Part shown: piece by piece, positions 1 to 64,000 of the stretch | Numbering within the stretch: the first letter of the stretch is position 1 | Layout of the letters: the number at the start of each line of letters is the position of its first letter | Origin: a virus | Lineage: Duplodnaviria; Caudoviricetes | IMG/VR virus record: IMGVR_UViG_3300025018_000091 | Strand: one strand, 5' to 3' | Length of the DNA stretch: 64,000 nt | Made by a program: the position numbers and the translations under genes | The notes under the pieces: generated by a model | The model's input: the letters and a program-made list of their open reading frames with translations, nothing else | Databases searched by the model: none | What the model was told of the DNA's origin: nothing

Positions 1-219
1 CTGCCAGTCATACGAGTCAATCTTATTCCAGTTACCCGTAGCCACAAGTCCAGAATCGCCAGCATCATAACCAGGCTCAGCATATCTCTCATAGTGAAGC
101 TGAATCTCTTCGATTCGATTCTCCACATTAGTGCTAATGTTTGAAGCCATGCTTGCAGCAATCTCTAAGATTCGCTCAGCACGCCTTGCTATATTATGTT
201 GTCTTTCGTCGCTATTCAT
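1..219 (-). CDS. hypothetical phage protein (partial, runs off left edge)
   Basis: Hand translation from ATG at 219: MNSDERQHNIARRAERILE...YAEPGYDAGDSGLVATGNWNKID, open to position 1; hairpin repeat 13 nt upstream. Confidence 0.7.
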   Translation of the reverse strand, partial: MNSDERQHNIARRAERILEIAASMASNISTNVENRIEEIQLHYERYAEPGYDAGDSGLVATGNWNKIDSYDWQ

Positions 220-231
220 GCTAACACCCTT

Positions 232-252
232 GCCCCGGTTACTCGATGGGGC
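232..252. repeat. GCCCC-N11-GGGGC hairpin repeat, copy 1 of 15
   Basis: GCCCC GGTTACTCGAT GGGGC preceded by TT. Confidence 0.9.
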
Positions 253-560
253 GACGACTCCATGAATTAATTAACAGTAATGTAACCCCATTTTCGCATA
301 GTTTGCTTTCGTCTCTTCAACCGTGCTTTTATGCAATTGTTCGATTGCTTCAGGAACCTTAGTCAAAAGGAAAAAAACCTTTCTAGTTCATGCGGCTCAA
401 AACAATCTCCCAATTGCACCGATGCACGTTCAATGTAATGAGCAATTTCTGCCTCATCTGTGCAAAGACCACAAGTATGTCCCTCTATGGTATAGTTCTT
501 ATCACATTCACAATCAACACAGATAGGTGCATTCATGATTTTTCTCCTTTAAAAGATTGA

Positions 561-696
561 GAGAGTGTAGCTAGACCTTGCTCACAGCCAAACATAGGAA
601 TATTAAATTCCTTTGGAATAGCCATTTCCAATCAAACCGCTAAGGAGGAACACACATTATTCGCGGCTATATAGGTATATAGCGTCAAACACTCTC
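561..696 (-). ncRNA. putative structured ncRNA directly 3' of a tRNA-like element
   Basis: Closing inverted repeat GAGAGTGT (561-568)/ACACTCTC (689-696) encloses hairpins GCTATAT-AGGT-ATATAGC, TTGGAAT..TTCCAA and AGGAAT..ATTCCT; no credible ORF. Confidence 0.35.
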
Positions 697-697
697 G

Positions 698-779
698 GAC
701 GATAAAACAGGAATCGAACCTGTTTTCTATTCCGTTCAGCTTATGCCTCGGAATCGTCATACCAATAGACTATTATCGT
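698..779 (-). ncRNA. tRNA-like element with enlarged anticodon loop
   Basis: ACGATAA/TTATCGT acceptor, TA-GTC-TATTGGTAT-GAC D-arm, ATTCC/GGAAT stem with 16-nt loop, AACAGG-TTCGATT-CCTGTT T-arm. Confidence 0.6.
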
Positions 780-793
780 ACAGTACATTTACT

Positions 794-884
794 TGGTGCA
801 TACTGAGGAGTTGAACCTCAACCTGCATAATTCCAATAGCCATGGCTATTTTTGTAGAACCAGGCGCCGCCCACGACGAATGCA
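794..884 (-). ncRNA. tRNA-like element with extended anticodon arm
   Basis: TGCATTC/GTATGCA acceptor followed by CCA, TGAGG-TTCAACT-CCTCA T-arm, internal AATAGC-CATG-GCTATT hairpin. Confidence 0.45.
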
Positions 885-1222
885 TATCCACGTTTTTATT
901 AAGCAAGAAACGTGGAAAACTCCGAGGCAGATCTTTTTGCCCAAAAGATTGGCTCACACAAGAAAAAGGGCTTTCTTGATGTACCTCAAGAAATCGCTAG
1001 AAAGGGCTATAGACTTACACCAAATCTCATTTACTACCCTTTGATTATCCATATGGTGCATCACTGCCGAATAGTAAACCGCTTGGCGCACGCGCCTAGA
1101 TAAAAAAAGTATCTAAGCAAGTTAGTGAATCTATGGATCAATACCTGCTTACACAGTAAACATTTCTTAGATTCCCCATAGACATCTCGTAACTGCGATT
1201 TTCACTAACTTACTAGTCTCTA

Positions 1223-1546
1223 CTAGAAATGCCCACAATATCCAAATCCATCGGACTTGTAGGTTTTTTCCTCAATCTTAGGGAAACCATCCTCATACAT
1301 CTCTGTAGCAGATTCCCCAAACACATGCTTCCATATCTCTCCATCCTTCACCCCAAGATAGAAAACATGCGATGCGTTATGCCCAACAACATAGAAGTCA
1401 ATGCCTTGCTGCTGACATGATCGAGGCTCCAAACTCTGAATATACTCCAGATGAAGCTCAATCACAGATGCCAATAGCTCATCACCCTTGGCAAACTTCA
1501 TAGCAAGCTTTTGTCGCTTCTGATAAATATCTTTCGGCTTCGACAT
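1223..1546 (-). CDS. hypothetical protein
   Basis: 107-aa ORF, co-directional and packed with neighbours. Confidence 0.6.
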   Translation of the reverse strand: MSKPKDIYQKRQKLAMKFAKGDELLASVIELHLEYIQSLEPRSCQQQGIDFYVVGHNASHVFYLGVKDGEIWKHVFGESATEMYEDGFPKIEEKTYKSDGFGYCGHF

Positions 1547-1883
1547 GTGTTCGTGCTTTCTTGATTGGTCGCCGGTTTGGAACCGGTTTGTTACACCAAC
1601 GCTTGAAATCCTTACCCATATGCTTCTTTTTCGCTCGGATAAGAATCATTGCTTCAACCAATGGGAGATCCCCTCGTACTTGATTGCAAGCAAAGTGAGA
1701 AGGAGCTAGATTAGAACTTCCACACCCACCCTTGGAACGTAGAATCAAATGCTCCCTCGTGATCGATTCCATGTTGTCGAATGGTTCCCCGCACAATATA
1801 CACAAGCCATCCCATTTGTATAGTATTGTGCGGTATCCTTCATAAGGATCAAACTCTTTCTGTTGTTTCTCTGCACTACGCAT
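1482..1883 (-). CDS. HNH endonuclease
   Basis: CILCGEPF...TREHLILRSKGG..SNLAPSHFACNQVRGD matches the CxxC...H...N..H..CN HNH pattern; start moved to MRSAEK. Confidence 0.8.
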   Translation of the reverse strand: MRSAEKQQKEFDPYEGYRTILYKWDGLCILCGEPFDNMESITREHLILRSKGGCGSSNLAPSHFACNQVRGDLPLVEAMILIRAKKKHMGKDFKRWCNKPVPNRRPIKKARTHVEAERYLSEATKACYEVCQG

Positions 1884-2160
1884 GAGCACGTCGATCCTTG
1901 ATCGGATTCTCCGAATCATAAGGATATCCAATCGACTCCAAGTATTCCAAATACTCAGGAGCAGGCTCACCAAGGAAATATGTCGAACCACTCAATGTTT
2001 TGATGATTCGACCATTCACTTCCACAATCGGGCTTGTGATTACTGGACGAGGATCGTCATCACGATACCCCACCAAACAAACCGGATTGATCTCAGGTGC
2101 CAAGAATAGATCGTCTGACCTATATGACACTCCCCACTTCTCCAGCTGATATTCACCCAT
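1876..2160 (-). CDS. hypothetical phage protein
   Basis: 94-aa ORF with ITSPIVEVNGRIIKTLSGSTYFLGEP segment; abuts neighbours. Confidence 0.7.
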   Translation of the reverse strand: MGEYQLEKWGVSYRSDDLFLAPEINPVCLVGYRDDDPRPVITSPIVEVNGRIIKTLSGSTYFLGEPAPEYLEYLESIGYPYDSENPIKDRRAHA

Positions 2161-2350
2161 GTTCGCACCTCATTGCAATTGCTTCCGCAACGGAAGGCTC
2201 GGGTTCTGTGTGAATTGTTTCGTCGCTCCAAAGGTACATTCCAGTAGTCAACATCAATTGACCCCTTTCATCTACCTCAATTTCGTACTCATTGTAATGA
2301 ATACGAACAAGAAGCTCCCGATCAAAATCGGATATGTTCTCGATCTTCAT
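2153..2350 (-). CDS. hypothetical protein
   Basis: Fills gap between coupled ORFs; start MKIENISD. Confidence 0.5.
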   Translation of the reverse strand: MKIENISDFDRELLVRIHYNEYEIEVDERGQLMLTTGMYLWSDETIHTEPEPSVAEAIAMRCEHG

Positions 2351-2534
2351 CTTGTTCCTCGGGATGCATGTAGAAGTAATCATCCGTGGCATCTACCCTC
2401 GAACGAAACTCCTCATAAATCCCCGCTTGAATCAGTTGAACACGCAAAAGTTCCCATGCCTTACCAGATATCCCATATCCTTCAGGATCCATTAGCAAGG
2501 CTTCTGTCAACTCCCTCAACTCATTCTTGTTCAT
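2322..2534 (-). CDS. hypothetical protein
   Basis: 70-aa acidic ORF, 4-nt overlap with upstream ORF. Confidence 0.65.
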   Translation of the reverse strand: MNKNELRELTEALLMDPEGYGISGKAWELLRVQLIQAGIYEEFRSRVDATDDYFYMHPEEQDEDREHIRF

Positions 2535-2785
2535 TTGCGAACGTACCTTTCCAGATGACCAATCAAAACATCATCCTCCATGTAAAAAAGGTCATCCTCT
2601 ACCGGAAGTGCATTCTCCAATAATTGACCAAGACGAAGATTCGGCTTGCTCAACCACGCTACCATTATCCGCTGAATAATGGCTTTCTTATCTTCAGCCG
2701 TTTCCGCGCGTCCCTTCATTTCAATCCTCCCGCGATTAACGCGCTGCGTAATTACTTCTTGGAGAATAGAGCTAGATATGTCCAA
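2531..2785 (-). CDS. hypothetical protein
   Basis: 84-aa ORF with WLSKPNLRLGQLLENAL segment. Confidence 0.65.
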   Translation of the reverse strand: MDISSSILQEVITQRVNRGRIEMKGRAETAEDKKAIIQRIMVAWLSKPNLRLGQLLENALPVEDDLFYMEDDVLIGHLERYVRK

Positions 2786-2951
2786 CCAACCGAACCTCCA
2801 AAATTCAGGAAGAACGTAACCGCTCCAAACATTACTCGGTCAGGATCATACAACATCATGTATATGCTGCTAAATACAGCCAAATAACATATTGCCGCAA
2901 ATATGCTATATAATATCCTCATTCATTCCTCCAATCATTTTAGATTGTACT

Positions 2952-3026
2952 TGGGCGCACCGATACGATTCGAACGTATCAACTTCCCCAAAACAATTAG
3001 GGGCTTTACCATTAAGCTAGGCGCGC
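2952..3026 (-). tRNA. non-canonical or degenerate tRNA (anticodon ambiguous, possibly UGU)
   Basis: GCGCGCC/GGTGCGC acceptor plus encoded CCA, GCTT-AATGGTA-AAGC D-arm, GATACG-TTCGAAT-CGTATC T-arm; anticodon loop ATTGTTT lacks purine 37. Confidence 0.6.
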
Positions 3027-3088
3027 TTGGTCCTGAAAGTAACAGGTCCCTTATCTAACTTTCTTGTTCGTCCAGATATGCTTTTGAA

Positions 3089-3496
3089 TCAGGCGAATCG
3101 ACCGTGAGAATCACGCGTCTGACGAGACGCACGTAGACTCAATGCCTGCTTCGTATTGCCAGAAGTCTTCTGTGCCTTCTTGGTCGAAACCTTTCGCGCC
3201 ACCTTCTTGGTCGAAACCTTCCGAGTCACCTTCTTGGGCGCCTGTACCTTGACGTACTTGGGCAGAAGGATCATTTCGACAATCTGCTTGCCGAAATTCA
3301 CCACCTTAGCTTTGGACTTCCCACTCGCATACAACCTGACACTGATACTCGGAGAATCATCTGTGTCAAAGTTGACATCGACTTCCCCTGCATACCGAGA
3401 CCAAACCTTTGCCGACACAACCTTGGAATCCAAGACATGCTGCGTATGCTTGTATCCACAGTCGGATTCTGCCACAACCGTATTCCACTTTGTCAT
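3089..3496 (-). CDS. hypothetical protein with Lys-rich repetitive tail; tandem paralog of 3544-3792
   Basis: Shares SDCGYK..QHVL....SAKVWS.Y.GEV...FDTDDSPSIS..LYASGK; tail KKVTRKVSTKKVARKVSTKK. Confidence 0.8.
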   Translation of the reverse strand: MTKWNTVVAESDCGYKHTQHVLDSKVVSAKVWSRYAGEVDVNFDTDDSPSISVRLYASGKSKAKVVNFGKQIVEMILLPKYVKVQAPKKVTRKVSTKKVARKVSTKKAQKTSGNTKQALSLRASRQTRDSHGRFA

Positions 3497-3543
3497 GTTT
3501 TCTCTCCTGCTAAAACCTTAGTTATTGGACCTTCAGACCCGAT

Positions 3544-3792
3544 TCACAGATACTTGGGCGCGAAATGTCGCTCGACAATCTCCTTGCCCATTTCCACCAT
3601 CTCTTCCTTGGTCTTCCCACTCGCATACAGCTTTCCACTGATGCTCGGAGAATCATCCGTGTCGAAAGAGAAGTGAACCTCTCCACTGTAATCAGACCAA
3701 ACCTTGGCGGAAACCTTGTCTCCTTCCAAGACATGCTGATCAACCTTGTATCCACAATCACTTCTACCTTCAACCAAATTCCAGCTTGCCAT
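3544..3792 (-). CDS. hypothetical protein; tandem paralog of 3089-3496
   Basis: Near-colinear similarity with 3089-3496 over about 80 aa. Confidence 0.8.
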   Translation of the reverse strand: MASWNLVEGRSDCGYKVDQHVLEGDKVSAKVWSDYSGEVHFSFDTDDSPSISGKLYASGKTKEEMVEMGKEIVERHFAPKYL

Positions 3793-3850
3793 GTGTGTAC
3801 CTCCTAGTTATGAATTCTCAAGTTTACACATTACACTCATCCATCATGGA

Positions 3851-4387
3851 TTATTCGTAATGCGGTCGCGGCGTTCGTTCGCCCGGATGTTCCTCAACTA
3901 CAATCATGATATCTATACCACCAAGCACAGAATAGATGTTTCCTTCTCGTCGCTCACCATAGATCGATTCCAAATGAGCCTTGAACGTTTCCACCTGTGA
4001 TTGATCAACCGCTTCCAAGTGGTATCCCCACTTGCACAACTCGTACTTCTCTCCAGTCTCATGGTAAACTACACCCTCACGAGCACAAGAACAATTATGA
4101 CAATAGTCCTTATGCCCCTCAACCGAAATTGCCTTGACCGGAATGGATGCAATCGGCTCGTGATGATTGAACCACCAACCACCCTCCTCCGGTCCACCAT
4201 AATGACGAGTCACCTCATAAGCATTCACATACAACAATGCCTCAGAACCAGGCTTCACGTAATCATCTGGTGGACATTCACATTCACCATCCTCATCAGG
4301 AATTGCTCCACAACAAGAACAACCATGATAGTATGATGCCAATCCTTGATCCAAATCGCCCTGTTCGTCGTAACATTGATTACACAT
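3851..4387 (-). CDS. Cys-rich hypothetical phage protein
   Basis: CNQC, CSCC, CHNC clusters and YGGPEEGGWW motif; GGAG RBS and hairpin repeat upstream. Confidence 0.75.
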   Translation of the reverse strand: MCNQCYDEQGDLDQGLASYYHGCSCCGAIPDEDGECECPPDDYVKPGSEALLYVNAYEVTRHYGGPEEGGWWFNHHEPIASIPVKAISVEGHKDYCHNCSCAREGVVYHETGEKYELCKWGYHLEAVDQSQVETFKAHLESIYGERREGNIYSVLGGIDIMIVVEEHPGERTPRPHYE

Positions 4388-4430
4388 GATTGACTCTCCA
4401 ATCCGTTATCGTTGCTGTACCTACTACCTT

Positions 4431-4451
4431 GCCCCCCTCACTCGATGGGGC
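4431..4451. repeat. GCCCC-N11-GGGGC hairpin repeat
   Basis: GCCCC CCTCACTCGAT GGGGC, 44 nt upstream of ATG 4387. Confidence 0.9.
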
Positions 4452-4456
4452 ACGGC

Positions 4457-4762
4457 TCAGTAGCCCTGACTCCATGACTTTCCAGCTTCCAGCCATACAC
4501 TCATAACCGCTTCCTTTGCTTCCTTCAGTGCAAGACCAGTAAGCTCACGCACAGCCTTAATCTGCGCAATCTTATCATTAGGATTGTTCAAACATACAAC
4601 CATTAAAGCCCTGACTTCAGGCAATGCAATCAGCTTTGACACATTGGCTTTGACTTCAAGAGCTTCCTCAGCTACGTTCAACTCCGAACGCAAACGCCCT
4701 TTGTCCATCGACAACGCTTCAATTCTATCAAGCAGTTTCTCAACAACGTCTTCTTCGTACAT
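4457..4762 (-). CDS. coiled-coil plus ribosomal protein bL12 (L7/L12) C-terminal-domain-like protein
   Basis: NDKIAQIKAVRELTGLALKEAKEAV matches the bL12 CTD signature K(I/V)..IK.VR..TGLGLKEAK..V; start MYEEDVV. Confidence 0.75.
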   Translation of the reverse strand: MYEEDVVEKLLDRIEALSMDKGRLRSELNVAEEALEVKANVSKLIALPEVRALMVVCLNNPNDKIAQIKAVRELTGLALKEAKEAVMSVWLEAGKSWSQGY

Positions 4763-4766
4763 GTGT

Positions 4767-5147
4767 TTATCCCTCGAAAAGTTTGATTTCTCGTACTTCG
4801 AACTTGTAAGTCCTATCGTGGTTTGACCATTCGCTTGCGGCTTGTTTGGCTTGATGTACCGAATCGTATACAGCCAGACCATTACCTTGGTATTTTGACG
4901 CAACTCGAATAACTAAACCATCCTTTGGATCAATCACAAGTACACCATACACCGGATCCTTTCCCATATGGAAGATTTGCTTATTGGTACTTGTCTGAAT
5001 AGGTGCATCTTCATCTCTCAGATTCTGACGAATCGACTTACGATACGATTCATCATCCTCCGGCAAACCAAGACCTTGATACCGAGAAATACCTTGCGAT
5101 TCCCCATACTTATCAAGTTCCTTACCTGTCAATGAATTGAGATCCAT
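4767..5147 (-). CDS. hypothetical protein
   Basis: 126-aa ORF in tight operon. Confidence 0.65.
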   Translation of the reverse strand: MDLNSLTGKELDKYGESQGISRYQGLGLPEDDESYRKSIRQNLRDEDAPIQTSTNKQIFHMGKDPVYGVLVIDPKDGLVIRVASKYQGNGLAVYDSVHQAKQAASEWSNHDRTYKFEVREIKLFEG

Positions 5148-5158
5148 GTGTTTGTCCT

Positions 5159-5524
5159 TTAGCCAGTATACATGATTGAAGCATCACTCATCGCTTGCGC
5201 AAATGAGTATGGTTTCCATGCAGATGATTCTGACCACATTCGTCGATAGGACCATTCTCCATCAGATGTGACTCGATAGATCGTATCGAAGAACTTTTCG
5301 AAATTGTCCGAAATGGTAACGGAACCATCATCCTGCTCTTCAATGAAAAGCAAGTCATCCACGAATGACTTATCATCAGGTTCATTCCAAACTTGACGCG
5401 CATTCTTTTTGACCGCTTCCGAAAACTCTTGTACTTGCTTGTTCATTGGTTTTTCTCCCAATTTCAGAAACTTGCTCACGAGCACGCCGCTGCAATGCTT
5501 CATGAACTTCTTGCCATGAACCAT
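5159..5524 (-). CDS. hypothetical protein
   Basis: 121-aa ORF in tight operon (alternative start 5446). Confidence 0.6.
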   Translation of the reverse strand: MVHGKKFMKHCSGVLVSKFLKLGEKPMNKQVQEFSEAVKKNARQVWNEPDDKSFVDDLLFIEEQDDGSVTISDNFEKFFDTIYRVTSDGEWSYRRMWSESSAWKPYSFAQAMSDASIMYTG

Positions 5525-5560
5525 GTTTTAAGACATACTCATATTCCATGCCGCCTCCTA

Positions 5561-5944
5561 TTAGATGGGTTGAATCTCTTCTCGGGCTTCCAGCTTACGC
5601 ACGTACTCCTTCTGCTCTTCAAAGGTGAGCTTTGATAGCTCATCCATGAATGTTCCAATACGTTCGTAAACCATGCCTTGCTCCAATTCCCATGGAGTTG
5701 TCATGTTCTCAGCAGCACAGAAGGCAAAACCCTCTCCATCAGGATCATCATTCATGTTCTTGATGGTCTGCTGAACGGACTTGTACGCCATCTCAGACGC
5801 AACTTCATGCAATCGATCATTGAAGTCCGTTTCCTCATCCACTTGACCAGTGTTACCACAATGATAACAGGCGTCTTGAACCATACGCCCATCCTCTTCA
5901 TAGTATTCCCAACCAGTCCCACCACACCTTAAACACTCACACAT
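5561..5944 (-). CDS. DnaJ-type CxxCxGxG zinc-finger protein
   Basis: CLRCGGTG...CYHCGNTGQV. Confidence 0.7.
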   Translation of the reverse strand: MCECLRCGGTGWEYYEEDGRMVQDACYHCGNTGQVDEETDFNDRLHEVASEMAYKSVQQTIKNMNDDPDGEGFAFCAAENMTTPWELEQGMVYERIGTFMDELSKLTFEEQKEYVRKLEAREEIQPI

Positions 5945-5975
5945 GATAATTTTCCCTTTTAGAGAAAAGTGAATG

Positions 5976-6173
5976 TTACTTTCTCTCTTCTCGCTCTTGA
6001 ACAAGAAGCGAAATTAGCTTTTGACGCGCAGCGTCAGATAAAGCCACTTGAAAGCCACCATTGAATGTCAATAGAACGCCCTTGTCCTTGTCATTCGACT
6101 CATTCAAAAGAACCCACATCTGTGAGCCTCCATAACATTCAATGAGATTCTCTCTACTTGGCTTTTTCCACAT
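5976..6173 (-). CDS. hypothetical protein
   Basis: 65-aa ORF, co-directional. Confidence 0.5.
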   Translation of the reverse strand: MWKKPSRENLIECYGGSQMWVLLNESNDKDKGVLLTFNGGFQVALSDAARQKLISLLVQEREERK

Positions 6174-6244
6174 GTCTCTTACCCTTTTAGAAGCGTTGCA
6201 AACTGGGAATGTTAAGACCGAATTGATCTAATCCTGTGAAGCAG

Positions 6245-6316
6245 TGGGTCCAGAGGGACTTGAACCCTCAACTCTCGGGTTAAAAGCCCGTTACTCTACC
6301 ATTGAGTTATGAACCC
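6245..6316 (-). tRNA. tRNA-Lys(UUU)
   Basis: GGGTTCA-TA-ACTC-AATGGTA-GAGT-A-ACGGG-CT-TTT-AA-CCCGA-GAGTT-GAGGG-TTCAAGT-CCCTC-TGGACCC-A canonical cloverleaf; CCA not encoded. Confidence 0.95.
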
Positions 6317-6507
6317 ATGCGGCTAAACCGCAACCGATCAAGCATATCAACCAATTCATATGGTCGAAAGTCTTTCAAGTCTATCCAACCACGTCTCTCT
6401 GATTCTTCTGGTATTGGACCAGAAAGAAGTTCATCTAACTCCTCATCAGTTGGATAGATAAAATTATCCTCAAGAATATTGCGTAATTGTCCCTTTCTAG
6501 TATTCAT
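6307..6507 (-). CDS. hypothetical protein
   Basis: Start MNTRKG; coupled to upstream ORF; 10-nt overlap with the tRNA 5' end. Confidence 0.5.
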   Translation of the reverse strand: MNTRKGQLRNILEDNFIYPTDEELDELLSGPIPEESERRGWIDLKDFRPYELVDMLDRLRFSRMGS

Positions 6508-6952
6508 TGTCGTAACGAGTTTCCATGTATTCCATGTAACGCTCGTCTTCATTCCAATGCTCGTAAGGGCGCATCATTCTTGTACCCAAATCCGAAAGCA
6601 ATTCCTCAATCACTTCAATTCTATCGTGATCGATTCGAGCTTTCTTATTCACCTCTTCGTAGAAGTCATCAATCGCCTTCTGACGAATGGCAGATAGTTC
6701 TTCCTTGGTGATATTCGGATTCTTCTCCTCAGCTTCACACTCAGCGTCATATGCCAAGTCTTGTGCTTGCTCAGCAAGATAATCCGCTTCGTCATGCCTC
6801 TCATCATCAGAGACCCATGACTTCTGCTCAATCTTCTGATGATATTCATTCCACTCAGAAGCGAGCTTGGACACCATCTCACGACGAATCGTACTTTTGA
6901 GAGTTTCCTCCCCAGTCTCGTCATACTCACCATCCATTACGAATCCACGCAT
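6497..6952 (-). CDS. acidic helical hypothetical protein
   Basis: Start moved to MRGFVM because the longer ORF overlaps the tRNA-like element at 6979-7068. Confidence 0.7.
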   Translation of the reverse strand: MRGFVMDGEYDETGEETLKSTIRREMVSKLASEWNEYHQKIEQKSWVSDDERHDEADYLAEQAQDLAYDAECEAEEKNPNITKEELSAIRQKAIDDFYEEVNKKARIDHDRIEVIEELLSDLGTRMMRPYEHWNEDERYMEYMETRYDNEY

Positions 6953-6978
6953 GACTTTTCTCTTGTTAGAGAATAGAT

Positions 6979-7068
6979 TGGTAGCAGAGGTTGGATTCGA
7001 ACCAACATAATAATACGTCCTCGGATCCAAGGATATGTGCCACCAGATCCAACCTGGTTAACTCTGCT
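6979..7068 (-). ncRNA. tRNA-like element with enlarged anticodon arm and encoded CCA
   Basis: Perfect AGCAGAG/CTCTGCT acceptor, A discriminator, CCA, GTTGG-TTCGAAT-CCAAC T-arm, ACCAG-GTTGGAT-CTGGT D-arm, TCCT-TGGATCCG-AGGA apex; 90 nt. Confidence 0.7.
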
Positions 7069-7079
7069 AAATAAGGACA

Positions 7080-7134
7080 GTTTTAGAACTTACCCCAGGT
7101 TCAAAGGTAGTTTTGGAACTTACCCTCAAGGTTC
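7080..7134. repeat. GTTTTAGAACTTACCCCAGGTTC repeat, two tandem copies (third at 10949-10971)
   Basis: 7080-7102 identical to 10949-10971; 7110-7134 is a variant. Confidence 0.8.
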
Positions 7135-7294
7135 AAGATTAAGTCCATGACATATAGATACAAATATGACCAAAAAATTAGGACGCTATTACTAAACGTA
7201 TCCATACAACCGTCCTACATGTATGGCGTTATGACGAATCTGTTTGAAGGGCTAAGGGCAGAGTCGATTCACTTCTGCCCCATAACCCTATGAT

Positions 7295-7678
7295 TCAGCT
7301 TGCGGGCTTGGGCTCGGGCTGGTCTGCCCAACGGCAAACTCCACCACCCTTTCCCTTCCCGATATGGAAGGGAGCACCCGAATCGCGCTCGCCAGCACGA
7401 TCCCGAATGTAAGCCTGGACCTTTTCGGTCAAGGTCTTGAAGTTCTCGGGCTGAACATTCATGCGCTGAACCGCCATGCTGGTGATGGCAGGCATATTCA
7501 GCTTTGCCCCAGGGTATTGGTCGAAGACTGCATTGACAGCTTCTCCCACAGCTTCAGCTTCCAATTCCCTTTCGGTCTGGAAACGAAGCAGATCCCCGGA
7601 GAACTTTCGCTCGGTTCCTTCGAGATCGATGGAACCATCGGGATTCCGAACACAGTAGCTTTGCAGATTGATGGTCGT
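7295..7678 (-). CDS. putative winged-helix-like nucleic-acid-binding protein; paralog of 10997-11356
   Basis: Shared CVRN.DGSI...EAV.AVFD...GA.L.MP.I.S.A and F..(G/S)KGKGGGV; fold is inferred. Confidence 0.6.
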   Translation of the reverse strand, partial: TTINLQSYCVRNPDGSIDLEGTERKFSGDLLRFQTERELEAEAVGEAVNAVFDQYPGAKLNMPAITSMAVQRMNVQPENFKTLTEKVQAYIRDRAGERDSGAPFHIGKGKGGGVCRWADQPEPKPAS

Positions 7679-7780
7679 CATGATGACACCTCCCACGGAA
7701 TGAATCCTTGGCGCTTATCATGCTGAGAATCGACACAATTCGATTGCCATTGACTCGCGCCGTGTTGTACTACTTGGCTT

Positions 7781-8109
7781 GCCCCCGTCACCTGATGGGG
7801 TACCGCTTTCCGTTCCCAGCGAAACAACATCGTTTCGCATCGAATCGCGGCAACCAACATCGCCTCCCTTGCCCCGGTCACCTGATGGGGTAGGTCAGTT
7901 CCGCTCACAGCGGAAAACAACAGGGTTACGTTCGCAGCGGAATCCGTCATTCCGTTCCCGCTGCAACGCGCCGTCCTACAAGGGCATAATTGCCCCCGTC
8001 ACCTGATGGGACAGGCATTCCGTTCCCAGCGGAACGTTGCCTCCCCGTCGCCGTTCGTTGCTGCGTCGCATCGAACACAACCTACCTTGCCCCGGTCACC
8101 TGATGGGGC
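7781..8109. repeat. tandem array of four hairpin repeats (7781, 7871, 7992, 8089) with associated TTCCG-N7-CGGAA hairpins
   Basis: Loops CGTCACCTGAT or GGTCACCTGAT; unit spacing 90, 121 and 97 nt. Confidence 0.9.
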
Positions 8110-8117
8110 AGGCATCC

Positions 8118-8324
8118 TGGCACGATCCTTGCTACGCACGTCGCGCGCGCGCAGATCATGAGGTATCCCGATCTTGGCACGCTTGCATATTGCGAGAATC
8201 ATGCCATAACCTTTTGACCCTACGTATAGCGGCACATAATGTCACGCCACATATGGTCAATCCCCGGCTTGCGGCTCGTCGTCGCATGGTGGCACGATTG
8301 TCGCACCTTGCAATCGGCGTGCCA
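8118..8324. promoter_or_regulatory. cluster of sigma54-type -24/-12 motifs
   Basis: + TGGCAC-GATCC-TTGCT (8118); - TGGCAT-GATTC-TCGCA (from 8206); opposed pair 8290-8324 (+ TGGCAC-GATTG-TCGCA, - TGGCAC-GCCGA-TTGCA). Confidence 0.65.
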
Positions 8325-8427
8325 GCGCTCGCCGAAAGCCAAAAAACCCATATCCCCAAAAGTCCAGAATTAGAGAGAATCTGGAACCCCTGGAAGGATA
8401 GAGGGGATGGGTAAATGCGGGCGGGGT

Positions 8428-8459
8428 AAAATTCCGCTCCCACTGGACGTGGGAGCGGA
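8428..8459 (-). terminator. probable intrinsic terminator
   Basis: 11-bp stem TCCGCTCCCAC/GTGGGAGCGGA then ATTTT on the minus strand. Confidence 0.55.
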
Positions 8460-8508
8460 TGCACAGAACGTGCTCTGAAAGCAGACATGGGGAATGAATG
8501 CTAAAAAC

Positions 8509-8703
8509 TTAGCTGATATGCAGCGTGTGAATCATTCGGCGCAATTGAATTCGTTCCATTCGCGCACGTCGAGCTTCACCGATTCCCCTTTCCTCGCACA
8601 AGGCTAGGAATTGGAACCCTCGTTCAGCTTCAATGCGCTCCCGACGTGCAGATTCACTCATTGATGAGAATGCAGAACCCCTTTCAGAAGTTTTCGAATC
8701 CAT
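8509..8703 (-). CDS. hypothetical protein
   Basis: 64-aa ORF with GGAG upstream. Confidence 0.5.
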   Translation of the reverse strand: MDSKTSERGSAFSSMSESARRERIEAERGFQFLALCEERGIGEARRARMERIQLRRMIHTLHIS

Positions 8704-8716
8704 CTGAATGGCTCCT

Positions 8717-9055
8717 TCAGATCATGGTCTTGAGTCGGAAAGCGTCAGCCCACAAGGCTTGCGTATCAGGATATGCACGATACCGCGAGCGACCGATTCT
8801 TTCGATGATTCCCTCATCTACCAACTTCTTGAGAGCGCCTCGAATGTCGCCCACTGAATAGAGCGAACCCAAACGCTTGTTCAAGTGTTCGGTCAAGTCA
8901 GAATCTTCCACGCCTTCATCGAATCGGCAAACTCCCCGAACGACCAAGGCACAACGATGCGCCATTCCATGGACAATTGTCGTTCGATCCGGTTCTGCGT
9001 AGACTTTGGTATCGTGTGTGTTGTAGGTTGTTTTCCTGCGAAACCTCATGTGCAT
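8717..9055 (-). CDS. winged helix-turn-helix DNA-binding protein
   Basis: SVGDIRGALKKLVDEGIIERIGRSRYRA fits a wHTH recognition helix plus wing. Confidence 0.7.
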   Translation of the reverse strand: MHMRFRRKTTYNTHDTKVYAEPDRTTIVHGMAHRCALVVRGVCRFDEGVEDSDLTEHLNKRLGSLYSVGDIRGALKKLVDEGIIERIGRSRYRAYPDTQALWADAFRLKTMI

Positions 9056-9086
9056 TCTCCTTGTTTCGAGTCAAGCTCTTTGGATG

Positions 9087-9503
9087 TTACAGTCTTGGCG
9101 TATACAAGAGCACGTTACTGCCCTCGTAAAACTCCTTCGCCTCTTTCAAACTACTACCCGTCAATTCGCGAACCTTCTTGATTGCGTTGATTCGATTGTC
9201 TGGAAACTCCTCTTTCAGAATCTGACGAATCTGATGATAAGAGGAATATCGCCTTTCGGAATAATCCCTCCCCATTACGAATAGACGCATGATCTCATTC
9301 TCCACTTGAGGCGAAAGATCCGGGGGAGAAAACGAATTCTTTTGCACAGGAGGAATCTTCGCGGTTTTCTTGAAGATCTCCAATTCCTGTTCAAGCTTCT
9401 TCAGATCATCCGTGGCAATAATCAGAGCACAATTCAAGGATGTATTCTCACGAATGAGATCATCCAAGTAAGACAATGGTACAGAAACTTTCACATCTTT
9501 CAT
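9087..9503 (-). CDS. coiled-coil plus bL12 CTD-like protein (second copy)
   Basis: DNRINAIKKVRELTGSSLKEAKEFYE. Confidence 0.75.
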   Translation of the reverse strand: MKDVKVSVPLSYLDDLIRENTSLNCALIIATDDLKKLEQELEIFKKTAKIPPVQKNSFSPPDLSPQVENEIMRLFVMGRDYSERRYSSYHQIRQILKEEFPDNRINAIKKVRELTGSSLKEAKEFYEGSNVLLYTPRL

Positions 9504-9644
9504 TCAATCCTCCCATCCATGACTTTTGTACTTCAATCTCGTAGGTGGAACCCGTCCATAGATCCATTCGTAGACTATTGCTAGACATACCAATGGACCT
9601 ATGACGAATATTGTGAGGAGAAGGTCAATTCTCTTGATCGTCAT
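9504..9644 (-). CDS. small membrane protein
   Basis: MTIKRIDLLLTIFVIGPLVCLAIVYEWIY single hydrophobic segment. Confidence 0.45.
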   Translation of the reverse strand: MTIKRIDLLLTIFVIGPLVCLAIVYEWIYGRVPPTRLKYKSHGWED

Positions 9645-9819
9645 GCTCTCCCCAATCTTCCTCCATCCATTCGTTCTTGTTCCTGGGCGCCTTGTACTTC
9701 TTGGAATTGATCCTTGCCCCTCTGAGAGCTTCCCCCTTCGCTTGAAGGATTGCAAGCGTATTGCGTTCACGCTTGCGGGGGATCGTCAGGGTGAAGTGGA
9801 TTCCCTTTTTGCTTCCCAT
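9625..9819 (-). CDS. small basic protein
   Basis: MGSKKGIHFTLTIPRKRERN..., fills gap in operon. Confidence 0.45.
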   Translation of the reverse strand: MGSKKGIHFTLTIPRKRERNTLAILQAKGEALRGARINSKKYKAPRNKNEWMEEDWGEHDDQEN

Positions 9820-9958
9820 TGTCTTCCTCATAGTGGGTCAGATTCTTATTGATCTTATTCCCACAATCTGAACAGGTGTATCCGTAATCTGTTTTGACCA
9901 TACGCCTCATGCTATCACACACAAGGCAATATGGTCGCCAATCAGGTGAATGTGTCAC
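9767..9958 (-). CDS. zinc-ribbon protein
   Basis: CLVC...CSDCGNKI. Confidence 0.6.
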   Translation of the reverse strand: MTHSPDWRPYCLVCDSMRRMVKTDYGYTCSDCGNKINKNLTHYEEDNGKQKGNPLHPDDPPQA

Positions 9959-9963
9959 GGGGT

Positions 9964-10149
9964 TTAGTTCAAGGTTGTGTTCGGATTCGTAGCTAGTTGC
10001 TTCTGAAGATTCGACATCTTCTCAAGAACCAACTCGTAACACTTCTTGAGCAAGTATGCTGCATCCTCATCCGTGGGAGGAGGAGTAATCGCACCAGTCT
10101 TGACCAGAATGCCAGCAACGATAACAGCAGCAGCCATGAGAGGATCCAT
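9964..10149 (-). CDS. hypothetical protein
   Basis: AACAACGGAG RBS and hairpin repeat 41 nt upstream. Confidence 0.65.
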   Translation of the reverse strand: MDPLMAAAVIVAGILVKTGAITPPPTDEDAAYLLKKCYELVLEKMSNLQKQLATNPNTTLN

Positions 10150-10189
10150 CGTTTTCTCCGTTGTTTGTTTGCGTTACACACATTGGTTT

Positions 10190-10210
10190 GCCCCGCTCAC
10201 TCGATGGGGC
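10190..10210. repeat. GCCCC-N11-GGGGC hairpin repeat
   Basis: GCCCC GCTCACTCGAT GGGGC. Confidence 0.9.
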
Positions 10211-10282
10211 ATCGTTATACAGTCTCAGCGGAACTCGTATGATGGCACACGGAATGCAACGTGCAAACGGTGTACCACTCAG

Positions 10283-10357
10283 AGGAATGGTCAGGAATCG
10301 AACCTGCGTTGCCACTTACTCCCCCAATCCTATCACAGATCGAGGAATATCCATTCC
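10283..10357 (-). ncRNA. tRNA-like element lacking a recognisable D-arm
   Basis: GGAATGG/CCATTCC acceptor, GCAGG-TTCGATT-CCTGA T-arm, one long internal stem TTCCTC..GGGGGA. Confidence 0.4.
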
Positions 10358-10375
10358 CGCCCTAGGGCTTAAGCT

Positions 10376-10579
10376 TCACTTCACAGATACAACCACACCG
10401 TCCTTAACTGTGACTGTGGCATACCACTTGTGTGGTTCGGGATAATGTGGACCTTCCACATATTCCGTCCCATTGTCCTTGGGCGTCCCAATACCGGGAG
10501 AATACAACCGCACTTGTTCTCCATTCTTGACCGCTTCCTTGAGAGCCCTTTTGGACTTGAAGTTTTTGGTGGTATACAT
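10376..10579 (-). CDS. small conserved-looking hypothetical phage protein
   Basis: NFKSKRALKEAV...VEGPHYPEPHKWYATVTVKDG. Confidence 0.75.
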   Translation of the reverse strand: MYTTKNFKSKRALKEAVKNGEQVRLYSPGIGTPKDNGTEYVEGPHYPEPHKWYATVTVKDGVVVSVK

Positions 10580-10583
10580 ATGG

Positions 10584-10790
10584 TCATTCTTCTCCGCAGC
10601 CGTAGTTGTAGCTTACTCCGTTGGGGCGAGAGATCAATCCCTCTTGCTCCAATGCCTTTTCGAGACGTGCCTTCTTGGAATTGAGAGCGCGCAATTGTCG
10701 CTTGGCATTGCGGATTGCATTCAACTCCCGTCGAATGGCACGAATCTCTTTTTTGGTATCGCTAATCTGTCCGTAAACTTCGCTCCACAT
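10584..10790 (-). CDS. coiled-coil hypothetical protein
   Basis: GGAGG RBS before MWSEV; heptad-like KKEIRAIRRELNAIR. Confidence 0.6.
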   Translation of the reverse strand: MWSEVYGQISDTKKEIRAIRRELNAIRNAKRQLRALNSKKARLEKALEQEGLISRPNGVSYNYGCGEE

Positions 10791-10840
10791 GTTCCGTTCC
10801 TCCATGTTTTGGGTGCATTCAAGGTTGCACCTAACCCGGC

Positions 10841-10905
10841 AGCCATGTGCAGGAGTCGAACCTACCTTACGCAACTTCCGTATAGCCGATCCTTGCTATA
10901 TGGAG
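10841..10905 (-). ncRNA. degenerate minimal tRNA-like element
   Basis: GTAGG-TTCGACT-CCTGC T-arm, TAGC-AAGGATCG-GCTA and TACG-GAAGTTG-CGTA hairpins, weak acceptor. Confidence 0.3.
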
Positions 10906-10996
10906 TTAACGTACGCTTGTCACCATCGACACAAGGCATAATAGGGCAGTTTTAGAACTTACCCCAGGTTCCATCCCACTCACCACCCAGAAAGTC

Positions 10997-11356
10997 TTAC
11001 TTCTTCTCGGGCACGTCCCGCAGACGCACCACACCGCCACCCTTTCCCTTCGAAACCTTGAATTCGTTGTTGGTTCGAATCCACAGACCCACCGCCTTCT
11101 GGGTCTCGACGAATTCGGAGGGACCGATTCCCATCAGACCACACGCTGCGGAACAGATGTGGGGCATGGGAAGGGTTGCGCCAAGGTGCGCATCGAACAC
11201 GGCGTGAACCGCTTCCGAGATTGCACCCAAGGATTCGGCTTCCTTCTGAGCCAATTCCAGCAATTGGTCCTCGACCTCGAAAAGCGTCGCTTGGACATTG
11301 ATGGAGCCATCGTCGTTGCGGACACAAGTGCTGCTGAGATTGCTGATCTTTTCCAT
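10997..11356 (-). CDS. paralog of 7295-7678
   Basis: CVRNDDGSI...EAVHAVFD...FKVSKGKGGGVVRL. Confidence 0.7.
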   Translation of the reverse strand: MEKISNLSSTCVRNDDGSINVQATLFEVEDQLLELAQKEAESLGAISEAVHAVFDAHLGATLPMPHICSAACGLMGIGPSEFVETQKAVGLWIRTNNEFKVSKGKGGGVVRLRDVPEKK

Positions 11357-11443
11357 GGCTTTTCTCCTTACACGTACAGTGGGGCAGTTTATTGACATTG
11401 TACCCCAGGTCGTTATTGTTTCGCTCGTTACATTGACTGGCTT

Positions 11444-11464
11444 GCCCCGGTCACCTGATGGGGC
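11444..11464. repeat. GCCCC-N11-GGGGC hairpin repeat
   Basis: GCCCC GGTCACCTGAT GGGGC. Confidence 0.9.
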
Positions 11465-11470
11465 AAGCTC

Positions 11471-12070
11471 TCATCCGTGAGAGAACGTTGACTTGCTTTG
11501 CTTCGCCTTGACACCGAATCCCAACTTCGATTGTCCAGGCTTGTTGGTCTTGTGAATCGCCATACGAGCAGGCTTCAGAATACGAGCAAGGGAATCGTCG
11601 CGATTCACGAATTCGTAATGAACCCCACGGTGAAACACTTCCCCGAAACAATCCGAGGATTGCTCGAACAAGCGCCGATCACACCACTCGCTCGCACGTT
11701 GGGGAAGGTCGAAGTTTTGCTTGACTTCCTTGCCCTTTTCGTCCAGAAGGATGTTTCCAGACCCGTCGCGAATGACGGCGGAAAAAGGCTTCTTGGACTG
11801 TGAAGGCTTCGATGCATTCTCGATTGACTCTTTCGCCTTCAAGAGATCCACGAGCATGATATGCCCCATGACCGCTTGTTTCAATTCAGTCAATGCGGGA
11901 GTCGGCATGACTTCCCCGGCGTCCACCTTTTGAAGGATTGGAGCCGTGACGTAGGAGACTTCACTGGTCAGAAGATACTCCCGATAAGCTTCGAAGAAAG
12001 CGATGGCGGAAACCTTCGCGCTATTCGCCTTCTGCAACAGACCTTTCGGTCCCATCTTGCGCTCAGCCAT
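11471..12070 (-). CDS. hypothetical protein
   Basis: 199-aa ORF, AACAACGGAG RBS, flanked on both sides by hairpin repeats. Confidence 0.8.
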   Translation of the reverse strand: MAERKMGPKGLLQKANSAKVSAIAFFEAYREYLLTSEVSYVTAPILQKVDAGEVMPTPALTELKQAVMGHIMLVDLLKAKESIENASKPSQSKKPFSAVIRDGSGNILLDEKGKEVKQNFDLPQRASEWCDRRLFEQSSDCFGEVFHRGVHYEFVNRDDSLARILKPARMAIHKTNKPGQSKLGFGVKAKQSKSTFSHG

Positions 12071-12109
12071 TGTTCTACTCCGTTGTTCGTTCGTTGTACC
12101 GCTTGGGTT

Positions 12110-12130
12110 GCCCCGGTCACCTGATGGGGC
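12110..12130. repeat. GCCCC-N11-GGGGC hairpin repeat
   Basis: GCCCC GGTCACCTGAT GGGGC, 40 nt upstream of ATG 12070. Confidence 0.9.
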
Positions 12131-12135
12131 AGGTC

Positions 12136-12318
12136 CTACTTGCTGCCGAACAGCATTCCGGTGATCATCACCATGGCGCTAGCGCCAACCGATCCCCAGA
12201 ATGAGATTCCGTTATGCAAGTATTGTGCCACTTGAGGAAACTGTGGCACAAGAAAGAAGTTTACCGCACAGAAGATGCAAGCCGCCAACATAACCCACAT
12301 GACAAGTAGCTTCCACAT
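12136..12318 (-). CDS. small two-TM membrane protein
   Basis: MWKLLVMWVMLAACIFCAVNFFLV...FWGSVGASAMVMITGMLF; AACAACGGAG RBS. Confidence 0.7.
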   Translation of the reverse strand: MWKLLVMWVMLAACIFCAVNFFLVPQFPQVAQYLHNGISFWGSVGASAMVMITGMLFGSK

Positions 12319-12357
12319 TGTGTTGTCTCCGTTGTTGTTCGCTACACCCATTGTCTT

Positions 12358-12494
12358 GCCCCGGTCACCTGATGGGGCAGCCCGTTCCGTTGACGGTGGA
12401 ATCGCTGTCGTTCCGTTCGCAGCAGAATCGCTGTTGTTCGCTGCGTGCTGTCCGTCGTAACGTTGCCTACCTTGCCCCGGTCACCTGATGGGGC
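12358..12494. repeat. two hairpin repeats (12358, 12474)
   Basis: Both GCCCC GGTCACCTGAT GGGGC. Confidence 0.9.
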
Positions 12495-12524
12495 TCGTGA
12501 CGAACGCGCGTCGCGCGTAGGGGA

Positions 12525-12794
12525 TTGGCACGCTTGCATATTGCGAGAATCATGCCAAACCCGTTTGACTATATGTTGCCTTATATATAATGTATGGTCA
12601 TTGAAAGTTGGCACGCTTGCAGATTGCAACGGGCATGCCAAGTCATATATTCCATATTTTATGGTTTTCCTTGGTTTTAGAGGTATGGCAAGTTCGGGCG
12701 GTATAAACTTTATTCCATGTTTTATGCAAACTTGGAATCGTCAAGGGAAGCGGTCATGTTGGCATGTTCGTCGCACCTTGCAAACCGCATGCCA
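12525..12794. promoter_or_regulatory. cluster of sigma54-type motifs (duplicate of the 8174-8324 module)
   Basis: 12525-12557 identical to 8174-8206; - TGGCAT-GCCCG-TTGCA (from 12640); opposed pair 12760-12794. Confidence 0.65.
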
Positions 12795-13136
12795 TATCCG
12801 GTAAAAAGACACGCGAAAACCCGGCACTCCTCCCCGAAGGGATAGAGCGCCAGGCTTCGCAACTTCAGTTCACATCGTTCACATCGTTCACTTACTTTTT
12901 TTATCGACTTATACATTTAATTCTACGCGGGCTCAACCCGTTCGCACAGTTTTCGCCACATTGACTCATAATCTGCTCTTTTCTCAGGGTTAGAGAACCT
13001 GCGGTATGGTCGTGTGATGCGCCAACGCACGAGCTTAGCGACTTGCCGATGGCTCATACCATCGGTGCGATGAGAGAATTGGCAAGCCTCAGAAGGTTCT
13101 TAGGCGTTGCCCCCTTCAGCTTGCCAACAGTCAGAT

Positions 13137-13490
13137 TCACAGGAACCAACCTTCCAACTTGCGCTCCAACGCAAGATTGTTCAATGCCTCGGTTGTGCGG
13201 AGAAGAGACTTCTTCTCCGCTGTGTACTCTTCTCCCACCGTGAAGTTGAGACCCTTCATCAGTGCAATATCGACTTCGCGCTGAGTTACCTCTTCGTGGA
13301 CCTGGCGCTCCTCGATCTTGCGCAACAGATCCTTGGCTTCAGTCGCACGTAGCTTTGCACCCAAGAGAACGTCTTGGGCTTTCTCGAATGCCTTGCGGGC
13401 GTTATCCGCAGACACACGAGCCAACTTCTCATCTTCGACGGCTTCGACACAAGCCGCCTTCAACCCTTCAAGTGTCGCCTTGAGTTGCAT
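13137..13490 (-). CDS. coiled-coil hypothetical protein
   Basis: GGAG RBS; helical A/E/K-rich sequence. Confidence 0.7.
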   Translation of the reverse strand: MQLKATLEGLKAACVEAVEDEKLARVSADNARKAFEKAQDVLLGAKLRATEAKDLLRKIEERQVHEEVTQREVDIALMKGLNFTVGEEYTAEKKSLLRTTEALNNLALERKLEGWFL

Positions 13491-13776
13491 ATCGTTTCTC
13501 CGTTTCATGCACACTGGTTTGCCCGGTCTTGAGAACCAAGGCAGAGAGAAACTCCCTGCCCGTAATCAAGCCTTCGAGGTATTGATCAACCTCAAAGTGT
13601 CCCGCATAATGCAGGACAGCCCGTTCGACATGAGGCTTGAGAATCTCAGCCTCAGTCTTATAATAGAGGGAGTGCGGGTCGCACTTATCCCAGGAAGGAG
13701 TTTCCCTAATCAGAGTCAAAGCGGCTTCCGACGCCTTGATCCGAGCCTCCTCCAGAATACCAGCCAATGAACCCAT
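13468..13776 (-). CDS. hypothetical protein
   Basis: AACAACGGAGG RBS before MGSLAG; hairpin repeat 31 nt upstream. Confidence 0.6.
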   Translation of the reverse strand: MGSLAGILEEARIKASEAALTLIRETPSWDKCDPHSLYYKTEAEILKPHVERAVLHYAGHFEVDQYLEGLITGREFLSALVLKTGQTSVHETEKRYATQGDT

Positions 13777-13806
13777 TGTCTTTCCTCCGTTGTTGACCAC
13801 TATCTT

Positions 13807-14073
13807 GCCCCAGTTACTCGATGGGGCGATTTTACAGTCAGAACAGAAACCCAACAATTGCGTGGGCAGTCAGCCAGCAAAAGGCTAGCGTGACTCCCAC
13901 GCCTAAAACAACACCCAAAGGCGATTCAGACTCAGACATCATTGCACCTTTCACATACCGGCTTGCCCCAGTTACTCGATGGGGCAAACTCATTCCGTCC
14001 GCAGCGTAACCATCATCGTCTCCGCTGCGTCGCATCGAACACAACCTACCTTGCCCCGCTTACTTGATGGGGC
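13807..14073. repeat. three hairpin repeats (13807, 13965, 14053)
   Basis: Loops AGTTACTCGAT (twice) and GCTTACTTGAT. Confidence 0.9.
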
Positions 14074-14183
14074 GCGACACGCTTTTATGGGCGGTCTGTT
14101 GTTGGCTTAACTCTTGCTCCTTGCAATTAGCATGCCATGATGGGTGCGGGCGATTTGGGGCATCGCCGCGCGCCCATCTTGGC

Positions 14184-14305
14184 ACGGCACGTTTGCACAT
14201 TGCGACGACCATGCCACATGCACAGGACAGCACAATTATTGTGTGAGCGTATTATTGTGTGAGTGGAATGACTTGGCACGCTTGCTTATTGCAAGACACG
14301 CGCCA
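14184..14305 (-). promoter_or_regulatory. two sigma54-type motifs
   Basis: - TGGCAT-GGTCG-TCGCA (from 14216) and TGGCGC-GTGTC-TTGCA (from 14305), each within a 33-bp quasi-palindrome. Confidence 0.6.
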
Positions 14306-14321
14306 ACAGGACGACAGACGC

Positions 14322-14352
14322 AAAAAAAATCCGCTTCCCGGTGGGAAGCGGA
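14322..14352 (-). terminator. intrinsic terminator
   Basis: TCCGCTTCCC/GGGAAGCGGA stem then a T run, 30 nt after the stop of 14382-15296. Confidence 0.85.
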
Positions 14353-14381
14353 CGAAGGGGCGGAACCCGCCCCTGCTGTTG

Positions 14382-15296
14382 TTATTCCAGGTATTCCAGG
14401 ATTTCCGTCGTGTCGTCGGCGGCAGATTCCGCCAAGAGGCGAGCAAGCTCAGCCTCCCGATCCGCCTCAGACACATTCGCCAACGGAGCGGATTCAACCG
14501 GGGCGGAATTCTTCTCGGCTTCGTTCGCCAGCGCCTTGCGGCACCGCGCACGCCGCTCGTCCATCGTGGACGGATCCAGTGTGAGCGGGCGAAACGTTTC
14601 GCCCGGCTCGTTGACTGGCACACCGCTTGCATTGACTTCCGCGCCACCGAACGTTCCGTTATGGAACGCAATGACCGTTTCCGTCGTAAGCTCGCTGTTT
14701 CCAGCGTCACGGTAACGACGCGCAAGCGCGCCGACATCGCAGGATTCCACCTCGGACAGAATCTGCTCTGCGAGGTACAGCTTGACCGACGCCATCGCCC
14801 GCTCCGTGATCGCCATCTCTGCCAGCAATTCCTTTTCTTCCATGTTTCCCGCCAAGTGAGACTTGCGTTCCAGTGTCGCTGCAAGTTTTCCGTGCTCGTC
14901 GGATTCCTCCACCATGGCACTGGCTCGTGCAATTCCCGAGCCAATCATCTTGCGAATCTCATGATCCGCACCAGCCGCACCTGGCACGAATCCTGCAACG
15001 CCAGCGTAGCGCTCACCGCGCCACACCACGAATCCGCTGGCATCGGATCCGGTGTTGCCCTTGATAGGGGCGGTTCCGCTGGGGGCGGAAACGGTCGCCG
15101 TGGGCGTTGCAGTGGGGGCGGACTTCGCGGACTTCGCGGCTTTCGCAGATTCCTTGGCTGCCCGCTTGGCAGCCTTTTCCGCCGCTTTCGCGGCTTTCGC
15201 GGCTTCCGCGGCTTCCAGGTTCTCATCGTGTTGCGCCATATGCTTGGCTTGCGCAGCGAGCATTGCGTTCAGGGCGGAAAGGGCGACGTTCGACAT
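14382..15296 (-). CDS. hypothetical protein with Ala/Lys-rich histone-H1-like N-terminal segment
   Basis: AAEAAKAAKAAEKAAKRAAKESAKAAKSAKSAP; hairpin repeat upstream and terminator downstream. Confidence 0.75.
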   Translation of the reverse strand: MSNVALSALNAMLAAQAKHMAQHDENLEAAEAAKAAKAAEKAAKRAAKESAKAAKSAKSAPTATPTATVSAPSGTAPIKGNTGSDASGFVVWRGERYAGVAGFVPGAAGADHEIRKMIGSGIARASAMVEESDEHGKLAATLERKSHLAGNMEEKELLAEMAITERAMASVKLYLAEQILSEVESCDVGALARRYRDAGNSELTTETVIAFHNGTFGGAEVNASGVPVNEPGETFRPLTLDPSTMDERRARCRKALANEAEKNSAPVESAPLANVSEADREAELARLLAESAADDTTEILEYLE

Positions 15297-15346
15297 GTTT
15301 TTTTCTTTCGGCTGGGAGAAAAAATTTTTGGTGTACTAGCTGGCTT

Positions 15347-15367
15347 ACCCCCCTTACTTGATGGGGC
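15347..15367. repeat. hairpin repeat, copy 15 (variant)
   Basis: ACCCC CCTTACTTGAT GGGGC, 51 nt upstream of ATG 15296. Confidence 0.8.
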
Positions 15368-15502
15368 AGGGCTGTTCCGTTCGGGACAAAATCCGCTGGG
15401 GACGGATCGCCCAGCTGGGACGGGGGTTGTGGTACGTGCTGTGTAATAGTGCGAGAAGTATGCCAAGGTGGTAGAAGGTGGCAGGATGTAGGACAAACCG
15501 GC

Positions 15503-15860
15503 TTGGCATGCTTGCTATTAGCGAGAATCATGCCACAATAATCCTACTATTCTAGGTTTTACCTGGCATGAAGTATCATTCTACTACTCCAGACTTTACT
15601 GATTAGGATGATACTCCAGACTTTTCCTGCAATGTAGTATCGTGCAATGATTCCGTTTTTTCTTTCTTTGTCGCGGAAAGAATAAAAAGAATAAAAAGAA
15701 GATAATTGGTAATAAGAAAAGAAAAAGAAAAGTTTGGAAGATGTAGTTGGCATAGCTCGTTTTGCTATATTGCAATTGGCATACCAACTACAGTATCCTA
15801 CCTTGGGGCTGATGTAGGATAAAAAGGTGGAGCGGGTGTCGCGTTGGCACGCTTTTTGCC
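15503..15860. promoter_or_regulatory. sigma54-type motifs at the block boundary
   Basis: - TGGCAT-GATTC-TCGCT (from 15535); - TGGTAT-GCCAA-TTGCA (about 15786); + TGGCAC-GCTTT-TTGCC (15845). Confidence 0.55.
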
Positions 15861-16186
15861 ACCCAAATAGGGGTCAAATTACTAAATCCATACTCTCCTT
15901 CCCCCTTCAACCCTAAATCCACATATCATAACATACTCTAATGTATTCTATAGTCATTCATAATACCTAATTTGAACTTCTGAAAGAGCCCCTAATAGGG
16001 TTATAGCAATATTATAAACACCCATAACCACTCTTTACCACTATTTGACACTCCAAACCACCCAATTTGAATTTCTAATTTCTTTCTATCTTCTTATCGC
16101 ATTATATTGGCTGTTTTTTGAGGCGATATATGTATGGTCAAAAAATAGGATATATAATAAGGCGGTATATATGGGAGGAGAGGCAA

Positions 16187-16834
16187 ATGAGAAAAGTGAT
16201 ATCTATATTAATGATGGTGATTGTAGTTTTATTTGTATCAGTGATGAGGGGATGCAAGTGTGAGGATAGTAATGAGGTTACGTATCATTATTTGACACAG
16301 GAGAGGGTAGATGTAGAGACAAAGGTAATGAAGGTATATACAGATTTATTCTTTACGGATATGGAGAGGCATATAATATGGAGGGCGATGGACAGGTGGA
16401 ATTTAGTAATGAATGGATATGTAAGAATGGAGGATGCAGGTGGATTTACGATGGAGATAGAGAAGATAAAGGAAGCTGAGGCAGGGGGAGCATATATAGT
16501 GATGAGATTAGGAGTAATGAGTCCATTAATAAAGAATGAGCCAGGGACAATGACATTAGGATTTACGGATGAGATAGGAGGGAAGTATTTATATTTGGTA
16601 CCTGACTATATAGGGGAGGAGAATTTATATGGGGTAGTATTACATGAGTTTGGACATTTAATGGGTGCTAGGCATACGAAGAATGGATTAATGAGGTTGG
16701 GATATAGTATAGGTAAGGAAGTATGTATAGATAAGGAGACAGTGGAGCAGATAGAGGGATATGATTGGAGGAGGATGAATTATTGTGTAAGGGATAATGC
16801 GGACAAGTTATTTGAGATAGAATTTAGTCCATAA
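16187..16834 (+). CDS. matrixin-like (metzincin) zinc metalloprotease, exported or lipoprotein
   Basis: HEFGHLMGARH matches HExxHxxGxxH, followed by GLM Met-turn; hydrophobic N-terminus ending MRGC; GGAGG RBS. Confidence 0.85.
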   Translation: MRKVISILMMVIVVLFVSVMRGCKCEDSNEVTYHYLTQERVDVETKVMKVYTDLFFTDMERHIIWRAMDRWNLVMNGYVRMEDAGGFTMEIEKIKEAEAGGAYIVMRLGVMSPLIKNEPGTMTLGFTDEIGGKYLYLVPDYIGEENLYGVVLHEFGHLMGARHTKNGLMRLGYSIGKEVCIDKETVEQIEGYDWRRMNYCVRDNADKLFEIEFSP

Positions 16835-16871
16835 GAAGCGGTGGGTTGGGATAGAGTATGTTGATTTTAAA

Positions 16872-17768
16872 TTAACCTTGGAATGGCCAAGGGAGGCAGA
16901 TATAATTATTTAGTCCCCATACGATATAGGATCTGGTAGCGGTAGTGATAGTGCTTTTAGCGGCTCTGGAGGTACCCATCCATTGAGCGACAGTACTGAA
17001 ACCTTTCCAACCATTAGCGGTTGGTTGGGTATTATTTCTGGCATGTGGTACAGGTGATATAGAATCTTTACTAGAGTAGGGATTAACGGACAGACCTATA
17101 GGAAAAGCGTCGCCACCGGAGGATGAAGCGATAATAGAACCTGGTATAGAACCCCAGAAGGATCCTGTCCAACCTTTTGAGGTTTCATTAGTTGCTAAGT
17201 CACCTTCTTCTGCCAATCTATATACATTATAAGCAAATACGGTAGCGCAGATATAAGGGTCTGGATCATCTGGATGATAGGTACCTTCAGCCATTGGATC
17301 ATATATGATTAGACCTCCGGCATCAGTATTTTGCCAACCGAACAGGACCCAACCATAAGGGGCGGCGTCATCTACGCAAGAGTGCCAGACGGAGCTACCG
17401 CTAATAAAGAGGTCGGAGGCGTCGGTACATAGGTATTTTTCATCTGTAGCGGTAGCTCTAGCGGAGGAAGTACCTCCTGTGAACAGGGCGCCTTTAGAAT
17501 ACAATACATCCCATCTATCAGTAGTTGATGTACCACCCATGGAGAAGCACCATTCAGCGCCATCGTCGGGTCGTCTGAGTACCATCCAAGAGTTAGCATT
17601 AGTGAGACTAGCAACAGAGGAGATATTATCGCCATCACCACCTGTAGTTCCGTTACCGGATCTTGGTACAGACCAGCCACAGGATACGAGTAGGACTTTA
17701 TGACCATAGAGCCATTCAGCGCCGCTGTTACTACTTATAGAGTTATTTACATCAAATTGCCAAGTCAT
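16872..17768 (-). CDS. putative virion structural protein; paralog of 61233-62189
   Basis: Shared TWQ(F/Y)DVN start, W.V..S...DG.D...(S/R)W.VL segment and C-terminal ..PW. Confidence 0.65.
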   Translation of the reverse strand: MTWQFDVNNSISSNSGAEWLYGHKVLLVSCGWSVPRSGNGTTGGDGDNISSVASLTNANSWMVLRRPDDGAEWCFSMGGTSTTDRWDVLYSKGALFTGGTSSARATATDEKYLCTDASDLFISGSSVWHSCVDDAAPYGWVLFGWQNTDAGGLIIYDPMAEGTYHPDDPDPYICATVFAYNVYRLAEEGDLATNETSKGWTGSFWGSIPGSIIASSSGGDAFPIGLSVNPYSSKDSISPVPHARNNTQPTANGWKGFSTVAQWMGTSRAAKSTITTATRSYIVWGLNNYICLPWPFQG

Positions 17769-17801
17769 GAAGATATACCTTTTTATGATATATAACTTAG
17801 T

Positions 17802-18161
17802 TTATAGGAAGGTTAATATAGTTTTAAGTTTATCTGGAGCGGAAGAGGGGGTAATATTGATGGCGGAATTGAGTTTAGTAATGATATTGATTACATATTT
17901 TTCATTATTTTTAAATTTACTGATAGTGGTAGAATTTTCTAGGTGGTCTACGAGAATTTCGTAGCGGGAGTTATCCAAGTGGACTTTAAAGGAGATGAAG
18001 TTTTGAGGGATTTCTGTATCTTTTGGGTCATCGTTATCGAATTTTATTAATTTAGAATTAACTAAGATATAATCGCAGTGAGTACATTCCAGGGGATTTT
18101 CATAGAATTGGTTTAAGAATTCGAATTTAGTCAGGGTATTATTACAATAAAGGCAAATCAT
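17802..18161 (-). CDS. CxxC / FS-tail family protein
   Basis: MICLYC...KLKTILTFL*. Confidence 0.85.
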   Translation of the reverse strand: MICLYCNNTLTKFEFLNQFYENPLECTHCDYILVNSKLIKFDNDDPKDTEIPQNFISFKVHLDNSRYEILVDHLENSTTISKFKNNEKYVINIITKLNSAINITPSSAPDKLKTILTFL

Positions 18162-18505
18162 GAGAATGTGAGTATAGTTTTGAATTTACTATGAAAGTTA
18201 GATGGATTGAGATTGAATGTGGGGATTTCCATAATGGGGTAATGGTTATTATTGTAGAAAACGATTAATTTTGATTCTATAAAGATAATTGAGTAATAGT
18301 CATTTTTATTTGGGGTTAGGCAGATCCAGTTTAATTTATTATCATTATCTGGGAAGCAATAAGTGATTATGAAATTATTATTACAGGGATCGCATGTTCT
18401 GAGGTATGAAGATATTGATTTTGTTGGTTTATTGCAGAATTTACAATTTAGTGGTGGTGGGATACTTTGATTATTAATATCTTCAATTAATTGTTTTTTT
18501 GCCAA
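18158..18505 (-). CDS. CxxC / FS-tail family protein
   Basis: CKFC...KFKTILTFS*. Confidence 0.85.
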   Translation of the reverse strand: MAKKQLIEDINNQSIPPPLNCKFCNKPTKSISSYLRTCDPCNNNFIITYCFPDNDNKLNWICLTPNKNDYYSIIFIESKLIVFYNNNHYPIMEIPTFNLNPSNFHSKFKTILTFS

Positions 18506-18519
18506 TGTACTATAATCCT

Positions 18520-18891
18520 TTATGAGAAAATCACATAAGTTTTTAGTTTGCGGAAGAAGTTATTTGGAGTAATATCTAATATTCCTTTAACTTTAAAAAT
18601 AGATTCATAAATGGGTAGTGGTTTAGTGAAGCAGAGTAGTTCAGTATAATCGAGGTCATAGTTTATCATAAAGAAGTAGAATTTTTCAGCATTATCATTA
18701 AATCTATTGGGGTCGCAGATAGAGATAGAGATATATTGGATATCATCATTTTCTGGATATTGCCATTCATAGTAGACAGGTATTGGGCATTTGTGGCACC
18801 AGCCGATACTCATATTTAGATCTGGATGATTATTTTCATAAGTTGGATCTAAATCTGTGTTTACTTTATTGTGACAAAATTTACAATTCAT
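18520..18891 (-). CDS. CxxC / FS-tail family protein
   Basis: CKFC...KLKTYVIFS*. Confidence 0.85.
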   Translation of the reverse strand: MNCKFCHNKVNTDLDPTYENNHPDLNMSIGWCHKCPIPVYYEWQYPENDDIQYISISICDPNRFNDNAEKFYFFMINYDLDYTELLCFTKPLPIYESIFKVKGILDITPNNFFRKLKTYVIFS

Positions 18892-19232
18892 GAGAATAAT
18901 ATATATAATTTAACTGAATCAAAATTAGTGGGAGTTACTGGTAATCTTTTAGGGATTACGATTTGGGTTGCTGGGACATCGCTCATTGTAATAAATGTTT
19001 GAGTATTTGTTAGATGTACGATAACGATAGCTGATTTTCTTTTAAAGGTTAATTGTGTACTTTCTAGGGACCAACCGTTAGGTTTATCATTATCATCCAG
19101 ATGTCTAATAAATCTAAATATTGCATTACATTTAAAGCATTGGGATATTTGGAGATTTATTAAGTCTCCGGAGAACAAATAATTAATTGATTTTAGATCT
19201 GAATCACAATAGAGGCATTTTTTACAATTCAT
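18888..19232 (-). CDS. CxxC / FS-tail family protein
   Basis: CLYC...SVKLYILFS*. Confidence 0.85.
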   Translation of the reverse strand: MNCKKCLYCDSDLKSINYLFSGDLINLQISQCFKCNAIFRFIRHLDDNDKPNGWSLESTQLTFKRKSAIVIVHLTNTQTFITMSDVPATQIVIPKRLPVTPTNFDSVKLYILFS

Positions 19233-19693
19233 GAGAATACGATTAATTTTCTTAATTTATGAAATATATAGGTAGCTTGTTCATGCATATCGTTATTAGT
19301 TGATAAGGGAATGAATGGTACTTGTATTAAGGGGGGGTCAATAAAGTTTGATAGTAATTGTGTAAACTTTTCTTTTTTAGAATACTGTAAGCTAAACTTA
19401 CCCATATCATTTTGAAATAGCATAGGAGTTGATGGGGTAGCTTTAAGGATATATAGTTTATCTTTATGGATGAATTTTAGATTATAGTGGTCACAGATCC
19501 ATTCTTGATTAGAGTATGATGGAGGGACAATGACGCCGAAGTGACATCCACCAGTTGGGCATCTATCGCGACCATGCATATAGTCATAATTGACGCAATA
19601 AAGGTTCATACGATAGGAATCTGGGTTAACGTGGTTAACGTGATGGCGTTCATCGCGATTTTCCATTGTTGATAAGCAAGCTGGACATTTCAT
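19229..19693 (-). CDS. CxxC / FS-tail family protein
   Basis: CPAC...KLRKLIVFS*. Confidence 0.85.
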   Translation of the reverse strand: MKCPACLSTMENRDERHHVNHVNPDSYRMNLYCVNYDYMHGRDRCPTGGCHFGVIVPPSYSNQEWICDHYNLKFIHKDKLYILKATPSTPMLFQNDMGKFSLQYSKKEKFTQLLSNFIDPPLIQVPFIPLSTNNDMHEQATYIFHKLRKLIVFS

Positions 19694-20055
19694 GAGAATA
19701 ACAATATAGTTTTGATTTTATTTGTTAAGTTCTGGGGAGTTACATAAATTATGTATGGAAAACTATTTACATTACTAGAGTTTCGCATAAATTGCATAAA
19801 CTTTTTATTTGAATAAGTTATTGTACTAATTGTACTTTTTCTAATTTCTGATTTATTATTTCTTAAATCTAATCTAAAATGATATGGACTATAGTTATGT
19901 AATGTTATATCGTTGATAGTTCCTCTATAAGCCCAATATCTAACATTACATATATTACATGTATAAACTTTGTGATTATAATCATAAGTATAATTAGTAA
20001 TATTACCATAAGTATATGGTTTAAGAGTTTTTCTGTTGCAATATTTACAAATCAT
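19690..20055 (-). CDS. CxxC / FS-tail family protein
   Basis: CKYC...KIKTILLFS*. Confidence 0.85.
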   Translation of the reverse strand: MICKYCNRKTLKPYTYGNITNYTYDYNHKVYTCNICNVRYWAYRGTINDITLHNYSPYHFRLDLRNNKSEIRKSTISTITYSNKKFMQFMRNSSNVNSFPYIIYVTPQNLTNKIKTILLFS

Positions 20056-20399
20056 GAGAATAACATATATAGTTTTACTTTTTGCGTTGCATTTTGTGGA
20101 GTGATATTTATTATTGAATTAAATGTTTTTTCAAATTTCTTTGTACCGATTCGATTCGAATCGATTTTATTGTAATTTACTTTTCCATAGTGAGTGCCTG
20201 TAATTTTTGTAGCATTGATAGCATGATATAAACTAATACCAAAATAATATTCATTTAAATAGAACCCAAAAGAAGTTTCTATTAAGTTATTATTTTTAAA
20301 ATAGAAACCACAATTACAATTTGGGCAAAACTTTTCATTGTTTTCAATATAAGATTGTAGTTCTATTAGATATGAGTCACAATATTTGCATTTAATCAT
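20052..20399 (-). CDS. CxxC / FS-tail family protein
   Basis: CKYC...KVKLYMLFS*. Confidence 0.85.
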   Translation of the reverse strand: MIKCKYCDSYLIELQSYIENNEKFCPNCNCGFYFKNNNLIETSFGFYLNEYYFGISLYHAINATKITGTHYGKVNYNKIDSNRIGTKKFEKTFNSIINITPQNATQKVKLYMLFS

Positions 20400-20740
20400 G
20401 AGAATAACAATATTGTTTTTAATTTAGATTTTGAGTTATTAATATCCATCTTAACAATATGATTAAGTGTTAGTATTCTTTTCCAAACGGTTGTATGATT
20501 TTTATTCTTCATTTTTCTTTCAAAATCAGGGAAACTGGGACCGCTTATATATGTTTTATCGTTCTTATAGTCTATAGTTAGAAAATATAATAATTTATTT
20601 AATTCTACATTGATATCGATTTCCAAGATATTATTATTACAATATAAGATGCTGGTCGAGCAAATTTCACATGAAATCATTCCAATATTATCATCATTAA
20701 CCAGATCGGCAATCAAGTTAGTACAATAAGGACAAATCAT
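20396..20740 (-). CDS. CxxC / FS-tail family protein
   Basis: CPYC...KLKTILLFS*. Confidence 0.85.
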   Translation of the reverse strand: MICPYCTNLIADLVNDDNIGMISCEICSTSILYCNNNILEIDINVELNKLLYFLTIDYKNDKTYISGPSFPDFERKMKNKNHTTVWKRILTLNHIVKMDINNSKSKLKTILLFS

Positions 20741-21105
20741 AAGAATACTACCAAAGTTTTAATTTTATTCAAAAGCTTTTCTTCTTCCATAGGTTGGATT
20801 GGTGGGCAAGTGAATATTGTTTTAAATAGCCACCGACCAGTTTTATATGCTTTACTGGCATGAGGGTGGTCTGGTGGTATATGTATGGCAACTTTTGTTT
20901 CTTTTTTATTTGTTCTAACTCTATAAGGAGGGACAATCATATCGACATGTTCTTCAACAATGGAGAAATGAAATTTTCTTTTACTGGCTTGGAATTTTAT
21001 ATATTTAGGACACCAATAGTAACCATCATATCCTTTGAGGGTTTTGCCGCACAAAGGACATGTCATTGTAATCTTTTCTTTAGTTTTATATCTTTTACGT
21101 TTCAA
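20737..21105 (-). CDS. CxxC / FS-tail family protein
   Basis: CPLC...KIKTLVVFL*. Confidence 0.85.
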   Translation of the reverse strand: MKRKRYKTKEKITMTCPLCGKTLKGYDGYYWCPKYIKFQASKRKFHFSIVEEHVDMIVPPYRVRTNKKETKVAIHIPPDHPHASKAYKTGRWLFKTIFTCPPIQPMEEEKLLNKIKTLVVFL

Positions 21106-21452
21106 GAGAACACCGTGTACAATTTTAATTTATTTTTTATTAAATATTCAGCTTCATATGGAGAAAAGAACTTTAAATGATTAAGTGTTAGTATTATCTT
21201 CCATTTAGATTTAGGAAATACGGGATGACGCAGTTTGCTAACAATAGTTTTATTTTCTTCTATACGCTGAGTTATTCTATAACGATAATCACCAACTACT
21301 ATACTTAATCTAGATTCTGTAAGAATTGCCTCTTTTGTTCCTGGTTTAATTAAACAATACCAAGTATTACAATGCGGGCAATGCATTGATCTAGTTGTGT
21401 GTGAAATATCAAAATCTTTATTGCAGTTTCTGCAATGAAATAGAATATCCAT
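21102..21452 (-). CDS. CxxC / FS-tail family protein
   Basis: CRNC...KLKLYTVFS*. Confidence 0.85.
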   Translation of the reverse strand: MDILFHCRNCNKDFDISHTTRSMHCPHCNTWYCLIKPGTKEAILTESRLSIVVGDYRYRITQRIEENKTIVSKLRHPVFPKSKWKIILTLNHLKFFSPYEAEYLIKNKLKLYTVFS

Positions 21453-21453
21453 A

Positions 21454-21867
21454 TTAACTGAATGTTATTAGTAATTTAACGTTATTAAAAATTGTATCAA
21501 ATTGAGGTGCCAATGGTTCTTTAAGTTTTAGATTATAGAATTTAGGAATTTCCGTTGTACTGCCAGAATCACATTCATCATATCTAATTTTATATAGAGT
21601 TGTTTTCATTTCTTCTCTATTAGATTGCAAGTAATATGTTTTGCCATTTCGTCTAATGGTGGCAAAATAACTATGCACAATACCTTTTTGTTTAGGTATT
21701 GTGATTATATATAGATCTTCACTTTCATCATTTGAATCAAAAGAATCGTCCTCATCTCGATAGAAACAAGCCCATCTTGTATGATCCTTACGAAAAGAAG
21801 ATGTTTTTATCAGTGGATTGCCGCTCAAATGACACAATATAGGATCCATTCCTGATAATATAATCAT
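21454..21867 (-). CDS. FS-tail family protein (CxxC degenerate)
   Basis: CHLS...NVKLLITFS*. Confidence 0.8.
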   Translation of the reverse strand: MIILSGMDPILCHLSGNPLIKTSSFRKDHTRWACFYRDEDDSFDSNDESEDLYIITIPKQKGIVHSYFATIRRNGKTYYLQSNREEMKTTLYKIRYDECDSGSTTEIPKFYNLKLKEPLAPQFDTIFNNVKLLITFS

Positions 21868-21885
21868 TTAACAGCGCGTGTCAAA

Positions 21886-22263
21886 TTATAAAAATAGCAA
21901 ATATGTTTTTAATTTGTGTTCGATATTATCTGGAGTAATCTTAGGAGTATTATCAACACTTATTAAAGTGTGTTCTAATTCAAACAATGATTCTTCTAGA
22001 TATTCATAAGTTAATTCATCTTCTGCGGCGTTTATATATCTTATTGTACTTCTATTACTTAAATCATTAAATGACCAATTATAAATTTTACCATTAATCT
22101 GTTTATATATAGAATAAAAAGCAAGTTTACCACTTTTGAAGTAAATATATTTTATCATACATTTTTTACAACTTAGGATATCCAATCCTTCACGCTCATA
22201 AAATATGATTTTATGTTCGTTCAAATTAGATTCGCAAAATAAACATTTTTTAGTCTCATTCAT
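21886..22263 (-). CDS. CxxC / FS-tail family protein
   Basis: Start MNETKKCLFC...KLKTYLLFL*. Confidence 0.85.
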   Translation of the reverse strand: MNETKKCLFCESNLNEHKIIFYEREGLDILSCKKCMIKYIYFKSGKLAFYSIYKQINGKIYNWSFNDLSNRSTIRYINAAEDELTYEYLEESLFELEHTLISVDNTPKITPDNIEHKLKTYLLFL

Positions 22264-22294
22264 AATTTTGTATACTACTATCAGGAGAATTACT

Positions 22295-23122
22295 ATGTCA
22301 TTATTTCCAAATATCAACTCACCAGCAAAGTTTTTAACTACTAAATCTTGGATTATAAATAGATTTTTTACCAACTATGGTTACATTGAAGATGGTTCTG
22401 GCAATGATCTATTATATTCATCCAGTCCAATGGTTACTACTCCAATTAGAAATACATCTTCATTAAAGAATTGGTTTAAGCCAATTAGTAATCAATATCA
22501 TATTGGTTCTTGTGTAGCTAATGCGGCAGCTGATTCATTTGAAGCGATGTTAGCTAGAAGAAAAAACTGTGATCCATCATTAATTGAAGATCTATCTAGA
22601 TTGTTTATTTATTGGAATGCTAGAAATTTAGCTAATCCACCTATTTATAATGTAGATAAGGGTTCGAGTATAAGATTAGCATTTGATAGTATAGCAAGAT
22701 ATGGTGTTCCTAGTGAGAAAACATATCCTTACATTTTTAGTAAGGTAAACGATAGACCAACTATATTATCTTATCGTGAAGCTATTAAAAATAGGATAAG
22801 TAAATTCTATAGAATAGATGGTAAGGGTGATGTAAGGATATTACAGATAATGCAAGCATTATCGGCGGGATATCCTGTTGTATTTGGAACTAAAGTTACT
22901 GAAAGTTTTAAACAAGTAAAGAGTGATGCTATTGTTTTTTATCCAAATGGAGGATGGATAGGTGGTCATGCTATGGTTATAGTAGGATGGTCAGAATCTA
23001 AACAAGCATTTGAAGTAAGAAACTCTTGGGGCGAAGATTGGGGAGTTAAAGGATATTGCTGGATGGATAAAGGCTATATTACGGCAAGTGTAACTGCAGA
23101 CATTTGGGTTCCAACAGTTTAA
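22295..23122 (+). CDS. papain-like cysteine protease (peptidase C1)
   Basis: QYHIGSCVANA (Gln/Cys), GGHAMVIVGW (His), NSWGEDWGVKGY (Asn); AGGAG RBS. Confidence 0.92.
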   Translation: MSLFPNINSPAKFLTTKSWIINRFFTNYGYIEDGSGNDLLYSSSPMVTTPIRNTSSLKNWFKPISNQYHIGSCVANAAADSFEAMLARRKNCDPSLIEDLSRLFIYWNARNLANPPIYNVDKGSSIRLAFDSIARYGVPSEKTYPYIFSKVNDRPTILSYREAIKNRISKFYRIDGKGDVRILQIMQALSAGYPVVFGTKVTESFKQVKSDAIVFYPNGGWIGGHAMVIVGWSESKQAFEVRNSWGEDWGVKGYCWMDKGYITASVTADIWVPTV

Positions 23123-23131
23123 GGAGAAGTT

Positions 23132-23485
23132 ATGAAGCTACTAAATATTATGGTTATTCTTTTGAGTTTGGTTGGATGCGCTCATTGTGGACCAAAAGAT
23201 GAGCCCAATATTCGTACACAACCTGGTATTGAATATTGTGGAGCTATGTGTCAAATCTTTACAGACAAACAATGTACTGGATACTATGAAGATATTGAGA
23301 TTAATTGTTTTTCAGACCCAGCATATATGGATATGAAACAATGTGAAGCTACAGAAGATGGTATGGCTGTTTTAACTTGTACAGAATTTTGTGAATATCA
23401 AATGAAGAATTCAGTTCAACTTAATCCTCAATGCTTATCTGAAAACTTATTAGTATGTTCAGAGATAGAAGAGATATGTCAATAA
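23132..23485 (+). CDS. Cys-rich putative lipoprotein
   Basis: Signal peptide with LVGC lipobox, many Cys; AGGAG RBS. Confidence 0.7.
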   Translation: MKLLNIMVILLSLVGCAHCGPKDEPNIRTQPGIEYCGAMCQIFTDKQCTGYYEDIEINCFSDPAYMDMKQCEATEDGMAVLTCTEFCEYQMKNSVQLNPQCLSENLLVCSEIEEICQ

Positions 23486-23914
23486 TCAAGAGAATAGAAG
23501 TAACAACTTAATCTTATTTTTTATTTTATCTGGCAATTGGTGATGGTTATCCCAAGGGATATTTACTACGCCATCAATTGCCAATATTCTATTGTAGATA
23601 AAAGAATTTGCTTTATCTTTAGTTTTAATCATTCTACCTTGAGGAGATGGTTTATAACTATAAATAGCTGGTCTTTTTTCAATTTTATATACTTGTGTTT
23701 TCTTTTGAAGATAGTTGATATGTATTTTATATGGCAAAGAAATAACTGTTGCGTCCTGAAGTTTACCTAAATTATAAACAATATACGTAGCATGAGTCAT
23801 TGGAATCATTGAATTATATTCTGGAACTGGTTCTCTTTTATCGGGGCATGACCATATAGTATTACTATATGATGGTCGCATTTCCTTATTACATATGGGG
23901 CATTGAAAATTCAT
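23486..23914 (-). CDS. CxxC / FS-tail family protein
   Basis: CPIC...KIKLLLLFS*. Confidence 0.85.
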   Translation of the reverse strand: MNFQCPICNKEMRPSYSNTIWSCPDKREPVPEYNSMIPMTHATYIVYNLGKLQDATVISLPYKIHINYLQKKTQVYKIEKRPAIYSYKPSPQGRMIKTKDKANSFIYNRILAIDGVVNIPWDNHHQLPDKIKNKIKLLLLFS

Positions 23915-23924
23915 TTCATTTAAC

Positions 23925-24266
23925 TCAGGAGAATAATATTATTGTTTTGATTTTATTGTCAATATATTCATCAGTGACATTTACCAGATTTATTGCTTTA
24001 TATATATTGCATATTTCTATTCCAGTAAGATTTTCAGATATAATAGTTTTATTATAACAGTAACTTATATTTACTATATATTCTTTTGTTTCTATACATA
24101 TTCCTTCTATTTCTTCATCATCTCCTGATGGGGTACATTTATAGCTAAAAGAAAATTTATGACAGTCATTGCAGAACTTATTGAAGTAGAATCTTTTATT
24201 TTCTTCATTACCAGTTTGGAGTTTGCTCCAATTATTGGAATGGCATCTTGGGCATTCGTTATACAT
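23925..24266 (-). CDS. CxxC / FS-tail family protein
   Basis: CPRC...KIKTIILFS*. Confidence 0.85.
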   Translation of the reverse strand: MYNECPRCHSNNWSKLQTGNEENKRFYFNKFCNDCHKFSFSYKCTPSGDDEEIEGICIETKEYIVNISYCYNKTIISENLTGIEICNIYKAINLVNVTDEYIDNKIKTIILFS

Positions 24267-24273
24267 AATAAAC

Positions 24274-24651
24274 TCAAATGAATAGTGAATAAATTTTAAT
24301 CTTTTTCTTTATATCTTCCACATTATCTTCAACTAAAAATAGTGGATTAGTAATTTGGGCTATTTGTCTAGAGTAATAAGTTGCGGAATTACTATATTTT
24401 TCATTTAGATAAACTTCTGTTTGTTCTTTTGTTGACCAAATCATTATTGGAGGAATAAAATAGTGAAATAGGACTTCTCCACTCTTATATCTTATAAACT
24501 CATAGTGAGAGTATCCAACATTATCTACTCTATAATAATTATCTTTTTCTCTGCAAAAATAGATTTTACAAACTGAGTTATTAGTTTCATTCATATATGA
24601 ATTGCATATTGGGCATTTCATATAATCTACTGTTTCGTCTGGATATTTCAT
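24274..24651 (-). CDS. CxxC / FS-tail family protein
   Basis: CPIC...KIKIYSLFI*. Confidence 0.85.
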   Translation of the reverse strand: MKYPDETVDYMKCPICNSYMNETNNSVCKIYFCREKDNYYRVDNVGYSHYEFIRYKSGEVLFHYFIPPIMIWSTKEQTEVYLNEKYSNSATYYSRQIAQITNPLFLVEDNVEDIKKKIKIYSLFI

Positions 24652-25043
24652 AGGAATAAAGCTAAAGTCTTTATTTTGTTATGTGCTTTTGTTAGATCTG
24701 GAAAGTCCCAAATGATTAATCTATTCTTAAGAAGAATCTTTTCTGTAGATTTTTCTAAAGAGTAATATTCTAAAGAGGTTGAGTGAGATACATAGTTAAC
24801 AATTATAGAATAACTTTTACCTGAGAAATCTACTTTTTCGTATAGTAAATCTCCATATAGTGATGCTACTTGAAAATATAAATGAGTTGGTAGATTTTTG
24901 CCAATATCAGCAATATCAGAATGATTACATATCGATTCTACAAATGAGAAATTCTTTTCATTTAAGACCACACATGGTTTTCTAATATATGTAGAATATA
25001 TTAAATCTTTTTTGCAAACTGGACAAACTTCATATGTTTTCAT
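24648..25043 (-). CDS. CxxC / FS-tail family protein
   Basis: CPVC...KIKTLALFL*. Confidence 0.85.
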   Translation of the reverse strand: MKTYEVCPVCKKDLIYSTYIRKPCVVLNEKNFSFVESICNHSDIADIGKNLPTHLYFQVASLYGDLLYEKVDFSGKSYSIIVNYVSHSTSLEYYSLEKSTEKILLKNRLIIWDFPDLTKAHNKIKTLALFL

Positions 25044-25409
25044 TTAACTAAACGTTATAAATAACGATACTTTCTCTTTTAGTTTCTTAAGTTCTGGAAA
25101 ATCTGGTTCAATTAATTTGGGAACTTGGATATTCATATTACATTTACTATTTACTAACAACACAATCCTTGACTTCTTATTATAGAAGTCGAGGAATATA
25201 AATCGGCTATAATCTGGCACTAAAGATATTTTAAGTAAATCTACTTCATTGGTAGATTCATCTACATATATTTGTAATGAATGATTTGTGCCATTACATG
25301 TTCGTTCACTATAGCTAGATGATTTGCCGACAAATAATAGAAATTTATTGTATCTCCTAATTCCTGTCATTAAATCACCGCAAATAGGGCAATGCCAAGT
25401 CTCCTGCAT
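25044..25409 (-). CDS. CxxC / FS-tail family protein
   Basis: CPIC...KVSLFITFS*. Confidence 0.85.
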   Translation of the reverse strand: MQETWHCPICGDLMTGIRRYNKFLLFVGKSSSYSERTCNGTNHSLQIYVDESTNEVDLLKISLVPDYSRFIFLDFYNKKSRIVLLVNSKCNMNIQVPKLIEPDFPELKKLKEKVSLFITFS

Positions 25410-25450
25410 ACACTAATATATAACCACCTATAATACAAAAAATTAGGTGA

Positions 25451-25858
25451 TCAAGAAAAAGCTTTTATATTCAGGAGTCTGGTAATTACATTATATGCCG
25501 ATAAAACATCATACCATTCTATAATAGAATTAATTACGCAAATATCATTTGTTACATAATCGGGATCCTTATCTAAGTCTATAAATGGTACTATTTTAGA
25601 TAGATAGGTTAGATTCTTTTTTGTATTATATCCGAGAATGTAATTTTCTTCATCTATTTTCAAAATAATCTGTTCTGATATACATTTTCCTTCTTCATAT
25701 GTGCAGACATACCTTGTGTATGGTCGTAAATCACAACAAGATTCACAAGTATACACATTAGTTGTGCCGACAGATAAATCTAAAAATGTTCTATGAGCCA
25801 TAAATCCGCCACATATCAAACATGCTTTTGATTCTAAGATTTTAGGAGAAGATAACAT
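25451..25858 (-). CDS. CxxC / FS-tail family protein (variant tail)
   Basis: CLIC...RLLNIKAFS*. Confidence 0.8.
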   Translation of the reverse strand: MLSSPKILESKACLICGGFMAHRTFLDLSVGTTNVYTCESCCDLRPYTRYVCTYEEGKCISEQIILKIDEENYILGYNTKKNLTYLSKIVPFIDLDKDPDYVTNDICVINSIIEWYDVLSAYNVITRLLNIKAFS

Positions 25859-26168
25859 ATGTATTTAATTTCTGTGCTAGTTTCTCGTATAGATAAAAAT
25901 CTGGTTCAAACCAAGGTAATTCATATGATGATTTTCCATCCAATCTTTCTACAATCAATTTTTTAATTTTAAATAACCATGTAAAATTATTTCCATGTAA
26001 ATCTTTTGCTCTTAAAGATATCGAAAGTAAATCATCCCAATCATTAAAAGTGAATACAATTATATGATGTTTATTAGAACATATTTTTTCCTGTTTATAA
26101 TAATTAGATTGAGACGTTCTTAAGGTTTTATCGCAGATTGGACAGGTTAATAAATTAGCTTTAATCAT
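25842..26168 (-). CDS. CxxC / FS-tail family protein
   Basis: CPIC...LPWFEPD...KLNTYVIFS*. Confidence 0.85.
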   Translation of the reverse strand: MIKANLLTCPICDKTLRTSQSNYYKQEKICSNKHHIIVFTFNDWDDLLSISLRAKDLHGNNFTWLFKIKKLIVERLDGKSSYELPWFEPDFYLYEKLAQKLNTYVIFS

Positions 26169-26554
26169 TAGCTAAAACACATATAAGTTTTGATTTTGTT
26201 TAATAATTTAGGAAAATCAGATAAATCTGGTTCAAACCAGGGCAATTTTGTTGTACTTTGATATTCCCAACCTGGAGTCATAGTGGTAGGACCAACTGTT
26301 CTGCCTTTTATTAAAATAGATGGTCCTATAAATATACGTCGTTCAACAAAATTCCAACTTACACTAAACTTAGATTTTTTACTATTTTTTAAATCTGTAT
26401 AGCTCATAACTAATAAATTGTAATTTTCGTCTATTACCAATTTAAATATATGATTTAATCTTTTGTCACAAGCTTTAGTAGATTTAGCTATAGCAGGGAA
26501 GAAATCATTAACTAAGATATCTCCACATATAGGACATTTACTAGGAATTATCAT
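26168..26554 (-). CDS. CxxC / FS-tail family protein
   Basis: CPIC...LPWFEPD...KIKTYMCFS*. Confidence 0.85.
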   Translation of the reverse strand: MIIPSKCPICGDILVNDFFPAIAKSTKACDKRLNHIFKLVIDENYNLLVMSYTDLKNSKKSKFSVSWNFVERRIFIGPSILIKGRTVGPTTMTPGWEYQSTTKLPWFEPDLSDFPKLLNKIKTYMCFS

Positions 26555-26895
26555 GAGAATAACACGTATGTTTTTAATTTGTTCAAAAAAGATTTCTTAC
26601 TTTTTATATCTGGTTCAAACCAAGGTAGAATTGTAGTTGTGTCAAATTTACCAACTGGTACTTTAGATGGTGCAAACCATGTCTGTCTGTTAGTAAAATT
26701 CCAATAAAATATAGCGAAATCTAAAACTATTTCAACTAAATGAACTTCTTCTTTAGAATCAAGACAACAATAATATTTATGATCTAATCTTTTATTACAC
26801 GTTTTAGTTAAAGCACCAGATTTACTCATTAAGTTATTTTTATATTCATTCAAAAGAATATCATTACATAGTGGGCAACGAATTGGTATTATCAT
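26551..26895 (-). CDS. CxxC / FS-tail family protein
   Basis: CPLC...LPWFEPD...KLKTYVLFS*. Confidence 0.85.
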   Translation of the reverse strand: MIIPIRCPLCNDILLNEYKNNLMSKSGALTKTCNKRLDHKYYCCLDSKEEVHLVEIVLDFAIFYWNFTNRQTWFAPSKVPVGKFDTTTILPWFEPDIKSKKSFLNKLKTYVLFS

Positions 26896-27281
26896 GCAAA
26901 TAAAATGAATGTTTTGATTTTACGAATAATTGATTCCCTATCATCATAATTAGGAATAATTGTTTTATTAATAACATGACGATGAGTCTTACTATTTTTA
27001 GTCCATACTTGAGAATTTCCCTCATCATAATTAATTTTAAGGTACAATTTTTCTCCGTTATGGTCTCGAAGACTTAATTTAACTTTGGATAGTTCTTTTA
27101 CACATTTACCATTTTCATCCATAATGAAATTACCATTTTCATCTTTTACATCAGACAATCTTTCTGAGAAGAAGTGGTCATATTTTTTACAGAAGTAATC
27201 GGTATAAAGTACAGTACGTTCTGCCTCTAAATTACTACTACAAAAGGGGCACAGCCGCGTTTCCATGATATATAACTCCAT
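26892..27281 (-). CDS. CxxC / FS-tail family protein
   Basis: CPFC...KIKTFILFA*. Confidence 0.85.
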   Translation of the reverse strand: MELYIMETRLCPFCSSNLEAERTVLYTDYFCKKYDHFFSERLSDVKDENGNFIMDENGKCVKELSKVKLSLRDHNGEKLYLKINYDEGNSQVWTKNSKTHRHVINKTIIPNYDDRESIIRKIKTFILFA

Positions 27282-27524
27282 ATGAAAGCAATAGTTTTGC
27301 GAGATAAAAAAAATAAAGAGATATACTTTCTAATACACCCTAAATCTGAGTTTGAATTTTACTCTGAAAATGGTCTAGATCTTTATATTACAATAGGAAA
27401 GAATAATATAAATAAATCTGCATTATGTGTAGGTGGTGCAGTTTATGGTTACTATAATGATGATATGTTAGCCGAAACTGTAATTAAGATTATAGAAGAC
27501 CAAGATGAGTGCAAGCCGAGTTGA
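27282..27524 (+). CDS. hypothetical protein
   Basis: 80-aa ORF, divergent from the array. Confidence 0.55.
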   Translation: MKAIVLRDKKNKEIYFLIHPKSEFEFYSENGLDLYITIGKNNINKSALCVGGAVYGYYNDDMLAETVIKIIEDQDECKPS

Positions 27525-27957
27525 GCATAAGTTCGAACAAACATTAGATTTTAGTAAGCCCAAACTTTCTAAAAGATATGTCTCCAGAGTTCTAAAGACA
27601 ACGAATTTTAACAACGTCGTTATCGATGCCAGTACGGGAAACATAACCCGCATCGAACACGAAGTCAAGGTGGGCATGTACGTAATTCACGTTATTTTAC
27701 CGTCAGAGCGGATCGGCAAATCTTTTAAATGCTTACATGATTATAAAAAAATGCACACAGAAATATCCAAGGTTAATACTACTAAAGAACAAAAGAAAAT
27801 AAATTTATTAAGAGATAATCTATTTGTTAATCAAAGATGGGTTCATAAAAATCATCGTCCTATAAATCATACTTGTGGCGGTTGGATTAAAATTAATGAC
27901 CTTGTAAATGCTATACTATATTGCAATAGAATAAGTAGACTAAAAGCATTCTTATGA
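27505..27957 (+). CDS. hypothetical protein with variant F-tail; paralog of 33354-33875
   Basis: KINLLRDNLFVNQRW resembles KLNIAKDNRFDDRQW; ends RISRLKAFL*. Confidence 0.75.
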   Translation: MSASRVEHKFEQTLDFSKPKLSKRYVSRVLKTTNFNNVVIDASTGNITRIEHEVKVGMYVIHVILPSERIGKSFKCLHDYKKMHTEISKVNTTKEQKKINLLRDNLFVNQRWVHKNHRPINHTCGGWIKINDLVNAILYCNRISRLKAFL

Positions 27958-28515
27958 AAATAAGATATATGTTCTCATCTTATTAACTAGCTTTTCTTTT
28001 GTCTTAAATCTATAAAGTGGAAGAAGTGGTATATTCATCTTCATCATCTTATTTGTGTTTTTATCTAAAACATTTATTTTAGTTTCATTTTCAGAATACT
28101 CTGACATTAAGCTATAAAATACATTTTTTGATGTTGTAGATAATACTTCTCGTAATATAGTAATTGGTCTAATAAACATCTTTCTATCAAATTGAAGCGG
28201 ATTACTATATATAAAGTTCTGACAAAACTTACAGTTGCTAGAGATATATAGCTCTCTACACCCTAAATAAGAAATAAATTCTTCCATATTAGATACTTTA
28301 AACTTATTATCACTTATAGATATCTGAAGATTTAGGCTATGAGAATACTTTATTCTAAGTGTGACATCAATTATATTATTTTTTAAAAACTGAGGTAGCT
28401 TTTGAAATTGGTTAGATTCAGGGTTGTTACTTAATACATTAATGGTCACTTTCTTTCCACAAGAAAAACAAGGACCATTATAAAGAATGAAATCTTTTAC
28501 CGTAAAATTCTTCAT
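27952..28515 (-). CDS. long-type CxxC / FS-tail family protein
   Basis: CFSC...CKFC...KMRTYILFS*. Confidence 0.85.
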   Translation of the reverse strand: MKNFTVKDFILYNGPCFSCGKKVTINVLSNNPESNQFQKLPQFLKNNIIDVTLRIKYSHSLNLQISISDNKFKVSNMEEFISYLGCRELYISSNCKFCQNFIYSNPLQFDRKMFIRPITILREVLSTTSKNVFYSLMSEYSENETKINVLDKNTNKMMKMNIPLLPLYRFKTKEKLVNKMRTYILFS

Positions 28516-29603
28516 TTTGCAGCACGTAAATAAGCCTCTATAAATGGCTGTAAGTCACCATCCATTACTATATCAGTATTTCTATTTTCATAATCTGTTC
28601 TATGGTCTTTTACTAATTGATATGGATTGAAATAATACGTTCTAATTTGGCTTCCAAAAGCAATATCTTGTTGAGCAGATAGTTGTGCTTCTTTTTCAGA
28701 ATTCTTTTTCTTCATTTCTATATCATATAGTTTACTTTTTAGCATTTTTAAAGCTGTTTTCTTATTAGACAACTGATCTCTTTCAGTTCTAACAAGAATA
28801 TTGATGCCAGATGGAATATGTTTTAATCTAATGGCGCTTGCCACTTTGTTTACATTTTGACCACCAGGACCACCAGCAGTTTGAGCAGTAATCTCGATAT
28901 CTTTATCCTCAATCTTGATATTGATTGTATCCTCAACATCTGGTAATACTGATACTGCCGCAAAAGAAGTATGTCTGGCATCTCCTGCATTAAATGGAGA
29001 ATTTCTTATTAATCTATGTACGCCAGATTCTCCTTTTAGAAAACCATAAGCATAGGGACCTTCAATTCTATATGATACTGAGTCGGTACAAATGGAACTA
29101 TGTTCGTCACATGGTTTATTATCTAAACATTCCACATTTAAATTATAACTATCCGCCCATCTCAGGTACATACGAGATAGCATCGTTACCCAGTTAGCGG
29201 CTTCTAGACCCCCTGCACCCGCGTTAATCGTTAATATAGCGGGACTGTTAGCCATAGGATCGGTCATCATATGAAGAAATTCCATATCAGAAAGTTCTTT
29301 ATAGAGATGTGAGATTTCATCATGTTGTTCTGGTAATTCTTCTGGAAGAATATCTACCAGTTCTTCATAAAAATGCGTCAAATTTAAGAACGTCTCAAAT
29401 TTATCTACAAAATCTGATAATCTTTGTCGTTCTTTCATCATTGCTCCAGCTTGTTTAGGATCATTCCAGATATTTGGAGCTAACATTTTATTGTCTATTT
29501 CGTCTATTTTTGTAACATATTTTTCATAATCAAACATGTTACGTATTGAATTTATCTTATCGCGACATAACGATACTAATTGTTGTGTTTCCATGGTTTT
29601 CAC
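28512..29603 (-). CDS. prfB: peptide chain release factor 2
   Basis: AGAGGLEA..W..ML.RMY, GESGVHRLIRNSPF (RF2-specific SPF), RHTSFA, GGPGGQNVNK (GGQ), FGSQIRTY; continuous ORF. Confidence 0.93.
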   Translation of the reverse strand: MKTMETQQLVSLCRDKINSIRNMFDYEKYVTKIDEIDNKMLAPNIWNDPKQAGAMMKERQRLSDFVDKFETFLNLTHFYEELVDILPEELPEQHDEISHLYKELSDMEFLHMMTDPMANSPAILTINAGAGGLEAANWVTMLSRMYLRWADSYNLNVECLDNKPCDEHSSICTDSVSYRIEGPYAYGFLKGESGVHRLIRNSPFNAGDARHTSFAAVSVLPDVEDTINIKIEDKDIEITAQTAGGPGGQNVNKVASAIRLKHIPSGINILVRTERDQLSNKKTALKMLKSKLYDIEMKKKNSEKEAQLSAQQDIAFGSQIRTYYFNPYQLVKDHRTDYENRNTDIVMDGDLQPFIEAYLRAAK

Positions 29604-30013
29604 GCAAAGGTAAGGGATAATTTAACTTTTTTCTTCAGTCTTGTTAGTTTAGGATAATCTGGCTCTATTATAAATGGTAATCCTAGAGATCTAGATTCAG
29701 TATTAGCTTCTCTTGTCCATATTAGAGATCTATTCTCCAAGTATACGTTAGAGAACATAACGTATTTGTTTCCGATATTAATTGAGAATTCGTCAAATAA
29801 AACTACATCAGGGTTAAGTTTGTCAGAAAAATACCCATAATAATGAAGCGGATCTTTTGAAGAGGGATGAAAATGTGTTGCACTTATTAAAATTAATTTA
29901 TTTCCGGGAAAATATCTTTTAAGAAAACCGACACCATCTCTAGCCTCCTCTATAAATAACTTATTATTACATACCGGACACGTATTGTTTTTTATATTAG
30001 TTAATGGAATCAT
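29600..30013 (-). CDS. CxxC / FS-tail family protein
   Basis: CPVC...KVKLSLTFA*. Confidence 0.85.
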   Translation of the reverse strand: MIPLTNIKNNTCPVCNNKLFIEEARDGVGFLKRYFPGNKLILISATHFHPSSKDPLHYYGYFSDKLNPDVVLFDEFSINIGNKYVMFSNVYLENRSLIWTREANTESRSLGLPFIIEPDYPKLTRLKKKVKLSLTFA

Positions 30014-30681
30014 GAGAATAGTACATATGTTTTAATCTTTTTGATTAAATAATCTTTGTCTAACATTTTATATAAATCAAGTTTAGGTAATGTTGCAATA
30101 GTATTTTTACTATCTAATAAATAAGTATTTGGTGAATCTATTGAAGATATTAAGCTAAATTTTTTACTATCTATAATGACAGTAACTGCTTCGGCACTAA
30201 TGACCAATGGATAAATTCTTCTTGTTAATGTTCCTAATACTAAATTAGAACTTTGATATCTGTATTTGAATCCACTACGCAAACAATCTCTGTTATCACA
30301 TTTTTTCAATAAAAACATATCATATTCCAATATGATTTTTTGAATATTTTTAGTTAAACCATATGTTGTAAGTTGATTATTATATATATTTACAGAGAAA
30401 ACTTTAACTTTATGTTCTTCAGGATCATAACATGACCAACATGATAATTCGTCTTCTTTTAATCTAGAAAAATAACCAACATGATACAACTCATGCTCAA
30501 AACTATATCGTGATGGTTCCTCTGGATATGTAATACAATATAGTTTGGTAAGAGGATCTTGATTTATAATATTTCTACTATTTAAACTTAGTTCTAATTT
30601 ATTATTACAAAATGGACATTTATCCATTAATGATATAAAATCATGAATATTTTCGAAACGCATTATGACATTAAAATCCAA
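30010..30681 (-). CDS. long-type CxxC / FS-tail family protein
   Basis: CPFC...CDNRDC...KIKTYVLFS*. Confidence 0.85.
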   Translation of the reverse strand: MDFNVIMRFENIHDFISLMDKCPFCNNKLELSLNSRNIINQDPLTKLYCITYPEEPSRYSFEHELYHVGYFSRLKEDELSCWSCYDPEEHKVKVFSVNIYNNQLTTYGLTKNIQKIILEYDMFLLKKCDNRDCLRSGFKYRYQSSNLVLGTLTRRIYPLVISAEAVTVIIDSKKFSLISSIDSPNTYLLDSKNTIATLPKLDLYKMLDKDYLIKKIKTYVLFS

Positions 30682-31359
30682 TTATCCAACCTAGAAAATA
30701 GTTTATCTCTATCCTTTAGGTTAAAATTAGGTCTGCTTTTTAGCAAAGGTAATTGCTTTTCAAAAATGTTTGGAGAATAGTCTTTATCTTCAAGTTGCTC
30801 TTTTGAGCATGTATAATACCACAACATAGTATTATTATTTTCATAATCTATATTAACCATATAAACTTTTTCTAGATCATCGACCTTTCTGGTTAATGAA
30901 AAAGATTCGTCAGAATTTACTATTTTGTTTGCACTTTTTGATGTAGGTCTTATAACAATCTTTCCTGATTTAGTTTTTACACAATCTAATAATGTTGTCG
31001 TTCTATAGTAACATCCATAATATAAATAAATTTCATAATACAAGCCTTGCTTTTTCTTTAAAACCGTTATCATTGCACAAGAAAAATAGATACATTTGGT
31101 TTTCTAATACTTTATTTTTTAGTTTATCTGAACTAAAAATAATTTCCGTTCCCGTTTCGGTAAAATCCATATCTATATATTCATCATTGAATTCTGAATT
31201 AATACACTTAAACTGTTCAAATCTATATGAACGACTAGACGATCCTAAAATCGGAATACCTCTAAAACACATTGAATCTAGCAATTGTAAATATAATGTT
31301 AAAGATTCTCCACATATTGGACAGCTCTTATTAAAATCTAAAAATTTATTAAATCTCAT
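30663..31359 (-). pseudogene. long-type CxxC / FS-tail member split by a frameshift near 31035-31070
   Basis: 5' ORF 31033-31359 has MRFNKFLDFNKSCPIC; 3' ORF 30663-31073 has CYYR...RLDNWILMS*; combined length matches neighbours. Confidence 0.6.
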
Positions 31360-31369
31360 TTTTTTTCTC

Positions 31370-31993
31370 TTACGTAAATGTTACGACCGTTAATATTCTG
31401 TTTTTTATTTTATCTTTATTAAACAGTTCGAAATTTATAAAAGGTGTTTCTATTGGATCACCATCTGGATTTTTATTTGATACGATTCTTGTTGTATTAT
31501 AAATATAATCGCTTTGGACCCAATACTTACCAATATTAATAGAATCAAAATACATAAAAAATGGTCTAATTGTGGTATACTCTATAAAATCTGTTCCAAC
31601 ATACTTATTAGATAGTCTATCACAAGTAATAAAGTTTGAATTAACAGTATAATTTAAACCACATTTTTTATTATCACAACTTAAAGAGATATGTGGCTTA
31701 TGCATTTCAAAAAGTTCAATAGTATTATTTCCACTAGAAGTGTGAGCTGGCTGTTTTTCTATAAATAACTCGTTCGATAATATATTTAACTTACACTTTA
31801 CGTCTACAATTGAGTGTCTATTAACATTTTTAAGACTAAATAGAAAATAATTATCTACTAATCTCGATTTAAATGTTGGTATCTCTCTACGTATTACAAA
31901 ACTAGTAAAAACAGGAGAAAGTTTTGAACCACAAAACACACATTTATCTCTAAAATCTATAAATTTCCATATATTTGAAAACACATTTTTCAT
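31370..31993 (-). CDS. long-type CxxC / FS-tail family protein
   Basis: CVFC...CDNKKC...RILTVVTFT*. Confidence 0.85.
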   Translation of the reverse strand: MKNVFSNIWKFIDFRDKCVFCGSKLSPVFTSFVIRREIPTFKSRLVDNYFLFSLKNVNRHSIVDVKCKLNILSNELFIEKQPAHTSSGNNTIELFEMHKPHISLSCDNKKCGLNYTVNSNFITCDRLSNKYVGTDFIEYTTIRPFFMYFDSINIGKYWVQSDYIYNTTRIVSNKNPDGDPIETPFINFELFNKDKIKNRILTVVTFT

Positions 31994-32649
31994 GAAAATA
32001 TTAATAGTTTCTTTATTCTATTGAGAACATCTTCTGGTTTAGCCATACTCTCCGATACTAAAGGTAATTGCAATGTATCATGTCGTTTTTTTCTATTGAT
32101 ATGAGAATACTCAGTCTTATTCATTGTATAAACATTTCGTATTTCATAAACATCTTCACCTTCTTCTACAGATATAAATTCTGAATTAAGAATAGCACAT
32201 TCAACTATCATCTCATATATGTCAAATCGTAATTGTAAGGTATAAGCATATTGCATACAATTTTTACAATCAACCCTATGTCCTTGCATAAGAATGCCGT
32301 CTCTTATATCATAATCAACATTTATAGGAGACTTTACAATATGTGCTGGACTCAGAGATCCTATAGAATATATAGGTAGATAGTTAACTGACTGAGATAT
32401 CGCTAACTCAATTAGTTGCTCACTATCAATGTCAAATACTATCTTATTATCTTTATCTGAGCCTGATTTAATAGTTATACGGCGGAGCACAACATCATTG
32501 ATTGATTTAAATGATTTTAATGAATATGCAAAATCGTAGTTATTTAACTGAATATTATCAATTAATGATAAATTCATATTAGTGCCGCACATTGGGCAAT
32601 TCTCATGATATGGATATGCATCCCTTAACTTCTCGAATATTTTTATCAC
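31990..32649 (-). CDS. long-type CxxC / FS-tail family protein
   Basis: CPMC...CKNC...RIKKLLIFS*. Confidence 0.85.
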   Translation of the reverse strand: MIKIFEKLRDAYPYHENCPMCGTNMNLSLIDNIQLNNYDFAYSLKSFKSINDVVLRRITIKSGSDKDNKIVFDIDSEQLIELAISQSVNYLPIYSIGSLSPAHIVKSPINVDYDIRDGILMQGHRVDCKNCMQYAYTLQLRFDIYEMIVECAILNSEFISVEEGEDVYEIRNVYTMNKTEYSHINRKKRHDTLQLPLVSESMAKPEDVLNRIKKLLIFS

Positions 32650-32655
32650 AGATTC

Positions 32656-33306
32656 TTACTCGTAGTATTCTTCAAATACATCTTTAGTCAATCCTGCATC
32701 AATTAATACTGGCAATCCGTCTTTAGTTCCCCATGAAGAAATTCTAGCAATATCACCAGGCATTAGTTTGAATTTTTTGCCTACCGCAACTAAATCCTTA
32801 TATATACTGGATTTTGAAACTTCATCGAAATTATCTGGTTCCTTCATATCTTTACTTCCAGATACTGATTTAAGTCCATAATTAATTGCTTCTCCAAAAT
32901 CATCAAAATCTAAGTCTGTCATTTTTTCAAACTGCTTTACCGTAATCTTTTTTAGAAAAGATACTTCGATCCAGGCATGGTTAGAAGCTTTACGAAGAAC
33001 TTTGTTAAGATACTTTGACTTCATTTTGGAATTGGATTCCACTTTATTTTGCGCAATTCCTCGGTCGTTCTTTGCTAATTTAAGGATGGTTTTCTCGGGC
33101 GTCAAGTATACAATTCGGCTGGAGCCCGACGACAAATGTTTTAAATTTTTCTCGGCGTACTTCTTTCGCGCGTTATACGTCTCTAATTTTTGAATATTTT
33201 TCAACACCACATCTAAATCCTTAGAGTCTTCAGGCAGTTCTTCCTTCTCTGATGCTGCTAGCGACTCAAATATACTGGCAAATCTAAGGATTTTATTGAC
33301 GTTCAT
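32656..33306 (-). CDS. protein-kinase-like fold protein with putative virion propeptide
   Basis: LSSGSSRIVY (Gly loop), ILKLAK (Lys), QNKVE (alphaC Glu), GDIARISSWG, VLIDAG (DFG-like). Confidence 0.65.
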   Translation of the reverse strand: MNVNKILRFASIFESLAASEKEELPEDSKDLDVVLKNIQKLETYNARKKYAEKNLKHLSSGSSRIVYLTPEKTILKLAKNDRGIAQNKVESNSKMKSKYLNKVLRKASNHAWIEVSFLKKITVKQFEKMTDLDFDDFGEAINYGLKSVSGSKDMKEPDNFDEVSKSSIYKDLVAVGKKFKLMPGDIARISSWGTKDGLPVLIDAGLTKDVFEEYYE

Positions 33307-33353
33307 GTTATAAATACGTTCTTAGTAATATTCTCAAAGATATATAATACATT

Positions 33354-33875
33354 ATGATAACTAAAGAAGAATATCTTAAATTAATACAAAAGGCTTATCA
33401 TCAAGATGATGAATTAGATGATGGGGAAGAGCTTTTTTGGATTCCAGCTAAGCCAGAAATTAAAAAGAAACTACAAAACCTTATAAAACCAAATGGTGAT
33501 ATAAATGCTACTAAAATGAAGAAGGCAGAGTTTTCTAAACTTATCAACAAACACAACCGAATAACTATAGGAAACTTTATGGTACATATCAAATCTATAG
33601 TTAATCCAACAGGTATAGATAATGTTGTAGAAGATGCCGTAGAGATTACAGAAGAAACTAAATATAATATTGTTCTCTATGAAGTTAAAAAGACTACACC
33701 TTCTGGTATGCCGTGTAATATCCAAGTTAAGTTAAATATAGCTAAGGATAATAGATTTGATGATAGACAATGGGCTAAGGGATTTACTCAGCTTGGTGGA
33801 AGCGTATCAGATAAAACATTAATTGAATTACTTAAATGGATGCAAGCAATAACAAAATTACCAGCTTTTCTTTAA
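33354..33875 (+). CDS. hypothetical protein with variant F-tail; paralog of 27505-27957
   Basis: Ends AITKLPAFL*. Confidence 0.75.
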   Translation: MITKEEYLKLIQKAYHQDDELDDGEELFWIPAKPEIKKKLQNLIKPNGDINATKMKKAEFSKLINKHNRITIGNFMVHIKSIVNPTGIDNVVEDAVEITEETKYNIVLYEVKKTTPSGMPCNIQVKLNIAKDNRFDDRQWAKGFTQLGGSVSDKTLIELLKWMQAITKLPAFL

Positions 33876-34492
33876 GAAAAAAGCAATAATTTGTTTAGTC
33901 TGTTTAATGTTTCTTCTTTCGATACAAAATTTATTAATGCTGTTTCAATAACATATTCGTGATTTGAAAAGTTCCAAGTCTCTAAATCTATTCCTCTTTT
34001 GCCTACAGTTAGAATACTTTTTTCTCTATTATAGTTATTAACTAACCCAAATACTTTATCATCTTTATTCATTACAAAACATTCTACATTAATAAATAAA
34101 TCTCCAAAATTCTGTTTTTGCAAATCTACCAGAAACTTATTAGATTCATAAGTATATTCTTTACAAGAATTACAATGCTTGTATAACCTATAAGAACTGA
34201 GATTTTGATTAAATTCTTTAAACATATCTATTAATGATAGAGGTATAGTTTCAAACCTTTTACCATTTCTTGAATAGAACTCCATAAAAAATGAATTATC
34301 ATTAGGATTAATCGAATATCCCACTTCATATGAAGCACTATTACTTCTAAGAGAAGTCATTTGAAATGTAATAAGTAGTCTATCATCTATTATCCTGACT
34401 TTTTGTCGTTTCCTAGAGTGAAGAGCTAATGATAAGCTTGATGAACATAATGGGCAAACATTTCGATGTGATAAAAAATCTCGTAAATTCAT
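33872..34492 (-). CDS. long-type CxxC / FS-tail family protein
   Basis: MNLRDFLSHRNVCPLC...CNSC...RLNKLLLFS*. Confidence 0.85.
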   Translation of the reverse strand: MNLRDFLSHRNVCPLCSSSLSLALHSRKRQKVRIIDDRLLITFQMTSLRSNSASYEVGYSINPNDNSFFMEFYSRNGKRFETIPLSLIDMFKEFNQNLSSYRLYKHCNSCKEYTYESNKFLVDLQKQNFGDLFINVECFVMNKDDKVFGLVNNYNREKSILTVGKRGIDLETWNFSNHEYVIETALINFVSKEETLNRLNKLLLFS

Positions 34493-34642
34493 ACTTCTCC
34501 AATATCTCGTAACATACTTAATATAACCACTCTGGACATATAAGCAACCCTTCATAAATACAACATAATTGTCGCTGCCCGTATATACTTACTCCCCCTA
34601 TAAGATCCCCCATGTGTTTGTCGAGAGATTGCTCAGAAATTT

Positions 34643-34680
34643 AAAAGAAAAACGGCGACATATTTAATAAATATTGCCGT
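34643..34680 (-). terminator. intrinsic terminator
   Basis: ACGGCAATATTT-ATT-AAATATGTCGCCGT followed by TTTTCTTTT. Confidence 0.75.
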
Positions 34681-34710
34681 TACAATTATTGGTTATAGTT
34701 AGAAGTAATA

Positions 34711-35457
34711 TTATTTAGCAGTAGCTTGATTCTTATACTTCAATAAATTATCATAATAACTATTATATCTATCTAACAATGTTTTTATTTGATTGAATAC
34801 ACTTCCAGTATTTCCTGCTTCTTGCATAGAATTTATCATATTAGTTAATTCTTGTCTTTTAGCATTATATCTAGGAAATAGCGTATAAGCTTGCCAATTA
34901 TTTTGATCTTGTATTGCCTTATGAACAGCAGTTAATAGAGTTCTACCAGAAGTTAACAAATCGGTTGTATTAGTATTTCCACCAGCAAGTAATGTTTCAA
35001 TTCTATTTTTTATTGATTGAACATTGCCATAATTTTTCATCCACATATCATATGGTACCGATGATTCAATTGTTCTTTTATAAAAATCTATTGTTCTTTT
35101 TTCTTTTTGAACTCTATCAGGATTTGCTTCTAATGAAGTAACAAATTTTTCTGCACCAGCAATTAAATTCTTTGCATTCTGAATATTTTCTGGCGTAGAT
35201 GGAACCCTAGGTTTTTCTGGCGCTGTTGCTGCTGAAGGTGTTGTTGAAGGTGCTACTGGAGGTACTGCCAGAGGTGCTACTGGAGGTGCTGCCGGATAAC
35301 CTGAATCGCCTTCACCTGAGTCTTCTGGAGCGCCAGCAGGAACACCTGCATCTTCTTGTGCTAATACTCTTCTCATTTCTGCTTTTGTTTCGCAGAGAGC
35401 TAGTTTTTCAAAGATATTCGCAGTTTTAAGAAGTTTATCAACTTTTTTCATCATCAA
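34711..35457 (-). CDS. putative virion (head-internal) protein with propeptide
   Basis: KVDKLLKTANIFEKL...RRVLAQ then Pro/Ala-rich linker. Confidence 0.65.
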   Translation of the reverse strand: MMMKKVDKLLKTANIFEKLALCETKAEMRRVLAQEDAGVPAGAPEDSGEGDSGYPAAPPVAPLAVPPVAPSTTPSAATAPEKPRVPSTPENIQNAKNLIAGAEKFVTSLEANPDRVQKEKRTIDFYKRTIESSVPYDMWMKNYGNVQSIKNRIETLLAGGNTNTTDLLTSGRTLLTAVHKAIQDQNNWQAYTLFPRYNAKRQELTNMINSMQEAGNTGSVFNQIKTLLDRYNSYYDNLLKYKNQATAK

Positions 35458-35508
35458 ATTCCCTTTACCATAGTTACTTATATTTTATACTTCATTATGC
35501 CAATAAAC

Positions 35509-35538
35509 AATATGGCGATAACCAATTATCGCCATATT
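35509..35538. terminator. 13-bp perfect hairpin, probable terminator for 35612-36349
   Basis: AATATGGCGATAA-CCAA-TTATCGCCATATT; GTTTATT follows on the minus strand. Confidence 0.6.
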
Positions 35539-35611
35539 CTAAGTTAAGATGTTGCTAAAAACTATCGAACTTACAGACCTGATAGCGGGACTTACTTAAC
35601 GCCCTAGCTTA

Positions 35612-36349
35612 TTACCAAGTTTCTAAAACATTAAATTCTTTATCTTGTTCAGGCATTATTGTTTGAGTGCCGCCCATTCCTAATCTCTGACGAGCCTGCA
35701 TTAATATTGCTCTACCTTCTTGTATCAATTGTCTAATTTTTTGGTTACCAGGAGCACGAGCAGCAGCATCTGTCATTTGCTGTAATAAAGCTTCTACTTT
35801 CGGAATATATGCAAATGCTTGTTTCAAATTATCAGTTTCAGTTGCATTTTTTAATGCGTCAAATGTTTGTCTAATTGTTTCTTCACTACGTCTGGTAGTA
35901 GGTACACTTGGTTTAGTTACTGAAGCACCAGCAGGCATTTGTGCTGTTTCTGGAGAGGTTTCGGGTAAATTTGTTACTGAAGTTCTATATTGTTCAACTT
36001 CTTTTACTATATTACCAAGCTCATTTATTAATGTTCTAACCTTCAAGTATTTAGCTTTATCTAATTGTCCATTTTTATATCTATTATATGCGAACATAGG
36101 CAATATGCCTGCCATATATTTAGTATTAGCATAATCTGCACTTGGTAAAGCATGAGCATCTGCTGGTAATAGATCGCCTAATAATTGTTTAATTTCATCA
36201 AATTTTTGAGCAGCTCTACCAATAGTTGGTTTTATATCTCTTGGATCTAATTGTGCTACAGCATTAAGAAAATTTCTTTTTTTACCATATAATGATAATC
36301 TTTCAAATAATGCAGCTTTTTTAAGGATTATGTCAGCTTTTTTTACCAT
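35612..36349 (-). CDS. putative virion protein with propeptide
   Basis: KADIILKKAALFERL...NAVAQ. Confidence 0.65.
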   Translation of the reverse strand: MVKKADIILKKAALFERLSLYGKKRNFLNAVAQLDPRDIKPTIGRAAQKFDEIKQLLGDLLPADAHALPSADYANTKYMAGILPMFAYNRYKNGQLDKAKYLKVRTLINELGNIVKEVEQYRTSVTNLPETSPETAQMPAGASVTKPSVPTTRRSEETIRQTFDALKNATETDNLKQAFAYIPKVEALLQQMTDAAARAPGNQKIRQLIQEGRAILMQARQRLGMGGTQTIMPEQDKEFNVLETW

Positions 36350-36408
36350 TGTGTACCTTATATCGATAGACACTACTTTTTATACTTCATTATGCCATAA
36401 TAATGTTA

Positions 36409-36933
36409 TTATTTTCGATTAATGAAATCTTCATTGTTATATTCATTATCTATATTTGGCTCATGAACACCACTAGTGTCTGCGCTTTGCAATGCAAATA
36501 TACCACCTAAAGGTCTAGGGAATGGATATACACTAGGTGCTGGCAAATTTACAACGTATTCAGATCTATTATATCTGAGTAATTGATGGATTTCAAGTCG
36601 TTGTAGTGGAAGCGATAAACCTGGTGGTCCAAAATTATTTTTTTCTATGGTGGCAAGCCCCTGCTTGACAAAAATAACAACGTCCGCAAGTTCTCTGTTA
36701 GTGTAGTCACGGAAGTCCGGTCTAATTACCAAAATTCTTTGTTTCCATAAATGAACTATAGTTGGATAATTTGGATCAACTATAACTCTAGCATCGAATT
36801 CTTCACCAGTCATGGTTTCATCGATATATAGTTGAGACTCCAATGTGGCTTTTCCAACACTATCTAAATCACCATAAGTGTGACCATAGCCATCAGTGTT
36901 GCCATTAACAAATATAATTGCGGGCGGGAACAT
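36409..36933 (-). CDS. hypothetical protein
   Basis: Start MFPPAIIFVN; about 174 aa. Confidence 0.7.
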   Translation of the reverse strand: MFPPAIIFVNGNTDGYGHTYGDLDSVGKATLESQLYIDETMTGEEFDARVIVDPNYPTIVHLWKQRILVIRPDFRDYTNRELADVVIFVKQGLATIEKNNFGPPGLSLPLQRLEIHQLLRYNRSEYVVNLPAPSVYPFPRPLGGIFALQSADTSGVHEPNIDNEYNNEDFINRK

Positions 36934-37003
36934 AAATATATGATATTTTATCCCCTTGACTCGCAATTCATCATAATTAACTTATCGCAATGAGGAAAAT
37001 ATA

Positions 37004-37519
37004 ATGTTCGAACCAATTTTTAAATTTGCTATTCGAAAAGATTTGCAAGACAGTGAAATCTCCTTTCTTCCTACGCGTGCCACGCCACGTTCCGCTGGCT
37101 GGGATGTTCGTGCCGCACAACAAGATAGAAACCCAATAATTATAAGAGCTGGGATGATGGAAAAAATCCCATTGGGATTTAGAACTTTTTGTCCAGAAGG
37201 ATGGTGGTTTGAACTAAAACCAAGATCATCTACTTTTGCAAAGAAAAATCTCCATTGTTTATATGGAACGATTGATGAAGATTACGAAGGTCAATTAATA
37301 TTAGCAGTACAATATATTCCAAATTTACCTACAACTTCATATGCAAATTTTACGCCTGATTCTATACATATTGAATTTGGGGAAGCATTAGGACAAATCA
37401 TTCCTGTTAAAAGACAAGAGATGATTATTGAAAAAATACCAAATGAAGAATATGACTATTTATGTAAAAAACGCAATGCAGAAAGGGGAGCCGGAGGTTT
37501 CGGCTCTAGTGATAAATAA
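37004..37519 (+). CDS. dut: dUTPase (trimeric)
   Basis: SAGWDV, PRSST, GTIDEDYEG, QII, RGAGGFGSS motifs I-V. Confidence 0.93.
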   Translation: MFEPIFKFAIRKDLQDSEISFLPTRATPRSAGWDVRAAQQDRNPIIIRAGMMEKIPLGFRTFCPEGWWFELKPRSSTFAKKNLHCLYGTIDEDYEGQLILAVQYIPNLPTTSYANFTPDSIHIEFGEALGQIIPVKRQEMIIEKIPNEEYDYLCKKRNAERGAGGFGSSDK

Positions 37520-37520
37520 A

Positions 37521-38273
37521 ATGTCAAAAAAATCAATAGTAAAAGTAATTAAAGATATTGATTTATCAAAATTTCCTCCTACGGCAACTCCTGAACAAGA
37601 AGAAGCTATAAAGGAATTCTACGATAAACATAAAGAATTAAAAACTATTCCACAAGAGTTTGTTGGAACTGGAGATAGAAAATATAGAGTTAATGAACCG
37701 TGGATCCAGACATATACTGGAAGACGTTTTTCTCCAACAAATCCCGTTGTTGACGCAATTGTTATAGAAGACATAGCCCATCCCTTATCTATGCAATGTA
37801 GATTTAGTGGACATGTTAAAGAATTCTATTCAGTAGCGCAGCACTCAGTATTAGTTAGTTATATTTGCGATACTAAAGATGCTCTATGGGGATTACTTCA
37901 TGATGCATCAGAGGCTTATCTAGTAGATATTCCTAGACCAATAAAACAATCCGGTAAGTTTGATAATTATATGGAATTTGAGAAAGTTATGCAGGCAGCT
38001 GTATGTGAGAAATTTGGTCTTCCAAAAGATATGCCAAAGTCTGTAAAAATGGCAGATGATATGCTATTAATGACAGAAGCTAGAGATTTTATGTCTCCTT
38101 TACATACCGGGTGGACAAAGCCATGTGAGCCAATTCCATTTAAAATTGTGCCAATAACACATGAAAAAGCAAAAGTAGCCTTCTTAAGGAGATATTGTGA
38201 GCTTACAGGTGAAGCATTTACTTTATTTGATCCATCTTCAGGTGATTTAGAAGCAATAATATCTAAAAGTTAG
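37521..38273 (+). CDS. HD-domain 5'-deoxynucleotidase-like protein (YfbR/YfdR-like)
   Basis: IQTYTG..F.P, IEDIAH.LS..CRF.GH...FYSVAQHS, LLHDASEAY. Confidence 0.88.
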   Translation: MSKKSIVKVIKDIDLSKFPPTATPEQEEAIKEFYDKHKELKTIPQEFVGTGDRKYRVNEPWIQTYTGRRFSPTNPVVDAIVIEDIAHPLSMQCRFSGHVKEFYSVAQHSVLVSYICDTKDALWGLLHDASEAYLVDIPRPIKQSGKFDNYMEFEKVMQAAVCEKFGLPKDMPKSVKMADDMLLMTEARDFMSPLHTGWTKPCEPIPFKIVPITHEKAKVAFLRRYCELTGEAFTLFDPSSGDLEAIISKS

Positions 38274-38286
38274 ATATAAATAAAGT

Positions 38287-38622
38287 ATGACTGATATTAA
38301 TGAAAATCAAAAGTGCAAGATCTGTAAAAAGATAGCTGGTAAAAATCCCAAACTTCAATGGGTAACAAAAGATTTATGTTTTGATTGCTATAATAAGCCA
38401 AAACCTAAGTTTTATTATGACGTAAAAGTTGATGTAATGTTACCAGCAATTCTTAATTACAGGGTTTTAGCAGAAGATGCTGAACAAGCGGCTAATATGA
38501 TTAAAAATATTCAGCCGAATGCTGTCAATTATAAGTTAATAGGCAAAAGAGAATTAAAATTGACTGTCTATGATGCTGGCTGTACTGTTATTAAGTTCAT
38601 GAAGAATTTAATGGGGAGATGA
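38287..38622 (+). CDS. hypothetical protein with CxxC motifs
   Basis: CKIC...CFDC. Confidence 0.7.
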   Translation: MTDINENQKCKICKKIAGKNPKLQWVTKDLCFDCYNKPKPKFYYDVKVDVMLPAILNYRVLAEDAEQAANMIKNIQPNAVNYKLIGKRELKLTVYDAGCTVIKFMKNLMGR

Positions 38623-38623
38623 T

Positions 38624-39118
38624 ATGTTTGACAGCTTTTTAAAAAGAGTGCCTATCGGTAATAGGAGAGGGGTAATTACTACCACGACTATACCAGCCAA
38701 TGTTCCTATATGTGAAATTAAGGGAAATACAATAACTTTTGATAAACTAAAAACATTAAAAGAAAATGAGAATGATGCGCTTCAAATTGGTCCAAATGTT
38801 TATTTGGCTCCATCAGGAAACATCACCGATCATATAAGACATAGCTGTAATCCTAATTGTATGCTACATGTTGCTGGAAGTAGATCTATTCTATATTCTA
38901 GATATGTGATTGCTGCTAATTCTGAGATTACATTTGATTATTCATCTACTTCTACTGAAGACCCTGATACTTGGGAGATGAAATGTACCTGTAAATCATT
39001 TAATTGTAGAAAAACAATTAGTGGTTTTCAACATTTAGATAGCAAAATTCAAGAAGAATATAAACAAAAAGGTATTGCTGCTTTGTTTATTAGAGCACCA
39101 ATATTTCTAAAAAAGTAA
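38624..39118 (+). CDS. SET-domain (lysine methyltransferase-like) protein with post-SET motif
   Basis: G..GV.TT..IP, RHSCNPNC, I.A.SEITFDY, post-SET CTCKSFNCRK. Confidence 0.88.
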   Translation: MFDSFLKRVPIGNRRGVITTTTIPANVPICEIKGNTITFDKLKTLKENENDALQIGPNVYLAPSGNITDHIRHSCNPNCMLHVAGSRSILYSRYVIAANSEITFDYSSTSTEDPDTWEMKCTCKSFNCRKTISGFQHLDSKIQEEYKQKGIAALFIRAPIFLKK

Positions 39119-39131
39119 GAAAGATAAAACT

Positions 39132-39773
39132 ATGGGTTTACATTTTTATGTAGTAGATACTGAAACTACAGGTTTAAAAGCAAATCATCATGAAGTTACT
39201 GAAATAGGTATAATTCGTTATAATGATAGAGTACAGTTACATAGGTGCGTGAAATGCGAATATCCTGAAAGAGCAAGTTTTGATGCTCTAAAGATAACCA
39301 AGAAGACAATGGCAGATCTTGAAAAAGGTCATAATAAAGCTGCTGTAATTGCTGAATGTAATAAGTTTTTTGCAGAAGACGGAGCCACGCCATCTGCAAG
39401 AGTAATTATTGGACACAATATAATATCATTTGATAAAAGATTTTTACATGCAATGTGGGAAAGCGAAGGTCAAGAATTTCCAGCTCATTTATGGTTAGAT
39501 ACTATCGCATTAACAAAAGAATTCCTAAAAAAAGAAGGAATAAAAACCAGAATTGTTAATTTACATGCTTCATGTGATTATGTAGGAATTAAGAAATTGT
39601 CAGAAGCCCACAATGCTAAAGTGGATAGTAGAAATAATTATCTACTATATAGAGGATTGATTGAAGATAAAAAGATAGATTATCTACCATTTATTAAATC
39701 TTTCCCTCATATATTATCACCAGTAATGGCATCAGATGACGATGGGTTAGATCCTGATTTATTAGATATATGA
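39132..39773 (+). CDS. DEDDh 3'-5' exonuclease (DnaQ-like)
   Basis: VDTETTG, GHNIISFD, AHNAKVDS. Confidence 0.88.
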   Translation: MGLHFYVVDTETTGLKANHHEVTEIGIIRYNDRVQLHRCVKCEYPERASFDALKITKKTMADLEKGHNKAAVIAECNKFFAEDGATPSARVIIGHNIISFDKRFLHAMWESEGQEFPAHLWLDTIALTKEFLKKEGIKTRIVNLHASCDYVGIKKLSEAHNAKVDSRNNYLLYRGLIEDKKIDYLPFIKSFPHILSPVMASDDDGLDPDLLDI

Positions 39774-40423
39774 AGAGTCCCAGTTTAGAATCTCTGTATT
39801 CAACATTACATAAACATATGCTTATGGTAGAATCCTATACAGAGATTCCTAACATTACATTTATATTTAAAGCTTGTAGACTAAAGCCATATACTTATTT
39901 CTTTGAGAAAAAGAACAATAAGATTGTATTATATACGTGGTGGTTTGATGAGTTTGGAAACTCATTCAAACTACTTAAAAATAGAAAGTTACAAATAATT
40001 TATGGTGACTTATCTATAGACAGGAATAAATTAGTATGTACTGATTTATATTACGGTCTAGATCTTAAAAAAATAGCTAAGATTAGCAAGTTTGCTTACA
40101 TAAGTTATGGAATAGATGAGGATATGTACCAAGATTGTATATTAATATCAATGTTGGGAATAGATAACTATTTTAGAACATATTTATATCTATATGGATA
40201 TTGGCAGCAAGTGTCTACACTTCTTTTAGGGACAAAAAATTTGAAAATAATTTCTAAAAATTTGGACTTAAATTATCATAAAGCGCTGTCAAATACAGAA
40301 AATTTGCGACTGCCTTGCAGCGAGGCGCAAACGTGGTTAACTTCTTTACCGATTAAAGAGGATTTTTTTCAAACCTTGGAGAAACAATGTGGTATTGTTT
40401 CATCTATAATCAAACAATACTGA
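39770..40423 (+). CDS. hypothetical protein
   Basis: 217-aa ORF with ATGA overlap. Confidence 0.7.
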   Translation: MKSPSLESLYSTLHKHMLMVESYTEIPNITFIFKACRLKPYTYFFEKKNNKIVLYTWWFDEFGNSFKLLKNRKLQIIYGDLSIDRNKLVCTDLYYGLDLKKIAKISKFAYISYGIDEDMYQDCILISMLGIDNYFRTYLYLYGYWQQVSTLLLGTKNLKIISKNLDLNYHKALSNTENLRLPCSEAQTWLTSLPIKEDFFQTLEKQCGIVSSIIKQY

Positions 40424-40442
40424 GAGGAATAGAGTATAACAT

Positions 40443-40673
40443 ATGGCAAATCGTGATAGGGTAGAATTTGAAGGAGACGTAATTGATTCAAACAAAGGTA
40501 AATTCAAAGTAAAAGTTAGCGAAACATACGTTGTTATGTGTACGTTAAGCGGAAAGATTAGACAAAATTCTGTAAAAATCCTTCTCGGTGATCGAGTGAA
40601 AATCGAGGTATCAGAATATGATACCTCAATGGGAAGAATTACTTATAGAATGAAACAAGCTCAACAATATTAA
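40443..40673 (+). CDS. infA: translation initiation factor IF-1
   Basis: EFEGDV...F.V...SGKIRQNSVKILLGDRVKIEVSEYD...GRITYR. Confidence 0.93.
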   Translation: MANRDRVEFEGDVIDSNKGKFKVKVSETYVVMCTLSGKIRQNSVKILLGDRVKIEVSEYDTSMGRITYRMKQAQQY

Positions 40674-41929
40674 GTTAAACCTTGACTTAAGTTTTTTATA
40701 AAATCTGTAATCTTAGTCATTATAGTTTTTCTCTCTGGAGAAATAGGGGTGGTTTGTGTTAATTCACTTCCGCTTGCTGGGCTTGAAACTGGTTTTGGTT
40801 TAGCGGGGGTTGGGTTTTTAGGCTCATATATGCTAATACCTGTTGGTTTATTGCTATGCTTTTCTTTTCTAGCAATATAAGTAATACCATTACTTAATGT
40901 AATAGTTATTTCAGAACCTAATGGTCTATTAAGTAAAGATTTAGCACGCGATTCAGCTTCACCAACAATAGATGGTGGTAATTGAGCAGACTTAAATCCA
41001 GGTGGCGGTCCTTTTTTATTGCTATTTATAATATAACTACGAGAACCGCTACCAGGAGAAAATGTAAGAGCTGATGATAGATCTTTATCTTCTAACGCCT
41101 TATCTAAAGTAGTATATTCTACTGTGCCATCTTTAGATGTTACAGTTACATTACCATTATCTATACCCCTTAAAAAAGTAATATACTCCTGTTGACTTAA
41201 ATCATGGGGAGTTGTTCCAATTCCACCTTGTGTTGGTTTACCTCCAGGCGTAGCCCAAATTCCATAATAAGCGGCTCTATTTTCTTTACCAGGTTCCGGC
41301 TGAACGATAGATTTAGCAAAACCATCAACTGGTTTTGATTGATCGATTTTATCTCTATTGGCAAGCTGTGAGTTAACTATATCATTATAAGCTATGGTAG
41401 CTCTAGGATCACTAATTAAGTTATCTACCACATCTTGTGGAGTATATTTTTTACCATCTATTTCAACACCAGACCCACTTAAAGGTTTAGCTGGCACTTG
41501 TTCAGAATTTCTATAAACTTCATCTGCCATTTTAGCAGTAGGTAATGACATTCCAAAATGTTGAGCAATTCTTTGTGCAATTGGTGGAGAAGGTGATACA
41601 CGAACACCATCAATAGTAAAGAAGTCTTGCATAGCCATAAAGGTTATCTTTCTTCCATCTTTAGTAGTAACTGTTACTGGAACCATTTTTGGTGGCGGCT
41701 GTTGAATTGCATACTGATAGATTAAACGATCTCTATCTTGTGGAGTTTTAGCTTTAGCGTACAATTCTTTAAAAGAAGGCTGTTTTTCGGACTCTTTTGA
41801 AGGATCAATTTTAGCAAATTTAGATATAGTGTCTTTGTTTTTAATGGTACGCAAAGCATATTTATATACTAAAGCACGACGTTCTGATTCTGTATCTAAT
41901 TTAGCTAATTTTTCTTTTAAAGTTACCAT
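40670..41929 (-). CDS. hypothetical protein containing a diverged copy of the domain in 41991-42740
   Basis: PPIAQRIAQHFGMSLPTAKMADEVY resembles PLTAQKIADQYDCSLPTRKMVIDIW. Confidence 0.7.
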   Translation of the reverse strand: MVTLKEKLAKLDTESERRALVYKYALRTIKNKDTISKFAKIDPSKESEKQPSFKELYAKAKTPQDRDRLIYQYAIQQPPPKMVPVTVTTKDGRKITFMAMQDFFTIDGVRVSPSPPIAQRIAQHFGMSLPTAKMADEVYRNSEQVPAKPLSGSGVEIDGKKYTPQDVVDNLISDPRATIAYNDIVNSQLANRDKIDQSKPVDGFAKSIVQPEPGKENRAAYYGIWATPGGKPTQGGIGTTPHDLSQQEYITFLRGIDNGNVTVTSKDGTVEYTTLDKALEDKDLSSALTFSPGSGSRSYIINSNKKGPPPGFKSAQLPPSIVGEAESRAKSLLNRPLGSEITITLSNGITYIARKEKHSNKPTGISIYEPKNPTPAKPKPVSSPASGSELTQTTPISPERKTIMTKITDFIKNLSQGLT

Positions 41930-41990
41930 GATATCTCTTTAGTATTTTTGAAAGGTTAGAATTATTGAACTGGATTATGCTTCCATATTA

Positions 41991-42740
41991 TTAGTATTTA
42001 ACAAATGTTAAAATACCTTCATCACTAATAAGATAAGATAATGTAGCATCATTATATATATCTTGTATTCTAACTGGAGAATGATTAAGCATAGCATCAT
42101 TAGCAACTAATCTAATTCCATGACTATAATCTTCATAAGTATCTTCATGACTCCAGTAATTCAATCCTTGAATTGGTTTTCCGTTTGATTGAATCCACCC
42201 AAATATAACTACCTTTTTATTTGGATTGTTTGGGGCAATCTTGTTGCTTAATACAACATCTTTTTTGTGCCCAGATATAAGTTTAGATATGTCTTTGCCT
42301 ACAAGCTGATTTTGAATTCTTTGATTATGTATCTGTATTCTGTTAGTGCTCATCATACTAGCATCATATGGAGGTCCCCAAGGCAAAGGAGCTAATTGAT
42401 AAGTTGATTGCTTCCAAATATCAATCACCATTTTTCTAGTTGGTAAAGAGCAATCATATTGATCTGCTATTTTTTGAGCCGTCAAAGGATTCATGGGCAT
42501 TCTAACATAATCAGAATCAGACCCTATGGATATATAATCAGAACTAACCAAATAAGTTAAAGTATTATTATCATCAGTAACAGTAATTTGAGTAAATTTT
42601 CTAAGAAAATCTGGTATATTTCCATCAAGAAATTCTTTAAGAATATTAGTTTCTCTCACAGATCGATTTACATTCATATTGTTATTAATGAATTCTGTAC
42701 CAAAAACTGCATTAGGTTGTCTTAGGGCTATCAAAGTCAT
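41991..42740 (-). CDS. uncharacterised putative enzyme
   Basis: SGHKKDVV, IFGW...G.PIQ, HEDTYEDYSHGIRLV conserved-looking His/Asp motifs. Confidence 0.7.
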   Translation of the reverse strand: MTLIALRQPNAVFGTEFINNNMNVNRSVRETNILKEFLDGNIPDFLRKFTQITVTDDNNTLTYLVSSDYISIGSDSDYVRMPMNPLTAQKIADQYDCSLPTRKMVIDIWKQSTYQLAPLPWGPPYDASMMSTNRIQIHNQRIQNQLVGKDISKLISGHKKDVVLSNKIAPNNPNKKVVIFGWIQSNGKPIQGLNYWSHEDTYEDYSHGIRLVANDAMLNHSPVRIQDIYNDATLSYLISDEGILTFVKY

Positions 42741-42766
42741 AATAACATGCAGTTATAATAGAAGGG

Positions 42767-43078
42767 TTAAGTTTTGAATATATCTTTTAGTATAATATGA
42801 ACGCCTAAAATATTATTAAGCTTTTCAACAAACCTTTCTACTGTATTGATTAAATTAGGTTTTTCTTGATAAGCTTTTTGGTCTATATATGGAGATTTTA
42901 AGTCCGGAAATGTTACCTCTAAATTACATATAGGCTCATCAACACTTGCATGAAATTTTAGATCTTGAATACATCCAACAGTTTCATCACCAATAGTAAA
43001 GATTACATTACTAGGTTTAATTTGATTATTATCATCCAATGTAATAATTATTTTTAATTCTTTGGTACTATTTGTCAT
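42767..43078 (-). CDS. hypothetical protein
   Basis: 103-aa ORF, GGAG RBS. Confidence 0.65.
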   Translation of the reverse strand: MTNSTKELKIIITLDDNNQIKPSNVIFTIGDETVGCIQDLKFHASVDEPICNLEVTFPDLKSPYIDQKAYQEKPNLINTVERFVEKLNNILGVHIILKDIFKT

Positions 43079-43264
43079 AATTGTCTCCCTTGACAGTTAT
43101 TTAGAAATGATTATATAGTTATATATAACAAACTCAATGTTTTTAGATAACCATTCGATTAGAGACTTAGCAGATTTTTTATTGGTTACACATTTTACAT
43201 GAAAATCTTAAGCTTTACAAACAATGATATATGATGTATTATTGATGCCACAAAGGAATTATTT

Positions 43265-44275
43265 ATGTCTTATAGTATTAGGGATGGACTTACTTTTGAT
43301 GATGTCCTGCTTGTTCCGCAACATTCTGAGGGAGACAGTAGATCTAATGTTGATATTTCTGTTACAATTAAAGATATAATATACTCCCATCCTATTATTC
43401 CTGCCAATATGCAGACAATAACTGGTCATGAAATGGCTCAGTCTGTATCAAGAAGTGGAGGATTAGCACTTATTCACAGATTTATGCCAATAGAAGATCA
43501 GTTAAAAATAGCAAAAGCTGAAGGTGATAGATCTAAATCTATTGGGTTTTCTATTGGTGTTAAAGAAGAACATAAAGAAAATATTAAAATGTTTTATGAT
43601 CTGGGTGCCAGGATATTTTGTATAGACATAGCGCATGGAGATTCTGATAGTGCAATTAAAATGACGCAATGGATAAGTGATAAATATCTTGATGCTATTA
43701 TTATTGCAGGAAATGTAGCAACTGGTCATGGAGCTAAAAGGCTATGGCGGGCTGGTGCTGATATAGTAAAAGTCGGTGTTGGACCGGGAAGTTTATGCAC
43801 TACAAGAATAGAAACTGGAAATGGTGTTCCTCAATTAACAGCATTAATGGATGTTGCTGAAGCTAAAAAAGATTTACCATATCCAGAGTCCGTTTTTATT
43901 ATAGCTGATGGTGGGATTAAAAATGCTGGCGATATCGTTAAAGCGTTATGCTTTGCTGATATGGTAATGGCAGGAAATATATTCGCTGGCTGTAATGAAA
44001 CTCCGGGTACAATTTTATCTATTATGGGTAAAACCTATAAAGAATATAAAGGTAGTTCTACACATAAAACTAATCATGTTGAAGGTGTGGCAGCTATTGT
44101 GCCAACTAAAGGATCATATATAAATGTCCTTAATAAATTATTAGAAGGTTTACGTTCTGGTTGTTCGTATCAAGGCGCACATAATCTACAAGAATTAAAA
44201 GAAAATCCAGAGTTTGTCAAAATAACAAATGCTGGATTAGTTGAAAGTCACCCCCATAATATCATTATGGGATAA
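43265..44275 (+). CDS. GMP reductase / IMP dehydrogenase family protein (no CBS subdomain)
   Basis: [32 protein letters not shown] (catalytic Cys), IIADGGI. Confidence 0.9.
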
Positions 44276-44286
44276 GGAAAATAAAT

Positions 44287-44478
44287 ATGGATACTATGAA
44301 AATAGTTAGAGCTATAGTAGCGATTTTTACACTGTTAGTATTTCTTGGATGTTGGTTCTTAGCAATTATGACATTCATATCAGGTAGCTATATGGTAGGT
44401 TTTGCAATATCTGTTGTTGCATCAATGCTAGGGTATTTTATAGTTAATGATTATATGAAGTATTTTAAGGGGCAATGA
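44287..44478 (+). CDS. small two-TM membrane protein
   Basis: Two hydrophobic segments. Confidence 0.7.
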   Translation: MDTMKIVRAIVAIFTLLVFLGCWFLAIMTFISGSYMVGFAISVVASMLGYFIVNDYMKYFKGQ

Positions 44479-44479
44479 T

Positions 44480-45346
44480 ATGAATAATCAGACAAATGAT
44501 GAAAAGAATTATTTAAAACTACTTAACAAAATATTAACTTCTGGTGAAGAGTCTTTAGACAGAACAGGTGTTGGGACTTTTAGATTATTTGGAGAAAAAT
44601 TATCATTTTCTCTAGAAAATGATGCAATCCCGCTCATAACAACTAAACGAATGTTTATAAGAGGCATTGTTGAAGAGTTACTGTTTTTCTTAAGAGGAGA
44701 ATCTGATACTAAAAAACTAGAAGCTAAAGGGGTGAAAATCTGGAAGGGTAATACAACCAGAGAGTTTCTTGATAAAAGAGGATTACATTATCTCCCCGAA
44801 GGAAATATGGGTAAAATGTATGGAAAACAATGGAGAGATTGGGGAGGAACAAAAGATAAAAAGGGTATAGATCAAATTTCTGAAACGATTAATCTCTTAA
44901 AAAAAGATCCATATAGTCGTAGAATTACTGTTAGTGCTTTAAATGTAGCAGAACTCCCAGAAATGTCTTTACATCCATGTCATCCATTATTTCAGTTTTA
45001 TGTTAATGATGATAAATTATCATGTTTATTTTTTATGAGATCTGTAGATATGTTTTTAGGTTTTCCATTTAACATTACAAGTTATGCTATACTTACACAT
45101 ATTATAGCAAAAATTACTAATTTAAAATCACATAGACTGATTTTTATGAGTGGGGATACACATATTTACAAAAATCATATAGAACAGGTAAAAGAACAGA
45201 TTTCGCGAGAACCGTACGATTTTCCAACCTTAAGAATCACAAAAGAACTAAACTCAATAGAGGACATTGAATCTCTAGAATTTAAAGATTTTGTAATTGA
45301 AGGATATAAAAGTCATCCCTCTATTAAGGCAGAAATGGCTGTATAA
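44480..45346 (+). CDS. thyA: thymidylate synthase
   Basis: DRTGVGT, ELLFFLRG, LHPCH (catalytic Cys), RSVDMFLGFPFNI, GDTHIY, HPSIKAEMAV. Confidence 0.96.
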   Translation: MNNQTNDEKNYLKLLNKILTSGEESLDRTGVGTFRLFGEKLSFSLENDAIPLITTKRMFIRGIVEELLFFLRGESDTKKLEAKGVKIWKGNTTREFLDKRGLHYLPEGNMGKMYGKQWRDWGGTKDKKGIDQISETINLLKKDPYSRRITVSALNVAELPEMSLHPCHPLFQFYVNDDKLSCLFFMRSVDMFLGFPFNITSYAILTHIIAKITNLKSHRLIFMSGDTHIYKNHIEQVKEQISREPYDFPTLRITKELNSIEDIESLEFKDFVIEGYKSHPSIKAEMAV

Positions 45347-45738
45347 TGGCTAATATACCCGGACTATTCTATACTTTACCTGGAGTTACATACGCTACTG
45401 TGGCTGAAGAACCTCCAAAAGATTATGTGTTTACACATAATAATACTACACTAACTATAACTATAGATGGATCTATAATCATTGATGGAAATTATAGAGA
45501 TGCAGCAAAGGCATTATTTAATCACGTATTAGAGCGACTAGATTACTTAGATAGCGATAGAACTATATTGCCAAATAAAAAACTGACCTTCATGAAATTG
45601 AATAAGGTCAGCTTAAGTCTTGATAAAAAGATAATATTATCTTATCCTTGGGCAAAAGGCGATGACCCTGTGCCAGAGGAATTTTTTCGTTTACGAATAG
45701 AATTTGATAAACTAACAAAACTAATGGTATTCATATGA
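45346..45738 (+). CDS. hypothetical protein with F-tail, between thyA and folA
   Basis: Ends FDKLTKLMVFI*. Confidence 0.7.
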   Translation: MANIPGLFYTLPGVTYATVAEEPPKDYVFTHNNTTLTITIDGSIIIDGNYRDAAKALFNHVLERLDYLDSDRTILPNKKLTFMKLNKVSLSLDKKIILSYPWAKGDDPVPEEFFRLRIEFDKLTKLMVFI

Positions 45739-46286
45739 TAGGAATGATAGCAGCAGCTTCAATTAATGGAGTAATTGGTGTAAATAACAAACTACCATTT
45801 CATTATCCAGATGATATGCGACATTTTAGAGAAACAACTGCAGATTCAGTTATTATTATGGGTCGCAAAACCTTTGAAAGTATTGGTAAAGCTTTGCCAA
45901 AACGAGAAAATATCGTTATCACGTCTCAAAACTTAGAAATTCCTCGCGTGACGTGTTGCTCGTCGGTAGCCCAGGCGCTTCTTAACGAAAGTATAAAAAT
46001 ACGTGAACAGTCTATAAACATATGGTTCATCGGAGGCGCTAGCATATATCAAGAAGGAATGTTATATGCAGATGAAATTCATTTAACATTAACTCCCGAT
46101 TATATCGAGGAGAAAAACGTTGTAAAATTTCCATTCATTAATCCATTAATGTTTGAATTGTGTGGATATACACAATTGTCTGACCCACCAAGCGAAAAAC
46201 TTGTGTGTGCTGTATACAAACGTAAAAAACAAAATCATTATTATGAAAAAGTCATTAGCGAAACTAAGATTAACAAAGATATCTAG
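45735..46286 (+). CDS. folA: dihydrofolate reductase
   Basis: IAA....VIG.NNKLP, D..HFRETT, IMGRKTFESIG..LP.RENIVIT, IGGASIY. Confidence 0.95.
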   Translation: MIGMIAAASINGVIGVNNKLPFHYPDDMRHFRETTADSVIIMGRKTFESIGKALPKRENIVITSQNLEIPRVTCCSSVAQALLNESIKIREQSINIWFIGGASIYQEGMLYADEIHLTLTPDYIEEKNVVKFPFINPLMFELCGYTQLSDPPSEKLVCAVYKRKKQNHYYEKVISETKINKDI

Positions 46287-46536
46287 ACGACCTAGACCTG
46301 TAAAAGGAACTGAATGGAGAACGCCTACCATTGAACAGTATAATGGTAGCGTTTGGACAGTTAGATGCGTCTTTTTAGAAAAATTAACAGATGAGAATAC
46401 AGCAATGGTAGAAGTTCAATGCTTCGAGGAGGCAGAACCATTCATACATGTTCCCAGCAAAATTATAAAGTTGTTTACTGGGACTTATGACAAACCATAT
46501 GACTGCTCGTGTGAGATAATCAAAGAGATTTCGTAA
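46243..46536 (+). CDS. hypothetical protein
   Basis: Start MKKSLAK. Confidence 0.55.
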   Translation: MKKSLAKLRLTKISRRPRPVKGTEWRTPTIEQYNGSVWTVRCVFLEKLTDENTAMVEVQCFEEAEPFIHVPSKIIKLFTGTYDKPYDCSCEIIKEIS

Positions 46537-47251
46537 TATTATAATACATATCAGCAAATTTTTCTAAACTATTTATTTTATGAGACAGAGTTTTTCTATT
46601 CTGATTTGCAAGATGCCTGCTTACATCAAATGAGCGGGTTTTTTTTTCGTCTTCATCTGATAACCACATCTTATCATCTTTTTTTGGAAGAGAATATGGT
46701 GGTACCATGATATAATCAGCTGGGTTTTTAGGAACCCCATTAATTCTAATCTCAAAGTGAATATGAGGGTAGGTTCCTTTTGCATTACCACTATCACCTA
46801 CCGTTCCTAAAACGGTACTTTTATCAACATGTTGACCAGGGTATACAGAAATAGTGCCCATGTGCATATAAGATGTTGTAAATCCTTCTGAAACGGATGG
46901 GTGTTTTATTTTCAGAATATTTCCACCTTTTGGAGCCGCCCCAACATTGGTAACAATTCCATCAGTGATAGGATATACTGGAGAACCACCAGCAATTCTT
47001 AAATCCACTCCATCATGTTTCCCTTTATGTCTTTCATCACCAACTCCAAATACTCCAGTACAATAATATGTGCCACGTATAGGATTTTGGAAATTGGTAA
47101 CTTCTGAGGTTAATTTCTTAGATTCAGGCTTCATGGATGATGGAGTTCCTCGCATATATTGTAACCAATCTTGCCATCCACTTGTTGGTGCCTTCTTATC
47201 TTTTGAAACAAGAGAAATTACTTGGCTCAATAGTTCATCTGGAGTAATCAT
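46520..47251 (-). CDS. M23 family metallopeptidase (peptidoglycan hydrolase candidate)
   Basis: HDGVDL (HxxxD), G.PVYP...G.V, YMHM, GDSGNA..PHIHFEI (HxH). Confidence 0.9.
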   Translation of the reverse strand: MITPDELLSQVISLVSKDKKAPTSGWQDWLQYMRGTPSSMKPESKKLTSEVTNFQNPIRGTYYCTGVFGVGDERHKGKHDGVDLRIAGGSPVYPITDGIVTNVGAAPKGGNILKIKHPSVSEGFTTSYMHMGTISVYPGQHVDKSTVLGTVGDSGNAKGTYPHIHFEIRINGVPKNPADYIMVPPYSLPKKDDKMWLSDEDEKKTRSFDVSRHLANQNRKTLSHKINSLEKFADMYYNITKSL

Positions 47252-47281
47252 AGAAATATGCTTTATTATGGGCATAGAAAC

Positions 47282-47316
47282 AAAAAAAAAAAAAAAGGCA
47301 GCCGGTTAGAGCTGCC
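47282..47316 (-). terminator. intrinsic terminator
   Basis: GGCAGC-N8-GCTGCC followed by a 15-T run on the minus strand. Confidence 0.85.
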
Positions 47317-47337
47317 ATTTACAAAAACGTTTAATTA

Positions 47338-47814
47338 TTAGACTTCTTCGTAATAATATACGCTGGTTCCAGTTTTAATCATTTGTTTATCTAATAGTTG
47401 AGGTAATTCTGGTATCAAATCTACTAATAACATAGAGACGTGTACAGATGCTTTTTCATATTTTGCCATATCATTTACCTTTTTTAGGCAAACTTCTAAA
47501 GCTTCTAGGTCTGTTTGAAGCTCTTCTGTCTGGCAAAGCATATGAAGTACCCAGGTATCACTTTGTACTGCGGTTGTATTAATAGCGCCTAATTTATAAG
47601 CTCCTGTCTTTGTAGCAAACCAACCACGACTTTCTTGCTTTACCTGTCTCCATTTCTTTTCAAAAATTGGGAACAATGGATTTTCAGGTTTTCCTGCCAT
47701 ATTGTTTACAGATAGCACAAATCTAAGACCTGCATTTTCTGGAGCTAGAATTGTGCCTTTAATAGTCTTAGTCTTACCTTGGGTTTGAAATCTGTTCATA
47801 TCTACGTTTGTCAT
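47338..47814 (-). CDS. macro-domain-like protein
   Basis: Pattern I.G.I...LG......V....WV..ML.Q....LEALE.CL.KV...A.....SVH resembles Poa1-like macro domains; catalytic motifs diverged. Confidence 0.55.
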   Translation of the reverse strand: MTNVDMNRFQTQGKTKTIKGTILAPENAGLRFVLSVNNMAGKPENPLFPIFEKKWRQVKQESRGWFATKTGAYKLGAINTTAVQSDTWVLHMLCQTEELQTDLEALEVCLKKVNDMAKYEKASVHVSMLLVDLIPELPQLLDKQMIKTGTSVYYYEEV

Positions 47815-47847
47815 ATTTTGTCCTTTATCTCCACAGATACGAATATA

Positions 47848-48528
47848 TCAATGCCTACGAGAATTTTCTTCGTCTTTTGGTTCTAAAATTATATCTCTTA
47901 TTTGTTGTAACATAGCTAAGCATTCTTTTTTAGAATTAATTTTATCTAAATCAAATTGAACTGCTCTAAATCCAAATTCTTTAGATACAAGTAAATTTTG
48001 TGATAAATCGTCTAGATATACACATCCAGTAAACTTGGGGTATCTTTGAAGGAAACTTTGATAATATAGGGATTGTGGCTTTCTGACGCCAATATCACAA
48101 CTAAAATGTCTAATTGCATGTTTGAAGATACCATGATGATGCATGTTAGTATATTCTGTATTAAAAAATCTATTTATCATTTGGGCATGATCTGTACCAA
48201 CATTTGATAATAAGGCAATATTAATCTGATTATCATCATCGTACATTTTTTCAAAGAAATCTAAAACACTCCAATCAAAAACTACAACTTCTTTATCCCA
48301 AATAGTTAAAATCTTGTCCATAATTACAGAAGATTTAATTTGAAATTCAGAAGCTAATACATCTTTCATATCTAACAAACCAACATCCCGCATCTTTTGT
48401 GAACGATTGACTCTTTGACCAACCTCCCATGTAGATATATTTGTTGCCTCTGATATTGCAAAAGTAAATTTTCTAAAATCTATTCTGCACAATACATTTC
48501 CCATATCTAAAGCTAAATATCTTTTCAT
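47848..48528 (-). CDS. HAD-superfamily hydrolase
   Basis: LALDMGNV motif I, LLSN motif II, RKP motif III, YLDD motif IV. Confidence 0.85.
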   Translation of the reverse strand: MKRYLALDMGNVLCRIDFRKFTFAISEATNISTWEVGQRVNRSQKMRDVGLLDMKDVLASEFQIKSSVIMDKILTIWDKEVVVFDWSVLDFFEKMYDDDNQINIALLSNVGTDHAQMINRFFNTEYTNMHHHGIFKHAIRHFSCDIGVRKPQSLYYQSFLQRYPKFTGCVYLDDLSQNLLVSKEFGFRAVQFDLDKINSKKECLAMLQQIRDIILEPKDEENSRRH

Positions 48529-49511
48529 ATATCTTCTATTCTTTCATGTAAAAATTTAATGTTTTCATCATATCTTGTATTAACTGATTTTGAAAAATTT
48601 AAATCACTATCTAAATCATAAATAATATCACTTAATCCAAAATGTTCTGATGCCAGACTGTTAATAATGCATTCTGTATCATTATAATCTATTGTAATTA
48701 AACTATATTTACCATTGTAGTATGCATCAGCCAATAAACTTGTTTGACCACTGCAAACAAATAAGTTTGCATTATATAGATTACATGTATATTCATCAAT
48801 ATTTGACATGTCTTTCAATATAATGTTAGGATAATCTTCATTACAATCTTCAGAAAAAATAATAGAGTCTGTGTATCTTTTTAGAAGACCAATGATATTT
48901 TTATTGGGTTGAATCATTCCTGCCACAATATTATGTTTACATATCACAGATGGTTTACCAATAGTATGATAAGGTCTTATCCATTCAAATTCTTCTTTTA
49001 ATTTCAAATCACTATTTGCATCTCCTAAATGAGAATATACAAAATTATAATTGGAATTATCAATCATATTCATAATCCTTTGATTATTTAGAGGAACTTT
49101 ATGAAATAGATAATAGAATCTTTTGAAGAGACCTAAGTTATATTTCTGTTCTTGTGGCAATGCAAAATTTAATAATGAAGAGCTGCATTGCCATAATGTA
49201 GTATTCAATACCATAGCAATATGAGATGTGAAATATTCACAGTCACTTATTATCAAATCAGGATTAAAACTTTTTACTTGATGAAAATATGTTTCAAAAT
49301 TTTCATTGTCTAATGATATATGCTCTGGTTTGAACATATTATAAAGACAATCTAAGGTCCAATCTATATTGATATTATTAGGACTGGATTTTTTATATGT
49401 GGCTATTTTTAATTGATGTGGCTGATTTTTTATTGCATCAACAAATCTCTCCAATTGGATTTTAGAATTAGTATGATTAGAACATGCATACAATATTTTT
49501 AATCTATCCAT
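48525..49511 (-). CDS. GT-B glycosyltransferase-like protein
   Basis: FNPDLIISDCEY and FVCSGQTSLLADA segments typical of GT-B/MJ1255-like proteins. Confidence 0.55.
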   Translation of the reverse strand: MDRLKILYACSNHTNSKIQLERFVDAIKNQPHQLKIATYKKSSPNNINIDWTLDCLYNMFKPEHISLDNENFETYFHQVKSFNPDLIISDCEYFTSHIAMVLNTTLWQCSSSLLNFALPQEQKYNLGLFKRFYYLFHKVPLNNQRIMNMIDNSNYNFVYSHLGDANSDLKLKEEFEWIRPYHTIGKPSVICKHNIVAGMIQPNKNIIGLLKRYTDSIIFSEDCNEDYPNIILKDMSNIDEYTCNLYNANLFVCSGQTSLLADAYYNGKYSLITIDYNDTECIINSLASEHFGLSDIIYDLDSDLNFSKSVNTRYDENIKFLHERIEDI

Positions 49512-50215
49512 GATTTATTGTTTTTTATTCTAGATATAGTATCTCTATGTACACCAAATAATACCGCAATTTTTTTATTAGAAACACCCCGCGTAATAAG
49601 ATATCTAATAATATTTACTTGTTCTTCAGTTAATTTAGCTGTAGCTAAACGATGTTCCTTACTTTTAGGAATACCTCTTTTAGATTGTGATATTTTATTG
49701 CAAAAATCTTGAGATCTTTTTCTGCCTTTTAATGGTGAGTTTTTATTTTGATTTGGATGTTTTCCTGGTTCATATTTATTGGTGAGAGATTTGGATATTT
49801 TTTCTTTTATATCTTCAGGTGTTGATTTACCTTTATTCCAAGGATCTTTTCCCAAATGCGCTTCAGATATTTTACGTCTAGCCTCTTTAGACATTTTATG
49901 TCCAGAAGTTCCGTCACCACCATCAGTTAAATTGTATAGGCAGTATCCATCATTCTTTAATTTTAGAATCCATTCTTGTTCAAGAGCAAATGCAATATTT
50001 TCTTCTACAATATCATCTACTATAGATGTTAATAAAAAATTATCATACCCATATTTATTTAAGGCAGCATGTAAATAATAATATGAATTTGGATATTTTG
50101 TTTTTCCACCTCTAGCGATTTTTAAGTGATCTCTAAATCTATCATGTAAATTTTTAGTTTTACCAACATAAATTTTACCATTTATTGTATTTATTAAAAA
50201 ATATATGCAATACAT
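49499..50215 (-). mobile_element. free-standing GIY-YIG homing endonuclease with NUMOD3 repeats and C-terminal HTH
   Basis: CIYFLINTINGKIYVGKT..R...H, YNLTDGGDG, HKMSKEARRKIS, PWNKGK, IAVLFGVHRDTISRIK. Confidence 0.9.
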
Positions 50216-50288
50216 ATTATATTACAATAATATTGATAGAAGCAGCAAGCGCCATAATTATTTGATGCCGCATATAATATCTTTAATT

Positions 50289-50897
50289 TCATCCAGTTAC
50301 AGTAGTTTTCATAAAATCTAAAATATCTTTAAAGTATTTTACTTGTTTCATAAAGAGTTCTTTAGTGGCTTTAGTATCTGATGCGGCTGTATGAGCTTTA
50401 TCATTTTTGATACCATACTTTTTGATAATAGTATTTAGATTATAGTAATTTTCAAAATCACCTTTACAATAATCTAAAAATAGCTCAATAACCATTGTAT
50501 CCATATAGCGTCTACCAAATGGATAAGTATCTTTTGAATTACATTTAATCCAAAGTTGTTCTAATCGTTCTAAGTCGAATGAAACATTATGACCGACACA
50601 TAGCCTTTGTCCAGATGGAACGCCATCTTCCATCAACCAATTTTCTATATCAACGATAGCATTATTAGCATTTTTATAAAGCTCCCTGCCTTCCTTAGTC
50701 TCATGTCTTAAATCTTCTAATTTATGACCATTGATTCTAAGAGCTGCGGGTTCGTAGTTTTCGGGATTCGTCGGTTGAATAAGCCATGTTTTTTGAGCGT
50801 CATCGTTTAATCTGTATAAAGATAATTCAATGACGTCATATTTATGAGAATCTAATCCTGTCGTTTCTGTGTCTAATACGTAAATGGTATAATCCAT
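50289..50897 (-). CDS. DEDDh 3'-5' exonuclease (DnaQ-like), second copy
   Basis: LDTETTG, GHNVSFD, AHTAASD. Confidence 0.9.
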   Translation of the reverse strand: MDYTIYVLDTETTGLDSHKYDVIELSLYRLNDDAQKTWLIQPTNPENYEPAALRINGHKLEDLRHETKEGRELYKNANNAIVDIENWLMEDGVPSGQRLCVGHNVSFDLERLEQLWIKCNSKDTYPFGRRYMDTMVIELFLDYCKGDFENYYNLNTIIKKYGIKNDKAHTAASDTKATKELFMKQVKYFKDILDFMKTTVTG

Positions 50898-50950
50898 AAA
50901 AATCTCCTAAGCGTGTGCTCAGGTATAAACTAATACTTAAAAATAACACG

Positions 50951-51364
50951 TCAAGTGTCGGAATTTATTTTATTTCGTATTTCTGTTTTCAAGTGATTAA
51001 ATGAATTGATGCCACTTTTATATTGAGAAATTAAGAAACTAACACCATCAACTGTTCTAAGAAATGCTTTTTCTTTTTTAGTTAACTTTGTTCCTTCTAC
51101 AACAAACATTACCTTACTATTTTCAAAAATCTTCCATCTTTCTCCATCATTTGGTAATGAATATCTTTTTACTCTAATAATCTTTTCAGCAACATCATCT
51201 TCTTCATGAAAAAGATCATATTCAAATTTACTAAGATTATACTTTAAGTTTTGATCTTTGAATTCATTTTCCACGGTTGGATCTACAGGTTTATTTGTCA
51301 TTATTCTCTCTAAAGTTTTAAAATCAAGTTTAATAGGATTTTGTAGAAAATTACCACACATCAT
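50951..51364 (-). CDS. hypothetical protein
   Basis: 137-aa ORF, ATGA overlap. Confidence 0.7.
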   Translation of the reverse strand: MMCGNFLQNPIKLDFKTLERIMTNKPVDPTVENEFKDQNLKYNLSKFEYDLFHEEDDVAEKIIRVKRYSLPNDGERWKIFENSKVMFVVEGTKLTKKEKAFLRTVDGVSFLISQYKSGINSFNHLKTEIRNKINSDT

Positions 51365-52572
51365 TTACACACCATATCGGCGGCGATTATGCCAGTAGTC
51401 GCTGCGGATAATATACCATGTATTCCAGCACTTTCACCAACAACATACAATCCGTCCACTTCGGTTTCTAGATTTGTTCCAATATTAATTTTAGGAGCCA
51501 TAGGTGTTATGGTTGGAACATGAAAATAAGCCTTTGTAGAAATATCTGGGATAATATTAGAAATTTCTAAAATTGTTTCTTTAAGCCATTCATATTCAGG
51601 TATAATAGAAATTTTACTTTTACCAGCAAGTATCGTAGATATTCTTTCTTTTATTATACGATCATTAGCTAATACAAAAGTTAATTTTCCAAGTCTATCT
51701 GTTTGTTCAAACCCATAATTAGGATATGTCCTATTGCCTATGATTGTAAAAGAAACCTTATCAGTTTTCCATCGATTTTCATTAGAACGAAATGCTGATA
51801 TTGCCATATCTAAATGATCTTCTGGAATTACAGTTCCATTCCAATTAAATGGTCCAATAGTTAATTTATCATCTTTAGTAATTGTGCATGTAGATTTGTT
51901 AAGCTCTTTCAATATACCAGAACTCATTTCTGCTCTAATTCCAAATCTGGCGATATCATTGCTATCTATTATACCAAAATTAGTATATAGCTCTTTAGCC
52001 CATCTCCAACCACTACGCCCAACTGCAAATATTATCTTTTTACACTTAAACTCTGCCTCTTCTGTAGAAACTATAAACATAGATTTATTCTTATATATAT
52101 TCTCTACTTCCATATCAAATGCATATGTAATATTATTGTTCTGTTCAATTATTTCTGACATATATTTAGATAAAGCATGAATATCTTTAGGATATACTTG
52201 ATAATGATCATTAAGAGATATAGAATATCCATTCTTCTTTAATCTCTTATTAAAAGCTACTGAAGGAGACTTATCCTTAATTAGCTTAAAATTATCAATA
52301 TTTGATATTGTCTTATTAAAATAATTATAAGCAGACTTAGATTTTCGGACACCAACTAATTCAGATACTTTGGATAAATCATTAAGATATAATTTACCAT
52401 CACTATTTGGTAAACAGCCTAACCAGCCCTCAAGTTGACGACGACGTTTCATTGGAGGGCGACCCAAATCAAATAGAATCGCTTTAACATTCTTATGTTC
52501 CTGTGCTAATCGCAATGCAGCAAAGGAACCTGCAACGCCTGCGCCAATAATACCAACATCATAGTTATTCAT
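51361..52572 (-). CDS. FAD-dependent oxidoreductase
   Basis: YDVGIIGAGVAG Rossmann motif, IFAVGRSG, TEVDGLYVVGESAG. Confidence 0.85.
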   Translation of the reverse strand: MNNYDVGIIGAGVAGSFAALRLAQEHKNVKAILFDLGRPPMKRRRQLEGWLGCLPNSDGKLYLNDLSKVSELVGVRKSKSAYNYFNKTISNIDNFKLIKDKSPSVAFNKRLKKNGYSISLNDHYQVYPKDIHALSKYMSEIIEQNNNITYAFDMEVENIYKNKSMFIVSTEEAEFKCKKIIFAVGRSGWRWAKELYTNFGIIDSNDIARFGIRAEMSSGILKELNKSTCTITKDDKLTIGPFNWNGTVIPEDHLDMAISAFRSNENRWKTDKVSFTIIGNRTYPNYGFEQTDRLGKLTFVLANDRIIKERISTILAGKSKISIIPEYEWLKETILEISNIIPDISTKAYFHVPTITPMAPKINIGTNLETEVDGLYVVGESAGIHGILSAATTGIIAADMVCK

Positions 52573-52611
52573 ATATAATACCCACTACAGACCACTGTAA
52601 CGAATATTATA

Positions 52612-53277
52612 TCATGACTGTTCTGTTATTTCAATACGATTAATTAAATCATCTATTATCTTGAATATAGGATCCTCATATGGATGCTTATTCGCTTTAA
52701 TATTTGCTACAGCTTCATTAAATTGTTTGTTTATATCGGGAAAAATCCACATAAAATAGTATGATGAACTTTTGAATTCAGACACAAAAGAATCCTTTGC
52801 TTTATCTAAATAAGGAATAAAATTCATCTTTTCAGAAAGTTTTTGAATAGCATATAATGAAACCATATATGCTCTTCTTTCAAAATACATTCTAAAATAA
52901 GCTGGTAATGGACATAAACTTAATATAGATAATATAAGGGCAATCTTCCAACTAATAAAAAATAAAGGCACAGCAACTAATAATAATGTAATTGGAAATA
53001 AATACAGCAAACTATATACAATCTTATTGTATTTTTCTGCATCATATATATGGACCAACTCGTGTAAAAATATTGTTATGGCAGAGTCAGGTCTTGTTTT
53101 AACAAACTTTTCATTGGGAAAATATATTGTATTCCCAATGGTAGTTGTATAGCTTGTCATAAATCTTTTATTGAAAAACAATATATAACCTAATAGTTTT
53201 ATAAAGGTAGAGCTATCCTTATATTTGATTTTCAAATCAGGAAAGTATTGTTTTGCGTTTCGTATTAATGAATCCAT
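52612..53277 (-). CDS. HExxH putative zinc metallopeptidase with membrane segment
   Basis: FLHELVHIYD, hydrophobic stretch, FERRAY. Confidence 0.6.
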   Translation of the reverse strand: MDSLIRNAKQYFPDLKIKYKDSSTFIKLLGYILFFNKRFMTSYTTTIGNTIYFPNEKFVKTRPDSAITIFLHELVHIYDAEKYNKIVYSLLYLFPITLLLVAVPLFFISWKIALILSILSLCPLPAYFRMYFERRAYMVSLYAIQKLSEKMNFIPYLDKAKDSFVSEFKSSSYYFMWIFPDINKQFNEAVANIKANKHPYEDPIFKIIDDLINRIEITEQS

Positions 53278-53281
53278 GATA

Positions 53282-53809
53282 TCACACTTCCATTGTTTGA
53301 ATTGGTAGGGTGTATGGTTTTATTCCTTGATATGATTGGTTATTTGCTTTTAATTGGTTATTAATGGTGTCAACTCTTTGCTGCATTGTTACACCTATTA
53401 TTGATTTATAAAGAGAATCTAATGCAGTACTTATTGCAGGCTTTAAAGATTCAGGCTCAACATCTAATGTAAAATAAACATTTTTATTTGCAAGATCAGC
53501 AGTTCCAGTTAAATTCATAGATACTGGCTCTCCTTGAGAATCATTTGCAGCTTTTGCAATTAAAATGCCTATTGGTCCTTCTCCCATAGTCTTAACATAT
53601 GTTATTTTATCTTCAGGATTGTTACTTTGTTTATCTTGTTCTGTTACCTCCGCGCCTTTCCAAACCCTACCCATACTTTTAATAAATTGTTCTTGTTTGC
53701 CTGCGATATTGGTAAAAAATATAGTAGATGCTGATAGTTCTTGTGCATATTTTCTTAATTTTACTTCAAATTTACTAGCTAATTTAACTATTTTCCCCGA
53801 ATATTTCAT
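53282..53809 (-). CDS. putative virion protein with propeptide
   Basis: KIVKLASKFEVKLRKYAQ. Confidence 0.65.
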   Translation of the reverse strand: MKYSGKIVKLASKFEVKLRKYAQELSASTIFFTNIAGKQEQFIKSMGRVWKGAEVTEQDKQSNNPEDKITYVKTMGEGPIGILIAKAANDSQGEPVSMNLTGTADLANKNVYFTLDVEPESLKPAISTALDSLYKSIIGVTMQQRVDTINNQLKANNQSYQGIKPYTLPIQTMEV

Positions 53810-54561
53810 TATGTTCCTCGTCTATTTTGCAAATCAGCAATTAATTTATTTCTTATTGTATCAGTAACACTAGAATTATAAATATGCATTTCTGCTAATC
53901 TTAATTCACATGCATCACCAGTAGTTCCCCATCCACCAATTACAAATTTATCAAAATTACAATAATAATAAGTTGAGCTGTAATCAGTGAAATCATAGCT
54001 CATTTCAACACCATCAACCCACATACGATGCGTACTTCCAGAAAATTCTACAACCAAATTATGTCTATTTCCATCAGCAATAAGTGGAGTGCCATAACGC
54101 CTAACATAACGAGAACTCGTACTAAAACTATATTCACAACGAAATATATCAGTTTGTACAGTATATATTTTTCTAGGCGCTAAATGTACTGGATAATTAT
54201 TTCCTGTTCCAGCTGTAAATCCCCATGGCGTATCAGCTACTCCTGTGCTTAATATTTGAACTTTAGCAGTTATTAAAAAACTTTTTTTGTTTCCTGAAAC
54301 GCGAGGACCCCAGCCATTAGCTTGTAAACTATGACCATTTATATGAATAGATGGTCCACTATCACCACCCCATCCAGTAGGCTCATATGTAGCATTAGTG
54401 CTAAATTGAATTAAATCTTCAGTACCCTGTTCATCTGATACGCTAACAACAGTTGATCCACTAACAGTAGCATTTTCAGCAAACCAATGCGATTGAATAA
54501 ATCCAGGCACAACATATGCAGGAGGCGGTGGTGCCGATGACTTTACAAAATTAATTATCAT
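53809..54561 (-). CDS. LamG / concanavalin-like beta-sandwich virion protein
   Basis: W.A.......V....D...., RHNLVVEF....MWVDGVE, FVIGG, LAEMHIYN. Confidence 0.65.
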   Translation of the reverse strand: MIINFVKSSAPPPPAYVVPGFIQSHWFAENATVSGSTVVSVSDEQGTEDLIQFSTNATYEPTGWGGDSGPSIHINGHSLQANGWGPRVSGNKKSFLITAKVQILSTGVADTPWGFTAGTGNNYPVHLAPRKIYTVQTDIFRCEYSFSTSSRYVRRYGTPLIADGNRHNLVVEFSGSTHRMWVDGVEMSYDFTDYSSTYYYCNFDKFVIGGWGTTGDACELRLAEMHIYNSSVTDTIRNKLIADLQNRRGT

Positions 54562-54562
54562 T

Positions 54563-55786
54563 TTACTCCAATACAAATATTAAGTTAACAGTTAAATCGT
54601 AATTCAATGATGTATAAGAATATCCCGTATTTGATATATCAATACGATCGCCTGGAAGAATTTCCGTTCTTAATGGATTTACATTATTATTTAATGATTC
54701 ATTATAATGACTTGTATTAAGTTCCATAGTTGATAGCAAAAAATCATTTCCATTTATTTGGATATTAATTCTTGGATAATAAGAACTATTAGCATATACA
54801 TTTTGAGATCTGATCTCACAATAAATTAATCTAGCTGTAGGACTTCCCCATCTTATTCCACTATACATTCCTAAAAAGGCTGATAAAATGCCAGCATCAG
54901 CGCCTGTGTGTCCTGATTCTGCATAAGCACCAGCTATAAAAATTGGCAAGAAGACTGTTCTAGTTGCTTGAGCATAATACACTTCAATTATATCACCAGC
55001 AACAGTACTTAAACTTGGTCCAGATACTTTAATACCCATGTCTCCAGGTGTATCATAATAATTCACAACAATATACCATTTAAAAAATTCTACAGTAAAT
55101 GTTTCAGTACCAAGTGGAGCGCTATTTACTCTTAATGTCCCAGTAATACCACTACCATTATCCCCAAGTATAGTTATATCCATGCCACCAGTATAACTAA
55201 ATTCTTCTGCATATAAAATTCTATTCGTTAATGCCGAATCATTATAACCGTCTAACATATATGTTGATCCAAGATTAACATATTTGAAATATATTTTTCC
55301 AGATTGGTCTAATAAACTGCCCGCTAATCCAACCAATGTATTATAACTATAAGAAATTCCAAAAGAAGTAGATGATGTAACGCCTTGTTTATCTAATACT
55401 CTTACAGCTATATTTTCTCTTAAATTGCGGCTTTGATTAGTTAATATAGTTAAATAATCAATATCTATAGCAGTAGTTTCAAAATCAGTATTGGCAATTA
55501 AAGGATTCCATTCAGGAGCACCAGTTGGACCAGCAGGACCAACAACCCCTGAATCTCCAGTAGCCCCAGTAGCCCCAGTAGCCCCAGTCGGACCTGTATC
55601 TCCATCAACACCATTAGTTCCTGCCGCCCCTGTAGCACCTGTTGGTCCTGTATCACCAGATAAACCTCTTTCACCTCTTGGTCCTTGGGTTCCAGTCGAA
55701 CCAGTAGCTCCAGTCGCTCCCCCTGCACTTGGAGTTACAGATGGAATACTTGTATTGTCATCAAAATCATATGGGTATTTTGTCAT
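54563..55786 (-). CDS. collagen-like tail fibre or virion protein
   Basis: G-X-Y repeats [28 protein letters not shown]... Confidence 0.8.
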
Positions 55787-55854
55787 GTTAGTTACCTAAG
55801 ATGCATTCTCTATTAGAGTATACTAAACTTTTAGTATATTTACGAGGTTCTTAT

Positions 55855-56829
55855 ATGACAACCACCTATCCAGCAGCATTAGACACTAATACAACTTTAC
55901 CTAAAGTTACCGATAATTTAACTCCAGTTTCTGGATCTGTATATAATCGTTTACAAGAGGCAGTTATTAGAGTAGAATATGAATTAGGCGTTAAACCTAG
56001 CGGAACTTATTCAACCGTTCGAGCAAGATTAGATGCACTTGAAGGTATTCTTGCAAAACTAAATCTAAACCTTCAATTTGGTGGAGATATCGAAGCTCAA
56101 ACAGATCCTACTATTCAACATGTCATCGGTATTAGAGGCGAGACAATTTTAAATAATTTGTCAAAATCAGTTGGAGGATCATTAAGATGGGATGGTAGTT
56201 ATTGGAATCAGGTACAATTATATATGGACGATATATTACCTCCATTTTATGTAGAAATGAATGGACCTCCAATGCAAGAAGTAAATCAATGGCTATCATA
56301 TCCTACATTTTATGGCACATATAATTTTGAACCTCCCACTTCTATTACATTAACCGATACTGAAGGACACTCACAAATAATACCAATAGTTGATAGGGCT
56401 TTATTTTATAGTGATTATGAATTTCAAAAAACAGCATTTGATGGATACGTAACTTTTACATTAACAGCAGAACATCATCAAATAGAAAAAAGCTTTGACT
56501 ATACAGTATACTGGGGACAAAAACTTTTTTGGGGTGTTGGTCCTGCTGGTTATACTACAGCATCTGATATTACAACCAATTTAGATGGTTACGTTACAAA
56601 TAGTATTGCTTATAATTTTACTGCAACTGCAGGAGCATCTGAAAAAATCTATTTTGCATGTAGAACAGCATATGGCGCAGCAACTTTTTATGTTGGGGGA
56701 TTTGAAGGTGGGTTTACTTTAGTTAGCGATACAATCTCCATAACAAATGATTATGGATTTACTGAAAATTATGCGCTTTATGAAAGTGATAATCTTGGAT
56801 TAGGTACTACTACCGTTACAGTGAGCTAA
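55855..56829 (+). CDS. virion structural protein
   Basis: N-terminal YP..LD...LP similar to the 54563 N-terminus; C-terminal [10 protein letters not shown]...N.YG...Y..YES.NLGLG. Confidence 0.7.
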
Positions 56830-56837
56830 AGGACAAT

Positions 56838-58043
56838 ATGACATCTAGATATTTAACTTGGACGGGATCAGACTGGGGCTTAGCTGAAAGCGGTGGCGGC
56901 GGTGGCGGAACTGGTACAATTGGACCTATTGGTCCTGCTGGTCCTACTGGAGCTACTGGTGCTACTGGAGCTACTGGAGCCGCTGGAGATACAGGCGCAA
57001 CTGGAGCCACTGGTGCTACTGGCGCTACTGGAGCTGCTGGTAGTATAGGATCAACAGGCGCTAGAGGTCCTACCGGAAATACTGGACCAACCGGACCAAC
57101 CGGACCAATTGTAGAACATAATTTATTAACATCAATACAAGGCGGTTCTGTAGCAGATGGATATTATCATTTAACTAATAGTGAACATGGCTGGTTAACA
57201 GATGGATATGTAGATGGATATTGGAATGTAGATAAAGGAGCAATTGGAATAACTGTTTATAATCCTGGAGATATAATTTATGCTAGTGCAGAAGATATAT
57301 TAAGTAAAATATCTATTGGCAATGAAGGCGAAACATTAATATCATCAGCAGGATTTCCAGTATGGGGATTTCCTACTCATAGTTTATTATCATCATTAGA
57401 GGGCGGTTCTGGAATTGATGGTTATTATCATTTAACCAACAATGAACACACTTGGTTAACAGCAGGTTATACTGCTGGTAAATGGGCTGAAAATAAAGGT
57501 GGAACAAACCAAACCACATATACTATTGGTGATTTATTATATGCCAGTGCATCTAATACATTAAGTAAATTATCAGCATCAATAGATGGTTATATTCTTA
57601 AACTAGCATCTGGAATTCCTTCATGGGATATCCATACAAATACATTAACTCAAGTAACTGTTGGAAAAGATGGTTATATTACACCTGCTTCTGATGGATA
57701 TCTAACATCTAAGTTTACAGAAGTTAATACAGAAGGATTCCCAGCATATGTGGCTAATACAACCTGCTACATTAAAAATTTTACAATTACAATGAGTGAT
57801 GTAATGTTAGCAGGACAAACAGTAGTTATTACAATAAGAAAAAACAATGTGGATACTATACTTACATTAACATTAGATAATGCAACTCCTTTGAATTCTG
57901 CGGTAACATTGCGAATAGAACAGGATATTACAAATTCTGTATCATTAGTTAATGGTGATAAAGTAACGGTTAAATATGTAGCATCTGGCACGGCTGATGC
58001 TCAAGATATTTTTGTTACTTTTGATATATTGAAGACAGTATAA
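56838..58043 (+). CDS. collagen-like tail fibre protein
   Basis: GATGATG repeats plus two GD(I/L)(I/L)YAS...LSK(I/L) fibre repeats. Confidence 0.8.
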
Positions 58044-58056
58044 GGCTAATAATAAA

Positions 58057-58617
58057 ATGCCAATCAATCTAATCTCTAAAATAAAGTCAAAAAATGATGG
58101 GTCATTTCCTACTATTGAAGATGTAGATATATATGGCGGTTATCAAGTACGTAGTGATATTGCTGATCGTAATAGTATTCCTTCTTTAAATAGAAAAGAA
58201 GGAATGATGGTTTTTGTACAAGATGATAGCAAATATTATACTTTAAGTGGAGGCTTAACTGATGGATATTGGACAGAAATATCTTTTGGTGGCGGAAGCT
58301 CTATGGCATATGTATTAATAGAAGATGAAGATAGATTAGTTGAATCTGGAGTAAGTGAATTAATCGTATCGGCTAATACTGATTCTGTAACAAGGACTAT
58401 TACATTACCAGCTACGCCTACTGATGGTCAAGAAATAATAATAATACGTCAGGCAGAATATGCTAATGGCACGCTTATTATTGATCTAAATGATTCGTTA
58501 ATAGATTATATAATATCAAGTTGGGGATTTAATTCTTTTACTGATTCAGAATTACATTTGATATATTATGGAGATGTATGGTTACATATCTATAGCAGAA
58601 CTGAGTCTTATGGCTAA
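58057..58617 (+). CDS. tail/baseplate module, paralog 1 of 3
   Basis: MPINLISKIK.KNDG.FP..ED.D..GGYQVRS; ITLPATPTDGQEI. Confidence 0.8.
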   Translation: MPINLISKIKSKNDGSFPTIEDVDIYGGYQVRSDIADRNSIPSLNRKEGMMVFVQDDSKYYTLSGGLTDGYWTEISFGGGSSMAYVLIEDEDRLVESGVSELIVSANTDSVTRTITLPATPTDGQEIIIIRQAEYANGTLIIDLNDSLIDYIISSWGFNSFTDSELHLIYYGDVWLHIYSRTESYG

Positions 58618-58632
58618 TATGTGGAGATTTAA

Positions 58633-59250
58633 ATGCCTATAAATATAATTTCATTATTGAAACCTAAAAATGATGGCGAATTTCCCATTGCTGAGGATGT
58701 TGATGGATATGGTGGATATCAGGTAAGATCAGATATTACAGATAGAAATCTTATACCAGAGTTAAACAGAATAGAGGGTATGTTAGTATATGTTCAATCA
58801 GATGCTAAATACTATACTTTATCTGGAGGAATAACTAATTCTGATTGGATAGAAGTAACTTTAGGGGGCGGTTCTACAACCACAAGAGAGATTGTTGTTT
58901 TAACTGAACCAACTACATATAATGTTCCCTCTGGAGTAAATCAATTTATTATTAATACATATGTACCAACTCTGGATGATCCTAGTGGAGTAGTAACTAC
59001 AGTTGCACTACCTAGTGATCCAACAGATTTGCAAGAAATTATAGTTAAAACTACAAATGCTTCTGGAAAAAATTATTGGGTTATTGATGTTAATGGTGGA
59101 ATCAATAATATTGACAATGGTAATGCTGATTTTGGAAGCCCATCTAATTCTTATCCATGGATTATATATAGTAATTATTGTTTAAAAATAAGGTGGACGG
59201 GATCAATATGGAGTGTTATCACATTTACATCTCTCACTATTCCAAAGTAA
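58633..59250 (+). CDS. tail/baseplate module, paralog 2 of 3
   Basis: Same N-terminal domain; VALPSDPTDLQEIIVK. Confidence 0.8.
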   Translation: MPINIISLLKPKNDGEFPIAEDVDGYGGYQVRSDITDRNLIPELNRIEGMLVYVQSDAKYYTLSGGITNSDWIEVTLGGGSTTTREIVVLTEPTTYNVPSGVNQFIINTYVPTLDDPSGVVTTVALPSDPTDLQEIIVKTTNASGKNYWVIDVNGGINNIDNGNADFGSPSNSYPWIIYSNYCLKIRWTGSIWSVITFTSLTIPK

Positions 59251-59263
59251 AATAGGACATTAA

Positions 59264-59845
59264 ATGCCAATCAATATAATATCTAAAATAAAGCCCAAAA
59301 ATGATGGTTTGTTTCCTACATTTGAAGATCGAGATATATTTGGTGGTTATCAAGTACGTAGTAATTCTACTGATCGCAATAATATACCAGCTTTAAATAG
59401 AAAAGAAGGCATGTTAGTTTACACACAAGATGATGATAAATATTATACTTTAAATGGTGGGCTAACTGATGGATATTGGACAGAAGTAGTATTTGGTGGC
59501 GGTGGTGGATCAGATTTTACATTAGTTCATACAGGTATAAGTTATCAAATAGTTGATACAACAAATCAGTTTATATCTGTAGAATCATTTTTAGGATTTG
59601 CTTTAACAATAACATTACCTTTAAATCCTGCTAATGGTCAAGAAGTCATTGTAAAAGATACTGATGGTGTTTGTAGTTCATTTTCTGAAATATCAATTGA
59701 AATATATGGTAATGGACATGATATAATTATTCCTTTTGAATATCGTTATTTGTGGAATGCATATGAATGCATTCATATTAAATATAATAGTACATTAGAT
59801 TTGTGGGGATTAGTAAGTGATTGGTATCCTATTATACAATCATAA
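59264..59845 (+). CDS. tail/baseplate module, paralog 3 of 3
   Basis: Same N-terminal domain; ITLPLNPANGQEVIVKDTDG. Confidence 0.8.
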   Translation: MPINIISKIKPKNDGLFPTFEDRDIFGGYQVRSNSTDRNNIPALNRKEGMLVYTQDDDKYYTLNGGLTDGYWTEVVFGGGGGSDFTLVHTGISYQIVDTTNQFISVESFLGFALTITLPLNPANGQEVIVKDTDGVCSSFSEISIEIYGNGHDIIIPFEYRYLWNAYECIHIKYNSTLDLWGLVSDWYPIIQS

Positions 59846-60910
59846 TTCACAAAATTGTAGATTGTCTAATATTCTACTTTTTTCATTATCTGGCAACATA
59901 CCACTCTTTAATAATGCATTATTTAAAGTAGCTGCTTCTTGTTTTTTACCAATCCAATAAGCAGCAACAGCTAATTCATCTATAATCTTCCAATCATAAC
60001 AAGCCGTTTCTAAAAACAAAGCGTCCTTAGGTTTAGCTATATTACATCCAATCTTAGCATAAAAATATGACTTATGAAGTCTATCAAATCTTCTACAATA
60101 TGAACACAAATAAGACAACGCCTCAACTCTATTTGGTTGATAATTAAAAGCTTCTAGATAAGCGGATTCAATTCTTAATGCATCATGAGTATATAATGAT
60201 TCATGTAGCTTGGCTGCCTCTAATAATGATACATATATCTCTTCTATCCAGCCACCCATTTTACTGCGCTGTAGATACAATTTTAAAGATTCTTCCTTCT
60301 TTCCGGCGTCCCTGTAGCTCTGCGCCGCGTAGAAGACATAGCGGGAGTTATTTGGCTCGACAATCAATGCTTTATCGAACGTCATGGCATCCTTAAGATA
60401 CTTTTGAGGATCATTAGATCGAGACCCGTTAGCTCCAAATATAATCTTACATCCAACCAATGGTTTTGATACAATATTTATTGGCAATTCTAAATATTCA
60501 TGTAGAACACCAACATATTTAGATTTTAATTTACTACTAAATAATTGAGTTCTACTATATACAATTGGACCGTGATTAAACTCGATAGTATAAGCTGATT
60601 TTGTGAGGTTTTTAAATACATTGATATTATTTACAGCCAAATAGTCATCAGCATCCATAACTAATATATAATCTGCTTTTGGCTTTGCTAATTGTAATGC
60701 TTTATTTCTATTGGTAGAGAAGTCTTCCCATTCATGTTTATGAAGTTCACCGGGGATGTCTTTTAAACATTTTTGGATTACTTCTTCTGTGTTGTCTGTA
60801 GAGCCTGTGTCGCATATAATCCAATAGTCAATAAAAGGCTTAACAGAATTGAGGCACCTTTCAATACAGTGTGCCTCATTCTTAACAATCATAGATAAAC
60901 ATACCGTCAT
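59840..60910 (-). CDS. family 2 glycosyltransferase with TPR repeats
   Basis: CLSMIVKNEAHCIERCLNSV..IDYWIICDTGSTD, DADD, VLHE; C-terminal TPR-like YAAQSYRDAG. Confidence 0.9.
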   Translation of the reverse strand: MTVCLSMIVKNEAHCIERCLNSVKPFIDYWIICDTGSTDNTEEVIQKCLKDIPGELHKHEWEDFSTNRNKALQLAKPKADYILVMDADDYLAVNNINVFKNLTKSAYTIEFNHGPIVYSRTQLFSSKLKSKYVGVLHEYLELPINIVSKPLVGCKIIFGANGSRSNDPQKYLKDAMTFDKALIVEPNNSRYVFYAAQSYRDAGKKEESLKLYLQRSKMGGWIEEIYVSLLEAAKLHESLYTHDALRIESAYLEAFNYQPNRVEALSYLCSYCRRFDRLHKSYFYAKIGCNIAKPKDALFLETACYDWKIIDELAVAAYWIGKKQEAATLNNALLKSGMLPDNEKSRILDNLQFCEL

Positions 60911-60930
60911 GTACACTTATATATCAGACG

Positions 60931-61233
60931 TTATTCTTCCCACACACCAATAATAGTAATTCCTTCTACTGGATCTCCGCTAGGCGGTATTGGGCTTGGA
61001 GATCCAGTAGACGTCCATATTTCATAACTTAAAGTTACTGTATTCCAAGCTCTCATACGATAATGATATTGTGTTCCAATTGGTACAGCATAGAATTTCC
61101 AATTACCTTTTGCTCCAACATATTTAGTTCCGCTTGCAAATGGATCAGTAGGTATTGCCAATCCACCTCTAACTAAAGAGTAGTTTTCGCTATAAAAAGG
61201 TAACGAAAAATAATATCCATCTTCAGAAACCAT
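60931..61233 (-). CDS. small virion-associated hypothetical protein
   Basis: Start MVSEDGY coupled (TAATG) to the upstream stop. Confidence 0.6.
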   Translation of the reverse strand: MVSEDGYYFSLPFYSENYSLVRGGLAIPTDPFASGTKYVGAKGNWKFYAVPIGTQYHYRMRAWNTVTLSYEIWTSTGSPSPIPPSGDPVEGITIIGVWEE

Positions 61234-62189
61234 TATGCAGTCTCCGGTGCAGTTCCATTCCAAGGAAATATTATATGTCCAAATTGAACAAATTGATATG
61301 ATAAATCAGCAGGAAATGCAGTACCAACAGCTACTGCTGTACTTCCCCACCATAAATCATATATAGAACCTTTTCTTCCTCTATGAGTTCCCACTGTATT
61401 AAGAAGACCCATTGGCATAATTGGCCATTCTCCAGTATCATCATCTTGAGAAATTAAATATTCTCCAACCATTGATGTTAAAGCACCTTCACAAGTAACA
61501 TACATTCCTATTAAATCTCCAGAGACCTCTCCATATATAGTTGCTGTATCATTCCACCAAGCATATTGTGTCGCATTTGCATCGCCGGCGCGTGCGCCCC
61601 AAATACCAGTGGTAAAACCAGTAGTTGGACTACTCGGCATATCAAATAACCAAAATAATTGGCATACATTTGCTACTGTTGTTAATATGCGAGTACATTC
61701 ACCATCACTAGAGTGCATCACATGAAGTTTACCGGTATATACTGACGAATGAACAAAAGCTGCTGAATATACTTGGTGTTGGTCTCCTGCTGTTGGGGGT
61801 GATGCAGCAACACCATCTGTACCTGTACCACCAGAACCTATGGCTCCAAACTCACCATTTGGAGATACTATAATACGAACATAATTTGTTTGTGTATTAT
61901 TGTACATATAAAAACAAACTTGCATACTGGTAACTAAATTTTCTAATACAATCCATCGATTACCAGTACCTATTGCTGTAGTATCTGTCCAACGGTCAAC
62001 ACCATCATTATTTCCAACAAAATTTCCAGTAGCACTACTACCCCATACTACCCATGGATTAAGTACGAAATTTTTCATACTATTTTTAATGGCAAGTATT
62101 ATATTTCGTCCGGTATCGGTAGCTGCTGATCCACTAAATAATTGATTAACATCATATTGCCAAGTTTTTACTTTTGGAGGTAAAGCCAT
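61233..62189 (-). CDS. putative virion structural protein; paralog of 16872-17768
   Basis: KTWQYDVN..., DGVDRW...RWIVL, C-terminal IIFPWNG. Confidence 0.7.
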   Translation of the reverse strand: MALPPKVKTWQYDVNQLFSGSAATDTGRNIILAIKNSMKNFVLNPWVVWGSSATGNFVGNNDGVDRWTDTTAIGTGNRWIVLENLVTSMQVCFYMYNNTQTNYVRIIVSPNGEFGAIGSGGTGTDGVAASPPTAGDQHQVYSAAFVHSSVYTGKLHVMHSSDGECTRILTTVANVCQLFWLFDMPSSPTTGFTTGIWGARAGDANATQYAWWNDTATIYGEVSGDLIGMYVTCEGALTSMVGEYLISQDDDTGEWPIMPMGLLNTVGTHRGRKGSIYDLWWGSTAVAVGTAFPADLSYQFVQFGHIIFPWNGTAPETA

Positions 62190-62193
62190 TTTA

Positions 62194-64000
62194 TTATCCT
62201 TCTATTATTATTTGTGCTGACTTACATGTTACAATATTCCCACCACCAGAATTTGCAATCCATAAACGAACTTCAAAAACTCCAACCACAGTTCCGGCAA
62301 AAGCAGCAGTAATATCTGTTTCAATCATACTTGGTATTAATTGACTGGATGCACCAGTATTATCAATTTGTGACCCAGATACTTGAGCAGTTCCACTAAT
62401 ATCATATAAATCTGCTGTTGCTGCATAAGTTGCAGTAGCATTTGTTGATTCTAATATACAACGAAATTTTACCGTTCTAGTTGTTGGCCATTGCGATGTA
62501 TCAACATAACAAGCGCCAATTGCAGTAGCAATTCCTGTAGAATCTGTAGCCAATCCCTTCAATAAATCCATTTCAATTGGGAAATTGCTACCGCTTGCAA
62601 CATTTGGAATCCAAGCGGGGACTCCAGATGCTAAAGCTAATACATAGCCATCATCTGATGCTGGTAATGCTGCTAAAATATTAGTATTGGAAGCATATAA
62701 TATATCTCCAACATTATAAGATGTTAATCCCGTTCCACCTTGAGCTGTGTGCCAATAACCATCTAAATAATTATCACTAAGGGCATTTAACATAGCTGCT
62801 GTAACATAGCCATCAACATGTGAGCCATCAATAGCGAAATTATTTGCGGAAGTAACAGAACCGCCAGGTAAATCTATATATGCACCATTCTCAGCCTTTA
62901 AGTAAGGCTCGGCACCCATTAGATTAACATATAGTTTCTGAAGACCATCAAAATAAATATGTTCAGCTTGGTTATTATTATCAAATACTATATTATCATA
63001 ACCATCAGTTCCAATCAGATGAATATCATTACTATTAGCTGCATTTCTAGCACTTAATGCAGTTAAATTATTTGGAACTCTTAATACACCAGATTGTGCG
63101 GGTGCAAGTCCAATATCAAAATAAGCGCCATTAATATCTACATTAAAATTTCCATATGATACTAATCCATATTGAAATACTATCGCTCCGCTTTGATTAC
63201 TTGGAATTCCAGCACCAGATGATAGATATAAATTTCCACCATAACCAGAAGATAATGAACTTCCAGCAATTATTGATAATACGCCACCATAGCCAACACT
63301 AGCATTACCAGCATATATTGATAACGCTCCACCGTTACCAATATTTACAGAATCTCCTGCGGCTATATTAAAAGAACCACCATCAGCCCCAATACCATTA
63401 GCATCTTGTGCATTAATTGTTAATAGTTGCCCTGAACCAGATGTTTGTAATACTTGTGAAATAACGGGGGTTACAGTATCTTTATCAAAAGTTAGATTAG
63501 ATGTATAAAATAATGTGCTAGTATCAAGTATGTGTATCTTAGGGTTAATGCCATTTTTAATTTGAACATAACCATCAGCAGTAGTTCCGCTTCCAGATCC
63601 AAGAATTAATGCTCCGCCAGTAGATCCACCAAAAGATGAAGTTTGCGCCAGTATTGTTAATGTTTGACCATTTCCAGTAGCCTGTGTTGTTTGGAAAATA
63701 CTTGGATTATTTACATCTTCATGAAATCTAACAAAACTTAGTCCAACTTCTAATTGTGGAATATCATTTACTTCGAAGGAATGAATATATCCATCTCCGA
63801 CATTGTGAGTAATACCTTCATTGGATAAATCACCAATAAGAATAAGATCTCCAAGAGTTTCTATTAGATTAAGGTTTCCAGAATCAAGATCATTTCTTAC
63901 ATGAATTCCTTCTGTATTTTGTAATCTAATAAATCCAGTAGTTGACGCGCCTGTTAATCCATGAGATATACTATCTTCAACTAACAAATCATTAGCAATA
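62194..64000 (-). CDS. large tail-fibre-like protein (partial, frame open to right edge)
   Basis: Gly-rich GG.L.I.AG repeats, GGTGLTSYNVGDILYAS fibre repeat. Confidence 0.75.
   Translation of the reverse strand, partial: IANDLLVEDSISHGLTGASTTGFIRLQNTEGIHVRNDLDSGNLNLIETLGDLILIGDLSNEGITHNVGDGYIHSFEVNDIPQLEVGLSFVRFHEDVNNPSIFQTTQATGNGQTLTILAQTSSFGGSTGGALILGSGSGTTADGYVQIKNGINPKIHILDTSTLFYTSNLTFDKDTVTPVISQVLQTSGSGQLLTINAQDANGIGADGGSFNIAAGDSVNIGNGGALSIYAGNASVGYGGVLSIIAGSSLSSGYGGNLYLSSGAGIPSNQSGAIVFQYGLVSYGNFNVDINGAYFDIGLAPAQSGVLRVPNNLTALSARNAANSNDIHLIGTDGYDNIVFDNNNQAEHIYFDGLQKLYVNLMGAEPYLKAENGAYIDLPGGSVTSANNFAIDGSHVDGYVTAAMLNALSDNYLDGYWHTAQGGTGLTSYNVGDILYASNTNILAALPASDDGYVLALASGVPAWIPNVASGSNFPIEMDLLKGLATDSTGIATAIGACYVDTSQWPTTRTVKFRCILESTNATATYAATADLYDISGTAQVSGSQIDNTGASSQLIPSMIETDITAAFAGTVVGVFEVRLWIANSGGGNIVTCKSAQIIIEG

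Follow-up and report, generated by a model that had tools for sequence, protein, structure and literature searches.

A probable phage-specific promoter motif, CCCATC-N4-AACGG, before genes of a one-way block in huge phage genomes

The motif copies of a GC-rich arm

The window, by which we mean the whole stretch of 64,000 nucleotides that was analysed, belongs to the AT-rich, 444-kb genome of a groundwater phage. The motif copies sit in a GC-rich arm, which starts abruptly at ~15.9 kb and from which a block of minus-strand genes runs leftwards. When up to three mismatches were allowed, the full consensus matched exactly 15 times in the window, always on the plus strand (0.01 expected), with match starts at 232, 4431, 7781, 7871, 7992, 8089, 10190, 11444, 12110, 12358, 12474, 13807, 13965, 14053 and 15347; the initial annotation had listed 15 hairpins in a single orientation, and both their positions and their strand were reproduced. 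All 15 copies are intergenic and co-oriented with the genes, on whose strand they read GCCCC-ATCRRGTRASN-GGGGC-AAG, a layout of 5-bp stem and 11-nt loop present in each of them. The strict stem GCCCC-N11-GGGGC by itself has 11 matches in the window against 0.02 expected, and the core CCCATC-N4-RAC also has 11, all on the minus strand between 238 and 13983, against 0.47 expected.

Conservation had at first been placed in the stem and loop only, but it reaches up to 15 nt past the stem, where AAG, CAG and G-Y-R-T-A stand at fixed distances; the Y at 32 nt and the R at 33 nt into the motif are invariant in 43 of 43 copies of the window's lineage. The A/C-rich leaders ending AACAACGGAG-N5-7-ATG were found again at 10190, 12110, 12358 and 13807, while the degenerate copy described near 13521 retains the downstream half (GGGC-AAACCAGTGTG) but not the CCCCATC half. 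The absence of copies past 15.4 kb was confirmed for the window. The motif is not limited to this part of the genome, as an identical contig extending the window to the left, scanned for the motif, carries a further copy ~4.3 kb before the window start.

At the head of the arm (15451..15859), a non-coding region upstream of the first motif copy contains sigma-54-type TGGCAY-N5-TYGC sites, three of which are on the minus strand (15772-15786, 15521-15535 and 15451-15465) and one on the plus strand (15845-15859), and just beyond this region GC content switches to ~0.30. The features that follow all lie on the minus strand. The first motif copy of the arm (GCCCCATCAAGTAAGGGGGGT; 15347..15367), with a predicted start site at G 15351 or, alternatively, at 15334, precedes a 304-aa gene (15296-14382), the first of the arm, which has at its 3' side a strong intrinsic terminator with an 11-bp stem and a T7 run (14329..14353). 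Downstream of this terminator come sigma-54-like sites and then the copy at 14053..14073, which is separated by a 67-nt ORF-free unit from the next copy (13965..13985), itself before a hydrophobic ORF of 33-34 aa (start 13942 or 13939, end 13838; ribosome-binding site AAAGGTG). The copy at 13807..13827 stands before a 102-aa gene (13776-13468; ribosome-binding site GGAGG), and a 95-nt ORF-free unit separates the copy at 12474..12494 from the next one at 12358..12378, which precedes a 60-aa gene (12318-12136; N-terminus MWKLLV). Further leftwards, copies at 12110..12130, 11444..11464 and 10190..10210 precede, respectively, a conserved 199-aa gene (12070-11471), a 119-aa gene (11356-10997; ribosome-binding site AAGGAG) and a 61-aa gene (10149-9964). 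Four tandem copies then form an ORF-free array with spacings of 97, 121 and 90 nt (8089..8109; 7992..8012, a GTCCC variant; 7871..7891, an ACCCC variant in which the outer stem pair is broken; 7781..7801), the last of them before a 128-aa gene (7681-7295; ribosome-binding site GGGAGG). The copy at 4431..4451 precedes a 178-aa gene (4387-3851; phrog_30656), and the copy at 232..252 ends 12-13 nt before an ATG at 219, in agreement with the 13-nt gap noted initially; this ATG lies 30 nt after CCATC and opens a gene of 303 aa, whose full length is read from the leftward-extending contig.

A second element, the stem-loop TTCCG-N7-CGGAA, has 10 matches against 0.72 expected (minus strand; 7808..8034, 12385-12427 and 13993-14009) and lies 5-7 nt upstream, on the sense strand, of seven motif copies. 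These stem-loops, which have no U-tract, are candidate ends of upstream transcripts.

Versions of the motif in related lineages

Homologous arms were located by means of the 199-aa protein encoded at 12070-11471. In eight other lineages the orthologous arms contain 15-83 copies of lineage-specific versions of the motif, all on the gene strand, including aaTCCATCGACCAACGG (25 copies in 18 kb), gCTCCCATTCACGG (22-43 copies per 20 kb in three genomes), CCCATCGCCAAACGG, CCCATCATGAAAC, tCCCATC-NNNT-AACGG and others. The core common across the clade is CCCAT[C/T]...ACGG, with CCCAG/CCTAG instead in two lineages. Over whole genomes, a complete relative of 448 kb has 83 forward, 0 reverse and 0 control matches and a complete relative of 481 kb has 60 forward and 0 reverse, and in both of these the copies set in abruptly and become sparser over 90-190 kb. 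The clade consists of uncultured phages of 350-510 kb, in which most genes of a single long one-way block are preceded by the motif.

The 5-bp stem can form only in the window's lineage and not in the eight others. RNA folding of the window's lineage gave a mean of -11.5 kcal/mol compared with -6.6 kcal/mol for shuffled sequences, whereas the homologous motifs of five other lineages folded with the energy of their shuffles. Because the stem forms in one lineage alone, what the clade conserves is not the hairpin, which corrects an appealing but misleading reading in which this lineage-specific structure is the signal; it is probably incidental to the function of the motif and a local peculiarity, a judgement we make jointly with the promoter reading given below. 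Within the window's lineage, 41 of 44 copies retain the stem, which suggests some local selection that the promoter model leaves unexplained.

Start-codon spacing, terminators and a candidate factor

In one lineage, 33 of 81 copies have a start codon exactly 30 nt past the core, 32 of these in frame with long ORFs; the same spacing is seen in 21 of 100 copies of a second lineage, with three more at 31 nt, and in two and three cases in two further lineages. In the CCCATTCA lineage, GGAG/GAGG/AGGA lies between motif and ATG in 79% of the copies with an ATG at +30, as opposed to 9% of the copies whose gene is further off, and among copies with a start at +33 to +36 a ribosome-binding site before +30 was found in six from this lineage and two from the L019 lineage. 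ATGs at +30 in the AT-rich lineage mostly have no ribosome-binding site. The position of the ribosome-binding sites between motif and ATG implies that the 5' end of the mRNA falls within the motif or shortly past it. Since information upstream of the motif is ~0 from -60 to -2 in alignments of 43, 25, 37 and 81 copies, the determinants must lie inside it, and strong intrinsic terminators within the block are followed by motif and gene within 12-90 nt, so that transcription must restart there. Taken together, the pile-up of starts at +30, the ribosome-binding sites, the bare upstream region and the terminators point to a promoter, with initiation at the motif or a little downstream of it. Sigma-70-type promoters show no enrichment over chance (19 against 21.3 expected in 1-16.5 kb; 37 against 36.7 expected), and no sigma-70-like site in 1-16.5 kb falls at a motif copy.

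We therefore regard a phage-specific promoter, with the hairpin as an incidental feature and with host core RNA polymerase plus a phage factor as the most likely reader, as the probable explanation of these sequence patterns. The functional core would be CCCAT[C/T], in most cases with AACGG 4 nt further on (CCCATC-RRGT-RAC-N-GGGG in the window), with one copy serving most genes and a few ORF-free leaders of the long one-directional block. Transcription would most likely start at the conserved G run, which in window coordinates is found by adding 4 to the plus-strand start of a copy, and which lies 11 nt downstream of the invariant A; this spacing suggests the geometry of a sigma-70-family -10 element, and a -10-type promoter without a -35 element is the best reading of its class. 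A 15-nt bipartite core with TAACGG at the proposed start is, however, atypical for such an element. The start site is ambiguous, as a position 17 nt further downstream, giving leaderless mRNAs, would fit both the invariant Y32/R33 and the ATGs at +30 of the AT-rich lineage that have no ribosome-binding site.

Searches with Pfam polymerase families found no T7-family polymerase (PF00940) at E <= 1 in two complete relatives, in a setting where the phage T7 control scored E = 1e-109, and PF00562 and PF00623, searched along with it, had no match in the same two genomes; the relatives also have no beta or beta' subunits, sigma-54 or sigma-54 activators. A sigma-70-family protein of 209 aa with regions 2 and 4 is present in five relatives and is 73-83% identical across the clade; a contig of 444,127 bp, equal in length to the window's genome, encodes a copy with 80% identity to the query. 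Its scores against RpoH models were no better than those against other sigma families. This protein is the only candidate factor found for the motif and may be what steers host core polymerase to it, although it could serve late genes instead; if the phage sigma is required, the genes of the block would not be immediate-early.

Alternative readings and known systems

It is possible, though we think it unlikely, that the motif belongs to a transcription system of an undescribed kind, in which the factor would be a new polymerase or act by sigma capture, transcription would start 30 nt past CCCATC and about 40% of the genes of the AT-rich lineages would be leaderless. On this reading, an ordered early programme linked to genome entry would underlie the gradients of GC content and promoter density along the arm.

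An element acting at the RNA level is improbable. Here a few upstream promoters, for example of sigma-54 type, would feed the block, and CCCAUC...AACGG would be bound by a sequence-specific endonuclease or RNA-binding protein that cuts or stabilises polycistronic RNA immediately before each gene, with the stem included in the window's lineage. Strand specificity and a site upstream of the ribosome-binding sites fit an RNA site equally well, sigma-54-type sites 49-86 nt upstream of six copies are a possible transcript source, and the stem of the window's lineage is both stable as RNA and largely retained; but it is missing in all other lineages, terminators inside the block directly before motif and gene require a restart, the AT-rich lineage has 83 motif copies against 3-4 sigma-54-like sites, with sigma-70-like promoters no commoner than expected, and ORF-free tandem copies 90-120 nt apart would be awkward as processing sites. 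RNase III requires about two turns of duplex. A T7-type RNase III site, which needs ~20 bp or more of imperfect duplex, was considered and rejected, as only 5 bp pair here, and the RNA processing site offered by the initial annotation is not supported, given the lack of a long duplex, the unconserved stem and the terminators placed directly before motif and gene.

Quite improbable, too, is a structure-dependent, N4-like or otherwise non-canonical promoter at which an undetected phage or virion RNA polymerase directly reads the extruded hairpin, or else the 15-bp core. In N4 promoters the stem is 5-7 bp long, the 3-nt loop is centred at -11 and conservation runs from -17 to +1, and N4 has only three of them, which need a 3500-aa virion polymerase, host SSB and gyrase (PMC4496689). 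The motif is similar in its G+C stem and sequence-conserved unpaired bases, which are far above chance, and in its position upstream of early-looking genes at the edge of a gene block, but its loop has 11 nt, its copies number 15-83 and the eight sister lineages do not conserve the stem. It also resembles T7-family promoters in having many copies per genome and a version for each lineage, as for T7, T3 and SP6, and may resemble them in their contiguous consensus of ~15-17 bp (from about -17 to +2) up to the initiating GG, as 13-16 conserved bases precede a conserved GG at the predicted start site; against this, PF00940, PF00562 and PF00623 have no match in the two complete relatives, and bacterial-type intrinsic terminators punctuate the block. 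Novel polymerases such as the N4 vRNAP and the crAss-like enzyme are missed by Pfam models. Of the hairpin promoter first proposed, the promoter is supported and the hairpin type is not.

It is very improbable that the repeat exists chiefly for homologous or site-specific recombination that reshuffles small genes, a role proposed for the PeSL cassettes of T4-type phages, and recombination would at best be a side effect of repeated promoters. In a comparison with seven related loci, 6 of 59 homology breakpoints fall close to a copy, where 5.1 are expected (P = 0.40), and gene order is largely collinear with relatives, even though a 3-kb insertion in a 44-kb relative contig ends exactly at the edge (14074) of copy 14053, within-genome copies are homogenised in a manner consistent with gene conversion, and the fixed 30-nt spacing of motif, ribosome-binding site and ATG is as expected of whole-cassette moves. 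The promoters of PeSL cassettes are of sigma-70 type, TTGACA-N17-TATAAT and variants (PMC2839356, PMC4122927). The likeness to these cassettes drawn earlier holds for the layout, in which stem-loop, promoter, ribosome-binding site and start codon are combined and recur ahead of numerous small variable genes, with TTCCG-N7-CGGAA just upstream in about half of the window copies, but not for the promoter, which has no sigma-70 boxes, nor for indel breakpoints.

Among known systems, the closest include the late promoters of T4 (TATAAATA), where the phage sigma gp55 acts together with host core polymerase, and the gp36-dependent promoters of phiEco32. As in the T4 late type, a short and strongly conserved element recurs in many copies, at what would be the -10 position and with no -35 element, and host core polymerase would be redirected to it by a small phage sigma, a putative pairing. 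Unlike the T4 late element, the CCCATC-N4-AACGG sequence is unrelated, longer, bipartite and extends to the predicted start site, and it marks a one-directional block of small, function-unassigned genes rather than late structural genes; the possession of regions 2 and 4 by the sigma of this clade is a further difference. Heat-shock promoters read by sigma-32 (RpoH) have the -10 element CCCCATNT, to which the window core GCCCCATC is similar in its C-run followed by AT at the -10 position and in its invariant A 11 nt upstream of a conserved G, but no CTTGAA-type -35 occurs 13-15 bp upstream in the 43, 25, 37 and 81 aligned copies.

To our knowledge, huge phages of 350-510 kb are represented almost solely by metagenomic sequences, and the timing of their gene expression has not been described. 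The motif may serve as a sequence marker for the limits of one complete temporal or regulatory class of genes, usable clade-wide without culturing, with 60-83 transcription units in a one-way block of 90-190 kb made up mostly of small uncharacterised genes. The probable CCCATC-N4-AACGG promoter forms, with the conserved 209-aa sigma, a concrete candidate pair, which, if the two match, could become an orthogonal expression part.

The motif also differs from sigma-54 promoters (TGGCAC-N5-TTGC, with GG and GC 12 apart), whose spacing it does not have, and separate sites with the true sigma-54 consensus occur near motif copies.

A directional motif of one gene block

The initial annotation had proposed fifteen copies of a repeat, all in one orientation, and a scan of the window with the consensus, allowing at most three mismatches, returned exactly those 15 positions, against 0.01 expected, with every copy on the plus strand. 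The strict pattern GCCCC-N11-GGGGC gave 11 matches in the window where 0.02 were expected. The genes of this arm are on the minus strand, on which the motif reads GCCCC-ATC(A/G)(A/G)GT(G/A)A(C/G)N-GGGGC-AAG, and it is always intergenic and directed into the following gene. A degenerate sixteenth copy at 13521 was also noted, and while its downstream half is present, the rest of the motif is missing. When 43 copies from the window's lineage are aligned, there is no conservation upstream of the motif, positions 0-23 are nearly invariant, and a CAG follows at positions 25-27 and then G-Y-R-T-A at 31-35.

A motif scan of metagenome contigs identified 13 loci with the same element before orthologous genes. 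Contigs of 350-510 kb encode homologues of the 199-aa product of the gene at 12070-11471, and the neighbourhoods of these, taken from JGI contigs and IMG/VR (with relatives in viral_contigs found by alignment query), share an abrupt GC-rich start, small genes on the same strand and a dense repeat preceding most genes. The repeat occurs in lineage-specific versions (aaTCCATCGACCAACGG, gCTCCCATTCACGG, CCCATCGCCAAACGG, CCCATCATGAAAC, tCCCATC-NNNT-AACGG, TTCCCAGCGACTAAG and CCTAGCGACTAAC), and the part common to the lineages is CCCAT[C/T] with AACGG usually four bases later. Two lineages differ in having CCCAG or CCTAG, and their records (L025-L027) are 28% complete or short. In a complete relative of 447,763 bp, CCCATC-N4-AACGG occurs 83 times forward and never in reverse, with no match to a reversed-pattern control; the copies begin at 433.6 kb, continue across the record end at one per 250-400 bp, and are sparse by 76 kb. 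Similarly, CTCCCATTCA occurs 60 times forward and never in reverse in a complete relative of 480,838 bp, with the first copy at 419,979. Judging by these genome-wide counts, the motif labels a single long block of genes that all run one way from a sharp head, and in the window this head is at about 15.4-15.9 kb.

Searching the phage collection with megablast and tblastn gave no match, the exact window form was not found in viral_contigs, Rfam matched only tRNAs and no family at the motif in 1-16.5 kb, and literature searches returned no description of the motif. A single match in a Gammaproteobacteria genome (locus L014) stands outside any motif context and seems to be a chance hit.

Promoter, RNA site or recombination cassette

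The evidence supports reading the motif as a promoter. Strong intrinsic terminators are found within the blocks, with a motif and gene following 12-90 nt on, as at 14353-14329 on the minus strand of the window and at 6873-6894 of a related locus, L034, where a motif follows at 6906. Because these terminators directly precede a motif and its gene, transcription must restart at or near the motif. In addition, tandem copies 90-121 nt apart and free of ORFs occur at 7781-8109, and also in relatives, and these are better explained as stacked promoters than as processing sites. Sigma-70-like sites are not enriched, either in the window's arm (19, with 21.3 expected) or in that of a relative (37, with 36.7 expected).

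The suggestion that the hairpin itself might be the promoter signal, by analogy to phage N4, stood only in its promoter part. In the window's lineage the mean folding energy is -11.5 kcal/mol, compared with -6.6 for shuffled sequences, and five pairs can form, in one of two registers, in 41 of 44 copies, so that the stem is a real local feature, though not the conserved signal. In five other lineages the folding energy is equal to that of shuffles, and a foldable motif is confined to the window's lineage. Features that define N4 hairpin promoters (PMC4496689) are missing from the motif. Its layout is similar to that of PeSL cassettes (PMC4122927).

The other two proposals, an RNA-processing site and a recombination cassette, are not supported. 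The motif does not show the defining features of RNase III sites, as its stem has 5 bp and a stem of this length is no substrate for the enzyme. Gene swaps bounded by the repeat had also been predicted, and one 3-kb indel does end exactly at copy 14053; across seven related loci, however, homology breakpoints show no enrichment near copies (6 of 59, with 5.1 expected; P = 0.40).

Units of 70-100 nt free of ORFs (minus strand 8013-8093, 12379-12478 and 13986-14057) follow copies 8089, 12474 and 14053, each lying between tandem copies, and share GGT(T/G)GTGTTCGATGCGACGCAGC with relatives, at an overall identity of 70-80%. A reading of these units as small structured RNAs was rejected, since their fold is not conserved (-1.05 kcal/mol) and covariation is lacking; they may act as protein-binding leaders or be transcribed as short non-coding RNAs. 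A second stem-loop, TTCCG-N7-CGGAA, has 10 matches against 0.72 expected, and on the sense strand many motif copies are preceded by it at a distance of 5-7 nt (7899-7915, 8018-8034, 12385-12427 and 13993-14009, and also in the related locus L019). It has no U-tract and may mark the 3' terminus of the preceding transcript.

Predicted start site and candidate sigma factor

Start codons cluster exactly 30 nt past the first C of the core (+30). In the AT-rich lineage, which includes the genome with 83 copies, an ATG is at +30 for 33 of 81 copies, and for five starts that seem to come earlier there is an ATG in frame at 30 or 31. In the CCCATTCA lineage, another group of relatives, a start codon is at +30 for 21 of 100 copies and at 31 nt for three more; the window's lineage adds two +30 cases, one of them copy 232, and L019 adds three. 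In the CCCATTCA lineage, 79% of the +30 copies have a normally spaced GGAG, GAGG or AGGA ahead of the ATG and after the motif, compared with 9% of the copies whose gene is distant, and a ribosome-binding site before +30 is also seen in six +33 to +36 copies of this lineage and in two of L019. Given these ribosome-binding sites, the 5' end of the mRNA must lie within the motif or immediately beyond it. In CCCAT the invariant A is 11 nt upstream of a conserved G (A5 to G16 in the window), and in -10 elements of the sigma-70 family the -11 A is likewise 11 nt from +1. This matching distance would place the transcription start at the G run, predicted at the plus-strand copy start + 4.

An alternative is a start 17 nt further downstream, producing a leaderless mRNA. 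The reasons for keeping this site are that Y32/R33 do not vary within the window's lineage and that ribosome-binding sites are mostly missing in the AT-rich lineage, but the ribosome-binding sites of the CCCATTCA lineage argue against leaderless messages there, and the leaderless reading is retained for the AT-rich lineage only. An ECF-type promoter (AAC at -35, GYRTA at -10) was rejected because start codons are upstream of its implied start site, and a MotA-box-like activator site with a sigma-70 -10 element was rejected because what looks like a TAATAT box in the AT-rich lineage consists of TAAT and the start codon, with 32 of the 33 such ATGs in frame with long ORFs.

The C-run and AT of the core also resemble a sigma-32 -10 element. 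The motif nevertheless lacks defining features of sigma-32, sigma-54 and sigma-70 promoters, as well as of T7-family promoters, and its copies have no -35 element. It would be like T4 late promoters in being a phage promoter without a -35 element that is read via a phage sigma, here a candidate one. Searches of four relatives, two of them complete, found no T7-type polymerase, beta/beta' subunit, sigma-54 or sigma-54 activator, with phage T7 as a positive control in the same polymerase search (E = 1e-109). A sigma-70-family protein of 209 aa with regions 2 and 4 was found in three of the four and in two further partial genomes. Among clade members its sequence identity is 73-83%, and a 444,127-bp contig, equal in length to the window's genome, carries a copy with 80% identity to the query. 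The conserved sigma and the conserved CCCAT core are compatible with each other, and the sigma is a candidate reader of the motif.

In three relatives (L031-L033), the sigma gene is 50-76 kb upstream of the block head on the same strand, outside the motif block and with no CCCAT motif before it. It is preceded there by a common GTATCAATA...GTATA...TTACTTT stretch that is not enriched genome-wide, and GTATCAATA was rejected as another promoter class (12 matches, 6 in the control).

Setting of the arm

The window has a GC content of 0.45-0.54 as far as about 15.9 kb and of about 0.30 beyond that point, and this switch is not an assembly artefact, since a related metagenome contig of 44 kb aligns collinearly through the junction. 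To the left, the sequence continues on a 58.5-kb contig that matches the window identically over 1-8041; its GC falls gradually to 0.36, and it has one further motif copy about 4.3 kb outside the window. Along window 1-16000 and locus L015, GC rises at the arm head from about 0.30 to 0.54 and then declines steadily in the direction of transcription to 0.36 about 25 kb downstream, and motif density declines in parallel. The same pattern was seen in every relative examined (L017-L019, L024, L028 and L034; 0.25 to 0.42 in the AT-rich one). Possible explanations of the gradient are that the genes expressed first have adapted to host codon usage, or an escape from silencing of AT-rich DNA.

Sigma-54-type sites (TGGCAY-N5-TTGC) number 29 in the window, with 6.3 expected, and 23 of them are within 8118-15859. 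The full consensus is matched by several of them, and some are arranged face to face as 35-bp palindromes (8290-8324, 10243-10277, 12760-12794 and 14103-14137). Six motif copies have such sites 49-86 nt upstream, and the sites are enriched in GC-rich relatives also (e.g. 18 where 0.07 were expected).

Interspersed among the small arm genes on the minus strand (699-778, 2952-3026, 6244-6316 and 6982-7068) are tRNA-Lys, tRNA-Thr and two weaker tRNA-like matches (34.6 and 24.8 bits). A 138-aa arm protein (9087-9503, minus strand) has the C-terminal domain of ribosomal L7/L12 (E = 1.6e-7), and a second copy was called on the contig extending the window. The first gene past the arm (16118-16834, plus strand) encodes a secreted-looking zinc metallopeptidase (HExxH), and relatives conserve it across the junction; genes just beyond the arm (about 16000-20000) have an extremely C-poor sense strand, with a GC skew of +0.28. 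The AT-rich part of the phage also encodes a bacterial-type peptide chain release factor with PCRF and RF-1 domains (28512-29603, minus strand).

What the first reader, a model, noticed from the sequence alone, without database searches (positions are those of the whole stretch)
698..10905. Set of tRNA-like RNAs with intact acceptor/T-arm but remodelled anticodon arms
Seen: besides canonical tRNA-Lys(UUU), there are intergenic minus-strand elements at 698-779, 794-884, 2952-3026, 6979-7068, 10283-10357 and (weakly) 10841-10905. Each keeps a T-arm with a TTCRANT loop and a paired acceptor stem, and three encode CCA. The anticodon arms are aberrant: a 16-nt loop, long extended stems, a loop lacking purine 37, or no D-arm. 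Two have a 6-bp T-stem with the acceptor stem running directly into CC(A/G). Inference: retention of the elbow and CCA end with loss of decoding features suggests non-translational roles. Options are decoys for anticodon nucleases or tRNA-sensing defences, RNase P/Z punctuation sites for the long early transcript, or small anticodon-loop introns.
Basis: partly seen in the sequence, partly recalled or inferred. Interest (0 to 1): 0.72.

Follow-up and report, generated by a model that had tools for sequence, protein, structure and literature searches.

The report
Non-decoding tRNA look-alikes in phage early genes
Six small RNA folds among the early genes of a giant groundwater phage keep the upper body of a tRNA but have no usable anticodon arm; selection keeps them, and they most likely tell tRNA-trimming enzymes where to cut early transcripts, though no RNA data test this.

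Summary
On the minus (gene) strand of the GC-rich early block (1-16 kb), one canonical tRNA-Lys(UUU) and six tRNA-like elements each pair a T-arm (loop UUCRANN) with an acceptor stem: 6 hits against 0.07-0.27 expected from shuffles.

Only E1 (699-778) passes Rfam's tRNA threshold, and it has a 16-nt "anticodon loop". E3 (2952-3026) is a near-cloverleaf with a 6-bp T-stem and U37. The sixth element really spans 10842-10937.

Four elements have homologues in the closest relative, a 44-kb metagenome contig. There the acceptor, D and T stems are kept through compensatory changes (E2 and E3, P about 0.001). The anticodon arm is replaced or hypervariable: 16 versus 34 nt in E1, and 12 of 22 columns changed in E3. 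So they are selected structured RNAs, not plain pseudogenes, decoding tRNAs or intron-bearing tRNAs.

Best reading (about 45%): they are cis signals for RNase P, RNase Z and the CCA-adding enzyme that shape early transcript ends, like plant-mitochondrial t-elements. Trans-acting decoys remain possible. No RNA data exist.

This scan has noted similar anticodon-less tRNA mimics in this genome's tRNA cluster and in over 30 other phage genomes.

The parts
699..778 (-). E1: tRNA-like element. It has a 6-7-bp acceptor stem, a D-arm with a GG loop, a 5-bp 'anticodon' stem closing a 16-nt loop, and a T-arm. No CCA follows (tail UCCG).
   Evidence: Rfam tRNA 34.6 bits. Found by the module scan. The homologue in the 44-kb relative (L016:15829-15925) has a 34-nt loop. 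Together with the syntenic L034 element there are 15 pairs, 100% paired, 4 with changes on both sides.
794..884 (-). E2: tRNA-like element. It has an acceptor stem with one U.U, a small hairpin with loop UGGG in place of the D-arm, a long two-part inner arm, a T-arm, and CCA at 794-796. It lies 15 nt upstream of E1.
   Evidence: Against L016:14288-14378 there are 29 pairs, 98.3% paired, 2 double changes plus one U.U to G-C change. Substitution test P = 0.0008. The homologue abuts tRNA-Gly(TCC) with no spacer.
2952..3026 (-). E3: near-canonical cloverleaf with a 6-bp T-stem, no nucleotide 26, anticodon loop AUUGUUU (U37), and CCA directly after the acceptor stem. It ends 29 nt before the ATG at 2922.
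   Evidence: ARAGORN Thr(TGT). Rfam 23.4 bits, below 29. Fold z = -3.3. The homologue L029:16670-16744 keeps the 6-bp T-stem and the tail, but its anticodon arm differs.
6245..6316 (-). Canonical tRNA-Lys(UUU), with no CCA encoded. It is the only standard tRNA in the block.
   Evidence: Rfam 70.1 bits and ARAGORN. A 96% identical copy sits at a different position in the relative. A tRNA-Lys also occurs in L019.
6979..7068 (-). E4: tRNA-like element with a perfect 7-bp acceptor stem, a 7-bp hairpin with loop UGG, a 6-bp hairpin with a tetraloop, a T-arm and encoded ACCA. It lies 8 nt after a promoter-like motif and ends 26 nt before the ATG at 6952.
   Evidence: Rfam 24.8 bits. No homologue was found: the same slot in the relative holds a plain hairpin.
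10284..10357 (-). E5: the weakest element. It has a perfect 7-bp acceptor stem at 74-nt spacing and a T-arm with a G.A top pair, but no D-like GG loop. It starts 18 nt after the stop codon at 10376.
   Evidence: Rfam tRNA-Sec 19.1 bits only. It passes the stricter module scan. Its fold is not better than shuffles. No homologue occurs in the relative.
10842..10937 (-). It has an acceptor stem with one U.U, a small hairpin with a GG loop, a long inner arm and a T-arm. It lies 9 nt after the promoter-like motif, and about 36 nt separate it from the ATG at 10805.
   Evidence: The homologue L012:11114-11238 (125 nt) shows a T-stem G-C to A-U change and an acceptor U.U to C-G change.
7074..7125 (-). 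Two copies of a promoter-like motif (a hairpin GAAC...GUUC followed by UAAAACUG) directly upstream of E4.
   Evidence: 3 matches against 0 expected. The motif is conserved before the E6 homologue in L012 and directly before a gene in L038.
10943..10971 (-). Third copy of the same motif, directly upstream of E6.

Best explanation
These are non-decoding, tRNA-shaped RNA modules transcribed with the phage's early small genes.

Selection keeps what tRNA end-processing enzymes read: a stacked acceptor/T helix of about 12 bp, the T-loop, and a GG-containing D-like loop that can form the tRNA elbow. The anticodon arm is free to change.

The most likely mechanism is as follows. RNase P cuts at the 5' edge of each module. 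RNase Z or 3' exonucleases, with the CCA-adding enzyme, finish the 3' edge. This would give early messages defined ends: short 26-36-nt leaders for the genes after E3, E4 and E6, and a 3' end 18 nt after the stop codon before E5. It would also release stable 75-100-nt tRNA-like RNAs (E1, E2).

Shown here: the structures, their excess over chance, their strand and positions, and their selective conservation. Inferred: recognition and cleavage by the tRNA enzymes, and any effect on message stability.
For: 1. The excess is large and strand-specific: 6 against 0.07-0.27 expected. In 302 kb of related early blocks there are 35 sense and 2 antisense modules, and only about 11 are ARAGORN tRNAs.

2. 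The upper body is conserved with compensation, measured against the 44-kb relative.
- E3: 22 pairs, 95.5% paired, 3 double changes.
- E2: 29 pairs, 98.3% paired.
- E6: acceptor and T stems, 12 pairs, 95.8% paired, 1 double change.
- E1 with L034: 15 pairs, 100% paired, 4 double changes, reached by 4 of 500 shuffles.
- Random substitutions would break pairs: P = 0.0008 for E2 and P = 0.0008 for the E3 acceptor, D and T stems.

3. The anticodon arm is unconstrained. In E3, 12 of 22 columns changed against 8 of 53 elsewhere (P = 0.001). The E1 loop has 12 of 16 aligned columns changed plus an 18-nt indel, against 10 of 66 elsewhere (P = 8e-6).

4. The stack length is kept while the split shifts: 6/6 in E1 but 7/5 in its L034 counterpart. 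This fits enzymes that measure the acceptor/T helix (RNase P as a ruler, PMC4919913).

5. D-like hairpin loops carry GG in E1-E4 and E6, as needed for the elbow.

6. Positions fit end formation. The elements are intergenic and on the sense strand. The E2 homologue starts at the base after tRNA-Gly.

7. A related 480-kb phage encodes a full RNase P RNA (272 bits) and CCA-type nucleotidyltransferases.

8. There is precedent. Plant-mitochondrial t-elements mark mRNA 5' and 3' ends (PMC1920247). RNase P cleaves phage C4 and M3 RNAs and operon mRNAs (PMC11143913). The tRNA-like domain of YrlA is cut by RNase P and receives CCA (PMC4201824).
Against: - There are no RNA data, so no end, cleavage or even expression is shown.
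- E4 and E5 have no homologue. The slot of E4 holds a plain hairpin in the closest relative, which argues for a generic structural role there.
- E4 and E6 lie only 8-9 nt after a promoter-like motif. RNase P would have almost no leader to remove, so they are not 'punctuation' between cistrons.
- The 480-kb relative has none of these elements in its 60-kb early block, so they are dispensable for the clade.
- Each comparison rests on two or three sequences.
- Tails are heterogeneous: CCA in three elements and none in the other three, and the discriminator is ambiguous in E2 and E3.
Confidence: 0.45

Rival explanations
1. The elements are trans-acting tRNA mimics. After release, the stable tRNA-shaped RNAs bind and occupy a host or phage factor that reads the tRNA elbow or acceptor end. 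Candidates are EF-Tu, a tRNA-targeting defence nuclease, a modification enzyme or a synthetase. Processing would only be the way they are made.
For: - The selection is on tRNA-specific tertiary features (T-loop, GG loop, stack length), which a mere cut site may not need.
- E1 and E2 sit in a 670-nt stretch poor in reading frames, far (480 nt) from the next gene.
- The same block carries an early tRNA-Lys(UUU) and two proteins with an L7/L12 C-terminal domain match. This hints at a translation-directed takeover module.
- According to earlier notes, the same genome holds other anticodon-less tRNA mimics and Y RNAs.
Against: - No partner is identified.
- The variable arms show no complementarity above chance to the early block.
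- There is no anticodon loop, so they cannot decoy anticodon nucleases.
- The elements turn over quickly between relatives.
Confidence: 0.2
2. The elements are generic 5' or 3' structural caps or module boundaries. Any stable fold in these slots protects the message ends or serves as a recombination joint between gene cassettes, and tRNA-derived sequence is merely one convenient source.
For: - The slot of E4 holds a simple long hairpin in the relative.
- E4 and E6 follow duplicated paralogous genes and a repeated motif.
- One low-depth contig from another aquifer sample departs from the window exactly at 6979, the 3' end of E4 (table 7).
Against: A generic cap does not explain the invariant T-loop, the G53-C61 pair, the GG loops or the kept 12-bp stack across unrelated sequences.
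Confidence: 0.12
3. The elements are plain tRNA pseudogenes: recently inactivated copies decaying without function.
For: - E4 and E5 have no homologue.
- The fold of E5 is no better than that of shuffles.
- tRNA content turns over quickly in these blocks.
Against: For E1, E2, E3 and E6, substitutions avoid breaking pairs (P about 0.001) and cluster in the anticodon arm. The odd features of E3 (6-bp T-stem and its tail) are identical in the relative.
Confidence: 0.12
4. The elements are working decoding tRNAs with unusual arms or with tiny anticodon-loop introns.
For: ARAGORN calls E3 Thr(TGT). With intron mode it calls E1 Gln(CTG) with a 7-nt intron. E1 passes Rfam's tRNA threshold.
Against: - Homologues do not keep the anticodon. 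E3 reads UGU but its homologue has a U-rich 8-nt loop, which ARAGORN calls Gln(TTG). E1 is called Gln with a 7-nt intron but its homologue Lys(CTT) with a 23-nt intron.
- E3 has U37, and its fold prefers a 5-nt loop.
- Introns this small in bacterial or phage tRNAs are, to my knowledge, unknown.
Confidence: 0.05

Closest known systems
t-elements of plant mitochondria and the mitochondrial tRNA-punctuation model (Forner et al. 2007, PMC1920247)
   Same: Both are tRNA-like folds without a decoding role, embedded in transcripts at the 5' or 3' side of protein genes. Both are proposed as cis signals for RNase P and RNase Z.
   Different: The t-elements sit in organelles and have mapped RNA ends. 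Here the setting is a phage early block with no RNA data. Several elements carry greatly enlarged inner arms (up to 125 nt in relatives), and some sit right after a promoter-like motif.
Phage small RNAs processed by RNase P: C4 antisense RNA of P1/P7, M3 RNA of phi80, and the T-even 'tRNA-like molecules' (as listed in PMC11143913)
   Same: They are phage-encoded, non-decoding RNAs whose acceptor-like helix makes them RNase P substrates.
   Different: C4 acts by antisense loops. Here no complementarity above chance was found. These elements keep a full T-arm and elbow.
YrlA-type bacterial and phage Y RNAs (Chen et al. 2014, PMC4201824; Rfam RF02553)
   Same: They have a tRNA-like domain with T-arm and D-arm. 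In Mycobacterium smegmatis this domain is cut by RNase P and extended with CCA.
   Different: In YrlA the RNA ends lie on the anticodon side and a Ro60-binding stem is present. These elements have the normal tRNA strand order, and RF02553 gives no match at E up to 10.
tRNA-Other of Bacillus cereus (Rogers et al. 2012, PMC3399842)
   Same: It is a pseudo-tRNA that does not translate but serves as a tRNA-like element inside a larger RNA.
   Different: It is a single chromosomal locus next to a genomic island with a regulatory phenotype. Here there is a family of elements in a phage operon.
Non-canonical acceptor-branch tRNAs (8/4 and 9/3 allo-tRNAs; 8/5 and 9/4 tRNA-Sec; Mukai et al. 2017, PMC5389517)
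   Same: The split between acceptor stem and T-stem departs from 7/5 while the stack length is kept.
   Different: Those are decoding tRNAs with longer acceptor stems. E1 and E3 and several relatives shift the other way, to a 6-bp T-stem (6/6, or 7/6 counting the -1:73 pair), and lack a usable anticodon arm.

Membership tests
Canonical tRNA (Rfam RF00005) | Score at or above the curated gathering score (29 bits) | tested here: inconclusive
   E1 scores 34.6 (met). E4 scores 24.8 and E3 23.4 (not met). E2, E5 and E6 have no tRNA match at E up to 10; E5 matches only tRNA-Sec at 19.1 against a cut-off of 47.
Canonical tRNA (Rfam RF00005) | 7-nt anticodon loop with U33 and purine 37 on a 5-bp stem | tested here: not met
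   E1 has a 16-nt loop. E3 has U33 but U37. E2, E4 and E6 have long or tetraloop arms. E5 has none.
Canonical tRNA (Rfam RF00005) | Anticodon kept among orthologues | tested here: not met
   E3 reads UGU but its homologue has a U-rich 8-nt loop. The E1 loop is 16 nt against 34 nt in its homologue.
Intron-bearing tRNA | Removal of a defined insert restores a consistent anticodon loop in homologues | tested here: not met
   ARAGORN intron mode gives Gln(CTG) with a 7-nt intron for E1 and Lys(CTT) with a 23-nt intron for its homologue.
t-element / tRNA-like processing signal | tRNA-like acceptor and T-arm fold embedded in an mRNA precursor next to a coding region, on the sense strand | tested here: met
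   All six are on the gene strand. E3, E4 and E6 end 26-36 nt before start codons. E5 starts 18 nt after a stop.
t-element / tRNA-like processing signal | Mapped RNA termini coincide with the borders of the fold | not testable with these tools
   No RNA run holds this DNA.
t-element / tRNA-like processing signal | Cleavage by RNase P and/or RNase Z | not testable with these tools
   There is only indirect support: a related phage encodes RNase P RNA and CCA-type enzymes.
YrlA / Y RNA (RF02553) | Match to the covariance model; permuted tRNA domain with a Ro60-binding stem | tested here: not met
   No RF02553 match at E up to 10 in 1-13 kb. The strand order is that of a normal tRNA.
tmRNA tRNA-like domain | Detected by ARAGORN's tmRNA search | tested here: not met
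   The default ARAGORN run, which also searches for tmRNA, found none. Only low-threshold permuted calls appear at -ps80. By reading, no G3:U70 occurs in the stems listed.

The most novel reading that the evidence does not exclude
The elements are not only cut sites. They form a fast-evolving family of stable, non-decoding tRNA-shaped small RNAs. A constant upper body docks on a tRNA-reading factor such as EF-Tu, a defence nuclease or sensor, or a modification enzyme. The hypervariable 'anticodon' arm carries lineage-specific function. Together with the early tRNA-Lys(UUU) and the L7/L12-like early proteins, they would form a takeover or counter-defence module aimed at the host's translation or tRNA-surveillance machinery.
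Probability: 0.15. Interest if true: 0.8.

Novelty: new variant of a known kind. Interest (0 to 1): 0.55.

Why it matters
If phage early operons use tRNA look-alikes to borrow the cell's tRNA-trimming enzymes, or bring their own RNase P, then a mode of message processing known from mitochondria also operates in viruses of bacteria. It would also explain many 'pseudo-tRNA' calls in phage genomes.

In the full-text library available here, no paper links tRNA punctuation to phage operons.

The elements also show which parts of a tRNA are needed for non-decoding roles: a stack of about 12 bp, the T-loop and a GG loop. They add a 6-bp T-stem layout that the survey of non-canonical tRNAs I read does not list (PMC5389517).

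The practical test is simple: in vitro cleavage and CCA-addition assays on six short transcripts.

Tried and rejected
- **RNA evidence.** No RNA holder is listed for this stretch. Contigs from four other aquifer or cold-spring DNA runs were laid on 600-11000 and gave no variants inside the elements.
- **Close relatives in public phage records.** A megablast of 600-7200 against GenBank phages found nothing. A tblastn with one early protein found only weak hits in terminal repeats of Bacillus phages. Peptide-pattern scans of IMG/VR with three early proteins found nothing. The promoter-like motif is absent from IMG/VR. One relative contig had no DNA on file.
- **The 480-kb relative (G001).** Its 60-kb GC-rich block has a single tRNA-Glu and no tRNA-like element at the spot that corresponds to E4.
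- **Intron reading.** Rejected.
- **Known tRNA-like Rfam families.** No match for viral TLS families, YrlA, tmRNA or mascRNA.
- **Antisense idea.** The longest complementary words between each element and the 16-kb early block are at chance level. The exception is a 16-mer that is the reverse complement of the quasi-palindromic E4 T-arm.
- **Sigma-70 promoters and intrinsic terminators.** Neither is enriched.
- **A uniform '6/6 plus discriminator plus CCA' layout for E1-E3.** It holds for E1 and E3 but not cleanly for E2, so I do not claim it as a rule.

Full report
**Setting**

The window is part of a 444,127-bp contig that recurs in aquifer and groundwater metagenomes. Earlier notes of this scan describe it as a huge groundwater phage with a large tRNA cluster, Y RNAs and its own RNase P RNA elsewhere in the genome.

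Bases 1 to about 15,500 form a block of 42-54% G+C, packed with small minus-strand genes and repeats. The rest of the window is about 30% G+C. A related 480-kb phage (IMG/VR, handle G001) has the same kind of G+C-rich block at one end: 48-61% against about 40% in the adjacent 20 kb.

Yes. ARAGORN finds tRNA-Lys(TTT) at 6244-6316 and a 'tRNA-Thr(TGT)' at 2952-3025. At its curated threshold, Rfam finds only the tRNA-Lys. With a relaxed E-value it gives the following:
- 699-778: 34.6 bits, above the 29-bit threshold, with a 16-nt loop on the anticodon stem.
- 6982-7068: 24.8 bits.
- 2955-3026: 23.4 bits.
- 10284-10357: 19.1 bits, and only to the tRNA-Sec model.

I wrote a simple scan for a 5-bp hairpin with loop T-K-C-R-A-N-N, followed at once by a 7-nt strand that pairs (at least 6 of 7) with a strand 35-110 nt upstream.
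- On the minus strand of 1-16 kb it finds six places: 700-778, 797-884, 2956-3025, 6246-6316, 6983-7068 and 10842-10937.
- 1000 dinucleotide shuffles give a mean of 0.27 and at most 3.
- A stricter rule that tolerates one mismatch at the top of the T-stem brings in 10284-10357 and gives 6 against 0.07.
- Every T-arm-like hairpin on that strand has an acceptor partner.

**Anatomy**

- **E1 (699-778).** It has a normal D-arm with a GG loop and a normal T-arm. Its anticodon stem closes a 16-nt loop that folds into a small extra hairpin.
- **E2 (794-884).** A 4-5-bp hairpin with loop UGGG replaces the D-arm. The anticodon arm is replaced by a two-part helix of 13 pairs. CCA is encoded.
- **E3 (2952-3026).** It folds into a clean cloverleaf (z = -3.3, 57% of the ensemble). 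It has a 6-bp T-stem, no nucleotide 26 and U at position 37. The acceptor helix runs straight into CCA. If the outermost G-C is read as a -1:73 pair, this becomes a 6/6 stack plus C73 plus CCA.
- **E4 (6979-7068).** It has a perfect 7/5 stack and ACCA. Two inner hairpins have loops UGG and GAUC.
- **E5 (10284-10357).** It has a perfect acceptor stem at tRNA length but a poor interior. It is the weakest element.
- **E6 (10842-10937).** It has a small hairpin with a GG loop, a long inner arm and a T-arm.

All but E5 therefore keep what the tRNA elbow needs: the T-loop, the closing G-C pair and a GG loop.

**Relatives**

The closest relative is a 44-kb JGI contig (loci L012, L016, L029), collinear with the window at about 65-85% nucleotide identity in the matched segments.

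- **E2** has a homologue there at 87% identity. It begins at the base after a true tRNA-Gly(TCC).
- **E1** has a homologue whose loop is 34 nt instead of 16.
- **E3** has a homologue at a different position with the same 6-bp T-stem and the same tail. ARAGORN calls it 'Gln(TTG)'.
- **E6** has a 125-nt homologue behind the same upstream motif.

Counting pairs on these alignments:

| Element | Pairs | Paired | Changes |
|---|---|---|---|
| E3 | 22 | 95.5% | 3 pairs changed on both sides |
| E2 | 29 | 98.3% | 2 double changes, and one U.U becomes G-C |
| E6 (acceptor and T) | 12 | 95.8% | 1 double change |
| E1 | 20 | 95% | no covariation |

A further syntenic element in another lineage (L034) lets the E1 family show 15 pairs, all paired, 4 with double changes. 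Only 4 of 500 shuffles reach this. At the mismatched acceptor position of E2, three lineages read U.U, G-C and A-U.

I also placed the observed number of substitutions at random. This breaks far more pairs than observed: P = 0.0008 for E2, P = 0.0008 for the E3 acceptor, D and T stems, and P = 0.009 for all E3 helices.

The anticodon-arm region behaves in the opposite way.
- E3: 12 of 22 columns changed against 8 of 53 elsewhere (P = 0.001).
- E1 loop: 12 of 16 aligned columns changed plus an 18-nt indel, against 10 of 66 elsewhere (P = 8e-6).

The split of the stack also shifts between counterparts while its length stays the same: 6/6 in E1 and 7/5 in L034.

**Turnover**

- E4 and E5 have no homologue. 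The E4 slot in the relative holds a plain hairpin behind the same motif. The E5 slot holds an extra gene.
- The slot of E3 in the relative holds a small, weak tRNA-like fold ending in A-CCA. I found this by reading, and its fold is not significant.
- The relative has further elements that the window lacks: L016:16067-16187, L016:18003-18095, L029:16748-16812 and L029:19385-19482.
- Across 302 kb of related early blocks, fetched with a conserved anchor protein (the 293-aa protein whose gene starts at window 219), the scan finds 35 sense and 2 antisense modules. About 11 are ARAGORN tRNAs: Lys, Leu, Ile, Arg and the E3 homologue that ARAGORN calls Gln.
- The distant 480-kb relative has only a tRNA-Glu in its block.

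So this is a lineage-level, fast-turning family, not a fixed set.

**Context in the window**

- E3 ends 29 nt before the ATG at 2922.
- E4 ends 26 nt before the ATG at 6952.
- About 36 nt and a small hairpin separate E6 from the ATG at 10805.
- E5 begins 18 nt after the stop at 10376. It precedes a sigma-54-like palindrome and the GCCCC hairpin cassette.
- E2 and E1 lie 15 nt apart in a 670-nt stretch with few reading frames.
- E4 and E6 follow, by 8-9 nt, a repeated motif. This motif also precedes the E6 homologue, and in a more distant relative it directly precedes a gene. It is therefore probably a promoter or leader signal.
- E4 and E6 each follow one of two paralogous genes.

**What it most likely is**

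The data show selected, structured, non-decoding tRNA-shaped RNAs. This excludes chance, and for four of the six it excludes plain decay. The anticodon is not kept and the supposed introns disagree between homologues, which excludes ordinary or intron-bearing tRNAs.

The features under selection are those read by RNase P, RNase Z and the CCA-adding enzyme (PMC4919913 on the stack and elbow). A related phage encodes RNase P RNA (272 bits) and CCA-type nucleotidyltransferases. The positions match those of plant-mitochondrial t-elements, which sit at the 5' or 3' ends of messages (PMC1920247).

RNase P is already known to cut phage C4 and M3 RNAs and operon mRNAs (PMC11143913). It also cuts the tRNA-like domain of a Y RNA, which then receives CCA (PMC4201824).

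I therefore favour cis-acting end-forming modules at about 45%. The main alternative is trans-acting tRNA mimics at about 20%. Generic structural caps or module boundaries and dead pseudogenes each stand at about 12%, mainly on account of E4 and E5.

**Limits**

- There are no RNA data.
- Each family has two or three sequences.
- The alignments of the inner arms are unreliable.
- The −1:73 pairing and the 6/6 layout are readings, not measurements.

**Relation to earlier notes**

This scan has already reported anticodon-less tRNA mimics in the tRNA cluster of this same genome, and similar 'punctuating' elements in more than 30 other phage genomes. Those notes are not independent evidence. They do mean this case is one more member of a recurring, apparently unpublished pattern. 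In the full-text library, no paper connects tRNA punctuation with phage operons.

Noticed in passing
window 6245-6316 (-); L016:16380-16453; L019:5230-5305; L010:17320-17391; L027:5491-5567: The one canonical tRNA of the early block is tRNA-Lys(UUU). Close relatives keep it (96% identical in L016) but at different positions. More distant relatives carry tRNA-Glu(UUC) instead. From my own knowledge, both are classic targets of anticodon nucleases, so an early replacement supply is a possible counter-defence.
   Followed up: partly
window 9087-9503 (-) and 4457-4903 (-): Two small early proteins match the C-terminal domain of ribosomal protein L7/L12 (PF00542, 32 bits against a cut-off of 25.9). 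Homologues in relatives carry the same precomputed hit. They may mimic the ribosomal stalk that recruits translation GTPases.
   Followed up: partly
window 7074-7102, 7106-7125, 10943-10971 (-); L012:11088; L038:5619: A repeated motif consists of a short hairpin (GAAC...GUUC, with a compensated CAC/GUG variant in L012 at the E4 slot) followed by UAAAACUG. It sits 8-9 nt before E4 and E6 and directly before genes in relatives. It is probably a phage-specific promoter or leader signal.
   Followed up: partly
window 11068-11083 (-), inside gene 10997-11398: A 16-nt stretch is the exact reverse complement of the E4 T-arm region. It lies in the coding sequence of the gene that precedes E6. The paralogue 7295-7696 lacks it. 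It may be chance or a trace of an inverted element.
   Followed up: partly
window 1-15500 against 16000-64000; G001 420-480 kb (L008-L010): There is a sharp G+C border: 42-54% against about 30%. The same kind of G+C-rich terminal block occurs in the 480-kb relative (48-61% against about 40% in the adjacent 20 kb), so it is a clade feature rather than an assembly chimera or a recent transfer.
   Followed up: partly
window 8173-8206, 8285-8324, 10238-10277, 12524-12640, 12755-12794, 14098-14305, 15502-15535: About ten quasi-palindromic repeats read, on the minus strand, like sigma-54 promoters (TGGCAYG-N4-TYGCA). One lies directly after E5. This is also the subject of a separate note of this scan.
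   Followed up: no
window 229-15369, 15 copies: A GCCCC...GGGGC hairpin cassette is repeated before early genes. One copy (10187-10212) follows E5 and the palindrome, and a similar copy follows a 114-nt tRNA-like element in L014 (5291-5404). This is the subject of a separate finding.
   Followed up: no
window 7295-7696 and 10997-11398 (-): These are paralogous 133-aa genes. Each is followed by the motif, a tRNA-like element and a small gene, so this is a duplicated cassette. Both match one gene in G001 (L009:6414-6821), which has no tRNA-like element after it.
   Followed up: partly
window 28512-29603 (-): The phage encodes a bacterial-type class I peptide chain release factor (PCRF and RF-1 domains). 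It is conserved at 51-60% identity in two huge IMG/VR phages.
   Followed up: no
window 6979 (table 7, run X4): One low-depth contig from another aquifer sample matches the window up to the 3' end of E4 and then continues with unrelated sequence. This may be a recombination joint at the border of the element.
   Followed up: no

Follow-up and report, generated by a model that had tools for sequence, protein, structure and literature searches.

Arrays and mirror dyads of sigma-54-type sites head early operons of a 444-kb groundwater phage and may be promoters for host sigma-54 RNA polymerase

Organization of the early gene block

The window analysed here is a 64,000-nucleotide stretch of the 444-kb genome of an uncultured groundwater phage. 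It is composed of a GC-rich part of 16 kb (1-16000) and an AT-rich part of 48 kb (16001-64000). The early gene block opens with an 8-kb stretch headed by clusters of sigma-54-like sites (Table 1). Five heads carry such sites on the minus strand, which is the gene strand, and each precedes a hairpin leader and small early genes. In these heads, two to four -24/-12 elements are followed by the leader with its hairpin cassettes, then by small genes with AACGGAG-type ribosome sites. At least three of the five directly follow an intrinsic terminator; the heads at 14305, 12794 and 8324 each start just after the terminator of the preceding unit. Homologues of the early protein encoded at 3851-4387 occur in SPO1-like Bacillus phages, in their terminal-repeat regions. 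The product of gene 8717-9055 appears winged-helix-like from a reading of its sequence; a family search gave no named family. Across the divergence point, the rightward gene 16118-16834 is metallopeptidase-like and keeps its place at the block boundary in relatives.

Table 1 Features of the early block, listed in the direction of minus-strand transcription. "Added" marks sites that an earlier, sequence-only reading of this DNA had overlooked or barely covered.
Feature	Position	Strand	Remarks
Sigma-54-type site TGGCACGCTTTTTGCC	15845-15860	+	19.0 bits; divergence point, faces gene 16118-16834; predicted start near 15871; added
Sigma-54-type site TGGTATGCCAATTGCA	15771-15786	-	18.2 bits; most upstream site of head 1; mirror half misspaced because of 3 extra bases; added
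Type I element (family D5)	15502-15535	-	Correct half 15520-15535; predicted start near 15509
Single sigma-54-type site TGGCATACTTCTCGCA	15450-15465	-	Last before leader of 304-aa gene; predicted start near 15439
First gene of unit 1, 304 aa	14382-15296	-	No family; two antisense sigma-54-like sites inside
Intragenic antisense sites	14616-14631, 14982-14997	+	In 304-aa gene; added
Double-hairpin intrinsic terminator, U8 tract	14321-14374	-	Ends unit 1; -37.5 kcal/mol, z -4.6; resembles a terminator on the plus strand too
Type I element (D5), weak copy TGGCGCGTGTCTTGCA	14272-14305	-	First site of head 2; 14290-14305 has TGGCGC, 12.5 bits
Type I element (D5)	14183-14216	-	Correct half 14201-14216, 17.5 bits; predicted start near 14190
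Mirror dyad, plus half degenerate	14103-14137	both	Minus half 14122-14137, 20.7 bits; plus half 14103-14118, 13.1 bits; predicted start near 14111
Unit 2 leader	13962-14075	-	Large hairpin cassettes, CTTGCCCC-N11-GGGGC, in two copies; a single small hairpin, TTCCG-N7-CGGAA
Intrinsic terminator, long GC hairpin and U-rich tail	12804-12861	-	Directly upstream of head 3; -37.2 kcal/mol, z -4.5
Type II dyad (family D8)	12760-12794	both	Minus half 12779-12794, predicted start near 12768, towards genes
Plus half of the same dyad	12760-12775	+	Predicted start near 12786, back towards terminator
Type I element (D5)	12607-12640	-	Correct half 12625-12640, 20.4 bits; predicted start near 12614
Type I element (D5)	12524-12557	-	Matches 8173-8206 from TTGGCA on; correct half 12542-12557; predicted start near 12531
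Unit 3 leader	12355-12496	-	Two small hairpins between two large; then 65-aa membrane-protein gene and 199-aa marker gene
Intragenic sense-strand site	12215-12230	-	19.9 bits; in small membrane-protein gene, 145 nt before 199-aa gene start; possible internal promoter, or present by chance; added
Degenerate mirror dyad, fifth (internal) head	10243-10277	both	17.8 bits in minus half 10262-10277; precedes hairpin 10187-10212 and gene 9964-10149; added
Two intrinsic terminator hairpins	8426-8459, 8341-8400	-	End preceding unit; z -4.4 and (weaker) z -1.5
Type II dyad (D8)	8290-8324	both	Halves 19.9 and 17.4 bits, both correctly spaced
Type I element (D5)	8173-8206	-	Correct half 8191-8206; predicted start near 8180
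Single site TGGCACGATCCTTGCT	8118-8133	+	20.6 bits; opposed to genes
Gene-free leader array	7778-8111	-	Four large and three small hairpins, downstream of head 4

Statistics and identity of the motif

The strict pattern TGGCAY-N5-TYGCW has 14 matches, all within 8118-15535, against 0.22 +/- 0.46 expected from 100 dinucleotide shuffles. A position weight matrix (PWM) built from the clade and applied at a threshold of 16 bits gave 17 sites in 1-16000, for 0.125 expected from 200 Markov simulations (simulation maximum 3), and none in 16001-64000. The dense clustering described in the sequence-only reading is borne out by both counts. Twelve of the 17 strong sites are co-oriented with the genes, and a 13th faces the rightward gene across the divergence point.

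Expectation maximization (EM) on ten loci, seeded with GG-N10-GC only, returned about 200 sites with the profile T(0.93)GGC(0.85)A(0.85)Y(0.99)R(0.88)-N4-T(0.85)T(0.93)GC-W(0.96). The published sigma-54 consensus is TGGCAC-N5-TTGCT/W (PMC12316311). All eight non-seeded informative positions of the EM motif, TGGCAYR-N4-TTGCW, match it. At the sequence level the motif is thus the sigma-54 -24/-12 consensus, as previously recognized, including at positions unused in finding it. Barrios et al. 1999 reportedly gave the same consensus, and the TCGC variant seen in the window is that of E. coli glnAp2. We propose that the sites may be promoters for host sigma-54 (RpoN) RNA polymerase, heading the first units of an early, host-takeover-like block. 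We give this reading about an even chance.

Single sites and mirror dyads

Besides single sites, two paired forms are observed. Type II is a mirror-image 35-bp dyad, TGGCAY-N5-TTGCA N3 TGCAA-N5-RTGCCA. Its two copies in the window have correct spacing on both strands, as the sequence-only reading had seen, and degenerate third and fourth copies can now be added (14103-14137 and 10243-10277). Type I is an asymmetric 34-bp form in which the reverse half is 3 bp short in the spacer. As also seen before, six such elements are present, with a minus-strand half spaced GG-N10-GC and a misspaced plus-strand half, TGGCAC-GC-TTGCA; 8174-8206 and 12525-12557 are indeed identical. Between the window and its closest relative, this wrong-spacing half (ATATTGCAAGCGTGCCAA) has changed less than the correct half's spacer.

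Clade totals are 112 single sites and 37 dyads. The mirror geometry is fixed at a 19-bp offset (21 pairs, with at most two at any other offset). The gene-directed half outscores the other in 24 of 37 dyads. Among the single sites, 70 are co-oriented with genes and 42 opposed, a moderate orientation bias.

Such strict mirror geometry, with an offset of 19-20, is typical of oligomeric regulators. The 16-mers could be operators of another DNA-binding protein, a phage or host regulator, with a coincidental likeness to sigma-54 promoters. Real promoters would then lie elsewhere, for example at a CCCATC-type box before each gene or at weak sigma-70-like spacer sites; TTGACY-N17-TAATGT sequences of this kind are present in two spacers. 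The boxes of a half-site form a near direct repeat, T(G/T)GCA, 11 bp apart, the tandem and inverted arrays resemble operator clusters, and the conserved misspaced half of type I and the winged-helix-like protein would also fit. However, the agreement with the sigma-54 consensus is eight out of eight at non-seeded positions, and most sites are single asymmetric 16-mers that a symmetric dimer could not read. Most dyad-keeping relatives, including the closest, L002, showed no winged-helix gene in their 20-kb loci, and a plus-strand reading TTGGCA-N17-AATCAT is not conserved in L002 or L004. The same dyad in unrelated complete small phages, described below, also argues against operators, which we regard as unlikely.

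Conservation in related and unrelated phages

Nine related huge-phage loci, with marker identities as low as 36%, also carry the motif, the 35-bp mirror dyad (offset 19-20) and the GC-rich early block. These loci contain 12-27 PWM matches per 20 kb, compared with 0.2-0.8 in shuffles, and their spacer bases vary. Two relatives scanned over their whole genomes have most of their strict matches (16 of 19 and 8 of 12) in a single 4-5 kb zone; the reversed-pattern control gives 0. Two relatives that lack the motif also lack the GC-rich block. In L006, a 498-kb relative, several heads have one dyad alone between terminator and gene box, and no sigma-70-like hexamers were found there.

The strict dyad was found in 30 IMG/VR stretches (0 for the reversed control). 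Its carriers include complete 41-44 kb phages without the clade marker. Two of these were compared with 1-16900 of the window and share no protein with it at E 1e-3. In both, every site lies between the two divergent gene arms, in one control region of roughly 0.5 kb; one has tandem dyads 42-51 bp apart. Because the dyad occurs in phages sharing no protein with the region, the distribution points to a factor of the host, rather than of the phage, as the reader of the sites.

The inter-arm region is a frequent location for replication origins. The arrays could be iterons or similar signals for replication, partition or packaging/entry, and not for transcription; their short sites are repeated in both orientations, L004 has four tandem copies 18-27 bp apart, and many dyad matches lie near contig ends. 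Yet the sites of the window and its relatives occupy four or five distinct operon heads over 4-8 kb, several of them past terminators, with no adjoining replication or packaging gene. Unrelated phages would need a common initiator, and none was found; contigs ending at repeats are also an assembly effect. We consider such a role very improbable.

Activator, polymerase and host

Opening of sigma-54 promoters requires an AAA+ enhancer-binding protein. Searches of four related huge-phage genomes and three small dyad phages gave no Pfam match to the activator ATPase (PF00158). The four related genomes also gave no match for a sigma-54 gene, which would leave the host as the source of the factor. 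No match to RNA polymerase beta, beta-prime or T7-type RNA polymerase was found in related genomes; together with the intrinsic terminators, this points to transcription by the host polymerase. The heads show neither a common upstream activator site nor an IHF consensus.

The sequence-only reading stands for the consensus identity and for sites that head small-gene operons. Its suggestion that the hairpin palindromes are enhancer sites is unsupported; the hairpins are downstream of the motifs, inside leaders. They lie about 35-45 nt ahead of most early genes, including genes distant from sigma-54-like sites (232, 4431), and relatives have, in their place, lineage-specific boxes with a common CCCA core (18-43 copies per 20 kb). 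Nor did we find evidence for the Myxococcota host that it proposed: the lone host hint, a weak one, is a related contig in a Cloacimonadota MAG with rpoN.

The missing activator gene in seven phage genomes would also be consistent with sites that bind host sigma-54 holoenzyme mainly without RNA output. This holoenzyme is established to form stable closed complexes that are silent without activator (PMC4591121). As decoys, the sites would drain sigma-54 from host promoters (stress, motility, pili, RNA repair); as insulators, parked closed complexes would separate neighbouring operons just past terminators. Mirror dyads would bind either way round, 42 single sites are opposed to genes, and dyads are tightly packed in the small phage. 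One 17.7-kb phage contig holds 9 of the 20 strict sites of a 3.2-Mb MAG, so replicating phage DNA would outnumber host sites. Still, a decoy needs no set position, whereas the sites are at operon heads, several directly past terminators, and 13 of 17 in the window follow gene direction. The dyad is the sole candidate promoter in several L006 heads, and the asymmetric type I form looks selected for one direction. Binding without output seems to us rather unlikely.

Comparison with known systems

Like the bacterial sigma-54 promoters glnAp2, pspA and nifH (TGGCACG-N4-TTGCW), the window sites have GG and GC exactly 10 bp apart and the same flanking consensus at each informative position. They are also mostly intergenic and ahead of transcription units, with the TCGC variant as in glnAp2. 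They differ in forming arrays of two to four per head, often as mirror dyads with the fixed offset, in having T more often than C at -21, and in lying in a phage genome with neither a visible activator or IHF site nor an activator gene in relatives.

Pseudomonas phage YuA has a sigma-54-like promoter (Ceyssens et al. 2008), whose start was seen again by ONT-cappable-seq (PMC10914365). Our literature search found no other published phage precedent. YuA, which is lytic and encodes no RNA polymerase, has a sigma-54-type promoter read by the host enzyme, as is proposed here. It has a single such region besides sigma-70 and phage-specific promoters, compared with about 17 strong sites in one region here; dyads, clade-wide conservation and similar arrays in unrelated viral contigs also set the window apart. 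The early-promoter clusters of classical lytic phages, namely T7 A1/A2/A3 with an early operon containing RNase III sites and the host-takeover module that SPO1 carries in its terminal repeat, would be analogous in function, not by membership: tandem strong host-polymerase promoters head small host-takeover genes, and structured RNA elements separate the genes. Their promoters are sigma-70/sigma-A, whereas the window motif is of sigma-54 class and its early timing is presumed.

Warman et al. 2021 reportedly described sigma-70 promoters that are symmetric and bidirectional, their divergent starts lying 18 bp apart. There, as proposed here, two promoters share one short symmetric stretch; the opposite-strand starts of the window, 18 bp apart, are predicted from geometry. 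In the sigma-70 case the symmetry comes from a near-palindromic -10 element. Sigma-54 elements are not self-symmetric, and therefore the dyad must have been selected.

Proposed role of the sites

As host sigma-54 promoters, the sites would be bound by host RNA polymerase with sigma-54 at the heads of the first early units. Sigma-54 promoters start transcription about 12 nt past the GC. The two predicted starts of a dyad would consequently cross over and the transcripts diverge, making type II a compact bidirectional promoter. In type I, with the reverse half shortened by 3 bp, the gene-directed promoter alone would remain. Since none was seen in related phage genomes, the activator would be a host enhancer-binding protein, possibly acting from solution, or an unrecognised phage factor.

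The position of sites at operon heads after terminators and the L006 heads with a dyad as sole candidate count for promoters. The absence of activator gene, activator site and IHF consensus in the searches above, the moderate orientation bias and the two sites antisense inside a gene count against them. So does 8118-8133, which has no explanation under a pure promoter model. Such a model also leaves the better conservation of the misspaced type I half unexplained, and the fixed mirror geometry and close dyad packing look more like a binding array than a promoter need.

Relatives and unrelated phages have the motif in common, yet the genomes searched gave no activator gene. Probably, then, these phages make use of, or trap, a transcription route of the host that is almost unstudied in phages.

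A sigma-54-type motif clusters in the early block

The strict pattern TGGCAY-N5-TYGCW occurs 14 times in the window, against 0.22 expected, and all matches fall within 8118-15535. The motif clusters noticed in the sequence-only reading are thus real. A scan with a PWM built from clade sites bears this out. It found 17 strong sites (at least 16 bits) in 1-16000, the GC-rich early block, where 0.125 were expected, and none in the remaining 48 kb.

We compared the motif with the sigma-54 consensus stated as TGGCAC-N5-TTGCT (PMC12316311). EM seeded with GG-N10-GC alone on ten loci (about 190 kb, with a limited number of sites) gave about 200 sites with the motif T.93 G G C.85 A.85 Y.99 R.88 N4 T.85 T.93 G C W.96. 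All its informative positions agree with the published consensus, in line with the -24/-12 assignment first proposed by eye. At position -21, T is commoner than C in the ten loci. The GG (-24) and GC (-12) are separated by exactly 10 bp in 17 of the 17 strong window sites and in the about 200 sites of the ten loci, a count made on correctly spaced sites and leaving aside the reverse halves of type I elements. The EM motif also agrees with the extended form TGGCACG-N4-TTGCW, reportedly the sigma-54 consensus of Barrios et al. 1999. We know of no other DNA-binding factor with such specificity.

Two sigma-70 readings were rejected. Taking TGGCATGAT as an extended -10 leaves the invariant GGCA and TGC boxes unexplained, and the last T of the hexamer is present in only 10 of the 14 sites. 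Read as a sigma-70 promoter (TTGGCA-N17-AATCAT), the type I element scores only 9/12 and is directed away from the genes; its -10 part is not kept in the copies of two related huge-phage loci, L002 and L004. The sites are probably bound by the sigma-54 holoenzyme of the host.

Organization of the heads

The sites are grouped in five heads, that is, site clusters placed before genes, which together span 7.7 kb with genes interspersed. On the minus strand, one to four sigma-54-type elements are followed by a hairpin leader and then by genes. The leaders contain large hairpin cassettes, CTTGCCCC-N11-GGGGC, and most heads also have small hairpins, TTCCG-N7-CGGAA. The genes behind the leaders carry AACGGAG-type ribosome sites. 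Three heads come immediately after strong intrinsic terminators that end the preceding units; these have folding z values of about -4.5, with a weaker hairpin at 8341-8400 (z -1.5).

Sigma-54-type elements and heads of the early block (head positions approximate)
Feature	Position	Sequence or situation
Type II element		TGGCACG CCGA TTGCA AGG TGCGA CAATC GTGCCA; both halves correctly spaced
Type I element		TGGCATG ATTC TCGCA ATA TGCAA GC GTGCCA; reverse half shortened
Head 1	about 15860-15450	most upstream head on the minus strand
Head 2	14305-14103	directly after terminator 14321-14374
Head 3	12794-12524	directly after terminator 12804-12861
Internal head	10277-10243	among the five
Head	8324-8118	directly after terminators 8341-8459

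Of the 17 strong sites, 12 share the direction of the early genes, or 13 if the site at 15845-15860, which faces a rightward gene across the divergence point, is included. The other four comprise two dyad reverse halves, a site opposed to the genes (8118-8133) and one antisense within a gene (14616-14631, 19.5 bits). The latter and a weaker site at 14982-14997 (12.6 bits) both lie on the plus strand inside the 304-aa first gene. Intragenic sigma-54 sites occur in E. coli (PMC4591121).

No convincing sigma-70-type promoter was found on the gene strand of the heads. On the plus strand, sigma-70-like sequences TTGACY-N17-TAATGT are present at 8214-8242 and 12565-12593, in the spacers beside type I elements and opposed to the genes; their counterpart in L002 is TTGACG-N17-TATAGT. 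An inverted TTGACC...GGTCAA pair at 8214-8270 could form a symmetric two-way sigma-70-like promoter. About 270 nt (12862-13136) that separate the stop codon of gene 13137-13493 from the terminator 12804-12861 have no convincing ORF and may be a small RNA locus.

Iteron-type origins keep their repeats together, next to the gene of an initiator and to an AT-rich element for unwinding. The window does not fit this picture: its sites are spread over the five heads with genes between them, and no replication gene was recognised nearby.

Geometry of the dyad

The six quasi-palindromes (34 bp) and the 35-bp double elements singled out in the sequence-only reading correspond to two repeat families, D5 and D8, here called type I and type II. 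Type II is a mirror dyad. Alignment shows that type I equals type II minus 3 bp in the spacer of one half. The deletion abolishes the GG-N10-GC spacing on the strand directed away from the genes. Across the clade, opposed site pairs have an offset of 19-20 bp in 21 cases, and any other offset is seen at most twice. The two half spacers of the dyad are not complementary, so that its conserved feature is not a hairpin; selection for an RNA or DNA hairpin is ruled out on the same ground.

Transcription from sigma-54 promoters starts about 12 nt past the C of the GC. As the GC boxes of the dyad are only 6-7 bp apart, the predicted starts cross over. From this geometry, the rightward transcript is expected to begin 18 bp further right than the leftward one, so that the two would diverge. 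The dyad would then act as a compact promoter for both directions, with type I as a one-way derivative of it. Starts are predicted near 15509, 15439, 14190, 14111, 12768, 12614, 12531, 10251, 8298 and 8180 on the minus strand, and near 15871, 12786 and 8316 on the plus strand.

Conservation in related huge phages

Homologues of the 199-aa early protein (11471-12070) number 197, and many of them are encoded on contigs of 350-511 kb. The loci around twelve homologues were fetched for comparison, with this protein as marker. In nine related loci, with marker identity down to 36%, we found 12-27 PWM matches per 20 kb versus 0.2-0.8 in shuffles, together with the terminator-dyad-box-gene order and the GC-rich block of the window. 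Two more distant relatives have neither the motif nor the GC-rich block. Two whole relatives have 16 of their 19 and 8 of their 12 strict matches, respectively, within a single 4-5 kb zone, and the reversed-pattern control has none. A comparison of the window with its closest relative (L002, 86% marker identity) shows changed spacers but preserved boxes, which argues for selection on the boxes.

The orientation of the sites bears on their use. Clade-wide, the singles comprise 70 co-oriented and 42 opposed sites. There are also 37 dyads, and in only 24 of them does the gene-directed half score better. The opposed singles and the weak bias of the dyads do not fit a simple promoter and leave room for two other readings. 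Either sigma-54 would bind non-productively, as decoy or parked complexes, or the sites would be bound by another regulator. The wrongly spaced half of type I, which is strongly conserved, likewise does not fit a simple promoter.

The winged-helix-like protein encoded at 8717-9055 was considered as a dyad binder and rejected, because most relatives with the dyad, L002 among them, showed no such gene in the loci compared. Searches of phage records with BLASTN (window 8001-16000) and with tblastn (the 601-aa ORF and the 199-aa early protein) gave no match, nor did scans of viral contigs with the 304-aa protein and the exact hairpin sequence.

The same dyad in unrelated small phages

The strict 35-bp dyad is present in 30 IMG/VR stretches, many of which have additional sites clustered round it. 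The pattern read backward is present in none. Three of the dyad contigs are complete genomes of 41-44 kb without the clade marker protein. In two of these three small phages, no protein matches any of the ORFs in window 1-16900 at E 1e-3. That phages so different have one motif in common suggests a conserved host protein behind it.

In these two small phages, G007 (IMGVR_UViG_3300029258_003236, 20238-20731) and G009 (IMGVR_UViG_3300033154_000500, 17516-18140), 9-10 sigma-54-type sites are all located in one region of about 0.5 kb between divergent gene arms. A bidirectional promoter makes sense at this position. The single locus would also be compatible with an iteron-type origin in the small phages. 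In G007 the sites mostly form offset-19 dyads that are only 42-51 bp apart, a density that does not fit a simple promoter.

Polymerase, activator and host

Pfam models were run on four related huge-phage genomes, of which two are estimated to be complete; known genomes served as positive controls. We found no match for RNAP beta or beta-prime, for sigma-54 domains or for the sigma-54 activator ATPase PF00158, whose controls were positive. PF00158 was also absent from three small dyad-bearing phages, including G007 and G009. The T7-type polymerase model had no match in the four genomes, nor in any control genome. Strongly diverged polymerases or activators could evade these models. One 214-aa sigma-70-family protein is encoded in three of the four genomes.

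Sigma-54 promoters depend on an AAA+ enhancer-binding protein, whose sites usually lie 80-150 bp upstream. The window heads show no IHF consensus and no common upstream repeat. With no ATPase found either, the activator is the main gap in the promoter reading. A host protein, perhaps one working from solution, could fill it, as could a phage factor that escaped recognition. One AAA+ protein of a phage, similar to sigma-54 activators but without GAFTGA, is described in a recent preprint.

The Myxococcota host proposed in the sequence-only reading finds no support. The sole hint, a weak one, comes from L022 (DAONDQ010000057.1). This 17.7-kb contig belongs to a related phage and was binned in a Candidatus Cloacimonadota MAG with rpoN. 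It has 9 of the 20 strict sigma-54 pattern matches of its 3.2-Mb MAG, which again does not fit a simple promoter. Because of this share, the opposed singles, the dense dyads and the conserved, wrongly spaced half, both of these readings stay alive. Early promoters of the early block are the best single reading of the sites, with about an even chance of being right.

Mirror arrays and a missing activator in phages of several unrelated lineages, with genomes of 41 kb to 500 kb, raise the idea, in our view unlikely, that the sigma-54 holoenzyme is used here in a way undescribed in bacteria. Possibly, a non-AAA+ phage factor or the state of injected DNA fires closed complexes. Another possibility is that the phage captures the host sigma-54 pool and so silences the host responses that depend on it. 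In such a mechanism, the fixed 19-bp dyad would act as the functional unit.

Hairpins and a second control element

The hairpins had been proposed as enhancer sites. This role does not suit their location, downstream of the sigma-54-type sites and before most early genes, even genes distant from the sites. In relatives, moreover, they are replaced by lineage-specific boxes with a CCCA core (18-43 copies per 20 kb). They belong to a second, much commoner control element found about 35-45 nt ahead of most early genes. In the window, this element is the hairpin CTTGCCCC-N11-GGGGC, with 15 copies between 232 and 15369. In nine related loci (L002, L004, L006, L010, L012, L013, L014, L016 and L022), it is a lineage-specific box, GCTCCCATTCAC, TCCCATCATGAAAC, CCCAGCGACTAAG or CCCATCGCCAAACG. 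The element may serve as promoter for a different sigma factor, or act as a signal in RNA processing or stability.

Composition and other genes of the window

The window is part of a 444,127-bp contig. Its sequence is almost complete in one aquifer metagenome and partial in ten other aquifer, groundwater or cold-spring runs; none of the runs with this sequence is listed as RNA. GC content is about 43-54% in 1-16000, which carries small minus-strand genes, and about 26-36% in 16000-64000. A chimeric assembly was ruled out, as an independent Logan contig crosses the junction and relatives have the same jump. At third codon positions, GC is 0.57 in twelve early-block genes versus 0.16 in eight genes of the AT-rich part. 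Possibly, the early genes are adapted to the tRNAs of the host, and later genes rely on a large tRNA set of the phage itself. Rfam identified one tRNA only.

The AT-rich part encodes an RF2-like release factor, collagen-like fibre proteins, thymidylate synthase, a GMP-reductase-type enzyme and arrays of small paralogues. The release factor (28512-29603, minus strand) is of bacterial type and full length, with PCRF and RF-1 domains. It shows about 40% identity to bacterial RF2 and 37% to the copies of Lak megaphages. In the early block, two minus-strand genes (9087-9503 and 4457-4903) encode proteins with a C-terminal ribosomal L7/L12 domain (Pfam E about 1.5e-7) and no N-terminal part; a homologue is called in L002. 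These proteins may be decoys for translation GTPases. The product of 3851-4387 (minus strand) has cultured-phage homologues only in the terminal-repeat (host-takeover) regions of the SPO1-like Bacillus phages Mater and P59, with weak homologues also in Streptomyces phages. These similarities would fit an early, host-takeover role of the block.

Significance for phage biology

Sigma-54 promoters are textbook matter. Transcription from them is regarded as a side route in bacterial gene control, tightly gated and dependent on an activator. The phages of textbooks rely on sigma-70 promoters, or on polymerases of their own, when infection begins. In our literature search, YuA was the sole published case of phage sigma-54 promoters. 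Arrays, mirror dyads and clade-wide use at the heads of early operons appear to be undescribed. Here, a clade of 350-510 kb phages has its first operons headed by arrays of sigma-54-type sites, and the same dyad is found in the control regions of unrelated small phages.

If the sigma-54 reading is true, the host must encode rpoN. Most Cyanobacteria, which are not known to carry this gene, would then be excluded. The requirement likewise excludes most Actinomycetota as hosts (PMC12316311). From its geometry, the dyad is predicted to be an enhancer-dependent promoter of a new kind, compact and bidirectional. If true, it would be common for phages to link the onset of infection to a signalling ATPase of the host, or to disable that pathway.
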